In this document: positions 1 through 64,000 of the stretch, one piece after another
How the letters are laid out: every line of letters starts with the position of its first letter
Numbering within the stretch: the first letter of the stretch is position 1
Source: Eledone cirrhosa
Taxonomy: Eukaryota
NCBI GenBank assembly: GCA_964016885.1
Contig: OZ024761.1
Coordinates: 7,254,001 to 7,318,000 of the forward strand
Length of the DNA: 64,000 bases
Direction: 5' to 3'
Program-made: the position numbers and the translations under genes
The notes under the pieces: model-generated
Database searches by the model: none
The model's input: the letters and a program-made list of their open reading frames with translations, nothing else
What the model was told of the DNA's origin: nothing

Positions 1-3000
1 GGTAGTGTCTTTCATTAGAAATATGGTGATGGAAGGGTTAATGACATAGACAGTGTCTTTCATTAGAAATATGGTAATGAAAGGGTTAATGACATAGACA
101 GTGTCTTTCATTAGAAATATGGTAATGGAAGGGTTAATGACATAGACAGTGTCTTTCATTAGAAATATGGTAATGAAAGGGTTAATGACATAGACAGTGT
201 CTTTCGTTAGAAATATGGTAATGAAAGGGTTAATGACATAGACAGTGTCTTTCATTAGAAATATGGTAATGGAAGGGTTAATGACATAGACAGTGTCTTT
301 CATTAGAAATATGGTAATGAAAGGGTTAATGACATAGACAGTGTCTTTCATTAGAAATATGGTAATGAAAGGGTTAATGACATAGACAGTGTCTTTCATT
401 AGAAATATGGTAATGAAAGGGTTAATGACATAGACAGTGTCTTTCATTAGAAATATGGTAATGAAAGGGTTAATGACATAGACAGTGTCTTTCATTAGAA
501 ATATGGTAATGAAAGGGTTAATGACATAGACAGTGTCTTTCATTAGAAATATGGTAATGGAAGGGTTAATGACATAGATAGTGTCTTTCATTAGAAATAT
601 GGTAATGGAAGGGTTAATGACATAGACAGTGTCTTTCATTAGAAATATGGTAATGAAAGGGTTAATGACATAGACAGTGTCTTTCATTAGAAATATGGTA
701 ATGGAAGGGTTAATGACATAGATAGTGTCTTTCATTAGAAATATGGTAATGAAAGGGTTAATGACATAGACAGTGTCTTTCATTAGAAATATGGTGATGG
801 AAGGGTTAATGACATAGACAGTGTCTTTCATTAGAAATATGGTAATGAAAGGGTTAATGACATAGACAGTGTCTTTCATTAGAAATATGGTAATGGAAGG
901 GTTAATGACATAGACAGTGTCTTTCATTAGAAATGTGGTAATGAAAGGGTTAATGACATAGACAGTGTCTTTCATTAGAAATATGGTAATGGAAGGGTTA
1001 ATGACATAGACAGTGTCTTTCATTAGAAATATGGTAATGGAAGGGTTAATGACATAGACAGTGTCTTTCATTAGAAATATGGTAATGAAAGGGTTAATGA
1101 CATAGACAGTGTCTTTCATTAGAAATATGGCAATGAAAGGGTTAATGACATAGACAGTGTCTTTCATTAGAGATATGGTAATGGAAGGGTTAATGACATA
1201 GACAGTGTCTTTCATTAGAAATATGGTAATGAAAGGGTTAATGACATAGACAGTGTCTTTCATTAGAAATATGGTAATGGAAGGGTTAATGACATAGACA
1301 GTGTCTTTCATTAGAAATATGGTAATGGAAGGGTTAATGACATAGACAGTGTCTTTCATTAGAAATGTGGTAATGAAAGGGTTAATGACATAGACAGTGT
1401 CTTTCATTAGAAATATGGTAATGAAAGGGTTAATGACATAGGTAGTGTCTTTCATTAGAAATATGGTAATGGAAGGGTTAATGACATAGACAGTGTCTTT
1501 CATTAGAAATATGGTAATGGAAGGGTTAATGACATAGACAGTGTCTTTCATTAGAAATGTGGTAATGAAAGGGTTAATGACATAGACAGTGTCTTTCATT
1601 AGAAATGTGGTAATGAAAGGGTTAATGACATAGACAGTGTCTTTCATTAGAAATATGGTAATGAAAGGGTTAATGACATAGGTAGTGTCTTTCATTAGAA
1701 ATATGGTAATGGAAGGGTTAATGACATAGACAGTGTCTTTCATTAGAAATATGGTAATGGAAGGGTTAATGACATAGACAGTGTCTTTCATTAGAAATGT
1801 GGTAATGAAAGGGTTAATGACATAGACAGTGTCTTTCATTAGAAATGTGGTAATGAAAGGGTTAATGACATAGACAGTGTCTTTCATTAGAAATATGGTA
1901 ATGAAAGGGTTAATGACATAGGTAGTGTCTTTCATTAGAAATATGGTAATGGAAGGGTTAATGACATAGACAGTGTCTTTCATTAGAAATATGGTAATGG
2001 AAGGGTTAATGACATAGACAGTGTCTTTCATTAGAAATGTGGTAATGAAAGGGTTAATGACATAGACAGTGTCTTTCATTAGAAATGTGGTAATGAAAGG
2101 GTTAATGACATAGACAGTGTCTTTCATTAGAAATATGGTAATGAAAGGGTTAATGACATAGGTAGTGTCTTTCATTAGAAATATGGTAATGGAAGGGTTA
2201 ATGACATAGACAGTGTCTTTCATTAGAAATATGGTAATGGAAGGGTTAATGACATAGACAGTGTCTTTCATTAGAAATGTGGTAATGAAAGGGTTAATGA
2301 CATAGACAGTGTCTTTCATTAGAAATGTGGTAATGAAAGGGTTAATGACATAGACAGTGTCTTTCATTAGAAATATGGTAATGAAAGGGTTAATGACATA
2401 GGTAGTGTCTTTCATTAGAAATATGGTAATGGAAGGGTTAATGACATAGACAGTGTCTTTCATTAGAAATATGGTAATGGAAGGGTTAATGACATAGACA
2501 GTGTCTTTCATTAGAAATATGGTAATGAAAGGGTTAATGACATAGACAGTGTCTTTCATTAGAAATGTGGTAATGAAAGGGTTAATGACATAGACAGTGT
2601 CTTTCATTAGAAATATGGTAATGGAAGGGTTAATGACATAGACAGTGTCTTTCATTAGAAATATGGTGATGGAGGGGTTAAAGACATAGACAGTGTCTTT
2701 CATTAGAAATATGGTAATGAAAGGGTTAATGACATAGACAGTGTCTTTCATTAGAAATATGGTGATGGAAGGGTTAATGACATAGACAGTGTCTTTCATT
2801 AGAAATATGGTAATGAAAGGGTTAATGACATAGACAGTGTCTTTCATTAGAAATATGGTGATGGAAGGGTTAATGACATAGACAGTGTCTTTCATTAGAA
2901 ATATGGTAATGGAAGGGTTAATGACATAGACAGTGTCTTTCATTAGAAATATGGTGATGGAGGGGTTAATGACATAGACAGTGTCTTTCATTAGAAATAT

Positions 3001-3785
3001 GGTGATGGAGGGGTTAATGACATAGACAGTGTCTTTCATTAGAAATATGGTGATGGAGGGGTTAATGACATAGACAGTGTCTTTCATTAGAAATATGGTG
3101 ATGGAGGGGTTAATGACATAGACAGTGTCTTTCATTAGAAATATGGTGATGGAAGGGTTAATGACATAGACAGTGTCTTTCATTAGAAATATGGTGATGG
3201 AAGGGTTAATGACATAGACAGTGTCTTTCACTAGAAATATGGTAATGGAAGGGTTAATGACATAGACAGTGTCTTTCATTAGAAATATGGTGATGGAGGG
3301 GTTAATGACATAGACAGTGTCTTTCATTAGAAATATGGTGATGGAAGGGTTAATGACATAGACAGTGTCTTTCATTAGAAATATGGTGATGGAGGGGTTA
3401 ATGACATAGACAGTGTCTTTCATTAGAAATATGGTGATGGAGGGGTTAATGACATAGACAGTGTCTTTCATTAGAAATATGGTGATGGAGGGGTTAATGA
3501 CATAGACAGTGTCTTTCATTAGAAATATGGTGATGGAGGGGTTAATGACATAGACAGTGTCTTTCATTAGAAATATGGTGATGGAGGGGTTAATGACATA
3601 GACAGTGTCTTTCATTAGAAATATGGTGATGGAGGGGTTAATGACATAGACAGTGTCTTTCATTAGAAATATGGTGATGGAGGGGTTAATGACATAGACA
3701 GTGTCTTTCATTAGAAATATGGTGATGGAAGGGTTAATGACATAGACAGTGTCTTTCATTAGAAATATGGTGATGGAGGGGTCAA
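1..3785. repeat. 48-bp minisatellite array (intron 10)
   Basis: Unit gacagtgtctttcattagaaatatggtaatg(a/g)aagggttaatgacata, about 78 copies, ends next to the exon 10 donor. Confidence 0.97.
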
Positions 3786-3793
3786 TAACTTAC

Positions 3794-3868
3794 CACTGTG
3801 TGTAATGGTTGAGGACGCCATTTACTTTTTTCTCGACTTTTCACATCACAAACGACTGCAGTAGGAAA
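3794..3868 (-). CDS. TOP3A: TOP3A coding exon 10 (gene continues beyond window start)
   Basis: ttccAG|FPTAVVCDVKSREKSKWRPQPLHTV|GTAAGT; KSKWRPQ motif; 75 nt. Confidence 0.93.
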
Positions 3869-3936
3869 CTGGAATAGTGAATAAAAATTGTCTGTTGAAC
3901 AGATGGTAATGGTCGAGGGATAGGGTGTATTTTTTT

Positions 3937-4163
3937 ATCCCCTAGGGCCCGCATTAGGTGAAAAACTGCATTTTTTCAGCTTTTTAGGGGTTTTTTGAGG
4001 TGTTACGTCAGACCGATTTCCTTGAAATTGTAACTATGTATTTGTCAGTCTCTTTTTCATACCGCTAGCAAAGAAAATCCAACTTTTTTTATGGCCTAGG
4101 GCCCGCATTAGGTGAAAAACTTCATTTTTTCAGCTTTTTGGGGCTTTTTTGAGGCGTTACGTC
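3937..4163. repeat. Two-copy direct repeat (~70 bp)
   Basis: cctagggcccgcattaggtgaaaaact...gttacgtc at ~3941 and ~4095. Confidence 0.75.
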
Positions 4164-4344
4164 TAATTCGCATTCAGAGTTATTTCCCTTGGAATAGAAA
4201 ATCTTAAAGATTATCCAGCCATCAGAGTATTCGGTTTATTTTCTTTACATATTGTCCAGGCATGCAGTTTTTCCACGATTAGGTCTGTTGGCGGCCCGTG
4301 TTCCAAAATACCTTATCCCGTGCAACGCCGGCTACCACTGCTAG

Positions 4345-4585
4345 TACAATATATAGGTGTGTATAATAGATATACAATATACAGGTGTGTATAATAGATA
4401 TACAATATATGTGTGTATAGTAGGTATACAGTACACAGCTGTGTATAATAGATATACAATATATGTGTGTATAGTAGGTATACAGTACACAGCTGTGTAT
4501 AATAGATATACAATATATGTGTGTATAGTAGGTATACAGTACACAGCTGTGTATAATAGATATACAATATACAGGTGTGTATATA
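4345..4585. repeat. 54-bp (28+26) dimeric minisatellite
   Basis: Period 54; subunits related to the 28-bp array at 4905-5133. Confidence 0.85.
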
Positions 4586-4619
4586 TAATTACCTATCTAT
4601 CTATCTAGGGCAGGTAAAA

Positions 4620-4902
4620 TTCCTGAGATCCATGGACGAGTTCTCTCCAGCAGTCCCTGTCTCCCTCATTATCGCTGCCATGTCCTGCATCTCCAACAGA
4701 CCAGTGTCTGTGCTTAGGGCATTAACATGTTAGCCTTGGTCTCCCTCTTCCAGTGTGTCCATGTAGGGGCTCCCACAGAAGCACTGAATGCAATGTCAAC
4801 TCTGGATGTCGGTGAGCATGTCCAGCTAACCTCAGTCTCCTCTGTGTCACTATTGAGCTGACATTTGGGAGGCTCCCGTACAGCTCCGAGTTCATCCTCA
4901 GT
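4620..4902 (-). mobile_element. Non-LTR retrotransposon 3' fragment (RTE-like)
   Basis: ELYGSLPNVSSIVTQRRLRLAGHAHRHPE...WEPLHGHTGRGRP, typical RTE-class ORF C-terminus. Confidence 0.75.
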
Positions 4903-4904
4903 GT

Positions 4905-5133
4905 ATACATACAATATATAGGTGTGTATAATAGGTATACAATATACAGGTGTGTATAATAGGTATATAATATACAGGTGTGTATAATAGGTATATAATA
5001 TACAGGTGTGTATAATAGGTATATAATATACAGGTGTGTATAATAGGTATACAATATACAGGTGTGTATAATAGGTATACAATATACAGGTGTGTATAAT
5101 AGGTATATAATATACAGGTGTGTATAATAGGTA
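4905..5133. repeat. 28-bp minisatellite abutting the exon 9 donor
   Basis: Unit caggtgtgtataataggtata(c/t)aatata. Confidence 0.9.
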
Positions 5134-5138
5134 CTTAC

Positions 5139-5193
5139 CTCAAGACAGTGTTCATAAAAGACCAAACATGCCAAATAATCAAACAGGTGCTTC
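5139..5193 (-). CDS. TOP3A: TOP3A coding exon 9
   Basis: (CT)n-tAG|KHLFDYLACLVFYEHCLE|GTAAGT; 55 nt. Confidence 0.92.
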
Positions 5194-5195
5194 CT

Positions 5196-5226
<31 letters not shown>

Positions 5227-5254
5227 GTATATATATATATATGTGAAAGAGAGA

Positions 5255-5400
5255 GTGTACTTTATTTTATCGACTCTGTAAGGATGAAAGGCAAAGCTAA
5301 CCTCAGCGGGATTTGAAATCAGACCATAAAGAGTTATAACTCTATGCTGCAAAGCATGGTGTCTGATGCCATGTTGTCTGACCCTCTACCTATACTGCCA
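5255..5400 (-). mobile_element. tRNA-derived SINE (family A), head expanded into the adjacent array
   Basis: Reverse complement matches the full-length copy at 60400-60585 (B-box, gcctttcatcctt...gtcgataaaataaagtac). Confidence 0.85.
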
Positions 5401-7357
5401 TGATGTCTGACACTCTACCTATACTGCCATGGTGTCTGACACTCTACCAATACTGCCATGGTGTCTGACCCTCTACCTATACTGCCATGATGTCTGACAC
5501 TCTACCTATACTGCCATGTTGTCTGACACTCTACCTATACTGCCATGATGTCTGACACTCTACCTATACTGCCATGGTGTCTGACACTCTACCAATACTG
5601 CCATGGTGTCTGACACTCTACCTATACTGCCATGATGTCTGACACTCTACCTATACTTCCATGGTGTCTGACACTCTACCAATACTGCCATGGTGTCTGA
5701 CCCTCTACCTATACTGCCATGATGTCTGACACTCTACCTATACTGCAATGTTGTCTGACCCTCTACCTATACTGCCATGATGTCTGACACTCTACCTATA
5801 CTGCCATGTTGTCTGACACTCTACCTATACTGCCATGATGTCTGACACTCTGCCTATACTGCCATGGTGTCTGACACTCTACCTATACTTCCATGGTGTC
5901 TGACACTCTACCAATACTGCCATGGTGTTTGACCCTCTACCTATACTGCCATGATGTCTGACACTCTACCTATACTGCCATGGTGTCTGACACTCTACCA
6001 ATACTGCCATGGTGTCTGACCCTCTACCTATACTGCCATGATGTCTGACACTCTACCTATACTGCCATGTTGTCTGACACTCTACCTATACTGCCATGAT
6101 GTCTGACACTCTACCTATACTGCCATGTTGTCTGACCCTCTACCTATACTGCCATGATGTCTGACACTCTACCTATACTGCCATGGTGTCTGACCCTCTA
6201 CCTATACTGCCATGGTGTCTGACACTCTACCTATACTGCCATGTTGTCTGACCCTCTACCTATACTGCCATGGTGTCTGACACTCTACCTATACTGCCGT
6301 GGTATCTAACACTCTACCTATACTGCCATGGTGTCTGACACTCTACCTATACTGCCATGGTGTCTGACACTCTACCTATACTGCCATGTTGTCTGACACT
6401 CTACCTATACTGCCATGATGTCTGACACTCTACCTATACTGCCATGGTGTCTGACACTCTACCAATACTGCCATGGTGTCTGACACTCTACCAATACTGC
6501 CATGGTGTCTGACACTCTACCTATACTGCCATGGTGTCTGACACTCTACCAATACTGCCATGGTGTCTGACCCTCTACCTATACTGCCATGATGTCTGAC
6601 ACTCTACCTATACTGCCATGTTGTCTGACACTCTACCTATACTGCCATGATGTCTGACACTCTACCTATACTGCCATGGTGTCTGACACTCTACCAATAC
6701 TGCCATGGTGTCTGACACTCTACCAATACTGCCATGGTGTCTGACACTCTACCTATACTGCCATGGTGTCTGACACTCTACCTATACTGCCATGTTGTCT
6801 GACACTCTACCTATACTGCCATGGTGTCTGACCCTCTACCTATACTGCCATGGTATCTAACACTCTACCTATACTGCCATGGTGTCTGACCCTCTACCTA
6901 TACTGCCATGTTGTCTGACACTCTACCTATACTGCCATGGTGTCTGACCCTCTACCTATACTGCCATGGTGTCTGACACTCTACCTATACTGCCATGTTG
7001 TCTGACCCTCTACCTATACTGCCATGGTGTCTGACACTCTACCTATACTGCCGTGGTATCTAACACTCTACCTATACTGCCATGGTGTCTGACACTCTAC
7101 CTATACTGCCATGGTGTCTGACCCTCTACCTATACTGCCATGTTGTCTGACACTCTACCTATACTGCCATGGTATCTGGCACTCTACCTATACTGCCATG
7201 GTATCTGGCACTCTACCTATACTGCCATGATAGCTGACACTCTACCTATACTGCCATGGTGTCTGACACTCTACCTATACTGCCATGTTGTCTGACACTC
7301 TACCTATACTGCCATGGTGTCTGACACTCTACAGATACTGCCATGGTATCTGACACT
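5352..7357. repeat. 30-bp minisatellite derived from the SINE A-box head
   Basis: Unit ctgccatggtgtctgacactctacctatac; reverse complement tggcagtataggtagagtgtcagacacca matches the SINE 5' end. Confidence 0.95.
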
Positions 7358-8157
7358 GTAAGATATCATGTGAGGTAAAGCCTTTACCATGAAAATACAA
7401 TAGTATATATAGAGTAATGTAAATATTATGTGAGGTATTATGTGAGGTAAAGCCTTTACCATGAAAATACAATAGTATATATAGAGTAATGTGAATGTTA
7501 TGTGAGATATTATGTTAGGTAAAGCCTTTACCATGAAAATACAATAGTATATATAGAGTAATATAAATGTTATGTGAGATATTATGTGAGGTAAAGCCTT
7601 TACCATGAAAATACAATAGTATATATAGAGTAATATAAATGTTATGTGAGATATTATGTGAGGTAAAGCCTTTACCATGAAAATACAATAGTATATATAG
7701 AGTAATATAAATGTTATGCGAGATATTATGAGAGGTAAAGCCTTTACCATGAAAATACAATAGTATATATAGAGTAATATAAATGTTATGTGAGATATTA
7801 TGTGAGGTAAAGCCTTTACCATGAAAATACTATAGTATATATAGAGTAATGTGAATGTTATGTGAGATATTATGTGAGGTAAAGCCTTTACTGTGAAAAT
7901 ACAATAGTATATATAGAGTAATGTGAATGTTATGTAAGATATTATGTGAGGTAAAGCCTTTACTGTGAAAATACAATAGTATATATAGAGTAATGTAAAT
8001 GTTATGTGAGATATTATGTGAGGTAAAGCCTTTACCATGAAAATACAATAGTATATATAGAGTAATGTAAATGTTATGTGAGATATTATGTGAGGTAAAG
8101 CCTTTACCATGAAAATACAATAGTATATATAGAGTAATGTAAATGCTAAAGGGTTAA
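7358..8157 (+). repeat. 72-bp minisatellite ending in the MITE terminus
   Basis: About 11 units, ends gtaaatgctaaagggttaa, the same end as the MITE at 14527-14741. Confidence 0.93.
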
Positions 8158-8370
8158 TAATTGTTTCAACTTTTGGCACAAGGCCAGCAATTACCCAGTA
8201 CATTACTGGTACTTTATTTTATCGACCCCGTAAGATTGAAAGGCAAAGTTAACCTCAGCGGGATTTGAACTCAGACCATAAAGGGACCTAACTATGCTGG
8301 AAAGCATGGCATCCGACCCTCTACCGATACTGCCATGGTGTCTGACGCTCTACCGGTACTGCAAATCCCC
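8158..8370 (-). mobile_element. SINE family A with duplicated head
   Basis: Full SINE body; two tandem copies of the 30-bp head unit at ~8310-8365. Confidence 0.85.
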
Positions 8371-8589
8371 TGCCAACTAAAGGGTTAATAATAATAACTA
8401 TAATTGTTTTTGATTGAGGCACAAGAGCAACAATTTGGGAGAAGGAAAAGTTGCTTATATCAACCCCAGTCTGTTACTGGTACTTTATTTTCTCAATCTT
8501 GTAAAGACGAAACGCAAAGTTAACCTCAATGGAATTTGAACTCAAAAAATAAAGACTCATAGAAGGACTTCTTAGTATGAACAACCTAT

Positions 8590-8790
8590 CTAGTGCTGGT
8601 GCCATAAAACACATCCAGTACACTCTGTAAAGTGGTAGGGCTGGTGTCTTGATAAAATACACCCAGTACACTCTGTAAAGTGGTAGAGCTGGTGTCTTGA
8701 TAAAATACACCCAGTACACTCTGTAAAGTGGTAGTGCTGGAGCTATAAAATCACATCCAGTACACCCTGTAATGTGGCTGACATTAGGAA
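8590..8790. repeat. 48-bp degenerate repeats from the SINE-B tail
   Basis: ataaaatacacccagtacactctgtaaagtggtag x3-4; reverse complement of the units at 19100-19540. Confidence 0.75.
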
Positions 8791-8912
8791 GAGCATCTAG
8801 CCATAGAAACCAAACGAAACATGTGAGCAAGATGAGGTCTCTCTCTCTTGGCATGGCAGTTCTCAGTTTGTGACAACACCAACAACAGAAGCAACAACAA
8901 AAGCCTGTTTAC

Positions 8913-8958
8913 CTTTTCCAAACAAATTCTGCCAGAACCTCATCACGTATGTGTGTGA
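8913..8958 (-). CDS. TOP3A: TOP3A coding exon 8
   Basis: tttcAG|VTHIRDEVLAEFVWK(R)|GTAAAC; 46 nt, phases fit. Confidence 0.9.
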
Positions 8959-9234
8959 CTGAAAATAAAAACAATATTGATATTATTATGGACTTTGATA
9001 AACAGAAATGCTATGTCTGTATACATGCATGCATCATCATCATAATCATCACCGTTTTACGTCAATGTCTCCACGTTAGCATGGGTTAGACGGGTTGTCC
9101 TGTTGTGGGCAATAACAGGTCAGGTGACCGTGTCTTGCTAATACAGGCCTGATTTTGGCTTGGTTTCTACAGCTGGATGCCCCTCCTGGGGGGGGGGGGG
9201 GGGGGGGGGGGGCATATTGTCTATATGCTTCAGC

Positions 9235-9815
9235 TTCGGCTTGTACCCGTTGGAACTCGGGTCTTCTGTATTATTGCGTAGCGCCAGAGGTCTTGGTAAC
9301 TGTCATCGCCTTTGAGAGGTACAATTGGGCAAGGTCAGTTTTTATCACCTCATTCCAGTTCTTCTTGGGTCTCCCCACTCCAAGGCTTCCATCGACTTTT
9401 AGTGCTCTGCACCTTTTTATGCAGCTGTCATCATATGTCCATACCAACATAATCTCCTCTCCTGCACACAACATTTGATTCCTCTTATGCTTAGCCTCTC
9501 TCTTAATTTGTTTATGCTTTGCCATTTGCGTATATTACTATTACACATTCATCGGAGAACGCAAGCTTCATTTCTTTCTAATCTACGCAAGTCTTCTACA
9601 CACAAAGCCCAGGTCTCACAACCATGTAACATTGCTGTTCGTATGCACACATCATACAGTCTACCTTTCGTTTTTGAGGGAAAAACCTTTTGCAGCTAGC
9701 AGTGGTAGTAGCTTCCTGAACTTCTTCCATCCCGTTCTTACTCTGACTAATGTACTTTCAGAACACCCACCTCCACTGTTAATTCGGTCACCTAGGTAGC
9801 AAAAGCTGTCTACTG
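9235..9815 (-). mobile_element. RTE-like LINE fragment (degenerate)
   Basis: DDSCIKRCRALKVDGSLGVGRPKKNWNEVIKTDL; homologous to 54495-55380. Confidence 0.85.
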
Positions 9816-9874
9816 TTTCTACAGAGCCCTCCCAGAATTTGGTAGTTTTTGTTTCCTGTAGCTGTTTGCTGCTT

Positions 9875-10590
9875 ACTGTTGAAAATATATAGTATAGTAT
9901 TACTGTTGAAAATATATAGTACAGTATTACTGTTAAAAATATATAGTATAGTATTACTGTTAAAAATATATAGTACAGTACTACTGTTGAAAATATATAG
10001 TATAGTATTACTGTTGAAAATATATAGTACAGTATTACTGTTGAAAATGTGTAGTATAGTATTACTGTTGAAAATATATAGTACAGTATTACTGTTGAAA
10101 ATATATAGTACAGTACTACTGTTTAAAATATATAGTACAGTATTACTGTTGAAAATATATAGTATAGTATTACTGTTGAAAATATATAGTACAGTACTAC
10201 TGTTTAAAATATATAGTACAGTATTACTGTTTAAAATATATAGTACAGTATTACTGTTTAAAATATATAGTACAGTATTACTGTTGAAAATATATAGTAC
10301 AGTATTACTGTTAAAAATATATAGTACAGTACTACTGTTGAAAATATATAGTACAGTATTACTGTTGAAAATATATAGTACAGTACTACTGTTGAAAATA
10401 TATAGTATTACTGTTGAAAATATATAGTATAGTATTACTGTTGAAAATATGCAGTATAGTATTACTGTTGAAAATATATAGTACAGTACTACTGTTGAAA
10501 ATATGTAGTATAGTATTACTGTTGAAAATATGCAGTACAGTACTACTGTTGAAAATATATAGTACAGTATTACTGTTGAAAATATGTACA
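9875..10590. repeat. 27-bp minisatellite
   Basis: Unit tactgttgaaaatatatagtacagtat. Confidence 0.95.
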
Positions 10591-10702
10591 CTTTCTTTCT
10601 TGGAAAAAGTTACATCTATGGTGCAAATTTGGTGCTGTTTGGTCCAGCCGTTTTGCCAGAAGTTTGTTACATACGGCTGTCAGCTTTATTAATATAGATA
10701 TA

Positions 10703-11393
10703 CAGTGTACTCCCGGCATTCACAGTCTCGAAATTCGCAGTCCTGGTTATTAGCAGAATTTTCCTGGTTATTAGCAGAATTTTCCTTAGTCCCTAACTAA
10801 TAATTGTTCATGGAAACCACCGTATATTCGCGGAAACGTAAATATCTTCCATGATTTTTTAATGGCTTTTTTCGTGGAAATATATATTTTTTTAACACTA
10901 AATTATTAATAACAATATAATATACCAACAATGTAACAATATAATATAACAATATAATATAATAACAATATAACAGTATAATATAACAATATAATATAAC
11001 AACAATATAACAGTATAATATAACAATATAATATAACAACAATATAACAGTATAATATAACAATATAATATAACAACAATATAACAATATAATATAACAA
11101 TATAATATAACAACAATATAACAGTATAATATAACAATATAATATAACAACAATATTACAGTATAATATAACAATATAATATAACAACAATATAACAATA
11201 TAATATAACAATATACCATATTTGCCTGCCTATTGGATGCCTCTTCACATAAGACTTTCCCTTTTTTATTATATTTTATGTTATATTTTGACATTTATAG
11301 GCATTTTTTATGGACCATGTCCAATATTCGTGGTTTTTCATTCTTCGCAGGTGCTCTAGGAGTGTAACCCTCGCGAATAATAGGGGACAACTG
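10703..11393. mobile_element. Tigger/pogo-like MITE carrying an internal AT-rich array (10910-11215)
   Basis: taCAGtgtactccc...ggggacaaCTG ends; homologous copy without the array at 16731-17022. Confidence 0.65.
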
Positions 11394-11869
11394 TGTGTGT
11401 ATGTATATATATATATATAACGGAGGTGTGGTAAGGAACCAGATGGACCATAACGCACCAGAATACTCAATACTTAGGGTAGTAGAGTGGGTAATAGAAA
11501 AATGTTTGACCCCGACGGCAGAGCTCAAGCCGTTTCGACGGCTATTTCTGGACTAGCCAAAACATAACGTAAAATATTGGCCAGCAAATATGGTGTATTG
11601 TTATTAATAATTCAGCATTAAAAAGCATGAAAAAATATATATTGCCACAAAAAATCCATTAAAAAATTGTGTAAGGTATTTATGATATTGTGAATATGTG
11701 GTGGTTCCCATGAACAATTATTATTAATTAGGATCTTTGCCTTTCATCCTTACGGGGTCGATAAAATAAAGTACCAGTAATGCACTGGGTAATTGCTGGC
11801 CTTGTGCCTAAAGTAGAAACAATTATTAATTAGGATCTAAGGAAAATTCTGCAAATAACCGGAGGTACA

Positions 11870-11906
<37 letters not shown>

Positions 11907-11979
11907 CATGCAGCTGTATATATATATATATATAAGCACGCAGCCGAAGCTGAATATATATATATATATAAGCATGCAG

Positions 11980-12032
<53 letters not shown>

Positions 12033-12049
12033 CACACAGCCGAAGCTGA

Positions 12050-12289
12050 AGCATATAGACAATATGCCCCACACCCTCCCACTGCAAAAAGTGGTCGTGG
12101 AGGTGCCACGGCAAAAAAGCACCCACCACTCACTGTAAATGAGGTTGGTGTTAGGAAGGGCATCCAGCTGTAGAAATCAAGCCAGAATCAGTTCCTGTAT
12201 GAGCAAGACAAGGTCAGCCGAGCGGACACTGGCCACAACAGGACAACCCGTCTAACCCATGCTAGCATGGAAGAACGGACGTGAAATAG

Positions 12290-12320
<31 letters not shown>

Positions 12321-12540
12321 GCAACGGCAAAAAAGCACCCAGCACTCACTGTAAATGAGGTTGGTGTTAGGAAGGGCATCCAGCTGTAGAAATCAAGCCA
12401 GAATCAGTTCCCGTATGAGCAAGACAAGGTCAGCCGAGCGGACACTGCCCACAACAGGACAACCCGTCTAACCCATGCTAGCACGGAAGAACAGACGTGA
12501 AATAGTGATGATGATGATGATGATGATGACGATGATGAAG
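12050..12540 (+). mobile_element. Two tandem SINE-B/RTE 3' tails ending in (GAT)n
   Basis: ggttggtgttaggaagggcatccagctgtagaaa...cccatgctagc...gatgatgat duplicated. Confidence 0.85.
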
Positions 12541-12615
12541 CAAGTAAAAACAACAACAATGGTGGTGGTGGTGACAACGACAACAATGACATCACTGAAA
12601 TTGATATAGACTCAC

Positions 12616-12786
12616 CTTTTAACTTCCAAAATGGTTCAGCAATGAAGGCCTCAACCTGTTTGTATCGTTCAACAACGAAGCCAAGGGTTGGGAACTGACA
12701 GCTGCCATAACTAATGAGATGATCAGCGAGAGAGTCAGGAAAAACTTTCTGAAGTCGTAGAGTCTGGAAACGTGTGAAGGCAGCTC
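12616..12786 (-). CDS. TOP3A: TOP3A coding exon 7
   Basis: GAAFTRFQTLRLQKVFPDSLADHLISYGSCQFPTLGFVVERYKQVEAFIAEPFWKLK|GTGAGT; SYGSCQFPTLGF motif; 171 nt. Confidence 0.97.
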
Positions 12787-12945
12787 CTGGATGTGTGGGG
12801 AGGGGAAAATATATATATATATATATATATAAAGAATTAATATCTAGTAACATATATATACATACAGATGCATATCAATGCTAGCAAATATATAGGTTTT
12901 GTCTTAGTAACATTGTGGTTCAATGCAGGGGGATGCAGAACAATT

Positions 12946-13200
12946 ATATGAAAGACGTAAAATAAGAAAATTATAAAATTAACTTACTTACTAAAATATC
13001 ACTTCCAACTAATTAGTTTCTGGAATGGAGTAAATATATTTTCCGAAGAAGATATAGAGAAACATTCCGTCGTCAGGGAAGTCTATTCTCAGCTAAGCTT
13101 CGGAAAATATATTTACTCCATTCCAGAAACTAATTAGTTGGAAGTGATATTTTAGTAAGTAAGTTAATTTTATAATTTTCTTATTTTACGTCTCTCATAT
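12946..13200. repeat. Long inverted repeat (~100-bp arms) containing a hammerhead motif
   Basis: 12946-13048 is the reverse complement of 13098-13200. Confidence 0.9.
13002..13081 (-). ncRNA. Type-I hammerhead ribozyme motif
   Basis: cttcc-CTGACGA-c-ggaatg...cattcc-a-GAAA-CTAATTAG-TT-ggaag; stems I and II pair, palindromic stem III. Confidence 0.7.
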
Positions 13201-13374
13201 ATATATATATAAAAGGAGGAATTTGTAGTTTACTGAACATTGTATATGGTATAAAGAATTCAAGTTTGATAGCCACGGCAATGTGAAATGGACGAATAAA
13301 TAAAGAAGTGTTTTTACCTTCTGATATTTCTCGGAAGAGATTTTAACCTCGAAATATCAGGACATAAATATATC

Positions 13375-13636
13375 TTAGTCTTAGTCTTAGTTCCTCCAGT
13401 CCCTTGTGGAACATTGGGCGACCAGCTTCCTCCACTTGATCCTGTCACTGGCGGCCCTTCTAACACCTCTCCAGGTAATTCCCATCTCCCGCAGGTCCTC
13501 CCTGAATGTGCTCCGCCATGTTTTTCATGGTCTTTCCCGTTCTCTCCTGCCACCTTCTGGTACCCAATCCATGGCAATATGAGCAGGTCGATCAGCCGGC
13601 AAACGAAGGATGTGGCCCGCGAACCGCCGTCTCCTT
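13375..13636 (-). mobile_element. RTE-like LINE 3' end with (CTAAGA)n tail
   Basis: RRRRFAGHILRLPADRPAHIAMDWVPEGGRRERERP; tail aactaagactaagactaaga. Confidence 0.85.
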
Positions 13637-14050
13637 ACTAACTGTACGACTGTCTCACACTCCACTAATTCTACCACTGTCTCACACTCCACTAACTGTA
13701 CCACTGTCTCACACTCCACTAACTCTACCACTGTCTCACACTCCACTAACTGTACCACTGTCTCACACTCCACTAACTGTACCACTGTCTCACACTCCAC
13801 TAACTCTACCAGTCTCTCACTCCACTAACTGTACCACTGTCTCACACTCCACTAACTGTACCACTGTCTCACACTCCACTAACTCAACCACTGTCTCACA
13901 CTCCACTAACTGTACCACTGTCTCACACTCCACTAACTGTACCACTGTCTCACACTCCACTAACTGTACCACTGTCTCACACTCCACTAACTCTACCACT
14001 ATCTCACTCCACTAACTCTACCACTGTCTCACACTCCACTAATTCTACCA
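13637..14050. repeat. 27-bp minisatellite near the exon 6 donor
   Basis: Unit actaactgtaccactgtctcacactcc. Confidence 0.95.
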
Positions 14051-14089
14051 GACTAACCAGTGCTATAGTCATGATGAGGTTTTACTAAC

Positions 14090-14181
14090 CAATTCGAAGA
14101 TCAAGTTCCATCCTCGCATCAACAGCTTTAGAAGTATTTTCATCGGGAGGGACGAGATTTTGGCAGGCTCGGTTCACAGCC
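14090..14181 (-). CDS. TOP3A: TOP3A coding exon 6
   Basis: tgtcAG|AVNRACQNLVPPDENTSKAVDARMELDLRI(G)|GTTAGT; 92 nt. Confidence 0.95.
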
Positions 14182-14335
14182 CTGACAAAGAAAAACAAAC
14201 AAAATAGAAAAAAGAATTAGAAAAGAAACTATTTGTATGAATGGCTGATATCATCATCATCAATATCATCATTTAACCCTTTAACAAACCAACCGTATCT
14301 GGCCACTCATACTGATGTTAAGGTATTGTTCTCAT

Positions 14336-14526
14336 AATAAATAATTGTTTCTACTTTTGGCACAAGGCCAGCAATTACCCAGTGCATTACTGGTACTTTA
14401 TTTTATCGACCCCGTAAAGATGAAAGGCAAAGTTAACCTCGGCGAGATTTGAATTAAGAATGGAAAGGGCCGTAACTCTAAGCGTCAAAGCATGGTGTCC
14501 GACTCTCTACCGATACTGCCAATCCA
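14336..14526 (-). mobile_element. SINE family A
   Basis: Full-length match to 60400-60585. Confidence 0.85.
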
Positions 14527-14741
14527 TAACCCTTAGGCATTTAAACCGGCTGTATCCAGCCAGAATTCTCTCACCTCTTTCTGCTCAAACCGGCCATATC
14601 TGGCCACTCATACTGATGTTAAGGTATTGTTCTCAAAAGAAATAATATCCAAATCTCATAGCTTCGATATTATGTGAAATAAAGTGTTTACCATGATAAT
14701 ACAATGGTAAATATAGAGTAATGTAAATGCTAAAGGGTTAA
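14527..14741 (+). mobile_element. ~215-bp piggyBac-type MITE (unexpanded copy)
   Basis: TIRs taacccttaggcattta ... taaatgctaaagggttaa; CCC/GGG ends next to (T)TAA. Confidence 0.75.
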
Positions 14742-15079
14742 TGTGAGTTTTACTTGTTGTGCAGGATTGGCTGGGTTGTCACAGTGCCAATACTTAACTA
14801 CTGACATCACAGACAGGCCGGAGTGGAGGAGGCCTTCAGCTCCTGTCCCCGCACTCTACAAAGTACACAGCATGTATCTATCTCTCTCTCACTCTCTCTC
14901 TATATATATATATATATATATCATCACCATTTAACGCCCATTTTTCCACGCTAGCATGGGTTACATGAGTTGTCCGGTTGTGAGACAAGCCAGATCAGCT
15001 GACTATGTCTTGCTCATATATATATATATACAAGAAGTGTAAGTCAACAGGTTAAAATTAACTTCATTTATTCATATTC

Positions 15080-15138
15080 GCTGTTATATATATTTCAGTG
15101 ATAACCATTATACAACAGCTATGACCTCATCAGACAGC
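15080..15138 (-). ncRNA. Minimal type-I hammerhead ribozyme motif
   Basis: gctgt-CTGATGA-ggtcatagc...ggttatcact-GAAA-TATATA-TA-acagc. Confidence 0.75.
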
Positions 15139-15265
15139 TAGAACATGAACAGTAGAAAACAGAAGAACATAACGATAGAATAAAGCTTACTTCTGTTATT
15201 TCAATTTTTTTATATGCTCAGTGCTGAAGTTTGGTGTTGTTTTCTCAAAGCACTGGTCGCATATA

Positions 15266-15300
<35 letters not shown>

Positions 15301-15539
15301 GTAATAATATTAAAATTGAAGATATTTTGAAATATCCAGTTCTGCGTTTACAGATTGACTTTGTTAGTTTCAGAAGATCCCGTTAAGGGTGAAAGCAGCG
15401 ATTCTTTTCTTAAACATTAATCTGTTATTTTAATAAATATATATATATATATATATATATCATGATTATCATCACCATTTTATCATGCTAGAATAGATTG
15501 GACAGGTCCTTTCCAGCACAATAACTCTCCATAAATCTC

Positions 15540-15910
15540 AATCCATTGTCAAACAAGTTCAGCTCCAACAACCTCTGTCCAGATCTTCCTTGGTCTCCTT
15601 TCCAGAGATTTCTTGGCATTTCTTCACCCAGCTCTCATCATCCATACGCATCACATGGCTGTACCAGTGCAGTCTTTTCTCCTGCACAATACATCTGATT
15701 CTCCTTATACCAAGTTTCTCTCTCGATGATCTATGCATTGCATATCCAACAAAGCATGCTTCCTTCATTTCTCTCCATCCTTCACATATCTTCCATGATC
15801 ACTGCCCATGTCTCACCACCATGCAACATCACACTTCGACGATGAGCATCATACAGCCAAGCCAACCTTTCTTTTGTAGAGGCGAATATTTTGCTGTTAA
15901 CAGAGGTAGG
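15540..15910 (-). mobile_element. RTE-like LINE fragment
   Basis: LYDAHRRSVMLHGGETWA; KLGIRRIRCIVQEKRLHWYSHVMRMDDESWVKKC. Confidence 0.85.
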
Positions 15911-15919
15911 TTTGTGTAT

Positions 15920-16602
15920 TTGGGGACTTACTGTGGCTGGCTTGCTAGATAAGAAAACACCCAAGTAGGGGGTATTTACTGTGGCTGGCTTGCTAGATAA
16001 GACACCTGAGTGGGGTACTTACTGTGGCTGGTTTGCTAGATATGAAGACATCTGAGTGGGGGGTATTTACTGTGGCTGGCTTGCTAGATAAGAAGACATC
16101 TGAGTGGAGGGTATTTACTGTGGCTGGCTTGCTAGATAAGAAGACACCCAAGTGGGGGGTATTTACTGTGGCTGGCTTGCTAGATAAGAAGACACCCAAG
16201 TGGGGGGTATTTACTGTGGCTGGCTTGCTAGATAAGAAGACACCCAAGTGGGGGGTACTTACTGTGGCTGGCTTGCTAGATAAGAAGACACCCAAGTGGG
16301 GGGTACTTACTGTGGCTGGCTTGCTAGATAAGAAGACACCCAAGTGGGGGGTACTTACTGTGGCTGGCTTGCTAGATAAGAAGACACCCAAGTGGGGGGT
16401 ACTTACTGTGGCTGGCTTGCTAGATAAGAAGACACCCAAGTGGGGGGTACTTACTGTGGCTGGCTTGCTAGATAAGAAGACACCCAAGTGGGGGGTATTT
16501 ACTGTGGCTGGCTTGCAAGATAAGAAGACACCCAAGTGGGGGGTACTTACTGTGGCTGGCTTGCTAGATAAGAAGACACCCAAGTGGGGGGTACTTACTG
16601 TG
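15920..16602. repeat. 48-bp minisatellite whose unit contains the exon 5 donor site
   Basis: Sense unit ccaca|GTAAGTaccccccacttgggtgtcttcttatctagcaagccag, about 14 copies. Confidence 0.95.
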
Positions 16603-16650
16603 GAGTTATTTCAGAAAACTTGGCTCGGTAGATGTTTATATTAGCTTTCA
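16599..16650 (-). CDS. TOP3A: TOP3A coding exon 5
   Basis: tttacAG|VKANINIYRAKFSEITP(Q)|GTAAGT; 52 nt. Confidence 0.93.
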
Positions 16651-16688
16651 CTGTAAAAACAAAAACAACATTAACTATAACAATACAC

Positions 16689-16730
<42 letters not shown>

Positions 16731-16734
<4 letters not shown>

Positions 16735-17022
16735 GTATGGAATATTCATGGAATTTTCCTTAGAACCTAACTAATAATTGTTCGTGGAAACCACCGCATA
16801 TTCTCGGAATCGTAAATATCTTCCGCCATCTTTTTATGGCTTTTTTCATTCTTTTTAACACTAAATTATTAACAACAACAATAAACCGTATTTGCCGGCC
16901 TATATTTTACGTTGTTTTGACATTTATAGACATTTTTATGGACCACGTCCAATATTTGCAGTTTTTCACTCTTCACAGGTGCTCTAGGGACGTAACCCCT
17001 GTGAATACCAGGTGGCAACTGT
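16731..17022. mobile_element. Tigger/pogo-like MITE copy
   Basis: Homologous to 10703-11393; ends ...ggcaactg. Confidence 0.6.
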
Positions 17023-17025
17023 GTA

Positions 17026-17359
17026 TCATCATCATCATCATTTTACGTCCGCTTGTCCCTGCTTGCAAGGGTGGGACGGGAACTGATTCTGGCTTGATTT
17101 CTACAGCTGGATGCCCTTCCTAACACCAACCTCATTTACAGTGCTGGGTGTTTTTTTGCCATGGCACCTCCACCACCACTTTACAGTGGAATGATAGGGA
17201 CCCCAGTCCCTATCATCTCATTTCTACAGCTGAGTAAACTGGAGCAATGTGAAATAAAGTGTCTTGCTCAAGGAAACAACACATCACCCGGTCTGAGAAT
17301 TGAACTCACAACCTTTCGATTGCAAGGACAATACTCTAACCACTAAGCCATGTGCCTCC
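17026..17359 (-). mobile_element. tRNA-derived SINE (family B), full length
   Basis: Head tggcttagtgg (A-box) ... gagttcaattc (B-box), central ccttgagcaagacacttta domain, (GAT)n tail; near-identical copies at 21080-21408 and 59625-59968. Confidence 0.9.
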
Positions 17360-17485
17360 ATATATATATGTATACACAATGAAAGGGTATCTCAATAGGT
17401 ATACCAGGTCACTGAAAGTGTTAAAACACAGAGGACAGTGTACTTCACTGTAAAGGTTAATAAAGGTAGAAACACCCAAAATTAC

Positions 17486-17594
17486 CTGCCTGACATACTT
17501 CAATGATTTCAAAACCAATATTTTCACCTTCTCTGTCACAATCAGTCCAGATGATTAAAGACTGACATCTACGGATCTCTTCTTCCAGAGTTTT
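17486..17594 (-). CDS. TOP3A: TOP3A coding exon 4 (TOPRIM DxD motif)
   Basis: [36 protein letters not shown]; AG/GT bounded; 109 nt. Confidence 0.96.
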
Positions 17595-17649
17595 CTTAGA
17601 GATGAATAAAAAAGAAAATAAAGAAAATATTAACACCATCACCATTTGT

Positions 17650-17832
17650 ATTACCACTACTATTATCACCCCCACCACTACTATTATCACCCCAACCACT
17701 ACTATTATCACCCCCACCACTACTATTATCACCCTCACCACTACTATTATCACCCTCACCACTACTATTATCACCCTCACTACTACTATTATCACCCCCA
17801 CCACTACTATTATCACCCCCACCACTACTACC
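17650..17832. repeat. 21-bp minisatellite upstream of the exon 4 acceptor
   Basis: Unit accactactattatcaccc(c/t)c. Confidence 0.9.
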
Positions 17833-17867
17833 ACCAGCAGCAACAGCATGGACTGGACATGGTTGTA

Positions 17868-18152
17868 TAATAATTGTTTCTACTTTTAGCACAAGGCCAG
17901 CAATTACCCCAGTGCATTACTGGTACTGTATTTTATCGACCCAGTAAAGATGAAAGACAAAGTTATTGAACTCAGAACGTAAAGGGCCATAACTCTATGC
18001 TGCAAAGCATAGCCTCTGACGTTCTGCCAATCCACCGCCATTATCGTTAAATAATGTTAACTTTGCCTTTCATCCTTACGGGGTCGATAAAATAAAGTAC
18101 CAGTAATACACTGGAGTAATTGCTGGCCTTGTGCCAAAAGTAGAAACAGTTA
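17868..18152. mobile_element. Inverted pair of SINE-A copies
   Basis: Minus copy 17868-18035, partial plus copy 18055-18152. Confidence 0.75.
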
Positions 18153-18174
18153 TCGTTAAATAATAATGAACATT

Positions 18175-19050
18175 GGCACTTCTTCACCCAACAATCATCA
18201 TCCATACTTATCACATGTCCATACCAGTGCAGTCTTCTCTCCAGAACACTACATCTGTTTCCTCATATATCCAGCCACTCTCTCAGCTCATCTCTGCATT
18301 ACCTTTCACATATATTAACATTGCACATTCATTGAGGCATGCCTGTTTCATTTCTCTTCAGCCTTTGAATATCCTCTATGTTCACTGCTCATACCTCACC
18401 ACCATGTAACATCACACTTCGTACACACACAACATATAGCTGGTCTTTCCATCCTAGAGAGAAACCTTTTTCTGTCAACAGAGGTAGTAGCTTTCTGAAC
18501 TTTTTCCATCTATCCTTGTGTATCTGCCACATACAAAGTTTACCTTTTCTGTTAGACTTCCAAACTATACCACCACACCTTTTGTATACCTAAGATTTAC
18601 ATTGTGTCCATCGTATAGAGCAGGGGTCCCCAGCCCCCGGCGGGTTTCAATCTGGCCAGCGAAGGCCTTTATCCTGCTCGCGAGGGTTCTAAAAAGGGTA
18701 CAGTTTGCAATAAATTTGCACCTGATCTATCGATATTGCCGAATAAAACAATGTTTAAATGTATTTTTCTGCTTGGGACAGCTCTAAGTATCAATATTGA
18801 ACTTTGTTTCAAATCTAACATAAGGGATAAATAAACGATTACTTATTTGTATATAAGTAGTATTAATTGTGCGTCCGGCCCGCGGGGCCACCGCTGCATG
18901 GCTATCCGGCCCGCGATCCCAAAAGGTTGGGGACCCCTGGTATAGAGTTAGTACCTACTCCTTTTCTACATATTAAGCAGGGCCACTTTCCTGATGGGAT
19001 CAGGGTCCTGTTTTCTTTCTTGCTCATCAGAACTTTAGTTTTTCCTTAGT
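18175..19050 (-). mobile_element. RTE-like LINE fragment interrupted by a hAT MITE
   Basis: Reverse strand gives KTKVLMSKKENRTLIPSGKWPCLICRKGVG and later RT C-terminal motifs, as in 54495-55380. Confidence 0.75.
18621..18939. mobile_element. hAT-type MITE
   Basis: 12-bp TIR CAGGGGTCCCCA/TGGGGACCCCTG with a perfect 8-bp TSD GTATAGAG on both sides. Confidence 0.92.
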
Positions 19051-19084
19051 TTGCTCTCATGCTCATGCGTTCCATATTTCAGGT

Positions 19085-20830
19085 GCCCTTCCAAACATTA
19101 ACCACTTTACAGAGTGTACTGGGTGCATTTTATCATGGAGCCAGCATTACCACTTTACAGAGTATACTGGGTGTATTTTATCATGACACCAACACTACCA
19201 CAATACAGAGTATACTGGGTGTATTTTATCATGACACCAGCACTACCATTTTATAGTGTACTGGGTGCATTTTATCATGGCACCAGCACTACCACAATAC
19301 AGAGTATACTGGGCGTATTTTATCATGACACCAGCACGTACTGGGTGTATTTTATCATCGAACCAGAACTACAAGTTTACAGAATGTTCTGGGTGCATTT
19401 TATCATGGCACCATCACTACAACTTTACAGAGTATAATGGGTGTATTTTATCATGGCACCAGTACAACTTTACAGAGTGTACTGGATGTATTTTATCACG
19501 GAACTAGTACAACTTTACAGAGTATACTGGGTGCATTCTATCATGGAACTAGTACTGCCATTTTACAGTGTACTGGATGTATTTTATCATGGAACTAGTA
19601 CTGTCATTTTACAGTGTACTGGATGTATTTTATCATGGAACTAGTACTGCCATTTTACAGTGTACTGGATGTATTTTATCATGGAACTAGTACTGTCATT
19701 TTACAGTGTACTGGATGTATTTTATCATGGAACTAGTACTGCCATTTTACAGTGTACTGGATGTATTTTATCATGGAACTAGTACTGTCATTTTACAGTG
19801 TACTGGATGTATTTTATCATGGAACTAGTACTGTCATTTTACAGTGTACTGGATGTATTTTATCATGGAACTAGTACTGCCATTTTACAGTGTACTGGAT
19901 GTATTTTATCATGGAACTAGTACTGTCATTTTACAGTGTACTGGATGTATTTTATCATGGAACTAGTACTGCCATTTTACAGTGTACTGGATGTATTTTA
20001 TCATGGAACTAGTACTGCCATTTTACAGTGTACTGGATGTATTTTATCATGGAACTAGTACTGTCATTTTACAGTGTACTGGATGTATTTTATCATGGAA
20101 CTAGTACTGCCATTTTACAGTGTACTGGATGTATTTTATCATGGAACTAGTACTGTCATTTTACAGTGTACTGGATGTATTTTATCATGGAACTAGTACT
20201 GTCATTTTACAGTGTACTGGATGTATTTTATCATGGAACTAGTACTGCCATTTTACAGTGTACTGGATGTATTTTATCATAGAACTAGTACTGTCATTTT
20301 ACAGTGTACTGGATGTATTTTATCATGGAACTAGTACTGCCATTTTACAGTGTACTGGATGTATTTTATCATGGAACTAGTACTGCCATTTTACAGTGTA
20401 CTGGATGTATTTTATCATGGAACTAGTACTGTCATTTTACAGCGTACTGGATGTATTTTATCATGGAACTAGTACTGCCATTTTACAGTGTACTGGATGT
20501 ATTTTATCATGGAACTAGTACTGCCATTTTACAGTGTACTGGATGTATTTTATCATGGAACTAGTACTGTCATTTTACAGTGTACTGGATGTATTTTATC
20601 ATGGAACTAGTACTGCCATTTTACAGTGTACTGGATGTATTTTATCATGGAACTAGTACTGCCATTTTACAGTGTACTGGATGTATTTTATCATGGAACT
20701 AGTACTGTCATTTTACAGTGTACTGGATGTATTTTATCATGGAACTAGTACTGCCATTTTACAGTGTACTGGATGTATTTTATCATGGAACTAGTACTGC
20801 CATTTTACAGTGTACTGGATGTATTTTATC
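19085..20830. repeat. 46-bp minisatellite with degenerate 48-bp precursor units
   Basis: Unit ttttacagtgtactggatgtattttatcatggaactagtactg(c/t)ca from ~19540; diverged units at 19100-19540 grade into SINE-B tail sequence. Confidence 0.93.
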
Positions 20831-20931
20831 AGTCTACAACCATAGTGACCCACTCAACCCGTGACAGCTGGGAAAGTGGACATGAAATAAAAATAGTGAT
20901 GACATTAGTGGAAGAAAATAATACAAGGTAC

Positions 20932-21007
20932 CTTTATATTGAGAAAATCTGGTGGGCAATATTTCTGTATTTTAGCTTCAAATAAACTAATCGGGTTACA
21001 CATAGTC
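20932..21007 (-). CDS. TOP3A: TOP3A coding exon 3
   Basis: tttcAG|(W)TMCNPISLFEAKIQKYCPPDFLNIK|GTACC; 76 nt, phases match neighbours. Confidence 0.93.
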
Positions 21008-21079
21008 CTGAAAAAAACAACATCGGGAATGTTATTTCAAGTGAGAAACAAAGAAATGAATTGTTTCTACTTTTGCCAA

Positions 21080-21408
21080 ATCATTCATCATCATCATCAT
21101 CATTTCATTTTACGTCTGCTTTTCCCTGCTTGCAAGGGTGGGACGGGAACTGATTCTGGCTTGATTTCTACAGCTGGATGCCCTTCCTAACACCAACTTC
21201 ATTTACAGTGAGTGCTGGGTGCTTTTTTGCCGTGGCACCTCCACAACCACTTTGCAGTGGAATGATAGGGACCCCAGTCCCTATCATCTCATTTCTACAG
21301 CTGAGTAAACTGGAGCAATGTGAAATAAAGTGTCTTGCTCAAGGAAACAACACATCACCCGGTCTGAGAATTGAACTCACAACCTTTCGATTGCAAGGCC
21401 AATGCTTT
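21080..21408 (-). mobile_element. SINE family B (5'-truncated)
   Basis: Near-identical to 17026-17359. Confidence 0.88.
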
Positions 21409-21614
21409 AACATTACACATACAAACACAACTGTGACGAATCTTAGAACACTGGACTTCTATAGTTCCCCACCAGCACCCCTCCTCCCTCAGTCATCACA
21501 TAGATGTGTATGTAATAATCATTGTTTTCTAAGTGTGCCTGTTTACATATATGTATGAAACCTAAAGTCAGTAGGCATCTCTTAATCAAATATACACACA
21601 CACACACACACACC

Positions 21615-21963
21615 CTCCCACTACCCCAACTACCCCACCCTCATCAACACCACCCCTTTCTCTGTAAAGTTATGTTGGTACCACAACATCCAGTCCTAAA
21701 TAAATGAGGTTGTGTAGGTGTCAGGAGAAAAAACACAGACAGTCCACGCTGTAATGTGGCCGTGTAGGTAACACGGTAAAAACCTCCCAGTCCACACTGT
21801 AAACGTGGTTGGTGTTAGGAAGGGCATCCAACCGTAGAAAACCCGCCAGACAGTCCTATGCGAGCGAGACAACCAATCTTGCCTCAAGTGTGAAAATTCC
21901 CGTCCAAACCCATGCTAGCGTGGAAGATGGACATTAAACGATGATGATGATGATGATGATGAT
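21615..21963 (+). mobile_element. RTE LINE 3' UTR copy with (GAT)n tail
   Basis: Near-identical to 55435-55770. Confidence 0.85.
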
Positions 21964-22144
21964 GTAGATCCGTCTCGTGTGTGTTTGTAATTCTATTGTC
22001 TATGTATCTTTCTAAATAAACACACACACAAATATTGTATATAAATATAATTTACACAAACACACACATAATCATAACAGCCAATGTGTGTAGCCAATTC
22101 ACTATACATATACACACACAGATGTAGCGAATATTGGATGCTGC

Positions 22145-24790
22145 CACCCCTTCCTTCCTCAGTCGACGTCATCACCCCTTCCTTCCTCAGTCGACATAAT
22201 CACCCCTTCCTTCCTCAGTCGACGTCATCACCCCTTCCTTCTTCAGTCGACGTCATCACCCCTTCCTTCTTCAGTCGACGTCATCACCCCTTCCTTCTTC
22301 AGTCGACGTCATCACCCCTTCCTTCCTCAGTCGACATAATCACCCCTTCCTTCCTCAGTCGACGTCATCACCCCTTCCTTCTTCAGTGAACGTCATCACC
22401 CCTTCCTTCCACAGTCAACGTCATCTCCCCTTCCTTCCTCAGTCGATGTTATCACCCCTTCCTTCCTCAGTCGACGTCATCACACCTTCCTTCCTCAGTC
22501 GATGTTATCACCTCTTCCTTCCACAGTCAACGTCATCACCCCTTCCTTCCTCAGTCGACGTCATCACCCCCTTCCTTCCTCAGTCAACGTCATCACCCCT
22601 TCCTTCCTCAGTTGACGTCATCACCCCTTCCTTCCTCAGTCGACGTCATCACCCCTTCCTTCCTCAGTCGACATAATCACCCCTTCCTTCCTCAGTCGGC
22701 GTCATCACCCCCTCCTTCCTCAGTCGACGTCATCACCCCTTCCTTCTTCAGTCGACGTCATCACCCCTTCCTTCCTCAGTCGACATAATCACCCCTTCCT
22801 TCCTCAGTCGACGTCATCACCCCTTCCTTCCTCAGTCGACGTCATCACCCCTTCCTTCCTCAGTCGACGTCATCACCCCTTCCTTCTTCAGTGAACGTCA
22901 TCACCCCTTCCTTCCACAGTCAACGTCATCTCCCCTTCCTTCCACAGTCGACGTCATCACCCCTTCCTTCCTCAGTCGACGTCATCACCCCTTCCTTCCA
23001 CAGTCAACGTCATCTCCCCTTCCTTCCACAGTCGACGTCATCACCCCTTCCTTCCACAGTCGACGTCATCACCCCTTCCTTCCTCAGTCGACGTCATCAC
23101 CCCTTCCTTCCTCAGTCGACGTCATCACCCCTTCCTTCCTCAGTCGACGTCATCACCCCTTCCTTCCACAGTCAACGTCATCACCCCTTCCTTCCTCAGT
23201 CGACGTCATCACCCCTTCCTTCCTCAGTCGATGTTATCACCTCTTCCTTCCACAGTCAACGTCATCACCCCTGCCTTCCTCAGTCGACGTCATCACCCCT
23301 TCCTTCCTCAGTCGACGTCATCACCCCTTTCTTCCTCAGTCGACGTCATCACCCCTTCCTTCCTCAGTCGACGTCATCACCCCTTCCTTCCACAGTCAAC
23401 GTCATCACCCCTTCCTTCCTCAGTCGACGTCATCACCCCTTCCTTCCTCAGTCGATGTTATCACCCCTTCCTTCCTCAGTCGACGTCATCACCCCTTCCT
23501 TCCTCAGTCGACGTCATCACCCCTTCCTTCGTCAGTCGACGTCATCACCCCTTCCTTCCTCAGTCGACGTCATCACCCCTTCCTTCCTCAGTCGACGTCA
23601 TCACCCCTTCCTTCCTCAGTCAACGTCATCACCCCTTCCTTCCTCAGTCGACGTCATCACCCCTTCCTTCCTCAGTCGACGTCATCACCCCTTCCTTCTT
23701 CAGTGAACGTCATCACCCCTTCCTTCCTCAGTCGACGTCATCACCCCTTCCTTCCTCAGTCGACGTCATCACCCCTTCCTTCCTCAGTCGACGTCATCAC
23801 CCCTTCCTTCCTCAGTCGACGTCATCACCCCTTCCTTCCTCAGTCGACGTCATCACCCCTTCCTTCCTCAGTCAACGTCATCACCCCTTCCTTCCTCAGT
23901 CGACGTCATCACCCCTTCCTTCCTCAGTCGACGTCATCACCCCTTCCTTCCTCAGTCGACGTCATCACCCCTTCCTTCCTCAGTCGACGTCATCACCCCT
24001 TCCTTCCTCAGTCGACGTCATCACCCCTTCCTTCTTCAGTGAACGTCATCACCCCTTCCTTCCTCAGTCGACGTCATCACCCCTTCCTTCCTCAGTCGAC
24101 GTCATCACCCCTTCCTTCCTCAGTCGACGTCATCACCCCTTCCTTCCTCAGTCGACGTCATCACCCCTTCCTTCCTCAGTCGACGTCATCACCCCTTCCT
24201 TCCTCAGTCAACGTCATCACCCCTTCCTTCCTCAGTCGACGTCATCACCCCTTCCTTCCTCAGTCGACGTCATCACCCCTTCCTTCCTCAGTCGACGTCA
24301 TCACCCCTTCCTTCCTCAGTCGACGTCATCACCCCTTCCTTCCTCAGTCAACGTCATCACCCCTTCCTTCCTCAGTCGACGTCATCACCCCTTCCTTCCT
24401 CAGTCGATGTTATCACCCCTTCCTTCCTCAGTCGACGTCATCACCCCTTCCTTCCTCAGTCGACGTCATCACCCCTTCCTTCCTCAGTCGACGTCATCAC
24501 CCCTTCCTTCCTCAGTCGACGTCATCACCCCTTCCTTCCTCAGTCGACGTCATCACCCCTTCCTTCCTCAGTCGACGTCATCACCCCTTCCTTCCTCAGT
24601 CGATGTTATCACCCCTTCCTTCCTCAGTCGACGTCATCACCCCTTCCTTCCTCAGTCGACGTCATCACCCCTTCCTTCCTCAGTCGACGTCATCACCCCT
24701 TCCTTCTTCAGTGAACGTCATCACCCCTTCCTTCCACAGTCAACGTCATCTCCCCTTCCTTCCTCAGTCGATGTTATCACCCCTTCCTCA
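22145..24790. repeat. 28-bp CpG-containing minisatellite
   Basis: Unit gtcgacgtcatcaccccttccttcctca, about 94 copies. Confidence 0.97.
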
Positions 24791-24837
24791 ATCATCTCTA
24801 GTGTGCCGGACAAATACACAAGAGTATTATATATTAG

Positions 24838-25040
24838 TTGGTGGATTGTCAGCATCGGTAGAGTCGGACGCCATGCTTTGCAGCACAGAGTTACGGCCCT
24901 TTATGATCTGAGTCCAAATCCAGCTGAGGTTAACTTTGCCTTTCATCCTTACAGGGTCGATAAAATAAAGTACCAGTCACGCACTGGGGGCGATTTAATC
25001 AACTTTCCCTTCCCCAAATTGCTGGCCTTGTGCCTATATA
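24838..25040 (+). mobile_element. SINE family A
   Basis: Head, B-box-like gagtccaaatccc, conserved body. Confidence 0.85.
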
Positions 25041-25295
25041 ACAAACCATTATCTATTAGTCGATAATAAATGAGCAAAGTATACAATATTTTTTTTTTAA
25101 TTTAAAAATTTCTGACAATTTTTGTGGGGTGCATGGGCCCCTCTAGTAATATGCCTCTGATGGGGCCCACATAGGTAGCACCTCTTTTAGCAGGGAAAAT
25201 GACCTTAAACACTATAGTATAACAATTTTAAGCCTTTCATAATGGTTTCTGATTCAGGCACAAGACCAACAATTTTGAGGAAAAGAGAAAGTCAA

Positions 25296-28200
25296 TCAAC
25301 CCTTTACCATTTACATTACTCTATATATATACTATTGTTAAAGGCTTTACCTCACATAATATCTCACATAGCATTTATATTACTCTATATATACTATTGT
25401 ATTGTCACAGTAAAGGCTTTACCTCACATAATATCTCACATAACATTTACATTACTCTATATATACTATTGTATTGTCACAGTAAAGGCTTTACCTCACA
25501 TAATATCTTACATAACATTTACATTACTCTATATATACTATTGTATTGTCACAGTAAAGGCTTTACCTCACATAATATCTCACATAACATTTACATTACT
25601 CTATATATACTATTGTATTGTCACAGTAAAGGCTTTACCTCACATAATATCTTACATAACATTTACATTACTCTATATATACTATTGTATTGTCACAGTA
25701 AAGGCTTTACCTCACATAATATCTCACATAACATTTACATTACTCTATATATACTATTGTATTGTCACAGTAAAGGCTTTACCTCACATAATATCTTACA
25801 TAACATTTACATTACTCTATATATACTATTGTATTGTCACAGTAAAGGCTTTACCTCACATAATATCTCACATAACATTTACATTACTCTATATATACTA
25901 TTGTATTGTCACAGTAAAGGCTTTACCTCACATAATATCTCACATAGCATTTATATTACTCTATATATACTATTGTATTGTCACAGTAAAGGCTTTACCT
26001 CACATAATATCTTACATAACATTTACATTACTCTATATATACTATTGTATTGTCACAGTAAAGGCTTTACCTCACATAATATCTCACATAACATTTACAT
26101 TACTCTATATATACTATTGTATTGTCACAGTAAAGGCTTTACCTCACATAATATCTCACATAACATTTACATTACTCTATATATACTATTGTATTGTCAC
26201 AGTAAAGGCTTTACCTCACATAATATCTTACATAGCATTTACATTACTCTATATATACTATTGTATTGTCACAGTAAAGGCTTTACCTCACATAATATCT
26301 CACATAACATTTACATTACTCTATATATACTATTGTATTTTCACTGTAAAGGCTTTACCTCACATAATATCTCTCATAACATTTACATTACTCTATATAT
26401 ACTATTGTATTTTCACTGTAAAGGCTTTACCTCACATAATATCTCACATAACATTTACATTGCTCTATATATACTATTGTATTTTCACAGTAAAGGCTTT
26501 ACCTCATATCTCACATAACATTTACATTACTCTATATATACTATTGTATTTTCACAGTAAAGGCTTTACCTCATAATTTCTCACATAACATTTACATTAC
26601 TCTATATATACTATTGTATTTTCACAGTAAAGACTTTACCTCACATAACATTTACATTGCTCTATATATACTATTGTATTTTCACAGTAAAGGCTTTACC
26701 TCATATCTCACATAACATTTACATTACTCTATATATACTATTGTATTGTCACAGTAAAGGCTTTACCTCACATAATATCTCACATAACATTTACATTACT
26801 CTATATATACTATTGTATTTTCACTGTAAAGGCTTTACCTCACATAATATCTCTCATAACATTTACATTACTCTATATATACTATTGTATTTTCACTGTA
26901 AAGGCTTTACCTCACATAATATCTCACATAACATTTACATTGCTCTATATATACTATTGTATTTTCACAGTAAAGGCTTTACCTCATATCTCACATAACA
27001 TTTACATTACTCTATATATACTATTGTATTTTCACAGTAAAGGCTTTACCTCATAATTTCTCACATAACATTTACATTACTCTATATATACTATTGTATT
27101 TTCACTGTAAAGGCTTTACCTCACATAATATCTCACATAACATTTACATTGCTCTATATATACTATTGTATTTTCACAGTAAAGGCTTTACCTCATAATT
27201 TCCCACATAACATTTACATGACTCTATATATACTATTGTATTTTCACAGTAAAGACTTTACCTCACATAACATTTACATTGCTCTATATATACTATTGTA
27301 TTTTCACAGTAAAGGCTTTACCTCATATCTCACATAACATTTACATTACTCTATATATACTATTGTATTTTCACAGTAAAGGCTTTACCTCATAATTTCT
27401 CACATAACATTTACATGACTCTATATATACTATTGTATTTTCACAGTAAAGACTTTACCCTACATAACATTTACATTGCTCTATATATACTATTGTATTT
27501 TCACAGTGAAGGCTTTACCTCATATCTCACATAACATTTACATTACTCTATATATACTATTGTATTTTCACAGTAAAGGCTTTACCTCATAATTTCTCAC
27601 ATAACATTTACATTACTCTATATATACTATTGTATTTTCACAGTAAAGGCTTTACCTCATAATTTCTCACATAACATTTACATTACTCTATATATACTAT
27701 TGTATTTTCACAGTAAAGGCTTTATCTCACATAATATCTCACATAACATTTACATTACTCTATATATACTATTGTATTTTCACAGTAAAGGCTTTATCTC
27801 ACATAATATCTCACATAACATTTACATTACTCTATATATACTATTGTATTTTCACAGTAAAGGCTTTACCTCACATAATATCTCACATAACATTTACATT
27901 ACTCTATATATACTATTGTATTTTCACAGTAAAGGCTTTACCTCACATAACATTTACATTACTCTATATATACTATTGTATTTTCACAGTAAAGGCTTTA
28001 CCTCACATAATATCTCACATAACATTTACATTACTCTATATATACTATTGTATTTTCACAGTAAAGGCTTTACTTCACATAACATCTCACATAACATTTA
28101 CATTACTCTATATATACTATTGTATTTTCACAGTAAAGGCTTTACCTCACATAACATCTCACATAACATTTACATTACTCTATATATACTATTGTATTTT

Positions 28201-28433
28201 CACAGTAAAGGCTTTACTTCACATAATATCTCACATAACATTTACATTACTCTATATATACTATTGTATTTTCATTTAATTATCTCACATAATATCGAAT
28301 CTACGAGATTTTCATATTTATTTTGAGAACAATACCTTAACATCAGTATGAGTGGCCAGTTATGATTGGTTTGAAGAGAAAGAGATGAGAGAATTCTGGC
28401 CGGATGCGGCCGATTTAAATACTAAAGGGTTAA
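25296..28433 (-). mobile_element. piggyBac-type MITE expanded to 3.1 kb by an internal 72-bp array
   Basis: Both termini present (tcaaccctttaccattta / taaatactaaagggttaa); 28272-28433 is the reverse complement of the MITE at 14527; array 25305-28272. Confidence 0.88.
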
Positions 28434-28896
28434 ATCGACTCCAGGGCATTACTGTTACTTTATTGACCCCATAAAGATGAAAAGCAAAGCTAACCTCGAC
28501 GGGAAACTCAGCATGTTATCTGACACTCTACCGATTCTGCCAATCACTCTCTGATTGTGTCTTGTCTGTAATTTAATACAGCCAAAACGGCACATAATGG
28601 GAAAATACTGTCAAAGGAAGTTTCCCCTGAAATGGGAATACAAATGGAATAATACAAGTTTTGCGTAAATTGGAGCACGGGTTCCCAAGATACGGGGTTT
28701 TTCCGAGTACCTTCATAAATAGAGAGAGAGAAAGAGATAGTGGTTGGGAGAGAGTAGATTGAAAGAGAGAGACATGTTTGTGTATATTTTAATTATTTAA
28801 AAATTAGTTTTAAGTGACATGATTTTTTTAAATATCTTTAAGTGAACGTGACCCAACGTGTCATGAGAGGTCTAGTAACATATAAAAACAACTTAC

Positions 28897-29030
28897 CATT
28901 TTCTGTAAAGTCCAATAAACTCAATCCCTAAAAGATGACCTGACACAGAGGTCATACTCATTGTACAAGTCTTGTTAAAAATATAGGAGTCAAATTCATA
29001 AATCTTATTGTATACAGAACGTCCTTCTCT
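28897..29030 (-). CDS. TOP3A: TOP3A coding exon 2
   Basis: tttcAG|REGRSVYNKIYEFDSYIFNKTCTMSMTSVSGHLLGIEFIGLYRK(W)|GTAAGT; TSVSGHL motif; 134 nt. Confidence 0.95.
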
Positions 29031-29749
29031 CTGAAATAAACAAAAAAGAGGTTAGTTTGTTTTTGATTAGAAATGTTGGTGACGTGATAAATACACCCAG
29101 TACACTCTGTAAATGGTTGGCATTGGGAAGGGTAGCCAGCCACAGAAACCAAGCCAAAATCAGTTCTGATTTGGCTTGTCTCACATCAGGACAACTCGTC
29201 TAACCCATGCTAGTGTAGAAAACAGTGATGAGGATTCCACTTTCATCCCAAGCCATGTTACAGACCCTAACACCGTACAACCTCCTCCACCACTTTAGAT
29301 ATCTCCACAAATCTGTGACACAGAAAAGATGTTTAATGATTTATTTATTGATCACTGTAAATTATTATTTGTTATATCTGGGGAGGATCATGTCATCCTA
29401 ATATTGCCAAAAATAGTAAAACACACTCAGTTAAGTTGAGTTTTCGCTTCAGTATATTCTTATAAATAATTTATCTGGTAATCAATGTTTATTATTGATT
29501 CACCAACAATTAAAAATATAAATATAAATATAATTTCCCATTGTGTTTCTATAACGTTTTTTGGTTGTCCCTGTTCGCAAACAATTATTATATATTTTAC
29601 TTAATTGCAGGAATTTCTATAAAACTGTGATCCTTTAAGGTTCAGTACTGGTTGTTCTGCTATATGAAAGGAGAGGATGGTCGACAGGGTATCACTGTCT
29701 CCTGAGTGCCACTTACTTTGCTTTTCACCATTTTGGGAGTTGATAGGGC

Positions 29750-30375
29750 AGTGGGTTGGTAGTATCGGTGGAGAGTCAGATAATATGCTTTGCAGCATAG
29801 AGCTATTGTCCTTTACGTTCAGATCCCACTGAGGTTAGCTTTGCCTTTCATCCTTATAGGATCGATTCACTAAGGTCTGTGCCCTAGGTGGTTGCCTAGT
29901 TAACCTTAATGGTAGCACCAACCCTGCACATATATATTAATACCTATCCTATATCACCATCATTAAATGTATAGAGTTCAAATCTGAGTTCAAATCTGAG
30001 TTCAAATCCGAGTTCAAATCCCGCCGAGGTTGACTTTGCCTTTCATCCTTACGGGGTCGATAAAATAAAGTACCAGTAATGCACTGGGTAATTGCTGGCC
30101 TTGTGCCTAAAGTAGAAACAATTAAATGTATAGATAGTTCCATTTAATGGTGGTGATATAGGATAGGTATTAATATATTTGAGCAGGGTTGGTGGATTGG
30201 CAGTATCGGTAAAGGGTCGGACGCCATGCTTTGCAGCAAAGAGTTACGGCCCTTTATGATCTGAGTTCAAATCCCGCCGAGGTTAACTTAGCCTTTCATC
30301 CTTACGGGGGTCGATTAAATAAAGTACCAGTAATACACTGTGCCAAAAGTAGAAACAATTAAATGTATAGATAGT
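29750..30375 (+). mobile_element. Cluster of three SINE-A copies
   Basis: Copies at ~29750-29865, ~29975-30125 (B-box repeated 4x), ~30188-30375. Confidence 0.8.
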
Positions 30376-31244
30376 TCCACAAGACTGTTACGCAACAAAG
30401 ATCTTTACTCATTTAATTTCTTCTTCTTTGCCCACTTATTCCTGGGAGGGTCCTGGGGACAGAGTCCTCGGAAATGTCTTCCAGAGAGTCCTATCAGAAG
30501 CAACCATCTCTGGACACATTTAATTATAAAAAGGGCCACAGAATTGAGATCCTTTATTGCTCAGTAATATAGCTCTCTGAGTTCTGGGCCCAAAGTGGCT
30601 GCCTAGTTGGACAGAAGATAGAGCCAACCCTGCCCCACACACAAGCTCACAAGGGGAAACTGACCTTAACCAACCCTAACCTTATAAATGCAATGAATCC
30701 AGAGATTTTCATTTTTTCAAACAAGCTCTATTGTCAATCATGAACTCTGTTTAAAATCCACTTTCCCGGCTGGCATGGGTCAAACTATTTTACCCACATT
30801 CCCTATTGGCATGGGTTGGACTATGATACCACTGTATCATTGGAGGGAGCCTGTATGTAGCCACTTGACCTGCTAGAGTTAGCAGTTAAATCTCCTTCGC
30901 ACAGCATTCCTTGCATGTATGGATAGAGCCATAATGCCTGGAGTCGTAGGAGTGCTGTAGTGACATATAGCATGATTTGGGCATTTTTAAAACCCAGCAA
31001 AGTTCATCTCCCCTCCATGTCTGAACACAGCTGATTTCTCTCAGAGGAGGACACACAGAGAGAGATTGATAGAAAGGAAGAATCCACCCCAGTACTACAC
31101 TGGTAACTATTTTTATCTACCTTGAAAGGATGAAAGGCAAAGTTGAGCTCAGCAGGATTTGAACTCAGAGAGCTGGAACGAATACCACAAACTATTTTAT
31201 CCGGCGTTCTAATGCAGTGTTTCTCAATCGGTATTCCCTGGAAC

Positions 31245-34200
31245 CACAGTTCACTCCACCTAATGTCCACCACCACTGATTCACTCCACCTAATGTCCAC
31301 CACCACTGATACACTCCACCTAATGTCCACCACCACTGATTCACTCCACCTAATGTCCACCACCACAGATTCACTCCACCTAATGTCCACCACACCACCA
31401 CAGATTCACTCCACCTAATGTCCACCACACCACCACTGATTCACTCCACCTAATGTCCACCACCACAGATTCACTCCACCTAATGTCCACCACCACAGAT
31501 TCACTCCACCTAATGTCCACCACCACTGATTCACTCCACCTAATGTCCACCACCACAGATTCACTCCACCTAATGTCCACCACCACTGATTCACTCCACC
31601 TAATGTCCACCACACCACCACAGATTCACTCCACCTAATGTCCACCACCACAGATTCACTCCACCTAATGTCCACCACACCACCAGATTCACTCCACCTA
31701 ATGTCCACCACCACAGATTCACTCCACCTAATGTCCACCACCACTGATTCACTCCACCTAATGTCCACCACACCACCACTGATTCACTCCACCTAATGTC
31801 CACCACACCACCACTGATTCACTCCACCTAATGTCCACCACCACAGATTCACTCCACCTAATGTCCACCACCACTGATTCACTCCACCTAATGTCCACCA
31901 CACCACCACAGATTCACTCCACCTAATGTCCACCACCACAGATTCACTCCACCTAATGTCCACCACACCACCACTGATTCACTCCACCTAATGTCCACCA
32001 CCACAGATTCACTCCACCTAATGTCCACCACCACTGATTCACTCCACCTAATGTCCACCACACCACCACTGATTCACTCCACCTAATGTCCACCACACCA
32101 CCACTGATTCACTCCACCTAATGTCCACCACACCACCACAGATTCACTCCACCTAATGTCCACCACACCACCACAGATTCACTCCACCTAATGTCCACCA
32201 CACCACCACAGATTCACTCCACCTAATGTCCACCACCACTGATTCACTCCACCTAATGTCCACCACCACAGTTTCACTCCACCTAATGTCCACCACCACT
32301 GATTCACTCCACCTAATGTCCACCACCACAGATTCACTCCACCTAATGTCCACCACCACAGATTCACTCCACCTAATGTCCACCACCACAGTTTCACTCC
32401 ACCTAATGTCCACCACCACTGATTCACTCCACCTAATGTCCACCACCACAGATTCACTCCACCTAATGTCCACCACCACAGATTCACTCCACCTAATGTC
32501 CACCACCACAGTTTCACTCCACCTAATGTCCACCACCACTGATTCACTCCACCTAATGTCCACCACACCACCACTGATTCACTCCACCTAATGTCCACCA
32601 CACCACCACTGATTCACTCCACCTAATGTCCACCACCACTGATTCACTCCACCTAATGTCCACCACCACCAGATTCACTCCACCTAATGTCCACCACACC
32701 ACCACAGATTCACTCCACCTAATGTCCACCACCACTGATTCACTCCACCTAATGTCCACCACCACTGATTCACTCCACCTAATGTCCACCACCACTGATT
32801 CACTCCACCTAATGTCCACCACCACTGATTCACTCCACCTAATGTCCACCACACCACCACAGATTCACTCCACCTAATGTCCACCACACCACCACTGATT
32901 CACTCCACCTAATGTCCACCACCACAGATTCACTCCACCTAATGTCCACCACCACTGATTCACTCCACCTAATGTCCACCACACCACCACAGATTCACTC
33001 CACCTAATGTCCACCACACCACGACAGATTCACTCCACCTAATGTCCACCACACCACCACTGATTCACTCCACCTAATGTCCACCACACCACCACTGATT
33101 CACTCCACCTAATGTCCACCACCACAGATTCACTCCACCTAATGTCCACCACCACTGATTCACTCCACCTAATGTCCACCACACCACCACAGATTCACTC
33201 CACCTAATGTCCACCACACCACCACTGATTCACTCCACCTAATGTCCACCACACCACCACTGATTCACTCCACCTAATGTCCACCACCACAGATTCACTC
33301 CACCTAATGTCCACCACCACTGATTCACTCCACCTAATGTCCACCACACCACCACAGATTCACTCCACCTAATGTCCACCACACCACCACAGATTCACTC
33401 CACCTAATGTCCACCACACCACCACAGATTCACTCCACCTAATGTCCACCACACCACCACAGATTCACTCCACCTAATGTCCACCACCACAGATTCACTC
33501 CACCTAATGTCCACCACCACAGATTCACTCCACCTAATGTCCACCACACCACCACAGATTCACTCCACCTAATGTCCACCACACCACGACAGATTCACTC
33601 CACCTAATGTCCACCACACCACGACAGATTCACTCCACCTAATGTCCACCACACCACCACAGATTCACTCCACCTAATGTCCACCACACCACGACAGATT
33701 CACTCCACCTAATGTCCACCACCACAGATTCACTCCACCTAATGTCCAACACCACAGATTCACTCCACCTAATGTCCACCACACCACCACAGATTCACTC
33801 CACCTAATGTCCACCACACCACCACAGATTCACTCCACCTAATGTCCACCACCACAGATTCACTCCACCTAATGTCCACCACACCACCACAGATTCACTC
33901 CACCTAATGTCCACCACACCACGACAGATTCACTCCACCTAATGTCCACCACCACAGATTCACTCCACCTAATGTCCACCACCACTGATTCACTCCACCT
34001 AATGTCCACCACACCACCACAGATTCACTCCACCTAATGTCCACCACACCACCACTGATTCACTCCACCTAATGTCCACCACACCACCACTGATTCACTC
34101 CACCTAATGTCCACCACCACAGATTCACTCCACCTAATGTCCACCACACCACCACAGATTCACTCCACCTAATGTCCACCACACCACGACAGATTCACTC

Positions 34201-37200
34201 CACCTAATGTCCACCACACCACCACAGATTCACTCCACCTAATGTCCACCACACCACGACAGATTCACTCCACCTAATGTCCACCACCACAGATTCACTC
34301 CACCTAATGTCCACCACCACAGATTCACTCCACCTAATGTCCACCACACCACCACAGATTCACTCCACCTAATGTCCACCACACCACCACAGATTCACTC
34401 CACCTAATGTCCACCACACCACGACAGATTCACTCCACCTAATGTCCACCACACCACCACAGATTCACTCCACCTAATGTCCACCACACCACGACAGATT
34501 CACTCCACCTAATGTCCACCACCACAGATTCACTCCACCTAATGTCCACCACCACAGATTCACTCCACCTAATGTCCACCACACCACCACAGATTCACTC
34601 CACCTAATGTCCACCACACCACCACAGATTCACTCCACCTAATGTCCACCACCACAGATTCACTCCACCTAATGTCCACCACACCACCACAGATTCACTC
34701 CACCTAATGTCCACCACACCACGACAGATTCACTCCACCTAATGTCCACCACCACAGATTCACTCCACCTAATGTCCACCACACCACCACAGATTCACTC
34801 CACCTAATGTCCACCACACCACCACTGATTCACTCCACCTAATGTCCACCACACCACCACTGATTCACTCCACCTAATGTCCACCACCACAGATTCACTC
34901 CACCTAATGTCCACCACCACTGATTCACTCCACCTAATGTCCACCACACCACCACAGATTCACTCCACCTAATGTCCACCACACCACCACTGATTCACTC
35001 CACCTAATGTCCACCACACCACCACTGATTCACTCCACCTAATGTCCACCACCACTGATTCACTCCACCTAATGTCCACCACACCACCACAGATTCACTC
35101 CACCCAATGTCCACCACACCACCACTGATTCACTCCACCTAATGTCCACCACACCACCACTGATTCACTCCACCTGATGTCCACCACCACAGATTCACTC
35201 CACCTAATGTCCACCACCACTGATTCACTCCACCTAATGTCCACCACACCACCACTGATTCACTCCACCTAATGTCCACCACACCACCACTGATTCACTC
35301 CACCCAATGTCCACCACACCACCACTGATTCACTCCACCCAATGTCCACCACACCACCACTGATTCACTCCACCTAATGTCCACCACCACAGATTCACTC
35401 CACCTAATGTCCACCACACCACCACAGATTCACTCCACCTAATGTCCACCGCACCACCACAGATTCACTCCACCTAATGTCCACCACCACAGATTCACTC
35501 CACCTAATGTCCACCACACCACCACAGATTCACTCCACCTAATGTCCACCACCACAGATTCACTCCACCTAATGTCCACCACACCACCACAGATTCACTC
35601 CACCTAATGTCCACCACCACAGATTCACTCCACCTAATGTCCACCACACCACCACAGATTCACTCCACCTAATGTCCACCACACCACCACAGATTCACTC
35701 CACCTAATGTCCACCACACCACCACTGATTCACTCCACCTAATGTCCACCACACCACCACTGATTCACTCCACCCAATGTCCACCACACCACCACTGATT
35801 CACTCCACCCAATGTCCACCACACCACCACTGATTCACTCCACCTAATGTCCACCACCACAGATTCACTCCACCTAATGTCCACCACACCACCACAGATT
35901 CACTCCACCTAATGTCCACCACCACAGATTCACTCCACCTAATGTCCACCACACCACCACAGATTCACTCCACCTAATGTCCACCACACCACCACAGATT
36001 CACTCCACCTAATGTCCACCACACCACCACAGATTCACTCCACCTAATGTCCACCACACCACCACAGATTCACTCCACCTAATGTCCACCACACCACCAC
36101 AGATTCACTCCACCTAATGTCCACCACACCACCACAGATTCACTCCACCTAATGTCCACCACACCACCACTGATTCACTCCACCTAATGTCCACCACCAT
36201 TGATTCACTCCACCTAATGTCCACCACACCACCACAGATTCACTCCACCTAATGTCCACCACACCACCACAGATTCACTCCACCTAATGTCCACCACACC
36301 ACCACAGATTCACTCCACCTAATGTCCACCACACCACCACAGATTCACTCCACCTAATGTCCACCACACCACCACTGATTCACTCCACCTAATGTCCACC
36401 ACCACTGATTCACTCCACCTAATGTCCACCACACTACCACAGATTCACTCCACCTAATGTCCACCACACCACCACTGATTCACTCCACCTAATGTCCACC
36501 ACACTACCACAGATTCACTCCACCTAATGTCCACCACACTACCACAGATTCACTCCACCTAATGTCCACCACCACAGATTCACTCCACCTAATGTCCACC
36601 ACACCACCACAGATTCACTCCACCTAATGTCCACCACACCACCACAGATTCACTCCACCTAATGTCCACCACACCACCACTGATTCACTCCACCTAATGT
36701 CCACCACCACTGATTCACTCCACCTAATGTCCACCACACTACCACAGATTCACTCCACCTAATGTCCACCACACCACCACAGATTCACTCCACCTAATGT
36801 CCACCACACCACCACTGATTCACTCCACCTAATGTCCACCACACCACCACAGATTCACTCCACCTAATGTCCACCACACCACCACAGATTCACTCCACCT
36901 AATGTCCACCACACCACCACAGATTCACTCCACCTAATGTCCACCACCACAGATTCACTCCACCTAATGTCCACCACCACAGATTCACTCCACCTAATGT
37001 CCACCACACCACCACAGATTCACTCCACCTAATGTCCACCACCACAGATTCACTCCACCTAATGTCCACCACACCACCACTGATTCACTCCACCTAATGT
37101 CCACCACCACTGATTCACTCCACCTAATGTCCACCACACCACCACAGATTCACTCCACCTAATGTCCACCACACCACCACAGATTCACTCCACCTAATGT

Positions 37201-40200
37201 CCACCACACCACCACAGATTCACTCCACCTAATGTCCACTACCACAGATTCACTCCACCTAATGTCCACCACCACAGATTCACTCCACCTAATGTCCACC
37301 ACACCACCACAGATTCACTCCACCTAATGTCCACCACACCACCACTGATTCACCCCACCTAATGTCCACCACACCACCACAGATTCACTCCACCTAATGT
37401 CCACCACACCACCACTGATTCACTCCACCTAATGTCCACCACACCACCACAGATTCACTCCACCTAATGTCCACCACACTACCACTGATTCACTCCACCT
37501 AATGTCCACCACACCACCACAGATTCACTCCACCTAATGTCCACCACACCACCACTGATTCACTCTACCTAATGTCCACCACACTACCACTGATTCACTC
37601 CACCTAATGTCCACCACACCACCACAGATTCACTCCACCTAATGTCCACCACACCACCACTGATTCACTCTACCTAATGTCCACCACACTACCACTGATT
37701 CACTCCACCTAATGTCCACCACACCACCACAGATTCACTCCACCTAATGTCCACCACACCACGACAGATTCACTCCACCTAATGTCCACCACCACAGATT
37801 CACTCCACCTAATGTCCACCACCACAGATTCACTCCACCTAATGTCCACCACACCACCACAGATTCACTCCACCTAATGTCCACCACACCACCACAGATT
37901 CACTCCACCTAATGTCCACCACCACAGATTCACTCCACCTAATGTCCACCACACCACCACAGATTCACTCCACCTAATGTCCACCACCACAGATTCACTC
38001 CACCTAATGTCCACCACACCACCACTGATTCACTCCACCTAATGTCCACCACCACAGATTCACTCCACCTAATGTCCACCACACCACCACAGATTCACTC
38101 CACCTAATGTCCACCACCACAGATTCACTCCACCTAATGTCCACCACACCACCACAGATTCACTCCACCTAATGTCCACCACCACAGATTCACTCCACCT
38201 AATGTCCACCACACCACCACTGATTCACTCCACCTAATGTCCACCACCACAGATTCACTCCACCTAATGTCCACCACACCACCACTGATTCACTCCACCT
38301 AATGTCCACCACACCACCACAGATTCACTCCACCTAATGTCCACCACCACTGATTCACTCCACCTAATGTCCACCACACCACCACTGATTCACTCCACCT
38401 AATGTCCACCACCACAGATTCACTCCACCTAATGTCCACCACCACAGATTCACTCCACCTAATGTCCACCACACCACCACTGATTCACTCCACCTAATGT
38501 CCACCACACCACGACAGATTCACTCCACCTAATGTCCACCACACCACCACAGATTCACTCCACCTAATGTCCACCACCACAGATTCACTCCACCTAATGT
38601 CCACCACCACAGATTCACTCCACCTAATGTCCACCACCACAGATTCACTCCACCTAATGTCCACCACCACAGATTCACTCCACCTAATGTCCACCACCAC
38701 AGATTCACTCCACCTAATGTCCACCACACTACCACAGATTCACTCCACCTAATGTCCACCACACCACCACAGATTCACTCCACCTAATGTCCACCACCAC
38801 AGATTCACTCCACCTAATGTCCACCACACCACCACAGATTCACTCCACCTAATGTCCACCACCACAGATTCACTCCACCTAATGTCCACCACCACAGATT
38901 CACTCCACCTAATGTCCACCACACCACCACAGATTCACTCCACCTAATGTCCACCACACCACCACAGATTCACTCCACCTAATGTCCACCACACCACCAC
39001 AGATTCACTCGACCTAATGTCCACCACACCACCACAGATTCACTCCACCTAATGTCCACCACACCACCACAGATTCACTCCACCTAATGTCCACCACACC
39101 ACCACTGATTCACTCCACCTAATGTCCACCACCATTGATTCACTCCACCTAATGTCCACCACACCACCACAGATTCACTCCACCTAATGTCCACCACACC
39201 ACCACAGATTCACTCCACCTAATGTCCACCACACCACCACAGATTCACTCCACCTAATGTCCACCACACCACCACAGATTCACTCCACCTAATGTCCACC
39301 ACACCACCACAGATTCACTCCACCTAATGTCCACCACACCACCACAGATTCACTCCACCTAATGTCCACCACACCACCACAGATTCACTCCACCTAATGT
39401 CCACCACACCACCACAGATTCACTCCACCTAATGTCCACCACACCACCACAGATTCACTCCACCTAATGTCCACCACACCACCACAGATTCACTCCACCT
39501 AATGTCCACCACACCACCACTGATTCACTCCACCTAATGTCCACCACACCACCACAGATTCACTCCACCTAATGTCCACCACACCACCACTGATTCACTC
39601 CACCTAATGTCCACCACACCACCACAGATTCACTCCACCTAATGTCCACCACCACAGATTCACTCCACCTAATGTCCACCACACCACCACAGATTCACTC
39701 CACCTAATGTCCACCACCACTGATTCACTCCACCTAATGTCCACCACACCACCACTGATTCACTCCACCTAATGTCCACCACCACAGATTCACTCCACCT
39801 AATGTCCACCACCACAGATTCACTCCACCTAATGTCCACCACACCACCACTGATTCACTCCACCTAATGTCCACCACCACTGATTCACTCCACCTAATGT
39901 CCACCACACCACGACAGATTCACTCCACCTAATGTCCACCACACCACCACAGATTCACTCCACTTAATGTCCACCACACCACCACAGATTCACTCCACCT
40001 AATGTCCACCACCACAGATTCACTCCACCTAATGTCCACCACCACAGATTCACTCCACCTAATGTCCACCACCACAGATTCACTCCACCTAATGTCCACC
40101 ACCACAGATTCACTCCACCTAATGTCCACCACCACAGATTCACTCCACCTAATGTCCACCACCACAGATTCACTCCACCTAATGTCCACCACCACAGATT

Positions 40201-41790
40201 CACTCCACCTAATGTCCACCACCACAGATTCACTCCACCTAATGTCCACCACCACAGATTCACTCCACCTAATGTCCACCACACCACCACAGATTCACTC
40301 CACCTAATGTCCACCACACCACCACAGATTCACTCCACCTAATGTCCACCACACCACCACAGATTCACTCCACCTAATGTCCACCACCACAGATTCACTC
40401 CACCTAATGTCCACCACACCACCACAGATTCACTCCACCTAATGTCCACCACACCACCACTCATTCACTCCACCTAATGTCCACCACCACAGATTCACTC
40501 CACCTAATGTCCACCACCACAGATTCACTCCACCTAATGTCCACCACCACAGATTCACTCCACCTAATGTCCACCACCACAGATTCACTCCACCTAATGT
40601 CCACCACCACAGATTCACTCCACCTAATGTCCACCACCACAGATTCACTCCACCTAATGTCCACCACACTACCACAGATTCACTCCACCTAATGTCCACC
40701 ACACCACCACAGATTCACTCCACCTAATGTCCACCACCACAGATTCACTCCACCTAATGTCCACCACACCACCACAGATTCACTCCACCTAATGTCCACC
40801 ACCACAGATTCACTCCACCTAATGTCCACCACCACAGATTCACTCCACCTAATGTCCACCACACCACCACAGATTCACTCCACCTAATGTCCACCACCAT
40901 TGATTCACTCCACCTAATGTCCACCACACCACCACAGATTCACTCCACCTAATGTCCACCACACCACCACAGATTCACTCCACCTAATGTCCACCACACC
41001 ACCACAGATTCACTCCACCTAATGTCCACCACAGATTCACTCCACCTAATGTCCACCACACCACCACTGATTCACTCCACCTAATGTCCACCACCACAGA
41101 TTCACTCCACCTAATGTCCACCACCACTGATTCACTCCACCTAATGTCCACCACCACAGATTCACTCCACCTAATGTCCACCACACCACCACAGATTCAC
41201 TCCACCTAATGTCCACCACACCACCACAGATTCACTCCACCTAATGTCCACCACACCACCACAGATTCACTCCACCTAATGTCCACCACACCACCACAGA
41301 TTCACTCCACCTAATGTCCACCACACCACCACAGATTCACTCGACCTAATGTCCACCACACCACCACAGATTCACTCCACCTAATGTCCACCACACCACC
41401 ACAGATTCACTCCACCTAATGTCCACCACACCACCACTGATTCACTCCACCTAATGTCCACCACCATTGATTCACTCCACCTAATGTCCACCACACCACC
41501 ACAGATTCACTCCACCTAATGTCCACCACACCACCACAGATTCACTCCACCTAATGTCCACCACACCACCACTGATTCACTCCACCTAATGTCCACCACC
41601 ACTGATTCACTCCACCTAATGTCCACCACACTACCACAGATTCACTCCACCTAATGTCCACCACACCACCACTGATTCACTCCACCTAATGTCCACCACC
41701 ACAGATTCACTCCACCTAATGTCCACCACCACTGATTCACTCCACCTAATGTCCACCACCACAGATTCACTCCACCTAATGTCCACCACC
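31245..41790. repeat. 10.5-kb minisatellite of interspersed 30- and 35-bp units (intron 1)
   Basis: gattcactccacctaatgtccacc(acacc)accac(a/t). Confidence 0.98.
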
Positions 41791-43177
41791 AACCGGGTGT
41801 GAACTCTTTGACACCAAAAAGACAATTAAAAATTGTGTGATGTATTTTTAATCTTCAATTGAATAAATGATGTTTTTCCATTACTACATTCATCTGGGGT
41901 TAATACAAATTATTTCTAAGTAAAGTCAACACTCGTGATTAAATTTTAGCTTGTGTAATTTTCCATAATTATTCTTTTATGGCCTTCGTCCGGCCAGCTA
42001 TCCGTCATTAACATTCGATCTGTGGAGGCAAAGAAGTAGCCGGCCCCTGACCTAGACCATCATTGACAATACATTTCAGATAAAGAAAATATCTCGTCTG
42101 ATTTAGACACACACATTATATATATATAATATAGGAAGAGGCTATGTAGCCGGTAAGAGTGTCAGACAACATGAGTTAAGACAATTTGAAATCTTTTCCA
42201 CCATCAATTGTTAAAAAAAACAAGTTAAAATCATTTAGTCGTCTATTGGTAACGTACGTTACACTTTAGTTACATACACACAAATCTACACGTAAATACA
42301 TAAACAGATACAACAGAAGGAAGGAGCTGGTGAAACGCTATAGCGAGGTGGGTTGCGCCTCTTTAGGGTTTACCGGCTACATAGCCTAATCGTATAATAT
42401 ATATAAACGTTAGGGTCAGGGTTAGCTCGGGTGTGAGCGAAACATGCCGAATGAATCCAGTGAATCACATAAGATACTCGTACGTATGTATATTTTCATT
42501 AAAGGAGATCTATTGCTAATGATGCCCAAAACCGAACGTTCAAGAGACAGTAAAGAACCCGACCTGCTAGAAATAGCAGCCATATCGCCCTCAAATCACA
42601 ACAACGTCTTAGGAAAATAATACGTTATATAACGTGATCCTCGTCTTCCAGACACATTAGGTTGAGTACGACCAGAAAACATTTAATAATAGGTCTGGTT
42701 GATTAATCAGACAATAAAAATCGAAACCCTTAAGAAACAATCAGGAAGTCTCTACGTGTTAGATCGACCTGCTAGAAACAGTAGTCAAATCTACTTGTCC
42801 CGTCTTAGAAAAATAACCCTTTGTATATAATGTGACCCTGTCTTCCTTGCACACAAGTAATAAAAAAGGATTATCGCATCTGGAAAGCCGTCTAACGGAG
42901 AACTGCCTGATTAAGGTTGACCGGATCAGGAAACCTGTCATAGGACTCTCGATCAAGGCTGACCTGGCTAAAATATCACACGACTGCTGACCTGTAGCTA
43001 AATAACAACAGGTGAACCATGGGTTCTTCCACATCTGCTACAACAACAGAAGATCACGAATACTGTTGACCCACCTCATTTGACTGAGTCATTAAAAATT
43101 ATTTTGAGAAAAAAACAAAAGATTATCATTATCGTTGATTTTTCAGATGGTGTCCAAGCTGCACTGATTGCACTTAC

Positions 43178-43303
43178 CCGGCGAAAGTTTCCTCTCGATA
43201 AAACTTCAGCCAATGATTTCGCTGCATCGTTCTTTTCAGCGACATTCAGTATCCTCGTCATTGTCGAAACAGCCTTACTTAACCTGGCAGACAAATTTAC
43301 CAT
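43178..43303 (-). CDS. TOP3A: DNA topoisomerase 3-alpha, coding exon 1
   Basis: Translates MVNLSARLSKAVSTMTRILNVAEKNDAAKSLAEVLSRGNFRR (TOPRIM start, VAEKNDAAK typical of Top3a); donor CGG|GTAAGT, phase 0. Confidence 0.93.
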
Positions 43304-43384
43304 TTTACTTCAGTCATCACGTATTGTTGTTCACCTAATCTTTCGTCTTTAATAAAAAAATATATTTAGTGTTACAACATGTTT

Positions 43385-43396
43385 GGCGCCATTTTG
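43385..43396 (-). promoter_or_regulatory. YY1-like motif near the TOP3A 5' end
   Basis: CAAAATGGCGCC on the minus strand about 85 nt upstream of the first ATG; resembles the YY1 AANATGGCG core of housekeeping promoters. Confidence 0.45.
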
Positions 43397-43619
43397 CCGT
43401 TTCAAGTGAAGCTAGATTTCAAACGAAATGTTTACTTTTCGTACTAATCATTTTACACCATCAATTGATGAAAAATAAAGTTACTTAAGCTTATGTGATT
43501 AATGAATTAATAATACTACTAATAATAATTCTTTCCTGCTTAATTTACTGAATGTTTGAAGTATCATTTTCATACGAAGCTAGATCTGGAAAATATGTAC
43601 TTTTCGTACTAACTATTGA

Positions 43620-43910
43620 TGGAAAAACGTTAAACTGTTGTGATTTAGGCAAAGGATCAACAATTTGTGGGGAGTGGGAGAAAACGATTACATCGACCCT
43701 AGAAAAATGAAAAGCAAAGTTGAACTCATAATGTAGAAAACCATAGCTAAATACCGCAAAGCAAGTTGTCCAACGCTCTACCGATTCTACCAATCCACCA
43801 CCCTATTAATTGTTTCTACTTTTGGGCCCAAGGCCTGCAATTTGAGGGGGGGGGGGGTCGATTAAGTCGACACCAGTACATTACTGGTATTTTATTTTAT
43901 TGACCCCCGT
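43620..43910 (-). mobile_element. Diverged SINE-A copies
   Basis: ctctaccgattctaccaatccacc head; ttgtttctacttttgg tail. Confidence 0.65.
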
Positions 43911-44009
43911 TATAGAGTTATATATGTGCATGTGTTGAATTTTGACACAACTTTTTCTTTCGATATATTTAAATATGGAACAACGGAGTTGTTTTGAATC
44001 AAATGTTTT

Positions 44010-44185
44010 CTGCTTCTTCTTCGCTCCTGATCTCCGAGCTACGCACTCTATCGAGTAACATTACTCCAAACCCTTTCGGAGGAACTCCATTTCAGCCACT
44101 TGTATTCTTTCTGTCATTGCCATGACCATAGGTAAGGGCTGGCACAAATACCGAACTGAAGGTAGTGAGTTTGACTTTTACACCT
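44010..44185 (-). mobile_element. Degenerate RTE-like LINE fragment
   Basis: Reverse strand KLTTFSSVFVPALTYGH... Confidence 0.55.
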
Positions 44186-44224
44186 ACCGTTCGGCAACCG
44201 AAGCAGTGACCCTCACATTTACTG

Positions 44225-44760
44225 CGGCATCCAGGATGTTTGAGGGAGCAAAAGAGTCACTGACTGTGGCGTCCCAGATTAGACATTTGTCTCTTACCTA
44301 GGGACAAAGGGTAATACTATTTAGTCTCTTCCCATCAATTCTGAATAATCCAGCCGGCTCCAGAACTGAGAGGATATTTACCCGAGCTAGACAGTACTAA
44401 AACGGGGGGAGAGGGGTAATAAAAAAAGAAAAGAAGTGGGGGAGATAAAGAAGAAAACGGGGAAGAAGTTATGCACACTGAATCCCACTCCACAACATGG
44501 GGTGATGGAGTTTCGGCTAGCCAACACCCACAGCAATGCTGTGAGTGATGTTGAAACTATGATGCTGGAATAACCAAGCATCTACACAGCAGCATCACCT
44601 GATACCTTAGTAAACAAGAACTGATTTCCTCCGTAAAGTCAGAAAGACCTCAGCCTGCTTGAGGGGGAGCCCCGTGAGGTGGGACGGCTGTTGCAGCGAG
44701 TGTCTCTGGCCATTCTTCACGATAACGCTTTTGCTGATTTGACCACGGGGTGTTGTTGAG
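44225..44760. mobile_element. CRE-like (restriction-endonuclease-type) non-LTR remnants
   Basis: Minus strand ITLCP*VRDKCLIWDATVSDS; plus strand GEPREVGRLLQRVSLAILHDNA resembling the QRxSxAIQRGNA C-terminus. Confidence 0.55.
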
Positions 44761-45009
44761 GCACTGCTCAGACTAGTGTGTAATGACTGTCGCTCCCCCT
44801 CTCCATTTCTTTCGTTGCTTGATTCTTCTCTCCTTTTCTTTTTTCTTCTTCGTTTTTTGTTCCCTTTAATAGTGTTTTGTTTTTATTCGAAACTACTCAA
44901 TTATTAATGTCAATGGCCTTTTATAACATTGTGAGATTTTATTTACTGAATAAATTGTATGAAGAACTTTGTTGTCAGAACATCAGCTCCCCCAAACGCC
45001 AGAGTTTGC

Positions 45010-45600
45010 TGATAAATTACTGCTATCATTTCCTTGGTCTTCCTCTGCATTGGTTTCCTTACACTTGCAATTCCTGGCACTTCGTCATTCATGCATGTTA
45101 ACACATCTGGAGCAGACTTGTTTCATTTCTCACCAGCCTCTGTATATTCTCCGTATTTACCACCCATGTCTCTATCGCCGGTCACCCAGCTGCTTTGCCT
45201 GTCTTCATATCCCTAATTGCTTTACTTACTACACTGTTGCTGACTTGTACAGCTGGTCCGTTTGTTGGGTCCACTTGGGCCTATCTTCTTCCAATGCGTT
45301 CTCCTCATTCATCAATCTTTCATAATGGCTCGCTCATGCTACTTTATTTTCAGCGTTGGTGAGGGCAAGTGTACCATTATTATTTTGGACACACTTCTGC
45401 CGAACAACATCATGATTTTCTCTGACACACTGCCTCGCAATCCTGAACACCTCACACTCACGTCGCAAAACATGTATTAAAAAATTATATTTTCCACTCC
45501 TGCCCCCTTGCAAATTATACTTGTCGTCTAGTTTCTTGGCATTGCTCTCTGCCAGTCTTTCCATGCCTGTTCCTTGACCTTAATCGCCTCATCCTCATTA
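45010..45600 (-). mobile_element. Degenerate RTE-like LINE fragments
   Basis: EVFRIARQCVRENHDVVRQKCVQNNNGTLALT; AIKVKEQAWKDWQ. Confidence 0.7.
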
Positions 45601-47027
45601 CTATTTGACTGTCGAGTCACCTTTCCAAATCTGTGGCAAGAAGGAATCCAGCTATGTATTTGCATTGTTAAATTAAGCCGGCAAGAATTATTTCCCCTTG
45701 AAATTATAGAATTCAATAAAAATATATGGTACTAATTTATTATATATATACATAAATATAAATGCATATATAATAAAATATATTATCTTATCCATTTTAT
45801 TTTATTGTTAAATTTATTTTCAAACTTCTTTAAAATTGACATGAGATCCCAAAATGACTGCTTCACAAATCCAAACTTTGCGGATGATTGGGTGGTATAT
45901 AAAAAGGGAAACTTGTATGTGTGTAGTCAACACACCAAAATCCCTATTGTTTTTAGCGTCTGCTTCATCTAATTAAATTAACGGCTTGCTTTTGTTCACT
46001 GCAAATTACTGTAGGATAATAAATTGAGAGTTTCAAAAATTATTGTTAGATGCTAATCATTACTTTTGATTGAATTGTATGCAAGTGTGCCCATTCGTAG
46101 CTTCCGTAGTTGCCTCCGCTGGTTGGACTTATGTGAGAAATTTCGTCCTTGGTTTACACTGAAAATACAAACGACAGGGAAAATCAGAAGGCCTTATGAA
46201 AGATCCTGATTGCTATTAATCATTTCACTGTTGTATAGTTTTATAGTTGAATCGCATCGAAGGTATAGTGGATATGAATTCTCTGTCTAGCAAGTTCGTC
46301 TTGCTGTCGCGGTTGTTACTGAAGAGACAAGCATGTGCAGCTTCAATGAGGTAGGATTTCAAAGTAAACCCTAACAATATTTTCTTTCTAACATATAACC
46401 TTTTCTGTCTCGATATATCTTTAAAATTCTAATAACCCTCATTCCGTCTTATCTATCTTTATTCTAAAACCAGTCAAGTTTTCTCGTTTATCGAGAAAGA
46501 GCGCCCATGGATACACGATACAATATATATGTCTGATGTGTTTGATTTATTTTAAATATCTAACTAATTTAACAATATTTTTCTCCTCGAAATTGACTTT
46601 GGTAAAAAAAAGAAAAACCCAAATAATATATATATTCTGCGATTTATTATTTGTCCGTGTCTTCTTCGAGAAATTTAATTTTCTGAAGATAATGATGGAA
46701 GCTGCTCTCGTTTCTCAATTTCTTTACTGTTTATCTTTTTTATATATTTGCACTCAAAAATATTTACTTATATGATTCAAATCTCGAGTTTGTTAATTGT
46801 CGGACAAAATAGAAGTTATATTCGTGTATTTTATATGTATGTTGGGGATTTCGCGGTTTGGGTTGGAACTGAAAATCGAAACCCGTCCTCTTTGATTTCG
46901 CTTAGCACGAATTTACTACAGTTCCCAAAGTATCCAAATGTGTGCAGTCTTCAGTACCACCGCTGCTTTAAAGGGATATGCCTAAAATAATTGACCAAAT
47001 CACACCACTTGAATTAGTCCTGGGTAC

Positions 47028-47088
<61 letters not shown>

Positions 47089-48604
47089 CAGGACTGGTAT
47101 GTCTGGAACGCTTTTGATTCTAGGTTTTTTACTGGATCAGGACTGACCTGGGGTTAAATTATTGCACCAACAAACATGTATTTATCGCCCGTAGTCACCT
47201 TTTGATTAAGGTCACCATATGACCTCCACCTAAGTTATAAAACAAAACTTACTCTCAGAGAAATGATATATTTTAACAGCTTCTCTCTCTTTCTTCTTTC
47301 TCACTCTCTCTGTTTCTATCACACATTCTTTTTCACTCTCTCTCATCCATTCATACCGTATAATATATGTAACCTGGATTCATTTCTCTACCTTCATGTC
47401 GTTCGCTAACCAGTTCATCCTTCGGTGTTTGTTGTGTCTGTTGTTTAACCCTAGGTCGACCTTGATCCTGCAGACATACCTATCAATCAAAATACACTCA
47501 AGCAATAGCCAATAGATTCGAGGATATCTATCGACTAAGTTATCAAATGTCATTCCTTCTCCCTCCCTCTTAAGGTGCAATTTAAGGGAAATTTAGCTGC
47601 TATTTCTAATAGATACAACGACCGTGTTTAGCGAAGCTCGTTCGTGGGCTAGCATCTCTCAGTCATTAACACACACACGGGTACATTTTTATTTATTATT
47701 TTACCCGTCTCTCAGACCGATGTTGTAGAGTTCTCGGATGGGAGAACCACAGAAAACCAGTAATTTACGGCAGTTTTGAAGGACATATTCGTTCAAAACA
47801 CATTAAAAAAAATTCTAGCCAAACCTCTCAAATAACTACCCTTAAAATGGAAAGAAATGACCATTACATCTGTGTCGCCGACGGGTGTAATGGTAAAAAT
47901 TAACCCAAATACCTGCCAGAAGTCCATTTTATAACATAGTTCAAGGAAGAGTACTGCTATTTCTAGTAGGTTGAATGAGCATGTTGATGTTTCCCCGTTG
48001 GTTTCGACTTTGTTTTTATAGTAATAGCAATGGGTAATCTTTCAGTATTTGTACGTTGAAAATGGAAGGGAAATTAATTGTAGATGTTGATTCAATTTTG
48101 GATTTACAATGTATGAAATATAATTTCGTTTTAAATTATGGATAGTTTCATACACGTAAATTACTGAGTGTTATCGTTAGAGCGTCGGGCAAAGTACCTT
48201 GTGGTATTTACTTACGACACTTTCTTTTCCGTGTTCAAATCCCGTCTGAGGTCAGCTTTATCTTTTATCCATCCGTATTTTTATAAAATAAAGTACCAGT
48301 TAAAGTACCAGAAAAAGATGTTCTTCTTCGCCCACTTATTCCTAAGAGGGTTGTGTGGGAGGCAGTCATCAAACACTCCTCTTAGCAGATCCTGTCAGAA
48401 GCAACTGTCTTCAACTGATCTGGCTGGATCTCCCAGTGAGACCAGCCAAGCTCATGCATGTTATCCAACCATCTTGCTTGGGATCTACCCCTGGGTCTCC
48501 TGCTAGAGATGATATAATCCCTTAAATTTGTAACCTTGTGTGTATATATCGTTATGAGTGATTCTATAGTGGACAATCCTTCTTATCTCTCTCATCACTT
48601 CATT

Positions 48605-48795
48605 ATTGTGGATTGTCAGTATCGGTAGAGAGTCGGACACCATGCTTTGAAGCATAGAGTTACGTCCCTTTCCATTCTGAGTTCAAATCCCGCCGAGGTT
48701 AACTTTGCCTTTCATCCTTACGGGGTCGATAAAATAAAGTACCAGTAATGCACTGGGTAGTTGCTGGCCTTGTGCCAAAAGTAGAAACAATTATT
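48605..48795 (+). mobile_element. SINE family A, full length
   Basis: A-box-like tgtcagtatcgg, B-box gagttcaaatccc. Confidence 0.88.
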
Positions 48796-51127
48796 AAACC
48801 TTTTCGATACCAACTCGACTAAAGTTGGCCTCTAGTTCTATGAAACAAAAACCACCTATTTTAAAAGCTTCCGATTTAAATTAAAACCTAACATAATTTT
48901 ATACATGACAACCATATGTTAAGTTTCGATCTTAGTAAAAAAACAAAACAATTTTAGTGAATGCCTCAAAATTCTCCATCGATTAATTAATACAGTGCAA
49001 TTAATTAGAAAAACGCACGTGAAATGGTTAATACAGCTACTATATTCCTCGACCCCATCCCTCTTTCATTCACATATTTATATGTTCTCTCTCTCTCTCT
49101 TTCCATTGTTAACTATTTATGTTTGTATTTTTGTATCAATATATGTTTGTCTAGCAATCTCATCTATATATCTATCTGTCTGTTTACATATATATATATG
49201 AAAAATTCGGGAGCTTCTGCCGTTTTAATAGCTAGATCTAGCTGTTGAAACGGCAGAAGCTCAGCCGTTGGGGTCCTGAATTTTTCATATTATCCACTCT
49301 ACTGTCCCAAGTATCGAGTACTCTGGTGCATAATGGTCTAACTGTTTTTTACTGCATCCATTCTGATATATATATATGTATATATATCTTATTTAACTAT
49401 AATACACTCTGTATAGCTCTACACCTCGACACTGAAGTGAACCTAAACATCGAGTGCTCACCCGGGTGAAGAACCTACAGTAACTCCAAGTTACACTCTC
49501 TGGATATATATATAGTGCGAGGTGCGACGTAGTTCCACTACGTACGTACGTACGTGTGTGTGGGGGGGGGGTGCAGGGTGTCCCTCCAAAATGTATGCAC
49601 ACTTTGATTACCTGTACAGGCAATATTTATTAGAATAGACAGCCTATATATATATAATATATATATTTTTTGGCAATATTATAACAATATGACCCTCCCC
49701 AAATATAAAAATATAAAAGTATAAAAGATATATGTATAGGGAGCTTTTTTTATTCCATCTAGAGTACATATTTTTTCTTTGAAATATGTGCTCTGTATAC
49801 ATACAATATATTGTGTTTTTTCGTGGCCATATGGCCCTTTGTCTCTCTATACATATATCTTTTACACTTGAATTATCATGGCTCAAGACATTGAGTCTAT
49901 TGAGAAGCACAAAAATCAAACATATTTGTTATGTTTTGATTCTTCACATTTATATACATATATGTGTGTGAAGGTGAGGAAAGGTGATTCTATGATGCGA
50001 ATACTTTTCTTAGACGAAATTAGCAACCAAAACAAAATGATTTGAAATACCTCCACTATGGCTGACATGATGATTCAAATCAGCCCCTCCCCACACAAAG
50101 ACACATATCTGTAGAGATGGAGGATTGAATAATATACTATAATTGGCGACATTGTAGTGTATTACTGGTATTTCTATTCGTGCAACCACCATAACTGACC
50201 TGGAGCTAAATATAACAGGTCTTTTTTTTTTTATCCAGCAACCAAAAAGGACGCCATGCTAGAAATAGTAGCCAAATCTCACTCGACACCACAAGATAAG
50301 ATACATTGGTGAATTTAGTTCCATGATATACCAAAAAGATGGAATAGCCATGGTTGGGATACCTTTCATCATAGCGTCAGCTCAATTTTTTGGTAAGCAG
50401 AAATAAAGTGATGAAATGCTATTTTTAAATCGCTTCTTTAACTGACAGTGCACAACTCTGAATAAAAGTGACAAGAAGGTTTATTGTATAGCAATTACAT
50501 GTTTGTGGAACATTACACTAAATAGATAGATGGATGGATAGATAGAGAGAGAGACAAACATTAGACAGATAGATGGATAGATAGAGAGTCAAACATTAGA
50601 CAGACAGATAGATAGATGTATAAAGATACACATAGATATAGACAGACAGATAGATAGGTGTATATAGATAGATAGACTGACAGATATACAGATGTATATA
50701 GATAGACTGATAGATATAAAGATAGACATAAAAAGATGGATAGCAGATGTATATAAATAGACAGATATATAGAGAGAGATAGACAGATATATAGAGAGAT
50801 AAGCAGATATATATAGACATATACAGATATATATGAGTTATAAACTCGAAATAGTCTTTTACAATTAAATAGCTCAAATTTATTGATTTATTATTTTAAA
50901 TCGAGACTTGCAAACCATATTATGTTAAATTAGTATTCTTTCAACCTAGCTAACTTGGTCATTTGCAATTTGAACACTTCTATAATTGTATAGATGTTCA
51001 TCCCGCATATATTCATGTGTATATATATATATATGTGTGTAGGAGGTGAGTTTTATTGTAGTACAATAAAGCAATGCAGATATCGGATAAGAAGCACTCT
51101 ACAGTTTGTAGGACTGGAGTATACATA

Positions 51128-51198
51128 ATATATAAGAACAAAAGATGGTTAAAAGAGTTCCATGTAACTCTTTTAACCATCTTTTGTTCTTATATATA
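51128..51198. repeat. Short near-perfect palindrome
   Basis: tatataagaacaaaagatggttaaaagagtt-ccatgt-aactcttttaaccatcttttgttcttatata. Confidence 0.85.
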
Positions 51199-51916
51199 TT
51201 ATATATATATATATGAGAGAGATAAGCAGATGATGTGCTCACAAAGACACCCCAGATATATATATATATCATCATCATCATCATCATCACCGTTTTACGT
51301 CCGTTCTTCCACGCATGCATATATATATATATAAAATATATGATGACATTACATGTATATGAAAATTAATCGGTTTATTCATTTAATTTTGTCAGCGCTG
51401 ACGGGGCAGCTCTTCTTTGGCCAAAGACGTTCCAGCTATGACCATTCCGTCTTTTAATTCCTTCTCTCAAATAAATAGTTTAAGGAACATACATTATTTA
51501 ATCTATCCTTTCATTTTCTTTTTTAAAAGCTGGAGGTTGCTGTGGGTTTTTTTTAGGGAAATTTGGCTGTTATTTCTAGCAAGATGAGCGACCACTTAGA
51601 GGTTTCCTTTGTTGGCTTTTTGATGAGAATATTGCATCACATTTGTGGTTGTAAACATAACAAAGACAGGATGGTCGCCACTGTAATATTGTTTATCATA
51701 ATAAGTGTATGCTCGATCACGGGCTAACTTGATACTAAATATTAGCGATGATGATGATAGCTTATTATAGACTCATTGTGGTGGGGAACAAGCAAGCCAT
51801 GGCAGTGATTGCGGAGGTCACATCACTGTATATCTCGTCTCTCTTTCAATCTGATCGGTACTGAGTCTTTTAAGAAGAACACCTAATAGAAACTGTGTGT
51901 ATATATATATATATAC

Positions 51917-51959
<43 letters not shown>

Positions 51960-52749
51960 CACTGCGTGGGACTTATTAGAATGCACTCAACGTAGAGAAA
52001 TGTATTTTTATTAAAGATTATAGATATATATATGTATATGCACTATAATTACTGTGTTTATATATATATATATATATATATATAAGGGTTTATATACATA
52101 TCTAGTGCCTCAATGGATGTATATATGTGTGTAAATATAGATAGTATTTACAGTGTAGCCAGATAAATGTTATCTGTAATATACATCCATATAATATATC
52201 GCCTGGATTTCAGCAACATGCCCTGATATTAACGCCCCACCTCACTATCCTTCTAATATATAATGCCCGTCTATTTCTCTATTAATGTATCCCTGTCTAT
52301 TTATCTATGTCTGTGCTTTTTGCTTTTTTTCGCGACCACCAAACTAAACTAAAATTTAAAAAATCACACGTATCACATTTAAAAACTTCTTTTACATTTC
52401 TCATTCGCTATTTTAATCTTTTTTACCATGGCTAGGTATTTGCTAAGGTTTTAGCTTGTTTTTATTCCTTTCATTATATTTGAGCATTATTTCGCGTCTA
52501 GCATGTTACGCACGGATTCCATTTAGTTTCCAAATGGAATGTCTATGTTTTTATATAAAAGTAATACACCGTTATTATATATATTTCATCCTTACGGGGT
52601 CGATAAAATAAAGTACCAGTAATGCACTGGTTAATTGCTGGCCTTGTGCCTAAAGTAGAAACAATTATATATATATATATATATATGTTGAAGTTTCCGT
52701 GGGAAAAGTAAAAGGAATGAAGAGTGCTCTATATAAGTAACAGAGCTAA

Positions 52750-52897
52750 ATATTTAATGTATAATAAACAACACAGTATAATTACCTCATTACCCGAGGT
52801 TTCCCAAACAGGACGAACACAAGAGGCGTCCGCATTCGTTCGTCAGATGGAAAACCTCGGGAAATGAGGTAATTATACTGTATTGTTTATTATACAT

Positions 52898-52904
<7 letters not shown>
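52750..52904. repeat. Inverted repeat enclosing a minus-strand hammerhead-like motif
   Basis: Arms 52750-52805 / 52849-52904; minus strand cat-CTGACGA-...ggacg...cgtcc...-GAAA-CCTCGGG-TA-atg. Confidence 0.7.
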
Positions 52905-52931
<27 letters not shown>

Positions 52932-53045
52932 CAAAGGGATATTTATTTTGCTGGTAATTCAACAGATTCGAAGCACTCGACAAGTTTCCTGGAGTATAAT
53001 ATCAATGATATTAATAAATGGAAACTATATTTATAAAACCATATT

Positions 53046-53110
53046 TATTTTATTATATATATTTCAAGGGTACCAAAAAAAATTTTGGTACGATCTCATC
53101 AGATAAAATA
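53046..53110 (-). ncRNA. Minimal type-I hammerhead ribozyme motif
   Basis: tattttat-CTGATGA-gatcgtaccaaaa...ttttggtaccctt-GAAA-TATATA-TA-ataaaata. Confidence 0.75.
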
Positions 53111-53224
53111 CAAAATTTGTTTTATAAGTAGTGACATACTCGATAAACCAGACCTTATCGATTCAGATTCCGTTTGGATATCCAAAGTTGGCAGGTGGGT
53201 TCTATAGAAGTGGTTGATAGCTTC

Positions 53225-53817
53225 CGGTACCTAAGTGATCAGATTAGCATGAGAGGGGGCGTCCGAGGCCATAGTATCTAGAATAAGGACGGGTTGGAAG
53301 AAGTTTAGGGAGCTGCTTCCTCTGTTGACAAAGAAAGGTTTCTCCCTGCATAGGAAAGGATGGTTATATGATGCCTGTGTGAGATGCGCGATGTTGCACG
53401 TTAGCGAGACATGGGCAGCAAATGCAGAAGATATGCGACGTCTGGAGAGAAATGAAACAAGCCTGCTCCGTTGGATGTGCAATGTCAAGGTGCGTGAACG
53501 AGCAAACATAGACGAGTTGAGCAAGAAACTGGGTGTGAGAGGGATAAGTTGTGGTGTGCAGGAGAGAAAGCTGAGATGGTATGGACATGTGATGCGCATG
53601 GAGGATAACCAAGGGTGAAGACGTGCCAGGAAGTCCCAGTGGAGGGAAGACGCAGTAGATGTAGACCAGGAAACACATGGGCGGAGGTGGTGAGAGCAGA
53701 CCTCAGATCGCTGTAATTCACCGATGAGATGACGAAGGACCGTGACAAGTGGAGAGATGCTGTGCTGAATAGGACCCGTGCAAGCAGGGTAAAGCGGACA
53801 TAAAATGATGATGATGA

Positions 53818-53820
<3 letters not shown>
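53225..53820 (+). mobile_element. RTE-like LINE 3' fragment with (GAT)n tail
   Basis: KGWLYDACVRCAMLHVSETWA...LRWYGHVMRMED. Confidence 0.88.
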
Positions 53821-53864
<44 letters not shown>

Positions 53865-53912
53865 TATATTAAAATATAAGTATTAATAAAATAGATGTTC
53901 TTTTGATCAATT

Positions 53913-53969
53913 ACATTTTATTATACATATTTCGGATGTACAACAGTACGTCCTCATCAGACAAAATAT
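53913..53969 (-). ncRNA. Minimal type-I hammerhead ribozyme motif
   Basis: atattttgt-CTGATGA-ggacgtac-tgtt-gtacatcc-GAAA-TATGTA-TA-ataaaatgt. Confidence 0.8.
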
Positions 53970-54265
53970 AATGATACATGACATACCCTGAGATGTTAAA
54001 TGGTTAAGATTTAATCAAGGTAGAACATTATTTTACGTTGAGTGCTTCCATTCTACTGTAAAACTCATTCTTTGACATAATCATTAAATATTGTTTAACA
54101 ACTTAATATTATATAAATATATATATCTGATATATTATATATATATGATATATTATATATATATATATATTATATATAAGTGAAAGGTATAGAAATATAT
54201 ATATATTATATATATATGATATATATATATATTATATATGATATATATATATATATATATATTAT

Positions 54266-54397
54266 ATAGGAACGAGTAAGACCTCGATGGCTGAGCTCAA
54301 GCCGTTTCGACGGCTAATTCTGGACTAAAACATTTAGTCCAGAATTAGCCGTCGAAACGGCTTGAGCTCAGCCGTCGGGGTCCTACTCGTTCCTATT
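54266..54397. repeat. Near-perfect ~130-bp palindrome (pLTR-like)
   Basis: ataggaacgagta...tggactaaa-ac-atttagtcca...tactcgttcctat; related sequence at 11420-11560 and 49205-49280. Confidence 0.88.
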
Positions 54398-54494
54398 ACC
54401 CACTCTACTACCCTAATTATTGAGTACTTTGGTGCGTTATGGTCCATCTGGTTCCGTACCACATTTCCTTCGTTATATATTATATATATATACA

Positions 54495-55770
54495 TATTAT
54501 AGAATCAAAAGGCCTTATAATTAACCTGTCTAAGACTAAAGTTCTAGTATGTAGGAAGGAAAATAGGGCACTGGTCCCAGCTGGGAAATGGCCATGCTCA
54601 GTGTGTAGGAAAGGAGTAGGCAGAAACTCCATTTTATGTCCCAAATGCAAAGTATGGGTGCATAAAAGATGTAGTGGGATCACAGGTAAGCTAACTAAGA
54701 ATATAGATTTTATATGTGGCCGGTGCTCAGGTGCACTAAGTAGCAGCAGGTGCCCAGAGAATACTAGCTCATTCCATTGCACAGATTGTTCTATAGAAAT
54801 AGTGGACACCTTCCGTTACCTGGGTGACAAAATCAGCAGTGGGGGAGGGTGCTCTGAAAGTACTGTAGCTAGAGTCCGAACGGAATGGAAAAAGTTCAGA
54901 GAGCTTATACCACTATTGGCCGCTAAAGGTTTCTATCTAAAAATGAAAGGCAGGCTGTATGATGCCTGCATACGAACAGCAATGTTACCTGGTAGTGAGA
55001 CATGGGCCTTGTGTGCAGAGGATATACGCAGACTGGAGAGGAACGAAGCTTGCATGCTCCGCTGGATGTGTAATAGTAATATACGTGAACGGCAAAGCAT
55101 AAATGAACTAAGTGAGAAATTAGGAATAAGAGGGATCAGATGCTGTTTACTCGAGAGAAGACTACGTTGGTATGGTCACGCGATGCGCTTGAAAGACGAT
55201 AGCTGTATAAAAAAAAGTGCAGGGCGATAAAGATAGACGGTAGCCATGTAGTAGACAGACCCAGAAAAACCTGGGACGACTTGATAAATTCCGACCTCAC
55301 ACACTTACACCTCTCCAAGACAATCTCACTGGACCGAGATCTTTGGCGCTACACAGTAATACAGAAGACCCGCCTTGCCTAAGTACATAGCGAAACCTAC
55401 AGTCAGTAGGCACCCCTTAACAAAAATACACCCCTGTCCCACTACCCCCCACTTCATCCACACCACCCCTTTCGATGTAAAGTTATGTTGGTACCACAAC
55501 ATCCAGTCCTAAATAAATGAGGTCGTGTAGGTGTCACAACAAAAAAACACAGACAGTCCACGCTGTAATGTGGTCGTGTAGGTAACACGGTAAAAACCTC
55601 CCAGTCCACACTGTAAACGTGGTTGGTGTTAGGAAGGGCATCCAGCCGTAGAAAACCCGCCAGACAGTCCTATACGAGCAAGACAACCAATCTTGCCTCA
55701 AGTGGGAAAATTCCCGTCCAAACCCATGCTAGCGTGGAAGATGGACGTTAAACGATGATGATGATGATGA
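54495..55770 (+). mobile_element. 5'-truncated RTE-like LINE (RT C-terminus with PHD-like Cys/His insert, 3' UTR, (GAT)n tail)
   Basis: GLIINLSKTKVL...CSVC...CPKC...HKRC...CGRC...FRYLG...LRWYGH; frameshift near 55215. Confidence 0.92.
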
Positions 55771-56298
55771 TTATATATATATATCTATATATAATATATT
55801 ATATATATCTATATATAATATATTATATATATATATATAATATAATATAGTCACTTATATATTATGAAATACTGTTGGTTTCACGCTCACAATAATTTCT
55901 ATACTTTCATTTATAATATAAATGTTATATATATAATATATATATATATATATTATATATATAACGAAATTCTGTTTTAATGAAAATCAAGGGACATAAA
56001 AAAAAATTTTTATCAGGAGATGAAAGACTTGGAGCTTGTGACCGGGAATTGATAAGAATTTCGTTATACTGAAAAATCCGTTATAACGGAATTTTATATA
56101 TAAATATATACAAGCTGCCCAATCCCAGTCAACACTGGTCGTCTCGGTGCCCCGATAAAAAGTACCCATTCCATTCTGTAAACGTGGTTGGCGTTAGGAA
56201 GGGCATCCAGTGGTAGAAACCAACCCCAAATCAGTTCTTTATGAGCAAGACACGGTCATCTGATCTGGCTTGTCTCACAACAGGACAACTCGTCTAAC

Positions 56299-56343
<45 letters not shown>

Positions 56344-56877
56344 GGAATGAACCCCGACCGCCTCCAAGCGGTTTCGCTCTATACCTACATCTCCCCATTA
56401 AGTACTTCCATTATTAGTGGTCTCCGCGGTCTCAGCTCTCCATATATATATATATAATGTGTTAACTTTTTTATTATTCTCCTTAAGTAAGGCTTTGACA
56501 AACACAGACCGATAAAACAAGTACTAATCGACGAAATTGCTTGAAGGCAGTGCCCCAGCATGGCCGCAGTCAAATGACAACCCAGTAAAAGAATATATTA
56601 TACACTCTTTAGTGATTACGGGCATAGTGGTTATGACATACAGAAAAAATCTACTAAGTATGTGTGTGTATATATATCTATATATACACACACACACACA
56701 CATATATATACATATATACTGCTCTTCCAACATTGAATTAAATGGACTTAGCAGCCATTTTGTCTTTAAGACGGAAAAATCTTGTAAAAAGTCATCGTTC
56801 GCCTTTAAATAGTTATCATGTTTGGTGGGGAAAGACGTATTTTACAATATATAACCTCCCCATCACCACTTCGTGTT

Positions 56878-56925
<48 letters not shown>

Positions 56926-57229
56926 ACGTTTTAATTTTAACTCGAAATCGAAACTAGATAATATTATTTGACAAACGTTATTTATAATTAATATAAGACA
57001 GAAAAGAAAATTCGTAATGGTGTCAGATTCGATCGATATGAAGACTGTGATCGGTTTAACGACCGATTCTATATCGATTTCCTCCTAACAAGTTTAGACA
57101 TATTTACACAAACGAACGAAAACCCTGTGACAGATTCTATTTATAAATAAATAAGTCCATAAATTCAAATTATATGGATTTGATGCATTAAAAAAAACTG
57201 GGGGTTATTTCTTTAATTTTTCGTAATAT

Positions 57230-57480
57230 ATTGTTGTTGGTGGTGGTGGTAGTGGTGATGATGATGGTGGTAATGATGACAATGATGGTGGTGGTGATGA
57301 CAATGATGGTGTGGTGGTGGTGATGATGGTGGTAATGACAATGATGATGTTGGTGGTGGTGGTGATGGTGATGGTGGTGGCGGTAATAATGGTGGTGGAG
57401 ATGATGGTGGTAATGATGGTGATGGTGGTGGTGGTGGTGATGATGGTGGTGGTGGTGGTGATGATGGTGGTGGTGGTGCA
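57230..57480. repeat. (GGT/GAT)n simple repeat
   Basis: Direct inspection. Confidence 0.9.
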
Positions 57481-57634
57481 GTGCTGTGTTCTGAAATTCT
57501 TAGCTCGGTTATGAAGAAGCGAATGATGATAGCGATGTATTATTGATATAAATCGAACTAAGATCGAAACCAGCTTCTAAGCATAGATGCACACACACAC
57601 ATATATATGTATATATATATACATATATATGATG

Positions 57635-57830
57635 ATGTTTCCTTGAGCAAGACACTTTATTTCACATTGCTCCAGTTTACTCAGCTGTAGAAATGAGATA
57701 ATAGGGAAGGCGTGTGGCTGAGTGGTTAGAGAATTGGATTTTCAATCGTAAGGTTGTGAGTTCGATTCCTGGACCAGGCGATGCGTTATGTCCTTGAGCA
57801 AGACACTTTATTTCACGTTGCTCCTTCTAC
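57635..57830 (+). mobile_element. SINE-B head and core fragments
   Basis: tggctgagtgg A-box, gagttcgattc B-box, ccttgagcaagacacttta. Confidence 0.75.
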
Positions 57831-58056
57831 CTGGAGTTGCGACCGATAGATAGTATTAGCAATTGGAAAGACCAACGGAAACATTGTTCCCTCGGTCCGA
57901 TTTGACGAAAGTCAATCGTCTTTTCTTTTCATATATTATATATAATATATATATATATATATTATATATGCAAAGTTTTATTTAAATTGGTGGGTTACAA
58001 CGAGTAAATATTTATAACTGATATAAAAGCACTCAACAAGTATTTGGAGTATATTT

Positions 58057-58357
58057 ACGATATTAAATAAATGGAAACTATATTTATAAAACCATATTTA
58101 TTTCATTATATATATTTCAGGGATATCATATTAAAAATATGGTATGCCTTCATCAGACAAAATACAATGTAAACAGTCTTATAAATAGATAGATTTGACA
58201 AATCAACTTTTTAAATGGAAGTTGAAGTTGTAAGGTATGTCAAATCTATCTATTTATAAGACTGTTTATATTGTATTTTTAATATGATATCCCTGAAATA
58301 TATATAATGAAATAAATATGGTTTTATAAATATAGTTTCCATTTATTTAATATCGTA
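58057..58357. repeat. ~300-bp inverted repeat (Penelope pLTR-like)
   Basis: Left arm 58057-58200 is the reverse complement of 58238-58357 except for a deletion removing the CTGATGA segment; homologous to 53005-53130. Confidence 0.88.
58099..58164 (-). ncRNA. Minimal type-I hammerhead ribozyme motif
   Basis: tattttgt-CTGATGA-aggcataccatatt-ttt-aatatgatatccct-GAAA-TATATA-TA-atgaaata. Confidence 0.75.
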
Positions 58358-58695
58358 TATATATTATATATATATATATATAAAATATATATATAATATA
58401 TATAAAATATATATATAATATATATATAATATATATAAAATATATATATAATTTATATATAATATATATAAAATATATATATAATATATATATAATATAT
58501 ATATATTATATATTATTTATATATAATATATATAAAATATATATATAATATATATATAATATATATATATTATATATTATATATATAATATATAATATAT
58601 ATATATATTATATATTATATATATAATATATATATTATATATTATATATATAATATATATTATATATATAATATATATATATATATATATTATGA

Positions 58696-59267
58696 GTTGA
58701 AATAAAATGAAAACGAAATTTCATTTCTCACTCTTAGTACGGCACTTACTTAAATGTAAGTATGTGTGTATACGTACATACATATATGTATACAGACGTA
58801 CAGTAGCATGCATATATATATATATATATATATACATATATATATACACACATATACATACAGGTACACATACATATATGCACGTATCAGTTTAGCGGAC
58901 GCTTATTATAACGCCGCTTTGTTCATTTGTAAACAAACTGAACAGCCTGAATTTTATGCCGTATGGTGTTAAGGCAACCACGTCACCTTTTTGTTCAACA
59001 CTGACACAGGAACGATGTACTAGTTTCAAGCTTGTTAGCTATCATCAGCACCATATACCCTTCTGCCAGATAATTGAACGTCCGAAAGTATATACTTTCC
59101 TAATGAAAATTAACGGCTGAGCAGCCTAATTTGCATATCGAGTGAGTCAAGTCGGTCAGGCATACCGAAGACGATAAGTTGAAATAAAATGAAAACGAAA
59201 TTTCATTTCTCACTCTTAGTACGGCACTTACTTAAATGTAAGTATGTGTGTATACGTACATACATAT
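58696..59267. repeat. ~90-bp direct repeats bracketing a hammerhead motif
   Basis: gttgaaataaaatgaaaacg...tacgtacatacatat at 58696 and 59178. Confidence 0.85.
59012..59054 (-). ncRNA. Very small type-I hammerhead motif
   Basis: atggtg-CTGATGA-t-agct-aaca-agct-t-GAAA-CTAG-TA-catcgt. Confidence 0.7.
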
Positions 59268-59347
59268 TCTTGCTACAATACTTTCTATATCTTTCATTTA
59301 TATATATATTATATATATATTATATATATAATATATATAATATATAT

Positions 59348-59379
<32 letters not shown>

Positions 59380-59443
59380 ATATATATATATATAATATAT
59401 ATATATAATATATATATATATAATATATATATATAATATATAT

Positions 59444-59563
<120 letters not shown>

Positions 59564-59624
59564 TATATATATAATATATATATATATATAATATATATAT
59601 ATATAATATATATATATATAATAT

Positions 59625-59968
59625 CATCATTTCATCATCATTTCATTTTACGTCCACTTTTCCCTGCTTGCAAGGGTGGGACGGGAACTGATTCTGGCTT
59701 GATTTCTACAGCTGGATGCCCTTCCTAACACCAACCTCATTTACAGTGAGTGCTGGGTGCTTTTTTGCCGTGGCACCTCCACGACCACTTTGCAGTGGAA
59801 TGATATGGACCCCAGTCCCTATCATCTCATTTCTACAGCTGAGTAAACTGGAGCAATGTGAAATAAAGTGTCTTGCTCAAGGAAACAACACATCACCCGG
59901 TCTGAGGATTGAACTCACAACCTTTCGATTGCAAGCCCAATGCTCTAACCACTAAGCCATGTGCCTCC
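59625..59968 (-). mobile_element. SINE family B, full length
   Basis: Near-identical to 17026-17359. Confidence 0.9.
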
Positions 59969-60010
59969 AATATATATATATATAATATATATCTATAATA
60001 TATATCTATA

Positions 60011-60048
<38 letters not shown>

Positions 60049-60061
60049 ATATATATATATA

Positions 60062-60106
<45 letters not shown>

Positions 60107-60123
60107 ATATATAATATATATAT

Positions 60124-60173
<50 letters not shown>

Positions 60174-60316
60174 ATATATAATATATATATTATATATATA
60201 ATATATAATATATATATATTATATATAATATATATATATTATATATATATTTTATATATATTATATATATATTATATATATATTTTATATATATAATTAT
60301 ATATATAATTATATAT

Positions 60317-60349
<33 letters not shown>

Positions 60350-60399
60350 ATTATATATATATATATATAATTATATATATATTTTATATAATATAAAGG

Positions 60400-60585
60400 C
60401 AGTGGATTGGCAGTATCGGTAGAGGGTCGGACGCCATGCTTTGCAGCATAGTTACGTCCCTTTACGATCTGAGTTCAAATCCCGCCGAGGTTGACTTTGA
60501 CTTTCATCCTTACGGGGTCGATAAAATAAAGTACCAGTAACGCACTGGGTAATTGCTGGCCTTGTGCCTAAAGTAGAAACAATTA
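60400..60585 (+). mobile_element. SINE family A, full length
   Basis: tggcagtatcgg A-box, gagttcaaatccc B-box; inserted in a (TA)n tract. Confidence 0.9.
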
Positions 60586-60642
60586 TATATATATTTTATA
60601 TATATTATATATATATTATATATATATTTTATATATATTATA

Positions 60643-60677
<35 letters not shown>

Positions 60678-60818
60678 CAAAATATATATAAAATATATAT
60701 ATAATATATATATAATATATATAAAATATATATATAATATATATATAATATATATATATTATATATTATATAATATATATATATTATATATTATATATAT
60801 AATATATATATTATATAT

Positions 60819-60884
<66 letters not shown>

Positions 60885-61090
60885 TATATATATATATTAT
60901 ATATTATATATATATATATATATATATTATATTATAGATATATATTATATATATATATATTATATATATATATATTATATATATATATATTATATATATA
61001 TATATTATATATATTATATATATATATAATATATATATAAATGAAAGATATAGAAAGTATTGTAGCAAGAAGCCAACAGTATTCCATAAT

Positions 61091-61276
<186 letters not shown>

Positions 61277-61285
61277 TATATATAT

Positions 61286-61411
<126 letters not shown>

Positions 61412-61453
61412 ATATTATATATATATTATATATATATATATATATTATATATA

Positions 61454-61528
<75 letters not shown>

Positions 61529-61548
61529 ATATTATATATATATATATC

Positions 61549-61628
<80 letters not shown>

Positions 61629-61712
61629 ATATTATATATATATATATTATATATATATATATTATATATTATATATATAATATATTATATATTTATATAT
61701 ATTATATATATA

Positions 61713-61743
<31 letters not shown>

Positions 61744-61748
61744 TATAT

Positions 61749-61779
<31 letters not shown>

Positions 61780-61931
61780 TGTATAAATGAAAGATATAGA
61801 AAGTATTGTAGCAAGAAGCCAACAGTATTCCATAATATATATATATAATATATATATATATACATATATATATACATATATATAATATATATATATAATA
61901 TATATATATATTTATATATATTATATATATA

Positions 61932-61972
<41 letters not shown>

Positions 61973-62024
61973 CATATATATATATATATAATATATATAT
62001 ATATTTATATATATTATATATATA

Positions 62025-62144
<120 letters not shown>

Positions 62145-62468
62145 CATATATATATATATATATAATATATATATATATACATATATATAATATATATATA
62201 TAATATATATATATATACATATATATATATACATATATATAATATATATATATATACATATATATAATATATATATATAATATATATATATATATACATA
62301 TATATAATATATATATATAATATACATATATATAATATATATATATATACATATATATAATATATATATATAATATATATATATATATACATATATATAA
62401 TATATATATATAATATATATATATATATACATATATATAATATATATATATAATATATATATATATAC

Positions 62469-62538
<70 letters not shown>

Positions 62539-63163
62539 TAGATATATATATAGATATATATATATATATAGATAGATAGATATATATAGATATATATATA
62601 TATAGATATATATATATAGATATTGTTATACTTTGGGAGCGTCTTAAGCCAGTCTTAAACTCCTCTGTTATGGCTTGGAGGACTATAATGAACAATATAA
62701 CATATATATATATATTATATATAATATATATATATATGTTATATATAATATATATATATTTGTTATATATAATATATATATATTTGTTATATATAATATA
62801 TATATATTTGTTATATATAATATATATATATTTGTTATATAAAATATATATATATATATTATATATATATCTATATATATTATATATATATCTATATATA
62901 TATATTATATATATATATATATTATATACATATATATATATATTATATATATATCTATATATATTATATATATATCTATATTATATATATATCTATATAT
63001 ATTATATATATATCTATATTTTATATATATATATCTATATATATTTTGTTTCTGAATTTGTTTAGCAAGATTCTTTATCTGAAATCGTGCGTTGAAACCG
63101 ATATTGTTATACTTTGGGAGGGTCATGTTGCCAATAAGAAACACACACTCCAGTTGCTTTCAC

Positions 63164-64000
63164 TTCGTAGATGATATAAACATCGTAGTTAAGACACCCC
63201 CAATAAAGAACAGTCAGGAACTAGAGACAAACACAATGGAAAGCATCCAGCAAATAGCAAACTCCATCCACCAGAGCATTAGATTTACTATAGACTACCC
63301 AAGTAGACACCCCAACCATCGATTACATGTACTAGACACAGAGCTCTGGTTAGATACCATTAACAACCAAAAACAAATCCTCCATTCCCATTATGCCAAA
63401 CCCATGACTTCCAAACATCTGATCCACCGAAACTCGGCCATTTCGGACCATACCAAAATCAACATACTGATTGCGGATTTGGTACGGGTGATGAGAAATG
63501 TGTCCCGCATGTGCAACCCCGAAGAACTAGAGAGACACATACAACACTTCATCCACCATATGCAGTTCTCTGGCTACAATCAGAGAGATAGAATCAGAGT
63601 GTATAAAGGAGCCAGAACCAAATGGGAAAAAATGGTAAATAATGACATAAATGGGACCTGCCCCTTGTATAGGAGCAAATTTTGGAATAGAATAGAAAGA
63701 ACTAGGAACAAGGCCAATAGAATAAACTCATGGTATGATAGCAATAAATACCAGAGTGTAATGTTCATCAATACAACCCCTAGAGGCGAACTAGCCTACA
63801 AATTTAGAAGGGCCTTAAATAAACATAATCTCAATATTAAGATAGTAGAAAGACCTGGTACCTCCGTAAAAACACTTATTAGCAAGACATACCCGTTCCA
63901 AAGACCCTCATGTATAGATAAGAAATGTATAACCTGTAAAATAAGCCCCCATATTAACTGTAAAACTAGAAATGTAGTGTATAGCATAAGATGTACTGAA
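63164..64000 (+). mobile_element. Penelope-like element, RT C-terminal half through the start of GIY-YIG, open to the window end
   Basis: 279 stop-free codons: FVDDINIV...TIDYPSRHPNHRLHVLDTELW...HYAKPMTSKHLIHRNSA...MQFSGY...IVERPG...CIDKKCITC...NCKTRNVVYSIRCTE. Confidence 0.88.

Follow-up and report, generated by a model that had tools for sequence, protein, structure and literature searches.

Minimal type-I hammerhead ribozymes are known from the terminal repeats (pLTRs) of metazoan Penelope-like elements (PLEs), for which Cervera and de la Pena 2014 (PMC4209133) reported low cleavage activity even as dimers and trimers. Cleavage was later seen in one of nine dimer constructs (Li, Clavereau and Pollet 2026, bioRxiv 10.64898/2026.07.22.740005), so the statement in a first-pass annotation of the DNA analyzed here that such ribozymes cleave efficiently as dimers was too strong. 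A canonical hammerhead also lies near the 3' end of elements of the Hydra clade, which belongs to the C-terminal EN+ PLEs and includes Hydra-1_Obim of Octopus bimaculoides (Craig et al. 2021, PMC8557442). Metazoan non-LTR retrozymes have been proposed to be both derived from and moved by PLEs (Cervera and de la Pena 2020, PMC7229834; bioRxiv 10.64898/2026.07.22.740005). For the Poseidon PLE of Anolis carolinensis, in vitro work indicated that uncut RNA is the main template and that the hammerhead requires protein help (Frangieh et al. 2024, PMC11167929). Our search for literature on hammerhead ribozymes in octopus or other cephalopod PLEs returned Craig et al. 2021 (PMC8557442) and a paper on twister, and the main text of a 2026 O. 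vulgaris repeat annotation (PMC13282606) contains no mention of hammerhead, ribozyme or Hydra.

We analyzed a 64-kb stretch of the Eledone cirrhosa genome, referred to here as the window. A descriptor composed of CTGAnGA, stem II, GAAA, a short stem III, UH and stem I, which was drafted after the sites were known and is therefore somewhat tuned, matched only seven sites, each of them a minimal type-I hammerhead motif on the minus strand (Table 1). In dinucleotide-shuffled windows, 100 for each setting, the mean number of matches was 0.00-0.04 and the highest 1. All seven motifs contain the CUGANGA and GAAA boxes and an NUH in type-I order. Stem III is a perfect palindrome in five and near-palindromic in two, with predicted self-duplex energies of -2.2 to -9.0 kcal/mol. 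Stem I is at least 5 bp long in six of the motifs; at 52846 it is 3 bp, compared with about 10 bp in sister copies, and this copy is therefore considered 5'-truncated. Every core is 55-203 nt from a (TA)5+ tract; of background positions, 43% fall within 250 nt of one. Three window copies also have partial inverted arms on the plus strand. Rfam scans of the whole window (E<=5) and of 52700-54050 gave no hammerhead match, and at 59048 just Hammerhead_HH9 was returned, below threshold (15.8 bits against a gathering score of 52; E 0.26). The number, strand, mostly palindromic stem III and (TA)n association given in the first-pass annotation were thus recovered, but the Rfam covariance-model support by which it proposed to check them did not appear above the gathering score.

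Table 1. Hammerhead motifs, their carriers and neighboring features in the window
Feature	Position	Strand	Basis
Hammerhead 1, core 13076, predicted cut after 13007 (GUU), sense in TOP3A intron	13001..13082	-	descriptor scan
Hammerhead 1 carrier: putative fragment of 522-nt non-coding tandem (retrozyme-like) family, ~120-nt tail	12832..13201	-	
104-nt inverted arm of hammerhead 1 carrier	13098-13201		
Hammerhead 2, core 15133, predicted cut after 15085 (AUA), sense in TOP3A intron	15080..15138	-	
Putative pLTR stub of hammerhead 2; its 5' end, ~139 nt ahead of the core, is the one usual in the family	15031..15272	-	
Hammerhead 3, core 52846, predicted cut after 52791 (GUA), truncated 3-bp stem I	52788..52849	-	
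Hammerhead 3 carrier: putative 5'-truncated PLE end, 60-nt inverted arm (52848-52907) and tail	52686..52907	-	
Hammerhead 4, core 53102, predicted cut after 53054 (AUA)	53046..53110	-	
Putative pLTR stub with tail, hammerhead 4	52930..53180	-	
Hammerhead 5, core 53960, predicted cut after 53922 (AUA)	53912..53970	-	
Putative pLTR stub of hammerhead 5; family's fixed 5' end ~54023, tail inverted ~54030-54105	53862..54105	-	
Hammerhead 6, core 58156, predicted cut after 58107 (AUA)	58099..58164	-	
Putative fold-back pLTR stub of hammerhead 6: forward arm and tail; inverted arm ~58200-58355 without CTGATGA box	57970..58355	-	
Hammerhead 7, core 59048, predicted cut after 59018 (GUA)	59012..59054	-	
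Hammerhead 7 carrier: 1.2 units, period 482 nt, 94-nt terminal direct repeat, putative member of non-coding ~500-nt head-to-tail family	58692..59267	-	
PLE unlike those of the stub families, 5'-truncated: C-terminal part of RT, CX2-5CxxC linker and GIY-YIG	63083..64000	+	
TOP3A coding exon downstream of hammerhead 1	12624..12785	-	
TOP3A coding exon between hammerheads 1 and 2	14090..14180	-	
Likely first coding exon of TOP3A; hammerheads 3-7 are 9.5-15.7 kb upstream	43180..43304	-	

Stem pairing was tallied by script because MAFFT misaligned the seven motifs. Among 192 distinct instances from fetched loci, in counts that ignore kinship, stem I was paired in 93%, compared with 67.5% with shuffled partners (maximum, 70%), and stem II in 80%, compared with 54% (maximum, 57%). 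Between families the core is constant and the stems change in compensatory fashion, in agreement with the initial observation that the stems differ yet keep pairing. The first stem II pair was formed in only 50% of the 192 instances, so the canonical G10.1-C11.1 pair is often missing; G-C occupied this position in one of the seven window copies and 31 of the 192 instances, counted in a fixed register with one-base shifts unscored. When the motifs were folded in isolation, the hammerhead was the predicted minimum for 13076 only, the other six lying 4-9 kcal/mol above a competing fold. The predicted probability of the 13076 stem I closing pair was 0.98 alone and 0.00 in context with its own inverted arm, and this hammerhead is predicted to be silenced by that arm.

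Five of the hammerheads (15133, 52846, 53102, 53960 and 58156) lie in what appear to be short pLTR stubs of Hydra-clade-like PLEs. The link between stubs and open reading frames (ORFs) emerged only with the Hydra-type ORFs; a profile search and tblastn from the PLE type found at 63083 detected no coding DNA continuous with the stubs. Because reverse transcriptase (RT) and GIY-YIG coding sequence is found 1.3-1.7 kb upstream in longer copies belonging to these or closely related families, the five do not appear to be separate non-autonomous families. RT/GIY-YIG sequence was present in four of five long inverted pairs of the 58156 family, ending about 1.45 kb before the hammerhead, and in four of five of the 53960 family, at about 1.6 kb; the two ORF-less pairs are 1.2-kb pairs, below the length of the 3' untranslated region (UTR). 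The window copies of both families share 97-99% identity with pLTRs from copies that carry ORFs (L256 and L259 in the case of 58156). The 53102 copy has 87% identity over 173 nt to both pLTRs of L266, a Hydra-like copy with a pLTR-ORF-pLTR structure (3,676 bp), and its ORF link runs via relatives of 85-90% identity. In the 52846 family, a degenerate Hydra-type GIY-YIG lies upstream at the equivalent place in two long copies, and in the 15133 family a Hydra-type GIY-YIG remnant lies about 1.5 kb upstream in one. The hammerhead thus appears to sit in the pLTR of an RT-GIY-YIG element, directly for 53960 and 58156, through close relatives for 53102 and through degenerate remnants for 52846 and 15133. 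With identities of up to 97-99%, the stub families are young and multi-copy, and the genome contains tens of thousands of hammerhead stubs.

The ORFs linked to the stubs contain the RWR, DKT, CxCX5C and CxxC/CxH motifs by which the Hydra clade is defined. DKT, replacing DKG, is present in L259 and L369, and RWR, a variant of RWK, in L266 and L369; the CxCX5C linker and the endonuclease CxxC and CxH were found in L259, L264 and L366, with no CCHH seen by eye. The clade assignment combines these motifs with a by-eye comparison with published proteins. Insertion into (TA)n was seen for Hydra-like families. The distance between the pLTR hammerheads of L266, 3,676 bp, exceeds the size given for the clade (<3 kb).

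The two remaining hammerheads, 13076 and 59048, appear to belong to pieces of non-coding head-to-tail repeats of about 500 nt, of the retrozyme type. Elsewhere, the 59048 family forms an array of 10 hammerhead-bearing units of 486-524 nt, with 33% GC and no ORF longer than 74 amino acids. The 13076 family shows a recurrent 522-nt spacing in partial tandems only, with no array of complete units seen. Two matches of this family 5.36 kb apart were considered as a full element and rejected as a segmental duplication without an ORF. Both families have two 3' ends, each followed by (TA)n, and are likely moved by Penelope-like enzymes; no RT-GIY-YIG element or partner PLE was found for either. The proposal that PLE- or retrozyme-type hammerheads are carried by several TA-targeting families therefore holds, with five pLTR stubs, two tandem types and (TA)n insertions. 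Its further claim that the elements are non-autonomous fits 13076 and 59048 and is not supported for the other five, whose families have their own Hydra-type coding DNA.

The first-pass annotation had also suggested mobilization by the element at 63164+, which is the PLE starting at 63083. On that account all seven would be independent non-autonomous elements moved in trans by this PLE type, which is abundant, with many intact frames of about 1,217 amino acids. The two tandem families are non-coding with PLE-type ends, and in every family most copies are short and non-coding, as the account would predict. However, five families contradict it, as each extends into Hydra-type coding DNA of its own, and the 63083-type loci L031 and L104 matched none of the seven elements. 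The 63083 element itself, on the plus strand, with a CX2-5CxxC linker and its own hammerhead on that strand about 1.7 kb past the window end, is of a different type from the PLEs of the stub families. We therefore consider trans-mobilization of the whole set unlikely.

Selection for the same-strand cluster, with sense hammerheads cutting or regulating the TOP3A pre-mRNA or an upstream transcript, would account for the location of all seven on the TOP3A strand, two of them within introns (nominal p=0.016 taken alone). Genome-wide, however, the families are strand-balanced (13,519 plus and 13,271 minus for one pattern; 258/264, 697/699, 16/20 and 11/11 for other patterns or families), and the shared strand is therefore likely due to chance, in keeping with the earlier caution that seven cases cannot establish a bias. 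Hammerhead neighbors within 64 kb were on the same strand in 9 cases and on opposite strands in 14, plus-strand hammerheads occur just beyond the window at 65678 and 72714, and with about 47,000 such windows in the genome, at least one 7:0 split would be expected. The all-minus orientation is a property of the window, not of the families. With copies drawn from young multi-copy families and the 13076 fold predicted to be lost beside its own arm, selection is very improbable. The least credible alternative is that AT-rich DNA produced the motifs by chance, or that they are decayed sequences of which no copy has ribozyme function. Absent Rfam support, marginal folding energies and the poor cleavage of published PLE minimal hammerheads (PMC4209133) would fit, but the excess over shuffled windows, the 26,790 genomic matches to one hammerhead pattern compared with 36 for the reversed pattern, and the retention of the core while the stems change compensatorily argue against it.

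The best explanation, to which we assign a probability of about 0.85, is that all seven hammerheads lie in PLE ends, five in Hydra-clade-like pLTR stubs and two in non-coding ~500-nt tandem pieces likely moved by PLEs. It is based on the motifs, the families, the upstream RT-GIY-YIG DNA, (TA)n insertion, inverted arms and two alternative 3' ends. The 5' ends of copies bear on how the stubs would form. In the 58156 family, 17 of 30 copies begin 71-88 nt upstream of the hammerhead, and in the 53960 family 9 of 30 begin at 63-64 nt. Among 29 copies anchored downstream of the cut site (30 less the reference copy, which restricts measurable length to about 120 nt), none starts within 8 nt of the cut site and 22 keep the whole core. 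Short copies thus start at a family-fixed point upstream of the ribozyme and not at the predicted cut site, and because they run through that site, uncut RNA is the likely template. We infer that the fixed 5' end is the transcription start, although a preferred truncation point would give the same pattern. Single-sequence folds of the tail gave no one hairpin consistent across families.

In the proposed mechanism, the GIY-YIG endonuclease of the element would nick (TA)n DNA, and the RT would start internally on uncut RNA, 50-180 nt downstream of the ribozyme, which would account for both 3' ends (the PLE "tail") as well as for the inverted arms. An RT that started within the 5' pLTR of a transcript would run out of RNA template 60-140 nt upstream of the ribozyme, and the product would be a stub of 200-300 nt whose 5' end is fixed. 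Because its stem III is short and palindromic, the hammerhead is predicted to be weakly active as a monomer and to cleave only as a dimer or with protein help. Solitary dispersed copies, among them both of those in TOP3A introns, are accordingly expected to be largely inert. More tentatively, at somewhat less than even odds, most stubs may be full cDNA copies of the 5'-most 200-300 nt of uncut Hydra-clade PLE RNA, made from an internal RT start back to the point in the pLTR where transcription begins, rather than random 5' truncations; inactivation of the ribozyme by fold-back arms might allow sense-oriented stubs to remain in introns such as those of TOP3A. If so, the genome would record the promoter start and RT start of each family, and ribozyme cleavage would not set the template end in vivo.

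As a discovery the locus is ordinary, since both dispersed PLE minimal hammerheads (Cervera 2014) and a Hydra-clade octopus element (Craig 2021) have been published. Its abundant young families, whose 5' ends are fixed and whose 3' ends are of two kinds, offer material for a genome-scale test of the role of PLE hammerheads in retrotransposition, and the sense intronic copies for testing ribozyme inertness in host pre-mRNA. The motifs share with the metazoan PLE hammerheads of PMC4209133 a long stem II, a short palindromic stem III and many families per genome; there too, most are solo motifs from truncated PLEs, with pairs 100-700 bp apart on opposite strands. Stem I here is 5-10 bp and G10.1-C11.1 less conserved, and no mollusc is among the species described in the sections of that paper drawn on here. 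Like non-LTR retrozymes (PMC7229834; Li 2026), the 13076 and 59048 families are non-coding, low in GC and arranged head to tail, each unit bearing a type-I hammerhead, and also occur as dispersed monomers. Their 486-524-nt monomers are above the 150-450 bp of PMC7229834 and within the 51-972 bp of Li 2026; the insertions here have PLE-type inverted arms and two 3' ends. Poseidon, from another clade, shares an AT-rich target, and its two internal RT start sites explain the tail (PMC11167929); the sections of that report drawn on here do not mention stubs that begin at a fixed point ahead of the ribozyme. The Hydra-clade elements (PMC8557442) have in common with the copies here the RWx, DKT, CxCX5C and CxxC/CxH motifs, a lack of CCHH as judged by eye, insertion into (TA)n, a canonical hammerhead close to the 3' end, tails and inverted 5' copies. 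Hydra-1_Obim appears to be a different family, its published hammerhead being unlike all seven by eye. Compared with the published Hydra elements of <3 kb, the copies here are about 3.7 kb, with a 1.3-1.7-kb 3' UTR, RWR instead of RWK and stubs in the tens of thousands.

A descriptor scan of both strands of the window returned exactly seven type-I hammerhead motifs. Every one is on the minus strand, and their cores start at 13076, 15133, 52846, 53102, 53960, 58156, and 59048. The first-pass annotation had claimed at least seven, at the same coordinates. The descriptor, tuned once the sites had already been seen, gave 0.00 to 0.04 matches per shuffled window (100 shuffles per setting; maximum, 1). 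Stem III is perfectly palindromic in five motifs, and 52846 retains only a small part of a stem I that spans about 10 bp in its sister copies. Rfam gave no hammerhead match in the whole window or in 52700-54050; its sole hammerhead match was sub-threshold, to HH9 at 59048. The expected compensatory stems were found among genomic copies: in a set of 192 distinct instances drawn from the loci fetched, counted without regard to kinship, pairing was 93% in stem I and 80% in stem II, versus 67.5% and 54% with shuffled partners. These results indicate that the seven motifs are real. In TATATA-class hammerheads (named for stem III), the fourth stem II position is a C-C or C-A mismatch in 113/192 distinct instances, while adjacent positions pair at >90%.

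Five motifs (15133, 52846, 53102, 53960, and 58156) are, judged by sequence, stubs of Hydra-clade-like Penelope-like elements (PLEs), that is, short copies of the PLE terminal repeat (pLTR) holding the hammerhead. When a 53102 relative was extended upstream, RT and GIY-YIG frames came into view about 1.3 kb ahead of the hammerhead. A pLTR-ORF-pLTR copy of 3,676 bp, its frame broken, has two pLTRs that are each 87% identical to 53102. RT/GIY-YIG coding DNA is present in four of the five long inverted pairs fetched for the exact 58156 family, ending about 1.45 kb upstream, and in four of five of the 53960 family, about 1.6 kb upstream; the remaining pair in each is a 1.2-kb pair. The window copies of both are 97 to 99% identical to the pLTRs of coding copies. 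Two long copies of 52846 are 86% identical over 1.1 kb, GIY-YIG remnants included. The 60 loci fetched for 15133, some of which overlap, had no continuous coding link within their 1.5-kb flanks; two loci with common upstream DNA were extended, and a GIY-YIG remnant turned up in one, 1.5 kb upstream.

A short GAGTGC/GAGCAC-like word recurs in Hydra-like family tails 60 to 90 nt after the predicted cleavage (cut) site. It lies 60 to 89 nt after the cut site in 66 of 78 word-bearing instances, is absent in 140/218, and occurs twice in a full-length copy (L266); folds of the tails gave no single common hairpin. A splice-donor-like GGTAY word, possibly a PLE 5' intron, occurs within 60 nt upstream of 221/311 TATATA-class cores (a count without a background rate).

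The stub data fit the PLE mechanism of Frangieh 2024 (PMC11167929), in which the protein nicks AT-rich DNA, reverse transcription starts at two internal sites, the template is uncut RNA, and the hammerhead requires protein. A pattern placed downstream of the cut site retrieved 29 copies; 22 contain the whole core, and no copy begins within 8 nt of the cut site. We infer that stubs derive from the 5' pLTR of uncut transcripts, of which they would be cDNAs. Alternatively, their 5' ends may mark a preferred truncation point. These ends lie 71 to 88 nt upstream of the core in 17/30 copies of the 58156 family, 63 to 64 nt upstream in 9/30 of the 53960 family, and mostly about 139 nt upstream in 15133 copies; the samples are position-ordered, and copies that together form an inverted pair cannot be counted as independent.

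The 13076 and 59048 families are retrozyme-like in organization. Head-to-tail arrays occur in the 59048 family (1.2 units in the window), one with 10 hammerheads spaced 486 to 524 nt apart, 33% GC, and a longest ORF of 74 aa; the 13076 family repeatedly forms 522-nt partial tandems. Each family shows inverted arms and a choice of two 3' ends, after which (TA)n follows. Because PLE insertions share the two 3' ends and inverted arms, PLE enzymes likely move both families. A comparison with the pLTRs of 15 loci gave no match to either family; two of these loci are of the same type as the 63083+ element, a 5'-truncated plus-strand PLE at the window's right end. The first-pass annotation had viewed the hammerheads as non-autonomous elements, possibly mobilized by elements like this PLE (placed at 63164+). 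The non-autonomous reading suits 13076 and 59048, which are non-coding with PLE-type ends; long copies related to the other five have RT/GIY-YIG DNA or GIY-YIG remnants upstream.

The 63083+ protein has its best named relative in Octopus vulgaris (64%), which points to a likely octopod host, and a CX2-5CxxC linker, and the element carries its own plus-strand hammerhead and an inverted end. Many intact frames of ~1,217 aa among its relatives suggest that the family was likely active recently. The element sits inside a 3-kb (TA)n tract.

Coordinates of further features (window positions unless a fetched locus, L, is named)
Feature	Position
GAGTGC/GAGCAC-like word	~52965, ~58025, ~52725; L266:370-500
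GGTAY word, examples	~53987; L256
63083+ PLE: partial tandem across N assembly gap, terminal inversion	63045-64000; L031 (63083 type):1050-4000
Minisatellite arrays in TOP3A introns, among others	1-3786, 5367-8145, 22145-28274, 31243-41789
Non-LTR LINE 3' region fragments and tRNA-derived SINEs	9661-9870, 15497-15950, 53231-53800, 54424-55230
tRNA-like, with SINEs	59902-59959
Short near-perfect inverted repeats adjoining TA tracts	51125-51216, 54292-54360

TOP3A lies on the minus strand, starting near 43304 and running at least 35 kb past the window's left edge, so 13076 and 15133 are in sense orientation within its introns. In folding predictions, the monomer hammerhead fold is unfavorable in 6/7 motifs and is abolished in context in fold-back copies (13076, stem I closing pair from 0.98 to 0.00), which leads us to predict that the two intronic copies are inert. 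Efficient cleavage as dimers had been assumed; Cervera 2014 (PMC4209133) instead reports low activity of minimal PLE hammerheads even as dimers. The remaining five lie 9.5 to 15.7 kb upstream of the TOP3A start codon, in a region where no coding exon was seen; a host transcript may cover them. Large minisatellite arrays, with units of 28, 29, 35, 46, 48, and 72 nt, swell the TOP3A introns; one array exceeds 10 kb. The LINE fragments are presumably RTE/CR1-like. The tabulated inverted repeats recur at other loci and are possibly fold-back stubs of other elements.

Across the 3.0-Gb genome, a pattern covering the TATATA class alone matched 13,519 plus-strand and 13,271 minus-strand sites (reversed control, 36), or 0.57 per 64 kb versus 3 in the window (Poisson p about 0.02). 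Family patterns were likewise even (258/264, 697/699, 16/20, and 11/11). The first 100 matches on contig C1 included 14 divergent pairs <5 kb apart; for the other 72, neighbors within 64 kb were on the same strand in 9 cases and the opposite in 14. Plus-strand hammerheads lie just past the window end (65678 and 72714). On C22, the contig that holds the window (7254001-7318000), a divergent pair of identical hammerheads of a further family lies 8.7 kb beyond the window's right end, at 7326627 and 7326714, 87 nt apart. Seven of seven on one strand gives p=0.016 taken alone, for a case chosen post hoc from about 47,000 possible windows. The skew is thus likely chance, in keeping with the earlier caution that seven cases cannot establish a strand bias.

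The proteins of the Hydra-like copies contain RWR, DKT, CxCX5C, CxxC, and CxH motifs, matching the Hydra clade as defined in Craig 2021 (PMC8557442); the assignment is by motif. The copies here exceed the published length of <3 kb, and the seven hammerheads differ by eye from that of Hydra-1_Obim, the O. bimaculoides Hydra element in its supplement. Minimal hammerheads from truncated PLEs, solo and on opposite strands, are already known genome-wide (Cervera 2014, PMC4209133), and retrozymes and their PLE origin have been described (Cervera 2020, PMC7229834; Li 2026, bioRxiv 10.64898/2026.07.22.740005). The seven hammerheads add members to these published PLE and retrozyme types.

Follow-up and report, generated by a model that had tools for sequence, protein, structure and literature searches.

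A TTAA MITE holding a 72-bp minisatellite between its two ends in a tandem-repeat-rich region of Eledone cirrhosa

Introduction

How does a MITE of 208 bp come to hold a 3-kb tandem array between its own ends? We addressed this question at positions 25296-28433 of a 64,000-nt stretch of Eledone cirrhosa DNA (hereafter the window), where a subterminal 72-base segment of such an element is present 43 times between the element's two ends. Within 21 kb there are an unexpanded monomer, an array with both ends and an array with one end, a snapshot of a transposon becoming a tandem repeat, and with this trio one could test whether such arrays are built by transposition or by local expansion. The route from MITE to tandem repeat is already well described, and the element analyzed here is one more case. 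Repeat annotation will split a family of this kind into 'satellite' and 'MITE' parts. The window is non-coding and rich in SINEs and tandem repeats; the SINEs, we assume, resemble those of octopus.

Results

The expanded element and its unexpanded relative

An unexpanded copy had been placed at 14527-14741 by the initial annotation; the copy is there, and we could narrow it to an element proper of 208 bp. The monomer and the parts of the expanded element are as follows.

14526-14741, plus strand: unexpanded family member; element proper 14530-14737 (208 bp), flanked by ATAA (left) and TTAA (right)
25296-25299, no strand: target-site copy beside the 3' end of the element, reading TCAA, one letter away from TTAA
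25300-25313, minus strand: 14-nt 3' terminal inverted repeat with one mismatch; every unit ends with its inner 6 nt
25308-28274, minus strand: minisatellite of 42 units together with 36 nt from the end of the first unit; higher-order periodicity at 144 and 480 nt
28239-28295, minus strand: first unit, contiguous with the body and shortened by an internal deletion when compared with the other units
28296-28415, minus strand: unamplified MITE body
28416-28429, minus strand: 5' terminal inverted repeat, 14 nt, with one mismatch that is common to ~22% of reads
28430-28433, no strand: TTAA target-site copy, by flank comparison

The monomer has a 14-nt arm starting with CCCT at both termini, and its inverted repeats (14527-14543 and 14724-14740; the 17-nt arms include target letters) are 88% complementary. 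It belongs to a minor subfamily, with 12 of 134 body sites off the majority of the reads described below. The same MITE has also left a 5' fragment at 14273-14345, which is without the ~44 nt between its two 20-nt direct repeats, and a lone 3' end at 8377-8388. A 44-nt duplication at that 20-nt repeat is seen in reads (joint 28404->28361).

The expanded element (25300-28429, minus strand) is inverted relative to the monomer and lies between TCAA and TTAA. The description of an inverted copy with its subterminal segment amplified about 40-fold proved accurate: the 43 occurrences comprise one first unit with a deletion and, when split at unit ends, 42 further units (26 of 72 nt, six of 70 nt, five of 67 nt, four of 60 nt and one of 64 nt). 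TRF reported a 72-bp array of 42.0 copies at 25339-28274. BLAST aligned the monomer's first 206 nt with 28432->28236, the 5' part of the expanded copy, at 83.5%, and the last 67 nt of the monomer proved to be colinear with the unit, at 78-88% over the two arrays in the window. Every array unit ends inside the 3' inverted repeat, 6 nt in.

Searching the 64 kb with the 14-nt arm at up to two mismatches gave exactly five matches (14530+, 14724-, 25300+, 28416- and 8140-), all of which sit at expected ends; the expectation from shuffled sequence is 0.2 per 20 kb. Both ends of the expanded copy, which had been called intact, are thus present but altered, with one mismatch per end relative to the monomer's right arm and with target copies that read TCAA at 25296-25299 and TTAA at 28430-28433. 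Of the 134 sites in 28296-28429, the copy has a letter other than the read majority at 10, two of these at a majority of ≥94%, and it carries at least two private body changes in this 134-nt region. We dropped an estimate of insertion age from the 7.5% body difference: at eight of the ten sites the copy agrees with 21-39% of reads, possibly through membership in a subfamily. Nor do we take the long ORFs that cross the array (up to 452 aa) for coding sequence; they would stay open from the 72-nt period because the unit length is a multiple of 3. Rfam had no match in 24700-30500, and a degenerate motif spanning the unit junction and the element end had none in metagenome, genome and viral collections.

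Insertion into the 3' hairpin region of a SINE

Aligning the flanks delimited the interrupted SINE and an empty-site control.

25236-25295, minus strand: 3' part of the interrupted SINE, from the flank alignment
28434-28510, minus strand: remaining part of the interrupted SINE, from the flank alignment
24926-25052, plus strand: intact SINE whose homologous site holds a single TTAA and serves as the empty-site control, from the flank alignment

When the flanks are rejoined, they give a SINE with a single TTAA. These rejoined flanks align across the site to the intact SINE located 250 bp away (25052->24926; 77% over 130 columns, single TTAA) and to 8400-8527 (75% across the site; no TTAA at that copy), the site being spanned by two of the 17 non-self alignments. 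The copy at 43858, offered earlier for comparison, aligns to the rejoined flanks over only 51 nt, and the SINE copy at 24926 is the better empty-site control. The insertion site lies in the SINE's 3' hairpin region, outside its terminal tail. Of the earlier proposal that the element interrupts a SINE tail with duplication of TTAA, the SINE and a TTAA-type duplication (one copy being TCAA) hold, and the tail has to be replaced by the 3' hairpin region.

Classification and known systems

Judged by its TTAA target, 14-nt arm and CCCT terminus, the element can be classed as a piggyBac-type MITE, with a putative autonomous mobiliser. In the available portions of PMC2872659 and PMC5381638, piggyBac elements are characterized by 12-19-bp terminal inverted repeats beginning with CC[C/T]T. 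Here, the monomer and the big copy each have the 14-nt CCCT arm at either terminus. The target duplication, TTAA on the right and TCAA on the left, is matched by an empty site and a homologous SINE with one TTAA. The element is short, non-coding and of high copy number, as seen in the 208-bp monomer and in hundreds of different flanks in reads, and it exists both as a plain MITE (14530-14737) and with an array between its ends (25300-28429). A Kolobok/T2-MITE of the Xmix type, for which the accessible text of PMC6004289 gives a TTAA target and an AGGRR terminus, is ruled out by the CCCT terminus; a MITE of the DTC84/Pearl type is ruled out by the TTAA target, the 43 units and their locus-specific order.

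By analogy, the closest precedent would be Xmix (T2-A1)/Xstir of Xenopus, likewise a high-copy TTAA MITE with an amplified internal segment, and likewise known as plain MITE, array and MITE-array composite (PMC6004289, PMC12628747, in the parts available). Compared by description, Xmix has AGGRR ends of the Kolobok type, whereas the element here has CCCT ends and a subterminal unit that ends inside the inverted repeat. Other systems share single features, as far as the available text of each source goes. First, miDNA4, a Tc1/mariner MITE of Xenopus tropicalis, holds one unit or an array of variable length, and its arrays later lose their ends, as the array at 7358 has lost its 5' half (PMC12628747, PMC9659126); unlike the present element, it belongs to another superfamily and is proposed to have captured an existing repeat, whereas the unit here comes from the MITE itself and takes in part of the MITE's end. 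Second, bivalve MITEs of the DTC84/Pearl type are mollusc elements that likewise serve as a cassette for internal tandem units (PMC3879986), but with an AA target, up to five units, a fixed order of variants and a microsatellite, in contrast to TTAA and 43 units here. Third, the CMITE piggyBac-type MITEs of Acropora corals share the TTAA target, the CC[C/T]T terminus and tandem arrays, the latter being ascribed to slippage; those arrays repeat whole elements, and the one here only a subterminal segment (PMC2872659). The repeat annotation of Octopus vulgaris, as given in part of PMC13282606, includes six recently active piggyBac families. In the literature searched, no paper pairs this end motif with piggyBac, and the family is undescribed among papers on cephalopod or octopus minisatellites and transposons, with PMC12676858 and PMC4824008 contributing nothing further; Repbase, Dfam and the Zenodo library of PMC13282606 may hold it.

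A second array with the same unit junction

Another 72-bp array lies in the window.

7358-8157, plus strand: second array, 11 units, with the same unit junction, a perfect 3' inverted repeat and TTAA

TRF gave 11.0 copies at 7357-8145. The perfect arm and TTAA of this array lie in the tail of another SINE, the 5' half of the MITE is absent from it, and it adjoins a SINE-derived 29-bp array. That array (5367-7357, 69 copies) comes from the 5' part of a SINE and is fused directly to the 72-bp array; the fusion is likely to have removed the 5' half of the MITE. The two 72-bp arrays have one unit junction and the 12-nt form of an internal duplication in common. Their insertion sites differ, with the flanks diverging right at the TTAA, so the junction that the initial annotation took to be shared is indeed found at two loci with different flanks.

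At unit positions 35-36, two units of the second array (7858-8001) have the same letters as the big array, whose position-7 variant is also present in one of the two. Such exchange of letters, between arrays that are 17 kb apart and inverted, would fit a history in which monomers inserted separately and ectopic gene conversion copied the junction between the residents, without transposition of multi-unit copies. We consider this history improbable in view of the likely junction contigs in a second organism and the RAD tandem reads described below, which suggest that the junction is widespread and not local.

Probable growth of the array in place

Units vary in a locus-specific manner. Among full-length units the difference is 2.8% inside the big array (26 units, of which 13 are distinct) and 4.0% inside the 7358 array (10 units), while units from different arrays differ by 5.6%, with no identical unit shared and the closest pair one base apart (permutation p=0.0002 for the effect of locus on unit variants). 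Moreover, an unbiased scan of the big array found exact blocks of 418 nt at lag 144 and of 390 nt at lag 480. Exact higher-order blocks together with locus-specific variants indicate that the array grew or was homogenised at the locus. These zero-difference blocks of ~400 nt would postdate the insertion, since the body (2-10 of 134 sites), the first unit (deleted) and the 3' terminus (two changes) have all been altered.

The big array is made of 22 distinct unit types in an ordered higher-order pattern, which would not be expected from collapse or stutter during assembly. The reads and contigs listed contain none that spans the 278-nt stretch used for read placement or joins the element to the SINE flank, which leaves room for a copy number that is an assembly artefact, a reading that we find scarcely credible given the ordered pattern.

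The initial annotation went further and proposed that an array-bearing MITE subfamily is spreading the minisatellite. The MITE-derived unit and the single junction at two sites bear out part of this proposal; the movement of long arrays does not follow, as only one of the two arrays has both ends. The window contains these two array-bearing loci with different flanks, and the tandem reads of the other runs come without locus context. Transposition with long arrays inside, as the main route of minisatellite spread, would explain why the 3.1-kb array is flanked by both ends and a TTAA-type duplication and why two loci share a unit junction, and size would be no barrier to it, autonomous piggyBacs averaging 2.8 kb in the available part of PMC5381638. 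Against it stand the locus-specific units in exact higher-order blocks, the mutated ends and target copy, the second array without a 5' end, the nearby SINE-derived arrays that grew without any transposon ends, and a RAD junction coverage of at most ~0.2 per 3' end (see below). We therefore regard it as unlikely.

The family in public reads

To place these loci in the family, we used two contig sets (X1 from organism A, X2 from organism B) and two RAD read sets (X5 and X6, both from organism B), which are four of the seven runs listed. Reads were placed on 28203-28480 (278 nt) at 80% likeness. Run X1 covered a share of 0.13 of the stretch and was used only for the records placed. Tabulated values refer to the best-supported entries, beyond which there are a further 51 letter rows, 189 joints and 1,211 loose ends. 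In each run, 27,079-41,823 records were placed among the 12.5-17.6 million examined, and the SINE flank contributed a part of those placed.

Reads leaving the unit end (28239) for the terminal repeat, TTAA and unrelated flanks numbered 6,477 in X5 and 6,963 in X6, and the same exit was seen in 731 (X1) and 456 (X2) contigs, with an agreement of 0.56-0.60. At the 5' end, 358 X2 contigs ran into unrelated flanks (agreement 0.36). Family-wide, the loose-end consensus has TTAA beside the element end. The element is part of a mobile TTAA MITE family that is present in both organisms in high copy number and next to many different sequences.

Depth over the junction bin (28223-28232) was 1,327 and 1,343 in the RAD sets, as an upper bound, versus ~10,000-11,000 over the unit end, which amounts to at most ~0.2 junctions per 3' end in the RAD sample. 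Most of the sampled RAD copies may be unexpanded, a share that may be overstated because fixed cut sites and size selection would probably lead RAD to under-sample long arrays. In the X1 and X2 contigs, the summed depth at the junction bin was 30-45% of the unit-end peak, a figure that is not a copy number. Joints that step back by 72 nt (for example, 382 reads with 58 starts in X5) were dropped as a measure of array number, since reads from monomers can give the same joint owing to the deletion in the first unit of the reference. As evidence of tandem units we kept joints with a long shorter side and the loose ends at 28230 and 28233. True tandem reads are present at the joint 28274->28203, with a shorter side of up to 69 nt (X5) and 72 nt (X6) among the joints listed. 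In organism A, 64 and 78 contigs have unit sequence as loose ends at 28230 and 28233, respectively, and are likely to be junction-bearing.

The arrays had also been said to share diagnostic bases that the monomer lacks. They do differ from the 14527 monomer, at six places within the unit, but most of these letters are not diagnostic of arrays: they are the family majority in reads, from which the monomer stands apart. Ahead of the unit core, the array-type letters form the consensus of 5,416 X6 loose-end reads, four times the junction depth, while the monomer-type ACACT letters occur in 396 of 7,684 and 440 of 7,293 reads (~5-6%). Site 28258 is split 48:52.

In one orientation of X5, 2,175 of 3,982 molecules (about half) end at AATT at 28278. 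We read this AATT as a cut site present in many copies, which points to a 13-nt form of the internal duplication elsewhere in the family; a form of the short internal duplication would therefore predate the array. This bears on the possibility that slippage makes the same 72-nt junction over and over, at a hot spot lying between the start of the unit and the inner limit of the inverted repeat. The breakpoints show a weak similarity (4 of 6 letters), and 3 of the 42 units start with C like the inverted repeat, the rest starting with T. Such a similarity is too short to set one register, and both arrays have the 12-nt internal duplication, whereas reads of other copies point to the 13-nt form. 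Repeated origin is thus very unlikely in our view.

Discussion

Proposed origin of the array

We propose, with a probability of roughly 60%, that the junction arose once and spread by transposition in seeds of two or a few units, and that the 3-kb array was built in place afterwards. On this proposal, a 12-13-nt duplication at the unit start would already have been present in many monomers. One copy would then have duplicated the segment that begins with the unit and stops 6 nt inside the 3' inverted repeat, making the 72-nt junction, possibly through gap repair after excision or through slippage at the stem formed by the two ends. A putative piggyBac transposase would have moved multi-unit copies to new TTAA sites, after which slippage and unequal exchange would have lengthened the array at the locus; the 60-, 67- and 70-nt units could be slips within the 12-nt internal repeat. 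With changes in one target copy and in both arms, the expanded copy would by now have lost all or nearly all of its mobility. Weighing against the single-origin proposal, the two arrays are only 17 kb apart, so that conversion between neighbours explains their shared junction equally well, and the size of the seed at insertion is unreadable from the present array.

A bolder scheme would have the transposase itself drive growth, by abortive cutting and gap repair at the 3' end, with kilobase arrays moved whole. Since every unit ends with the inner terminal repeat, units would be added in a fixed register under this scheme. If it were true, the piggyBac-type MITE would be a self-amplifying minisatellite vector in at least two related species, and the 42-kb stretch would be a nursery turning any interspersed repeat into a minisatellite. 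We hold it to be quite unlikely.

A possible zone of regional tandem expansion, and other elements

Sixteen arrays with a period of at least 21 fill 27,801 of the 41,789 bases (66.5%) of 1-41789, and the 29-bp and 46/48-bp units are pieces of SINEs. The region 1-41789 looks like a regional zone of tandem expansion and is possibly subtelomeric. Beyond 41789 the window contains almost only microsatellites.

At 4-3786, a 48-bp array of at least 79 copies starts outside the window; a GGG-TTAA end resembling a piggyBac terminus is present in each of its units, and a version of this end with TCAA closes the array. A second TTAA MITE family may have supplied the end that was amplified here; we do not claim the array for the present family, as only 11 nt are common to it and to the end and flank of the monomer. 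Nor do we claim that a 28-bp array comes from the SINE hairpin, the score being only 18. A second inflated element, at 10780-11400, contains a 37-bp AT-rich array of 8.3 copies; the copy at 16765-17030 has a short stretch in place of this array, and both flanks align. A 10.5-kb array of 30/35-nt units occupies 31243-41789, and the short stretch directly before it presumably resembles a hAT-type MITE end.

Among the SINEs, the copies at 8158-8370, 14340-14525, 17866-17990, 30000-30125 and 48620-48795 share a deletion of the central hairpin and are likely to be a subfamily; several of them stand in inverted pairs or palindromes. A 216-bp tandem duplication of another SINE's 3' end, triplet tail included, lies at 12108-12535. 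An element of ~240 bp at 48792-49033, with short imperfect inverted ends and TTAA on both sides, is possibly another TTAA MITE. Degraded LINE-like 3' fragments, which we take to resemble RTE reverse transcriptase ends, lie at 53400-53800 and 54700-55380, and a 3-kb imperfect (AT)n tract extends over 59970-63044.
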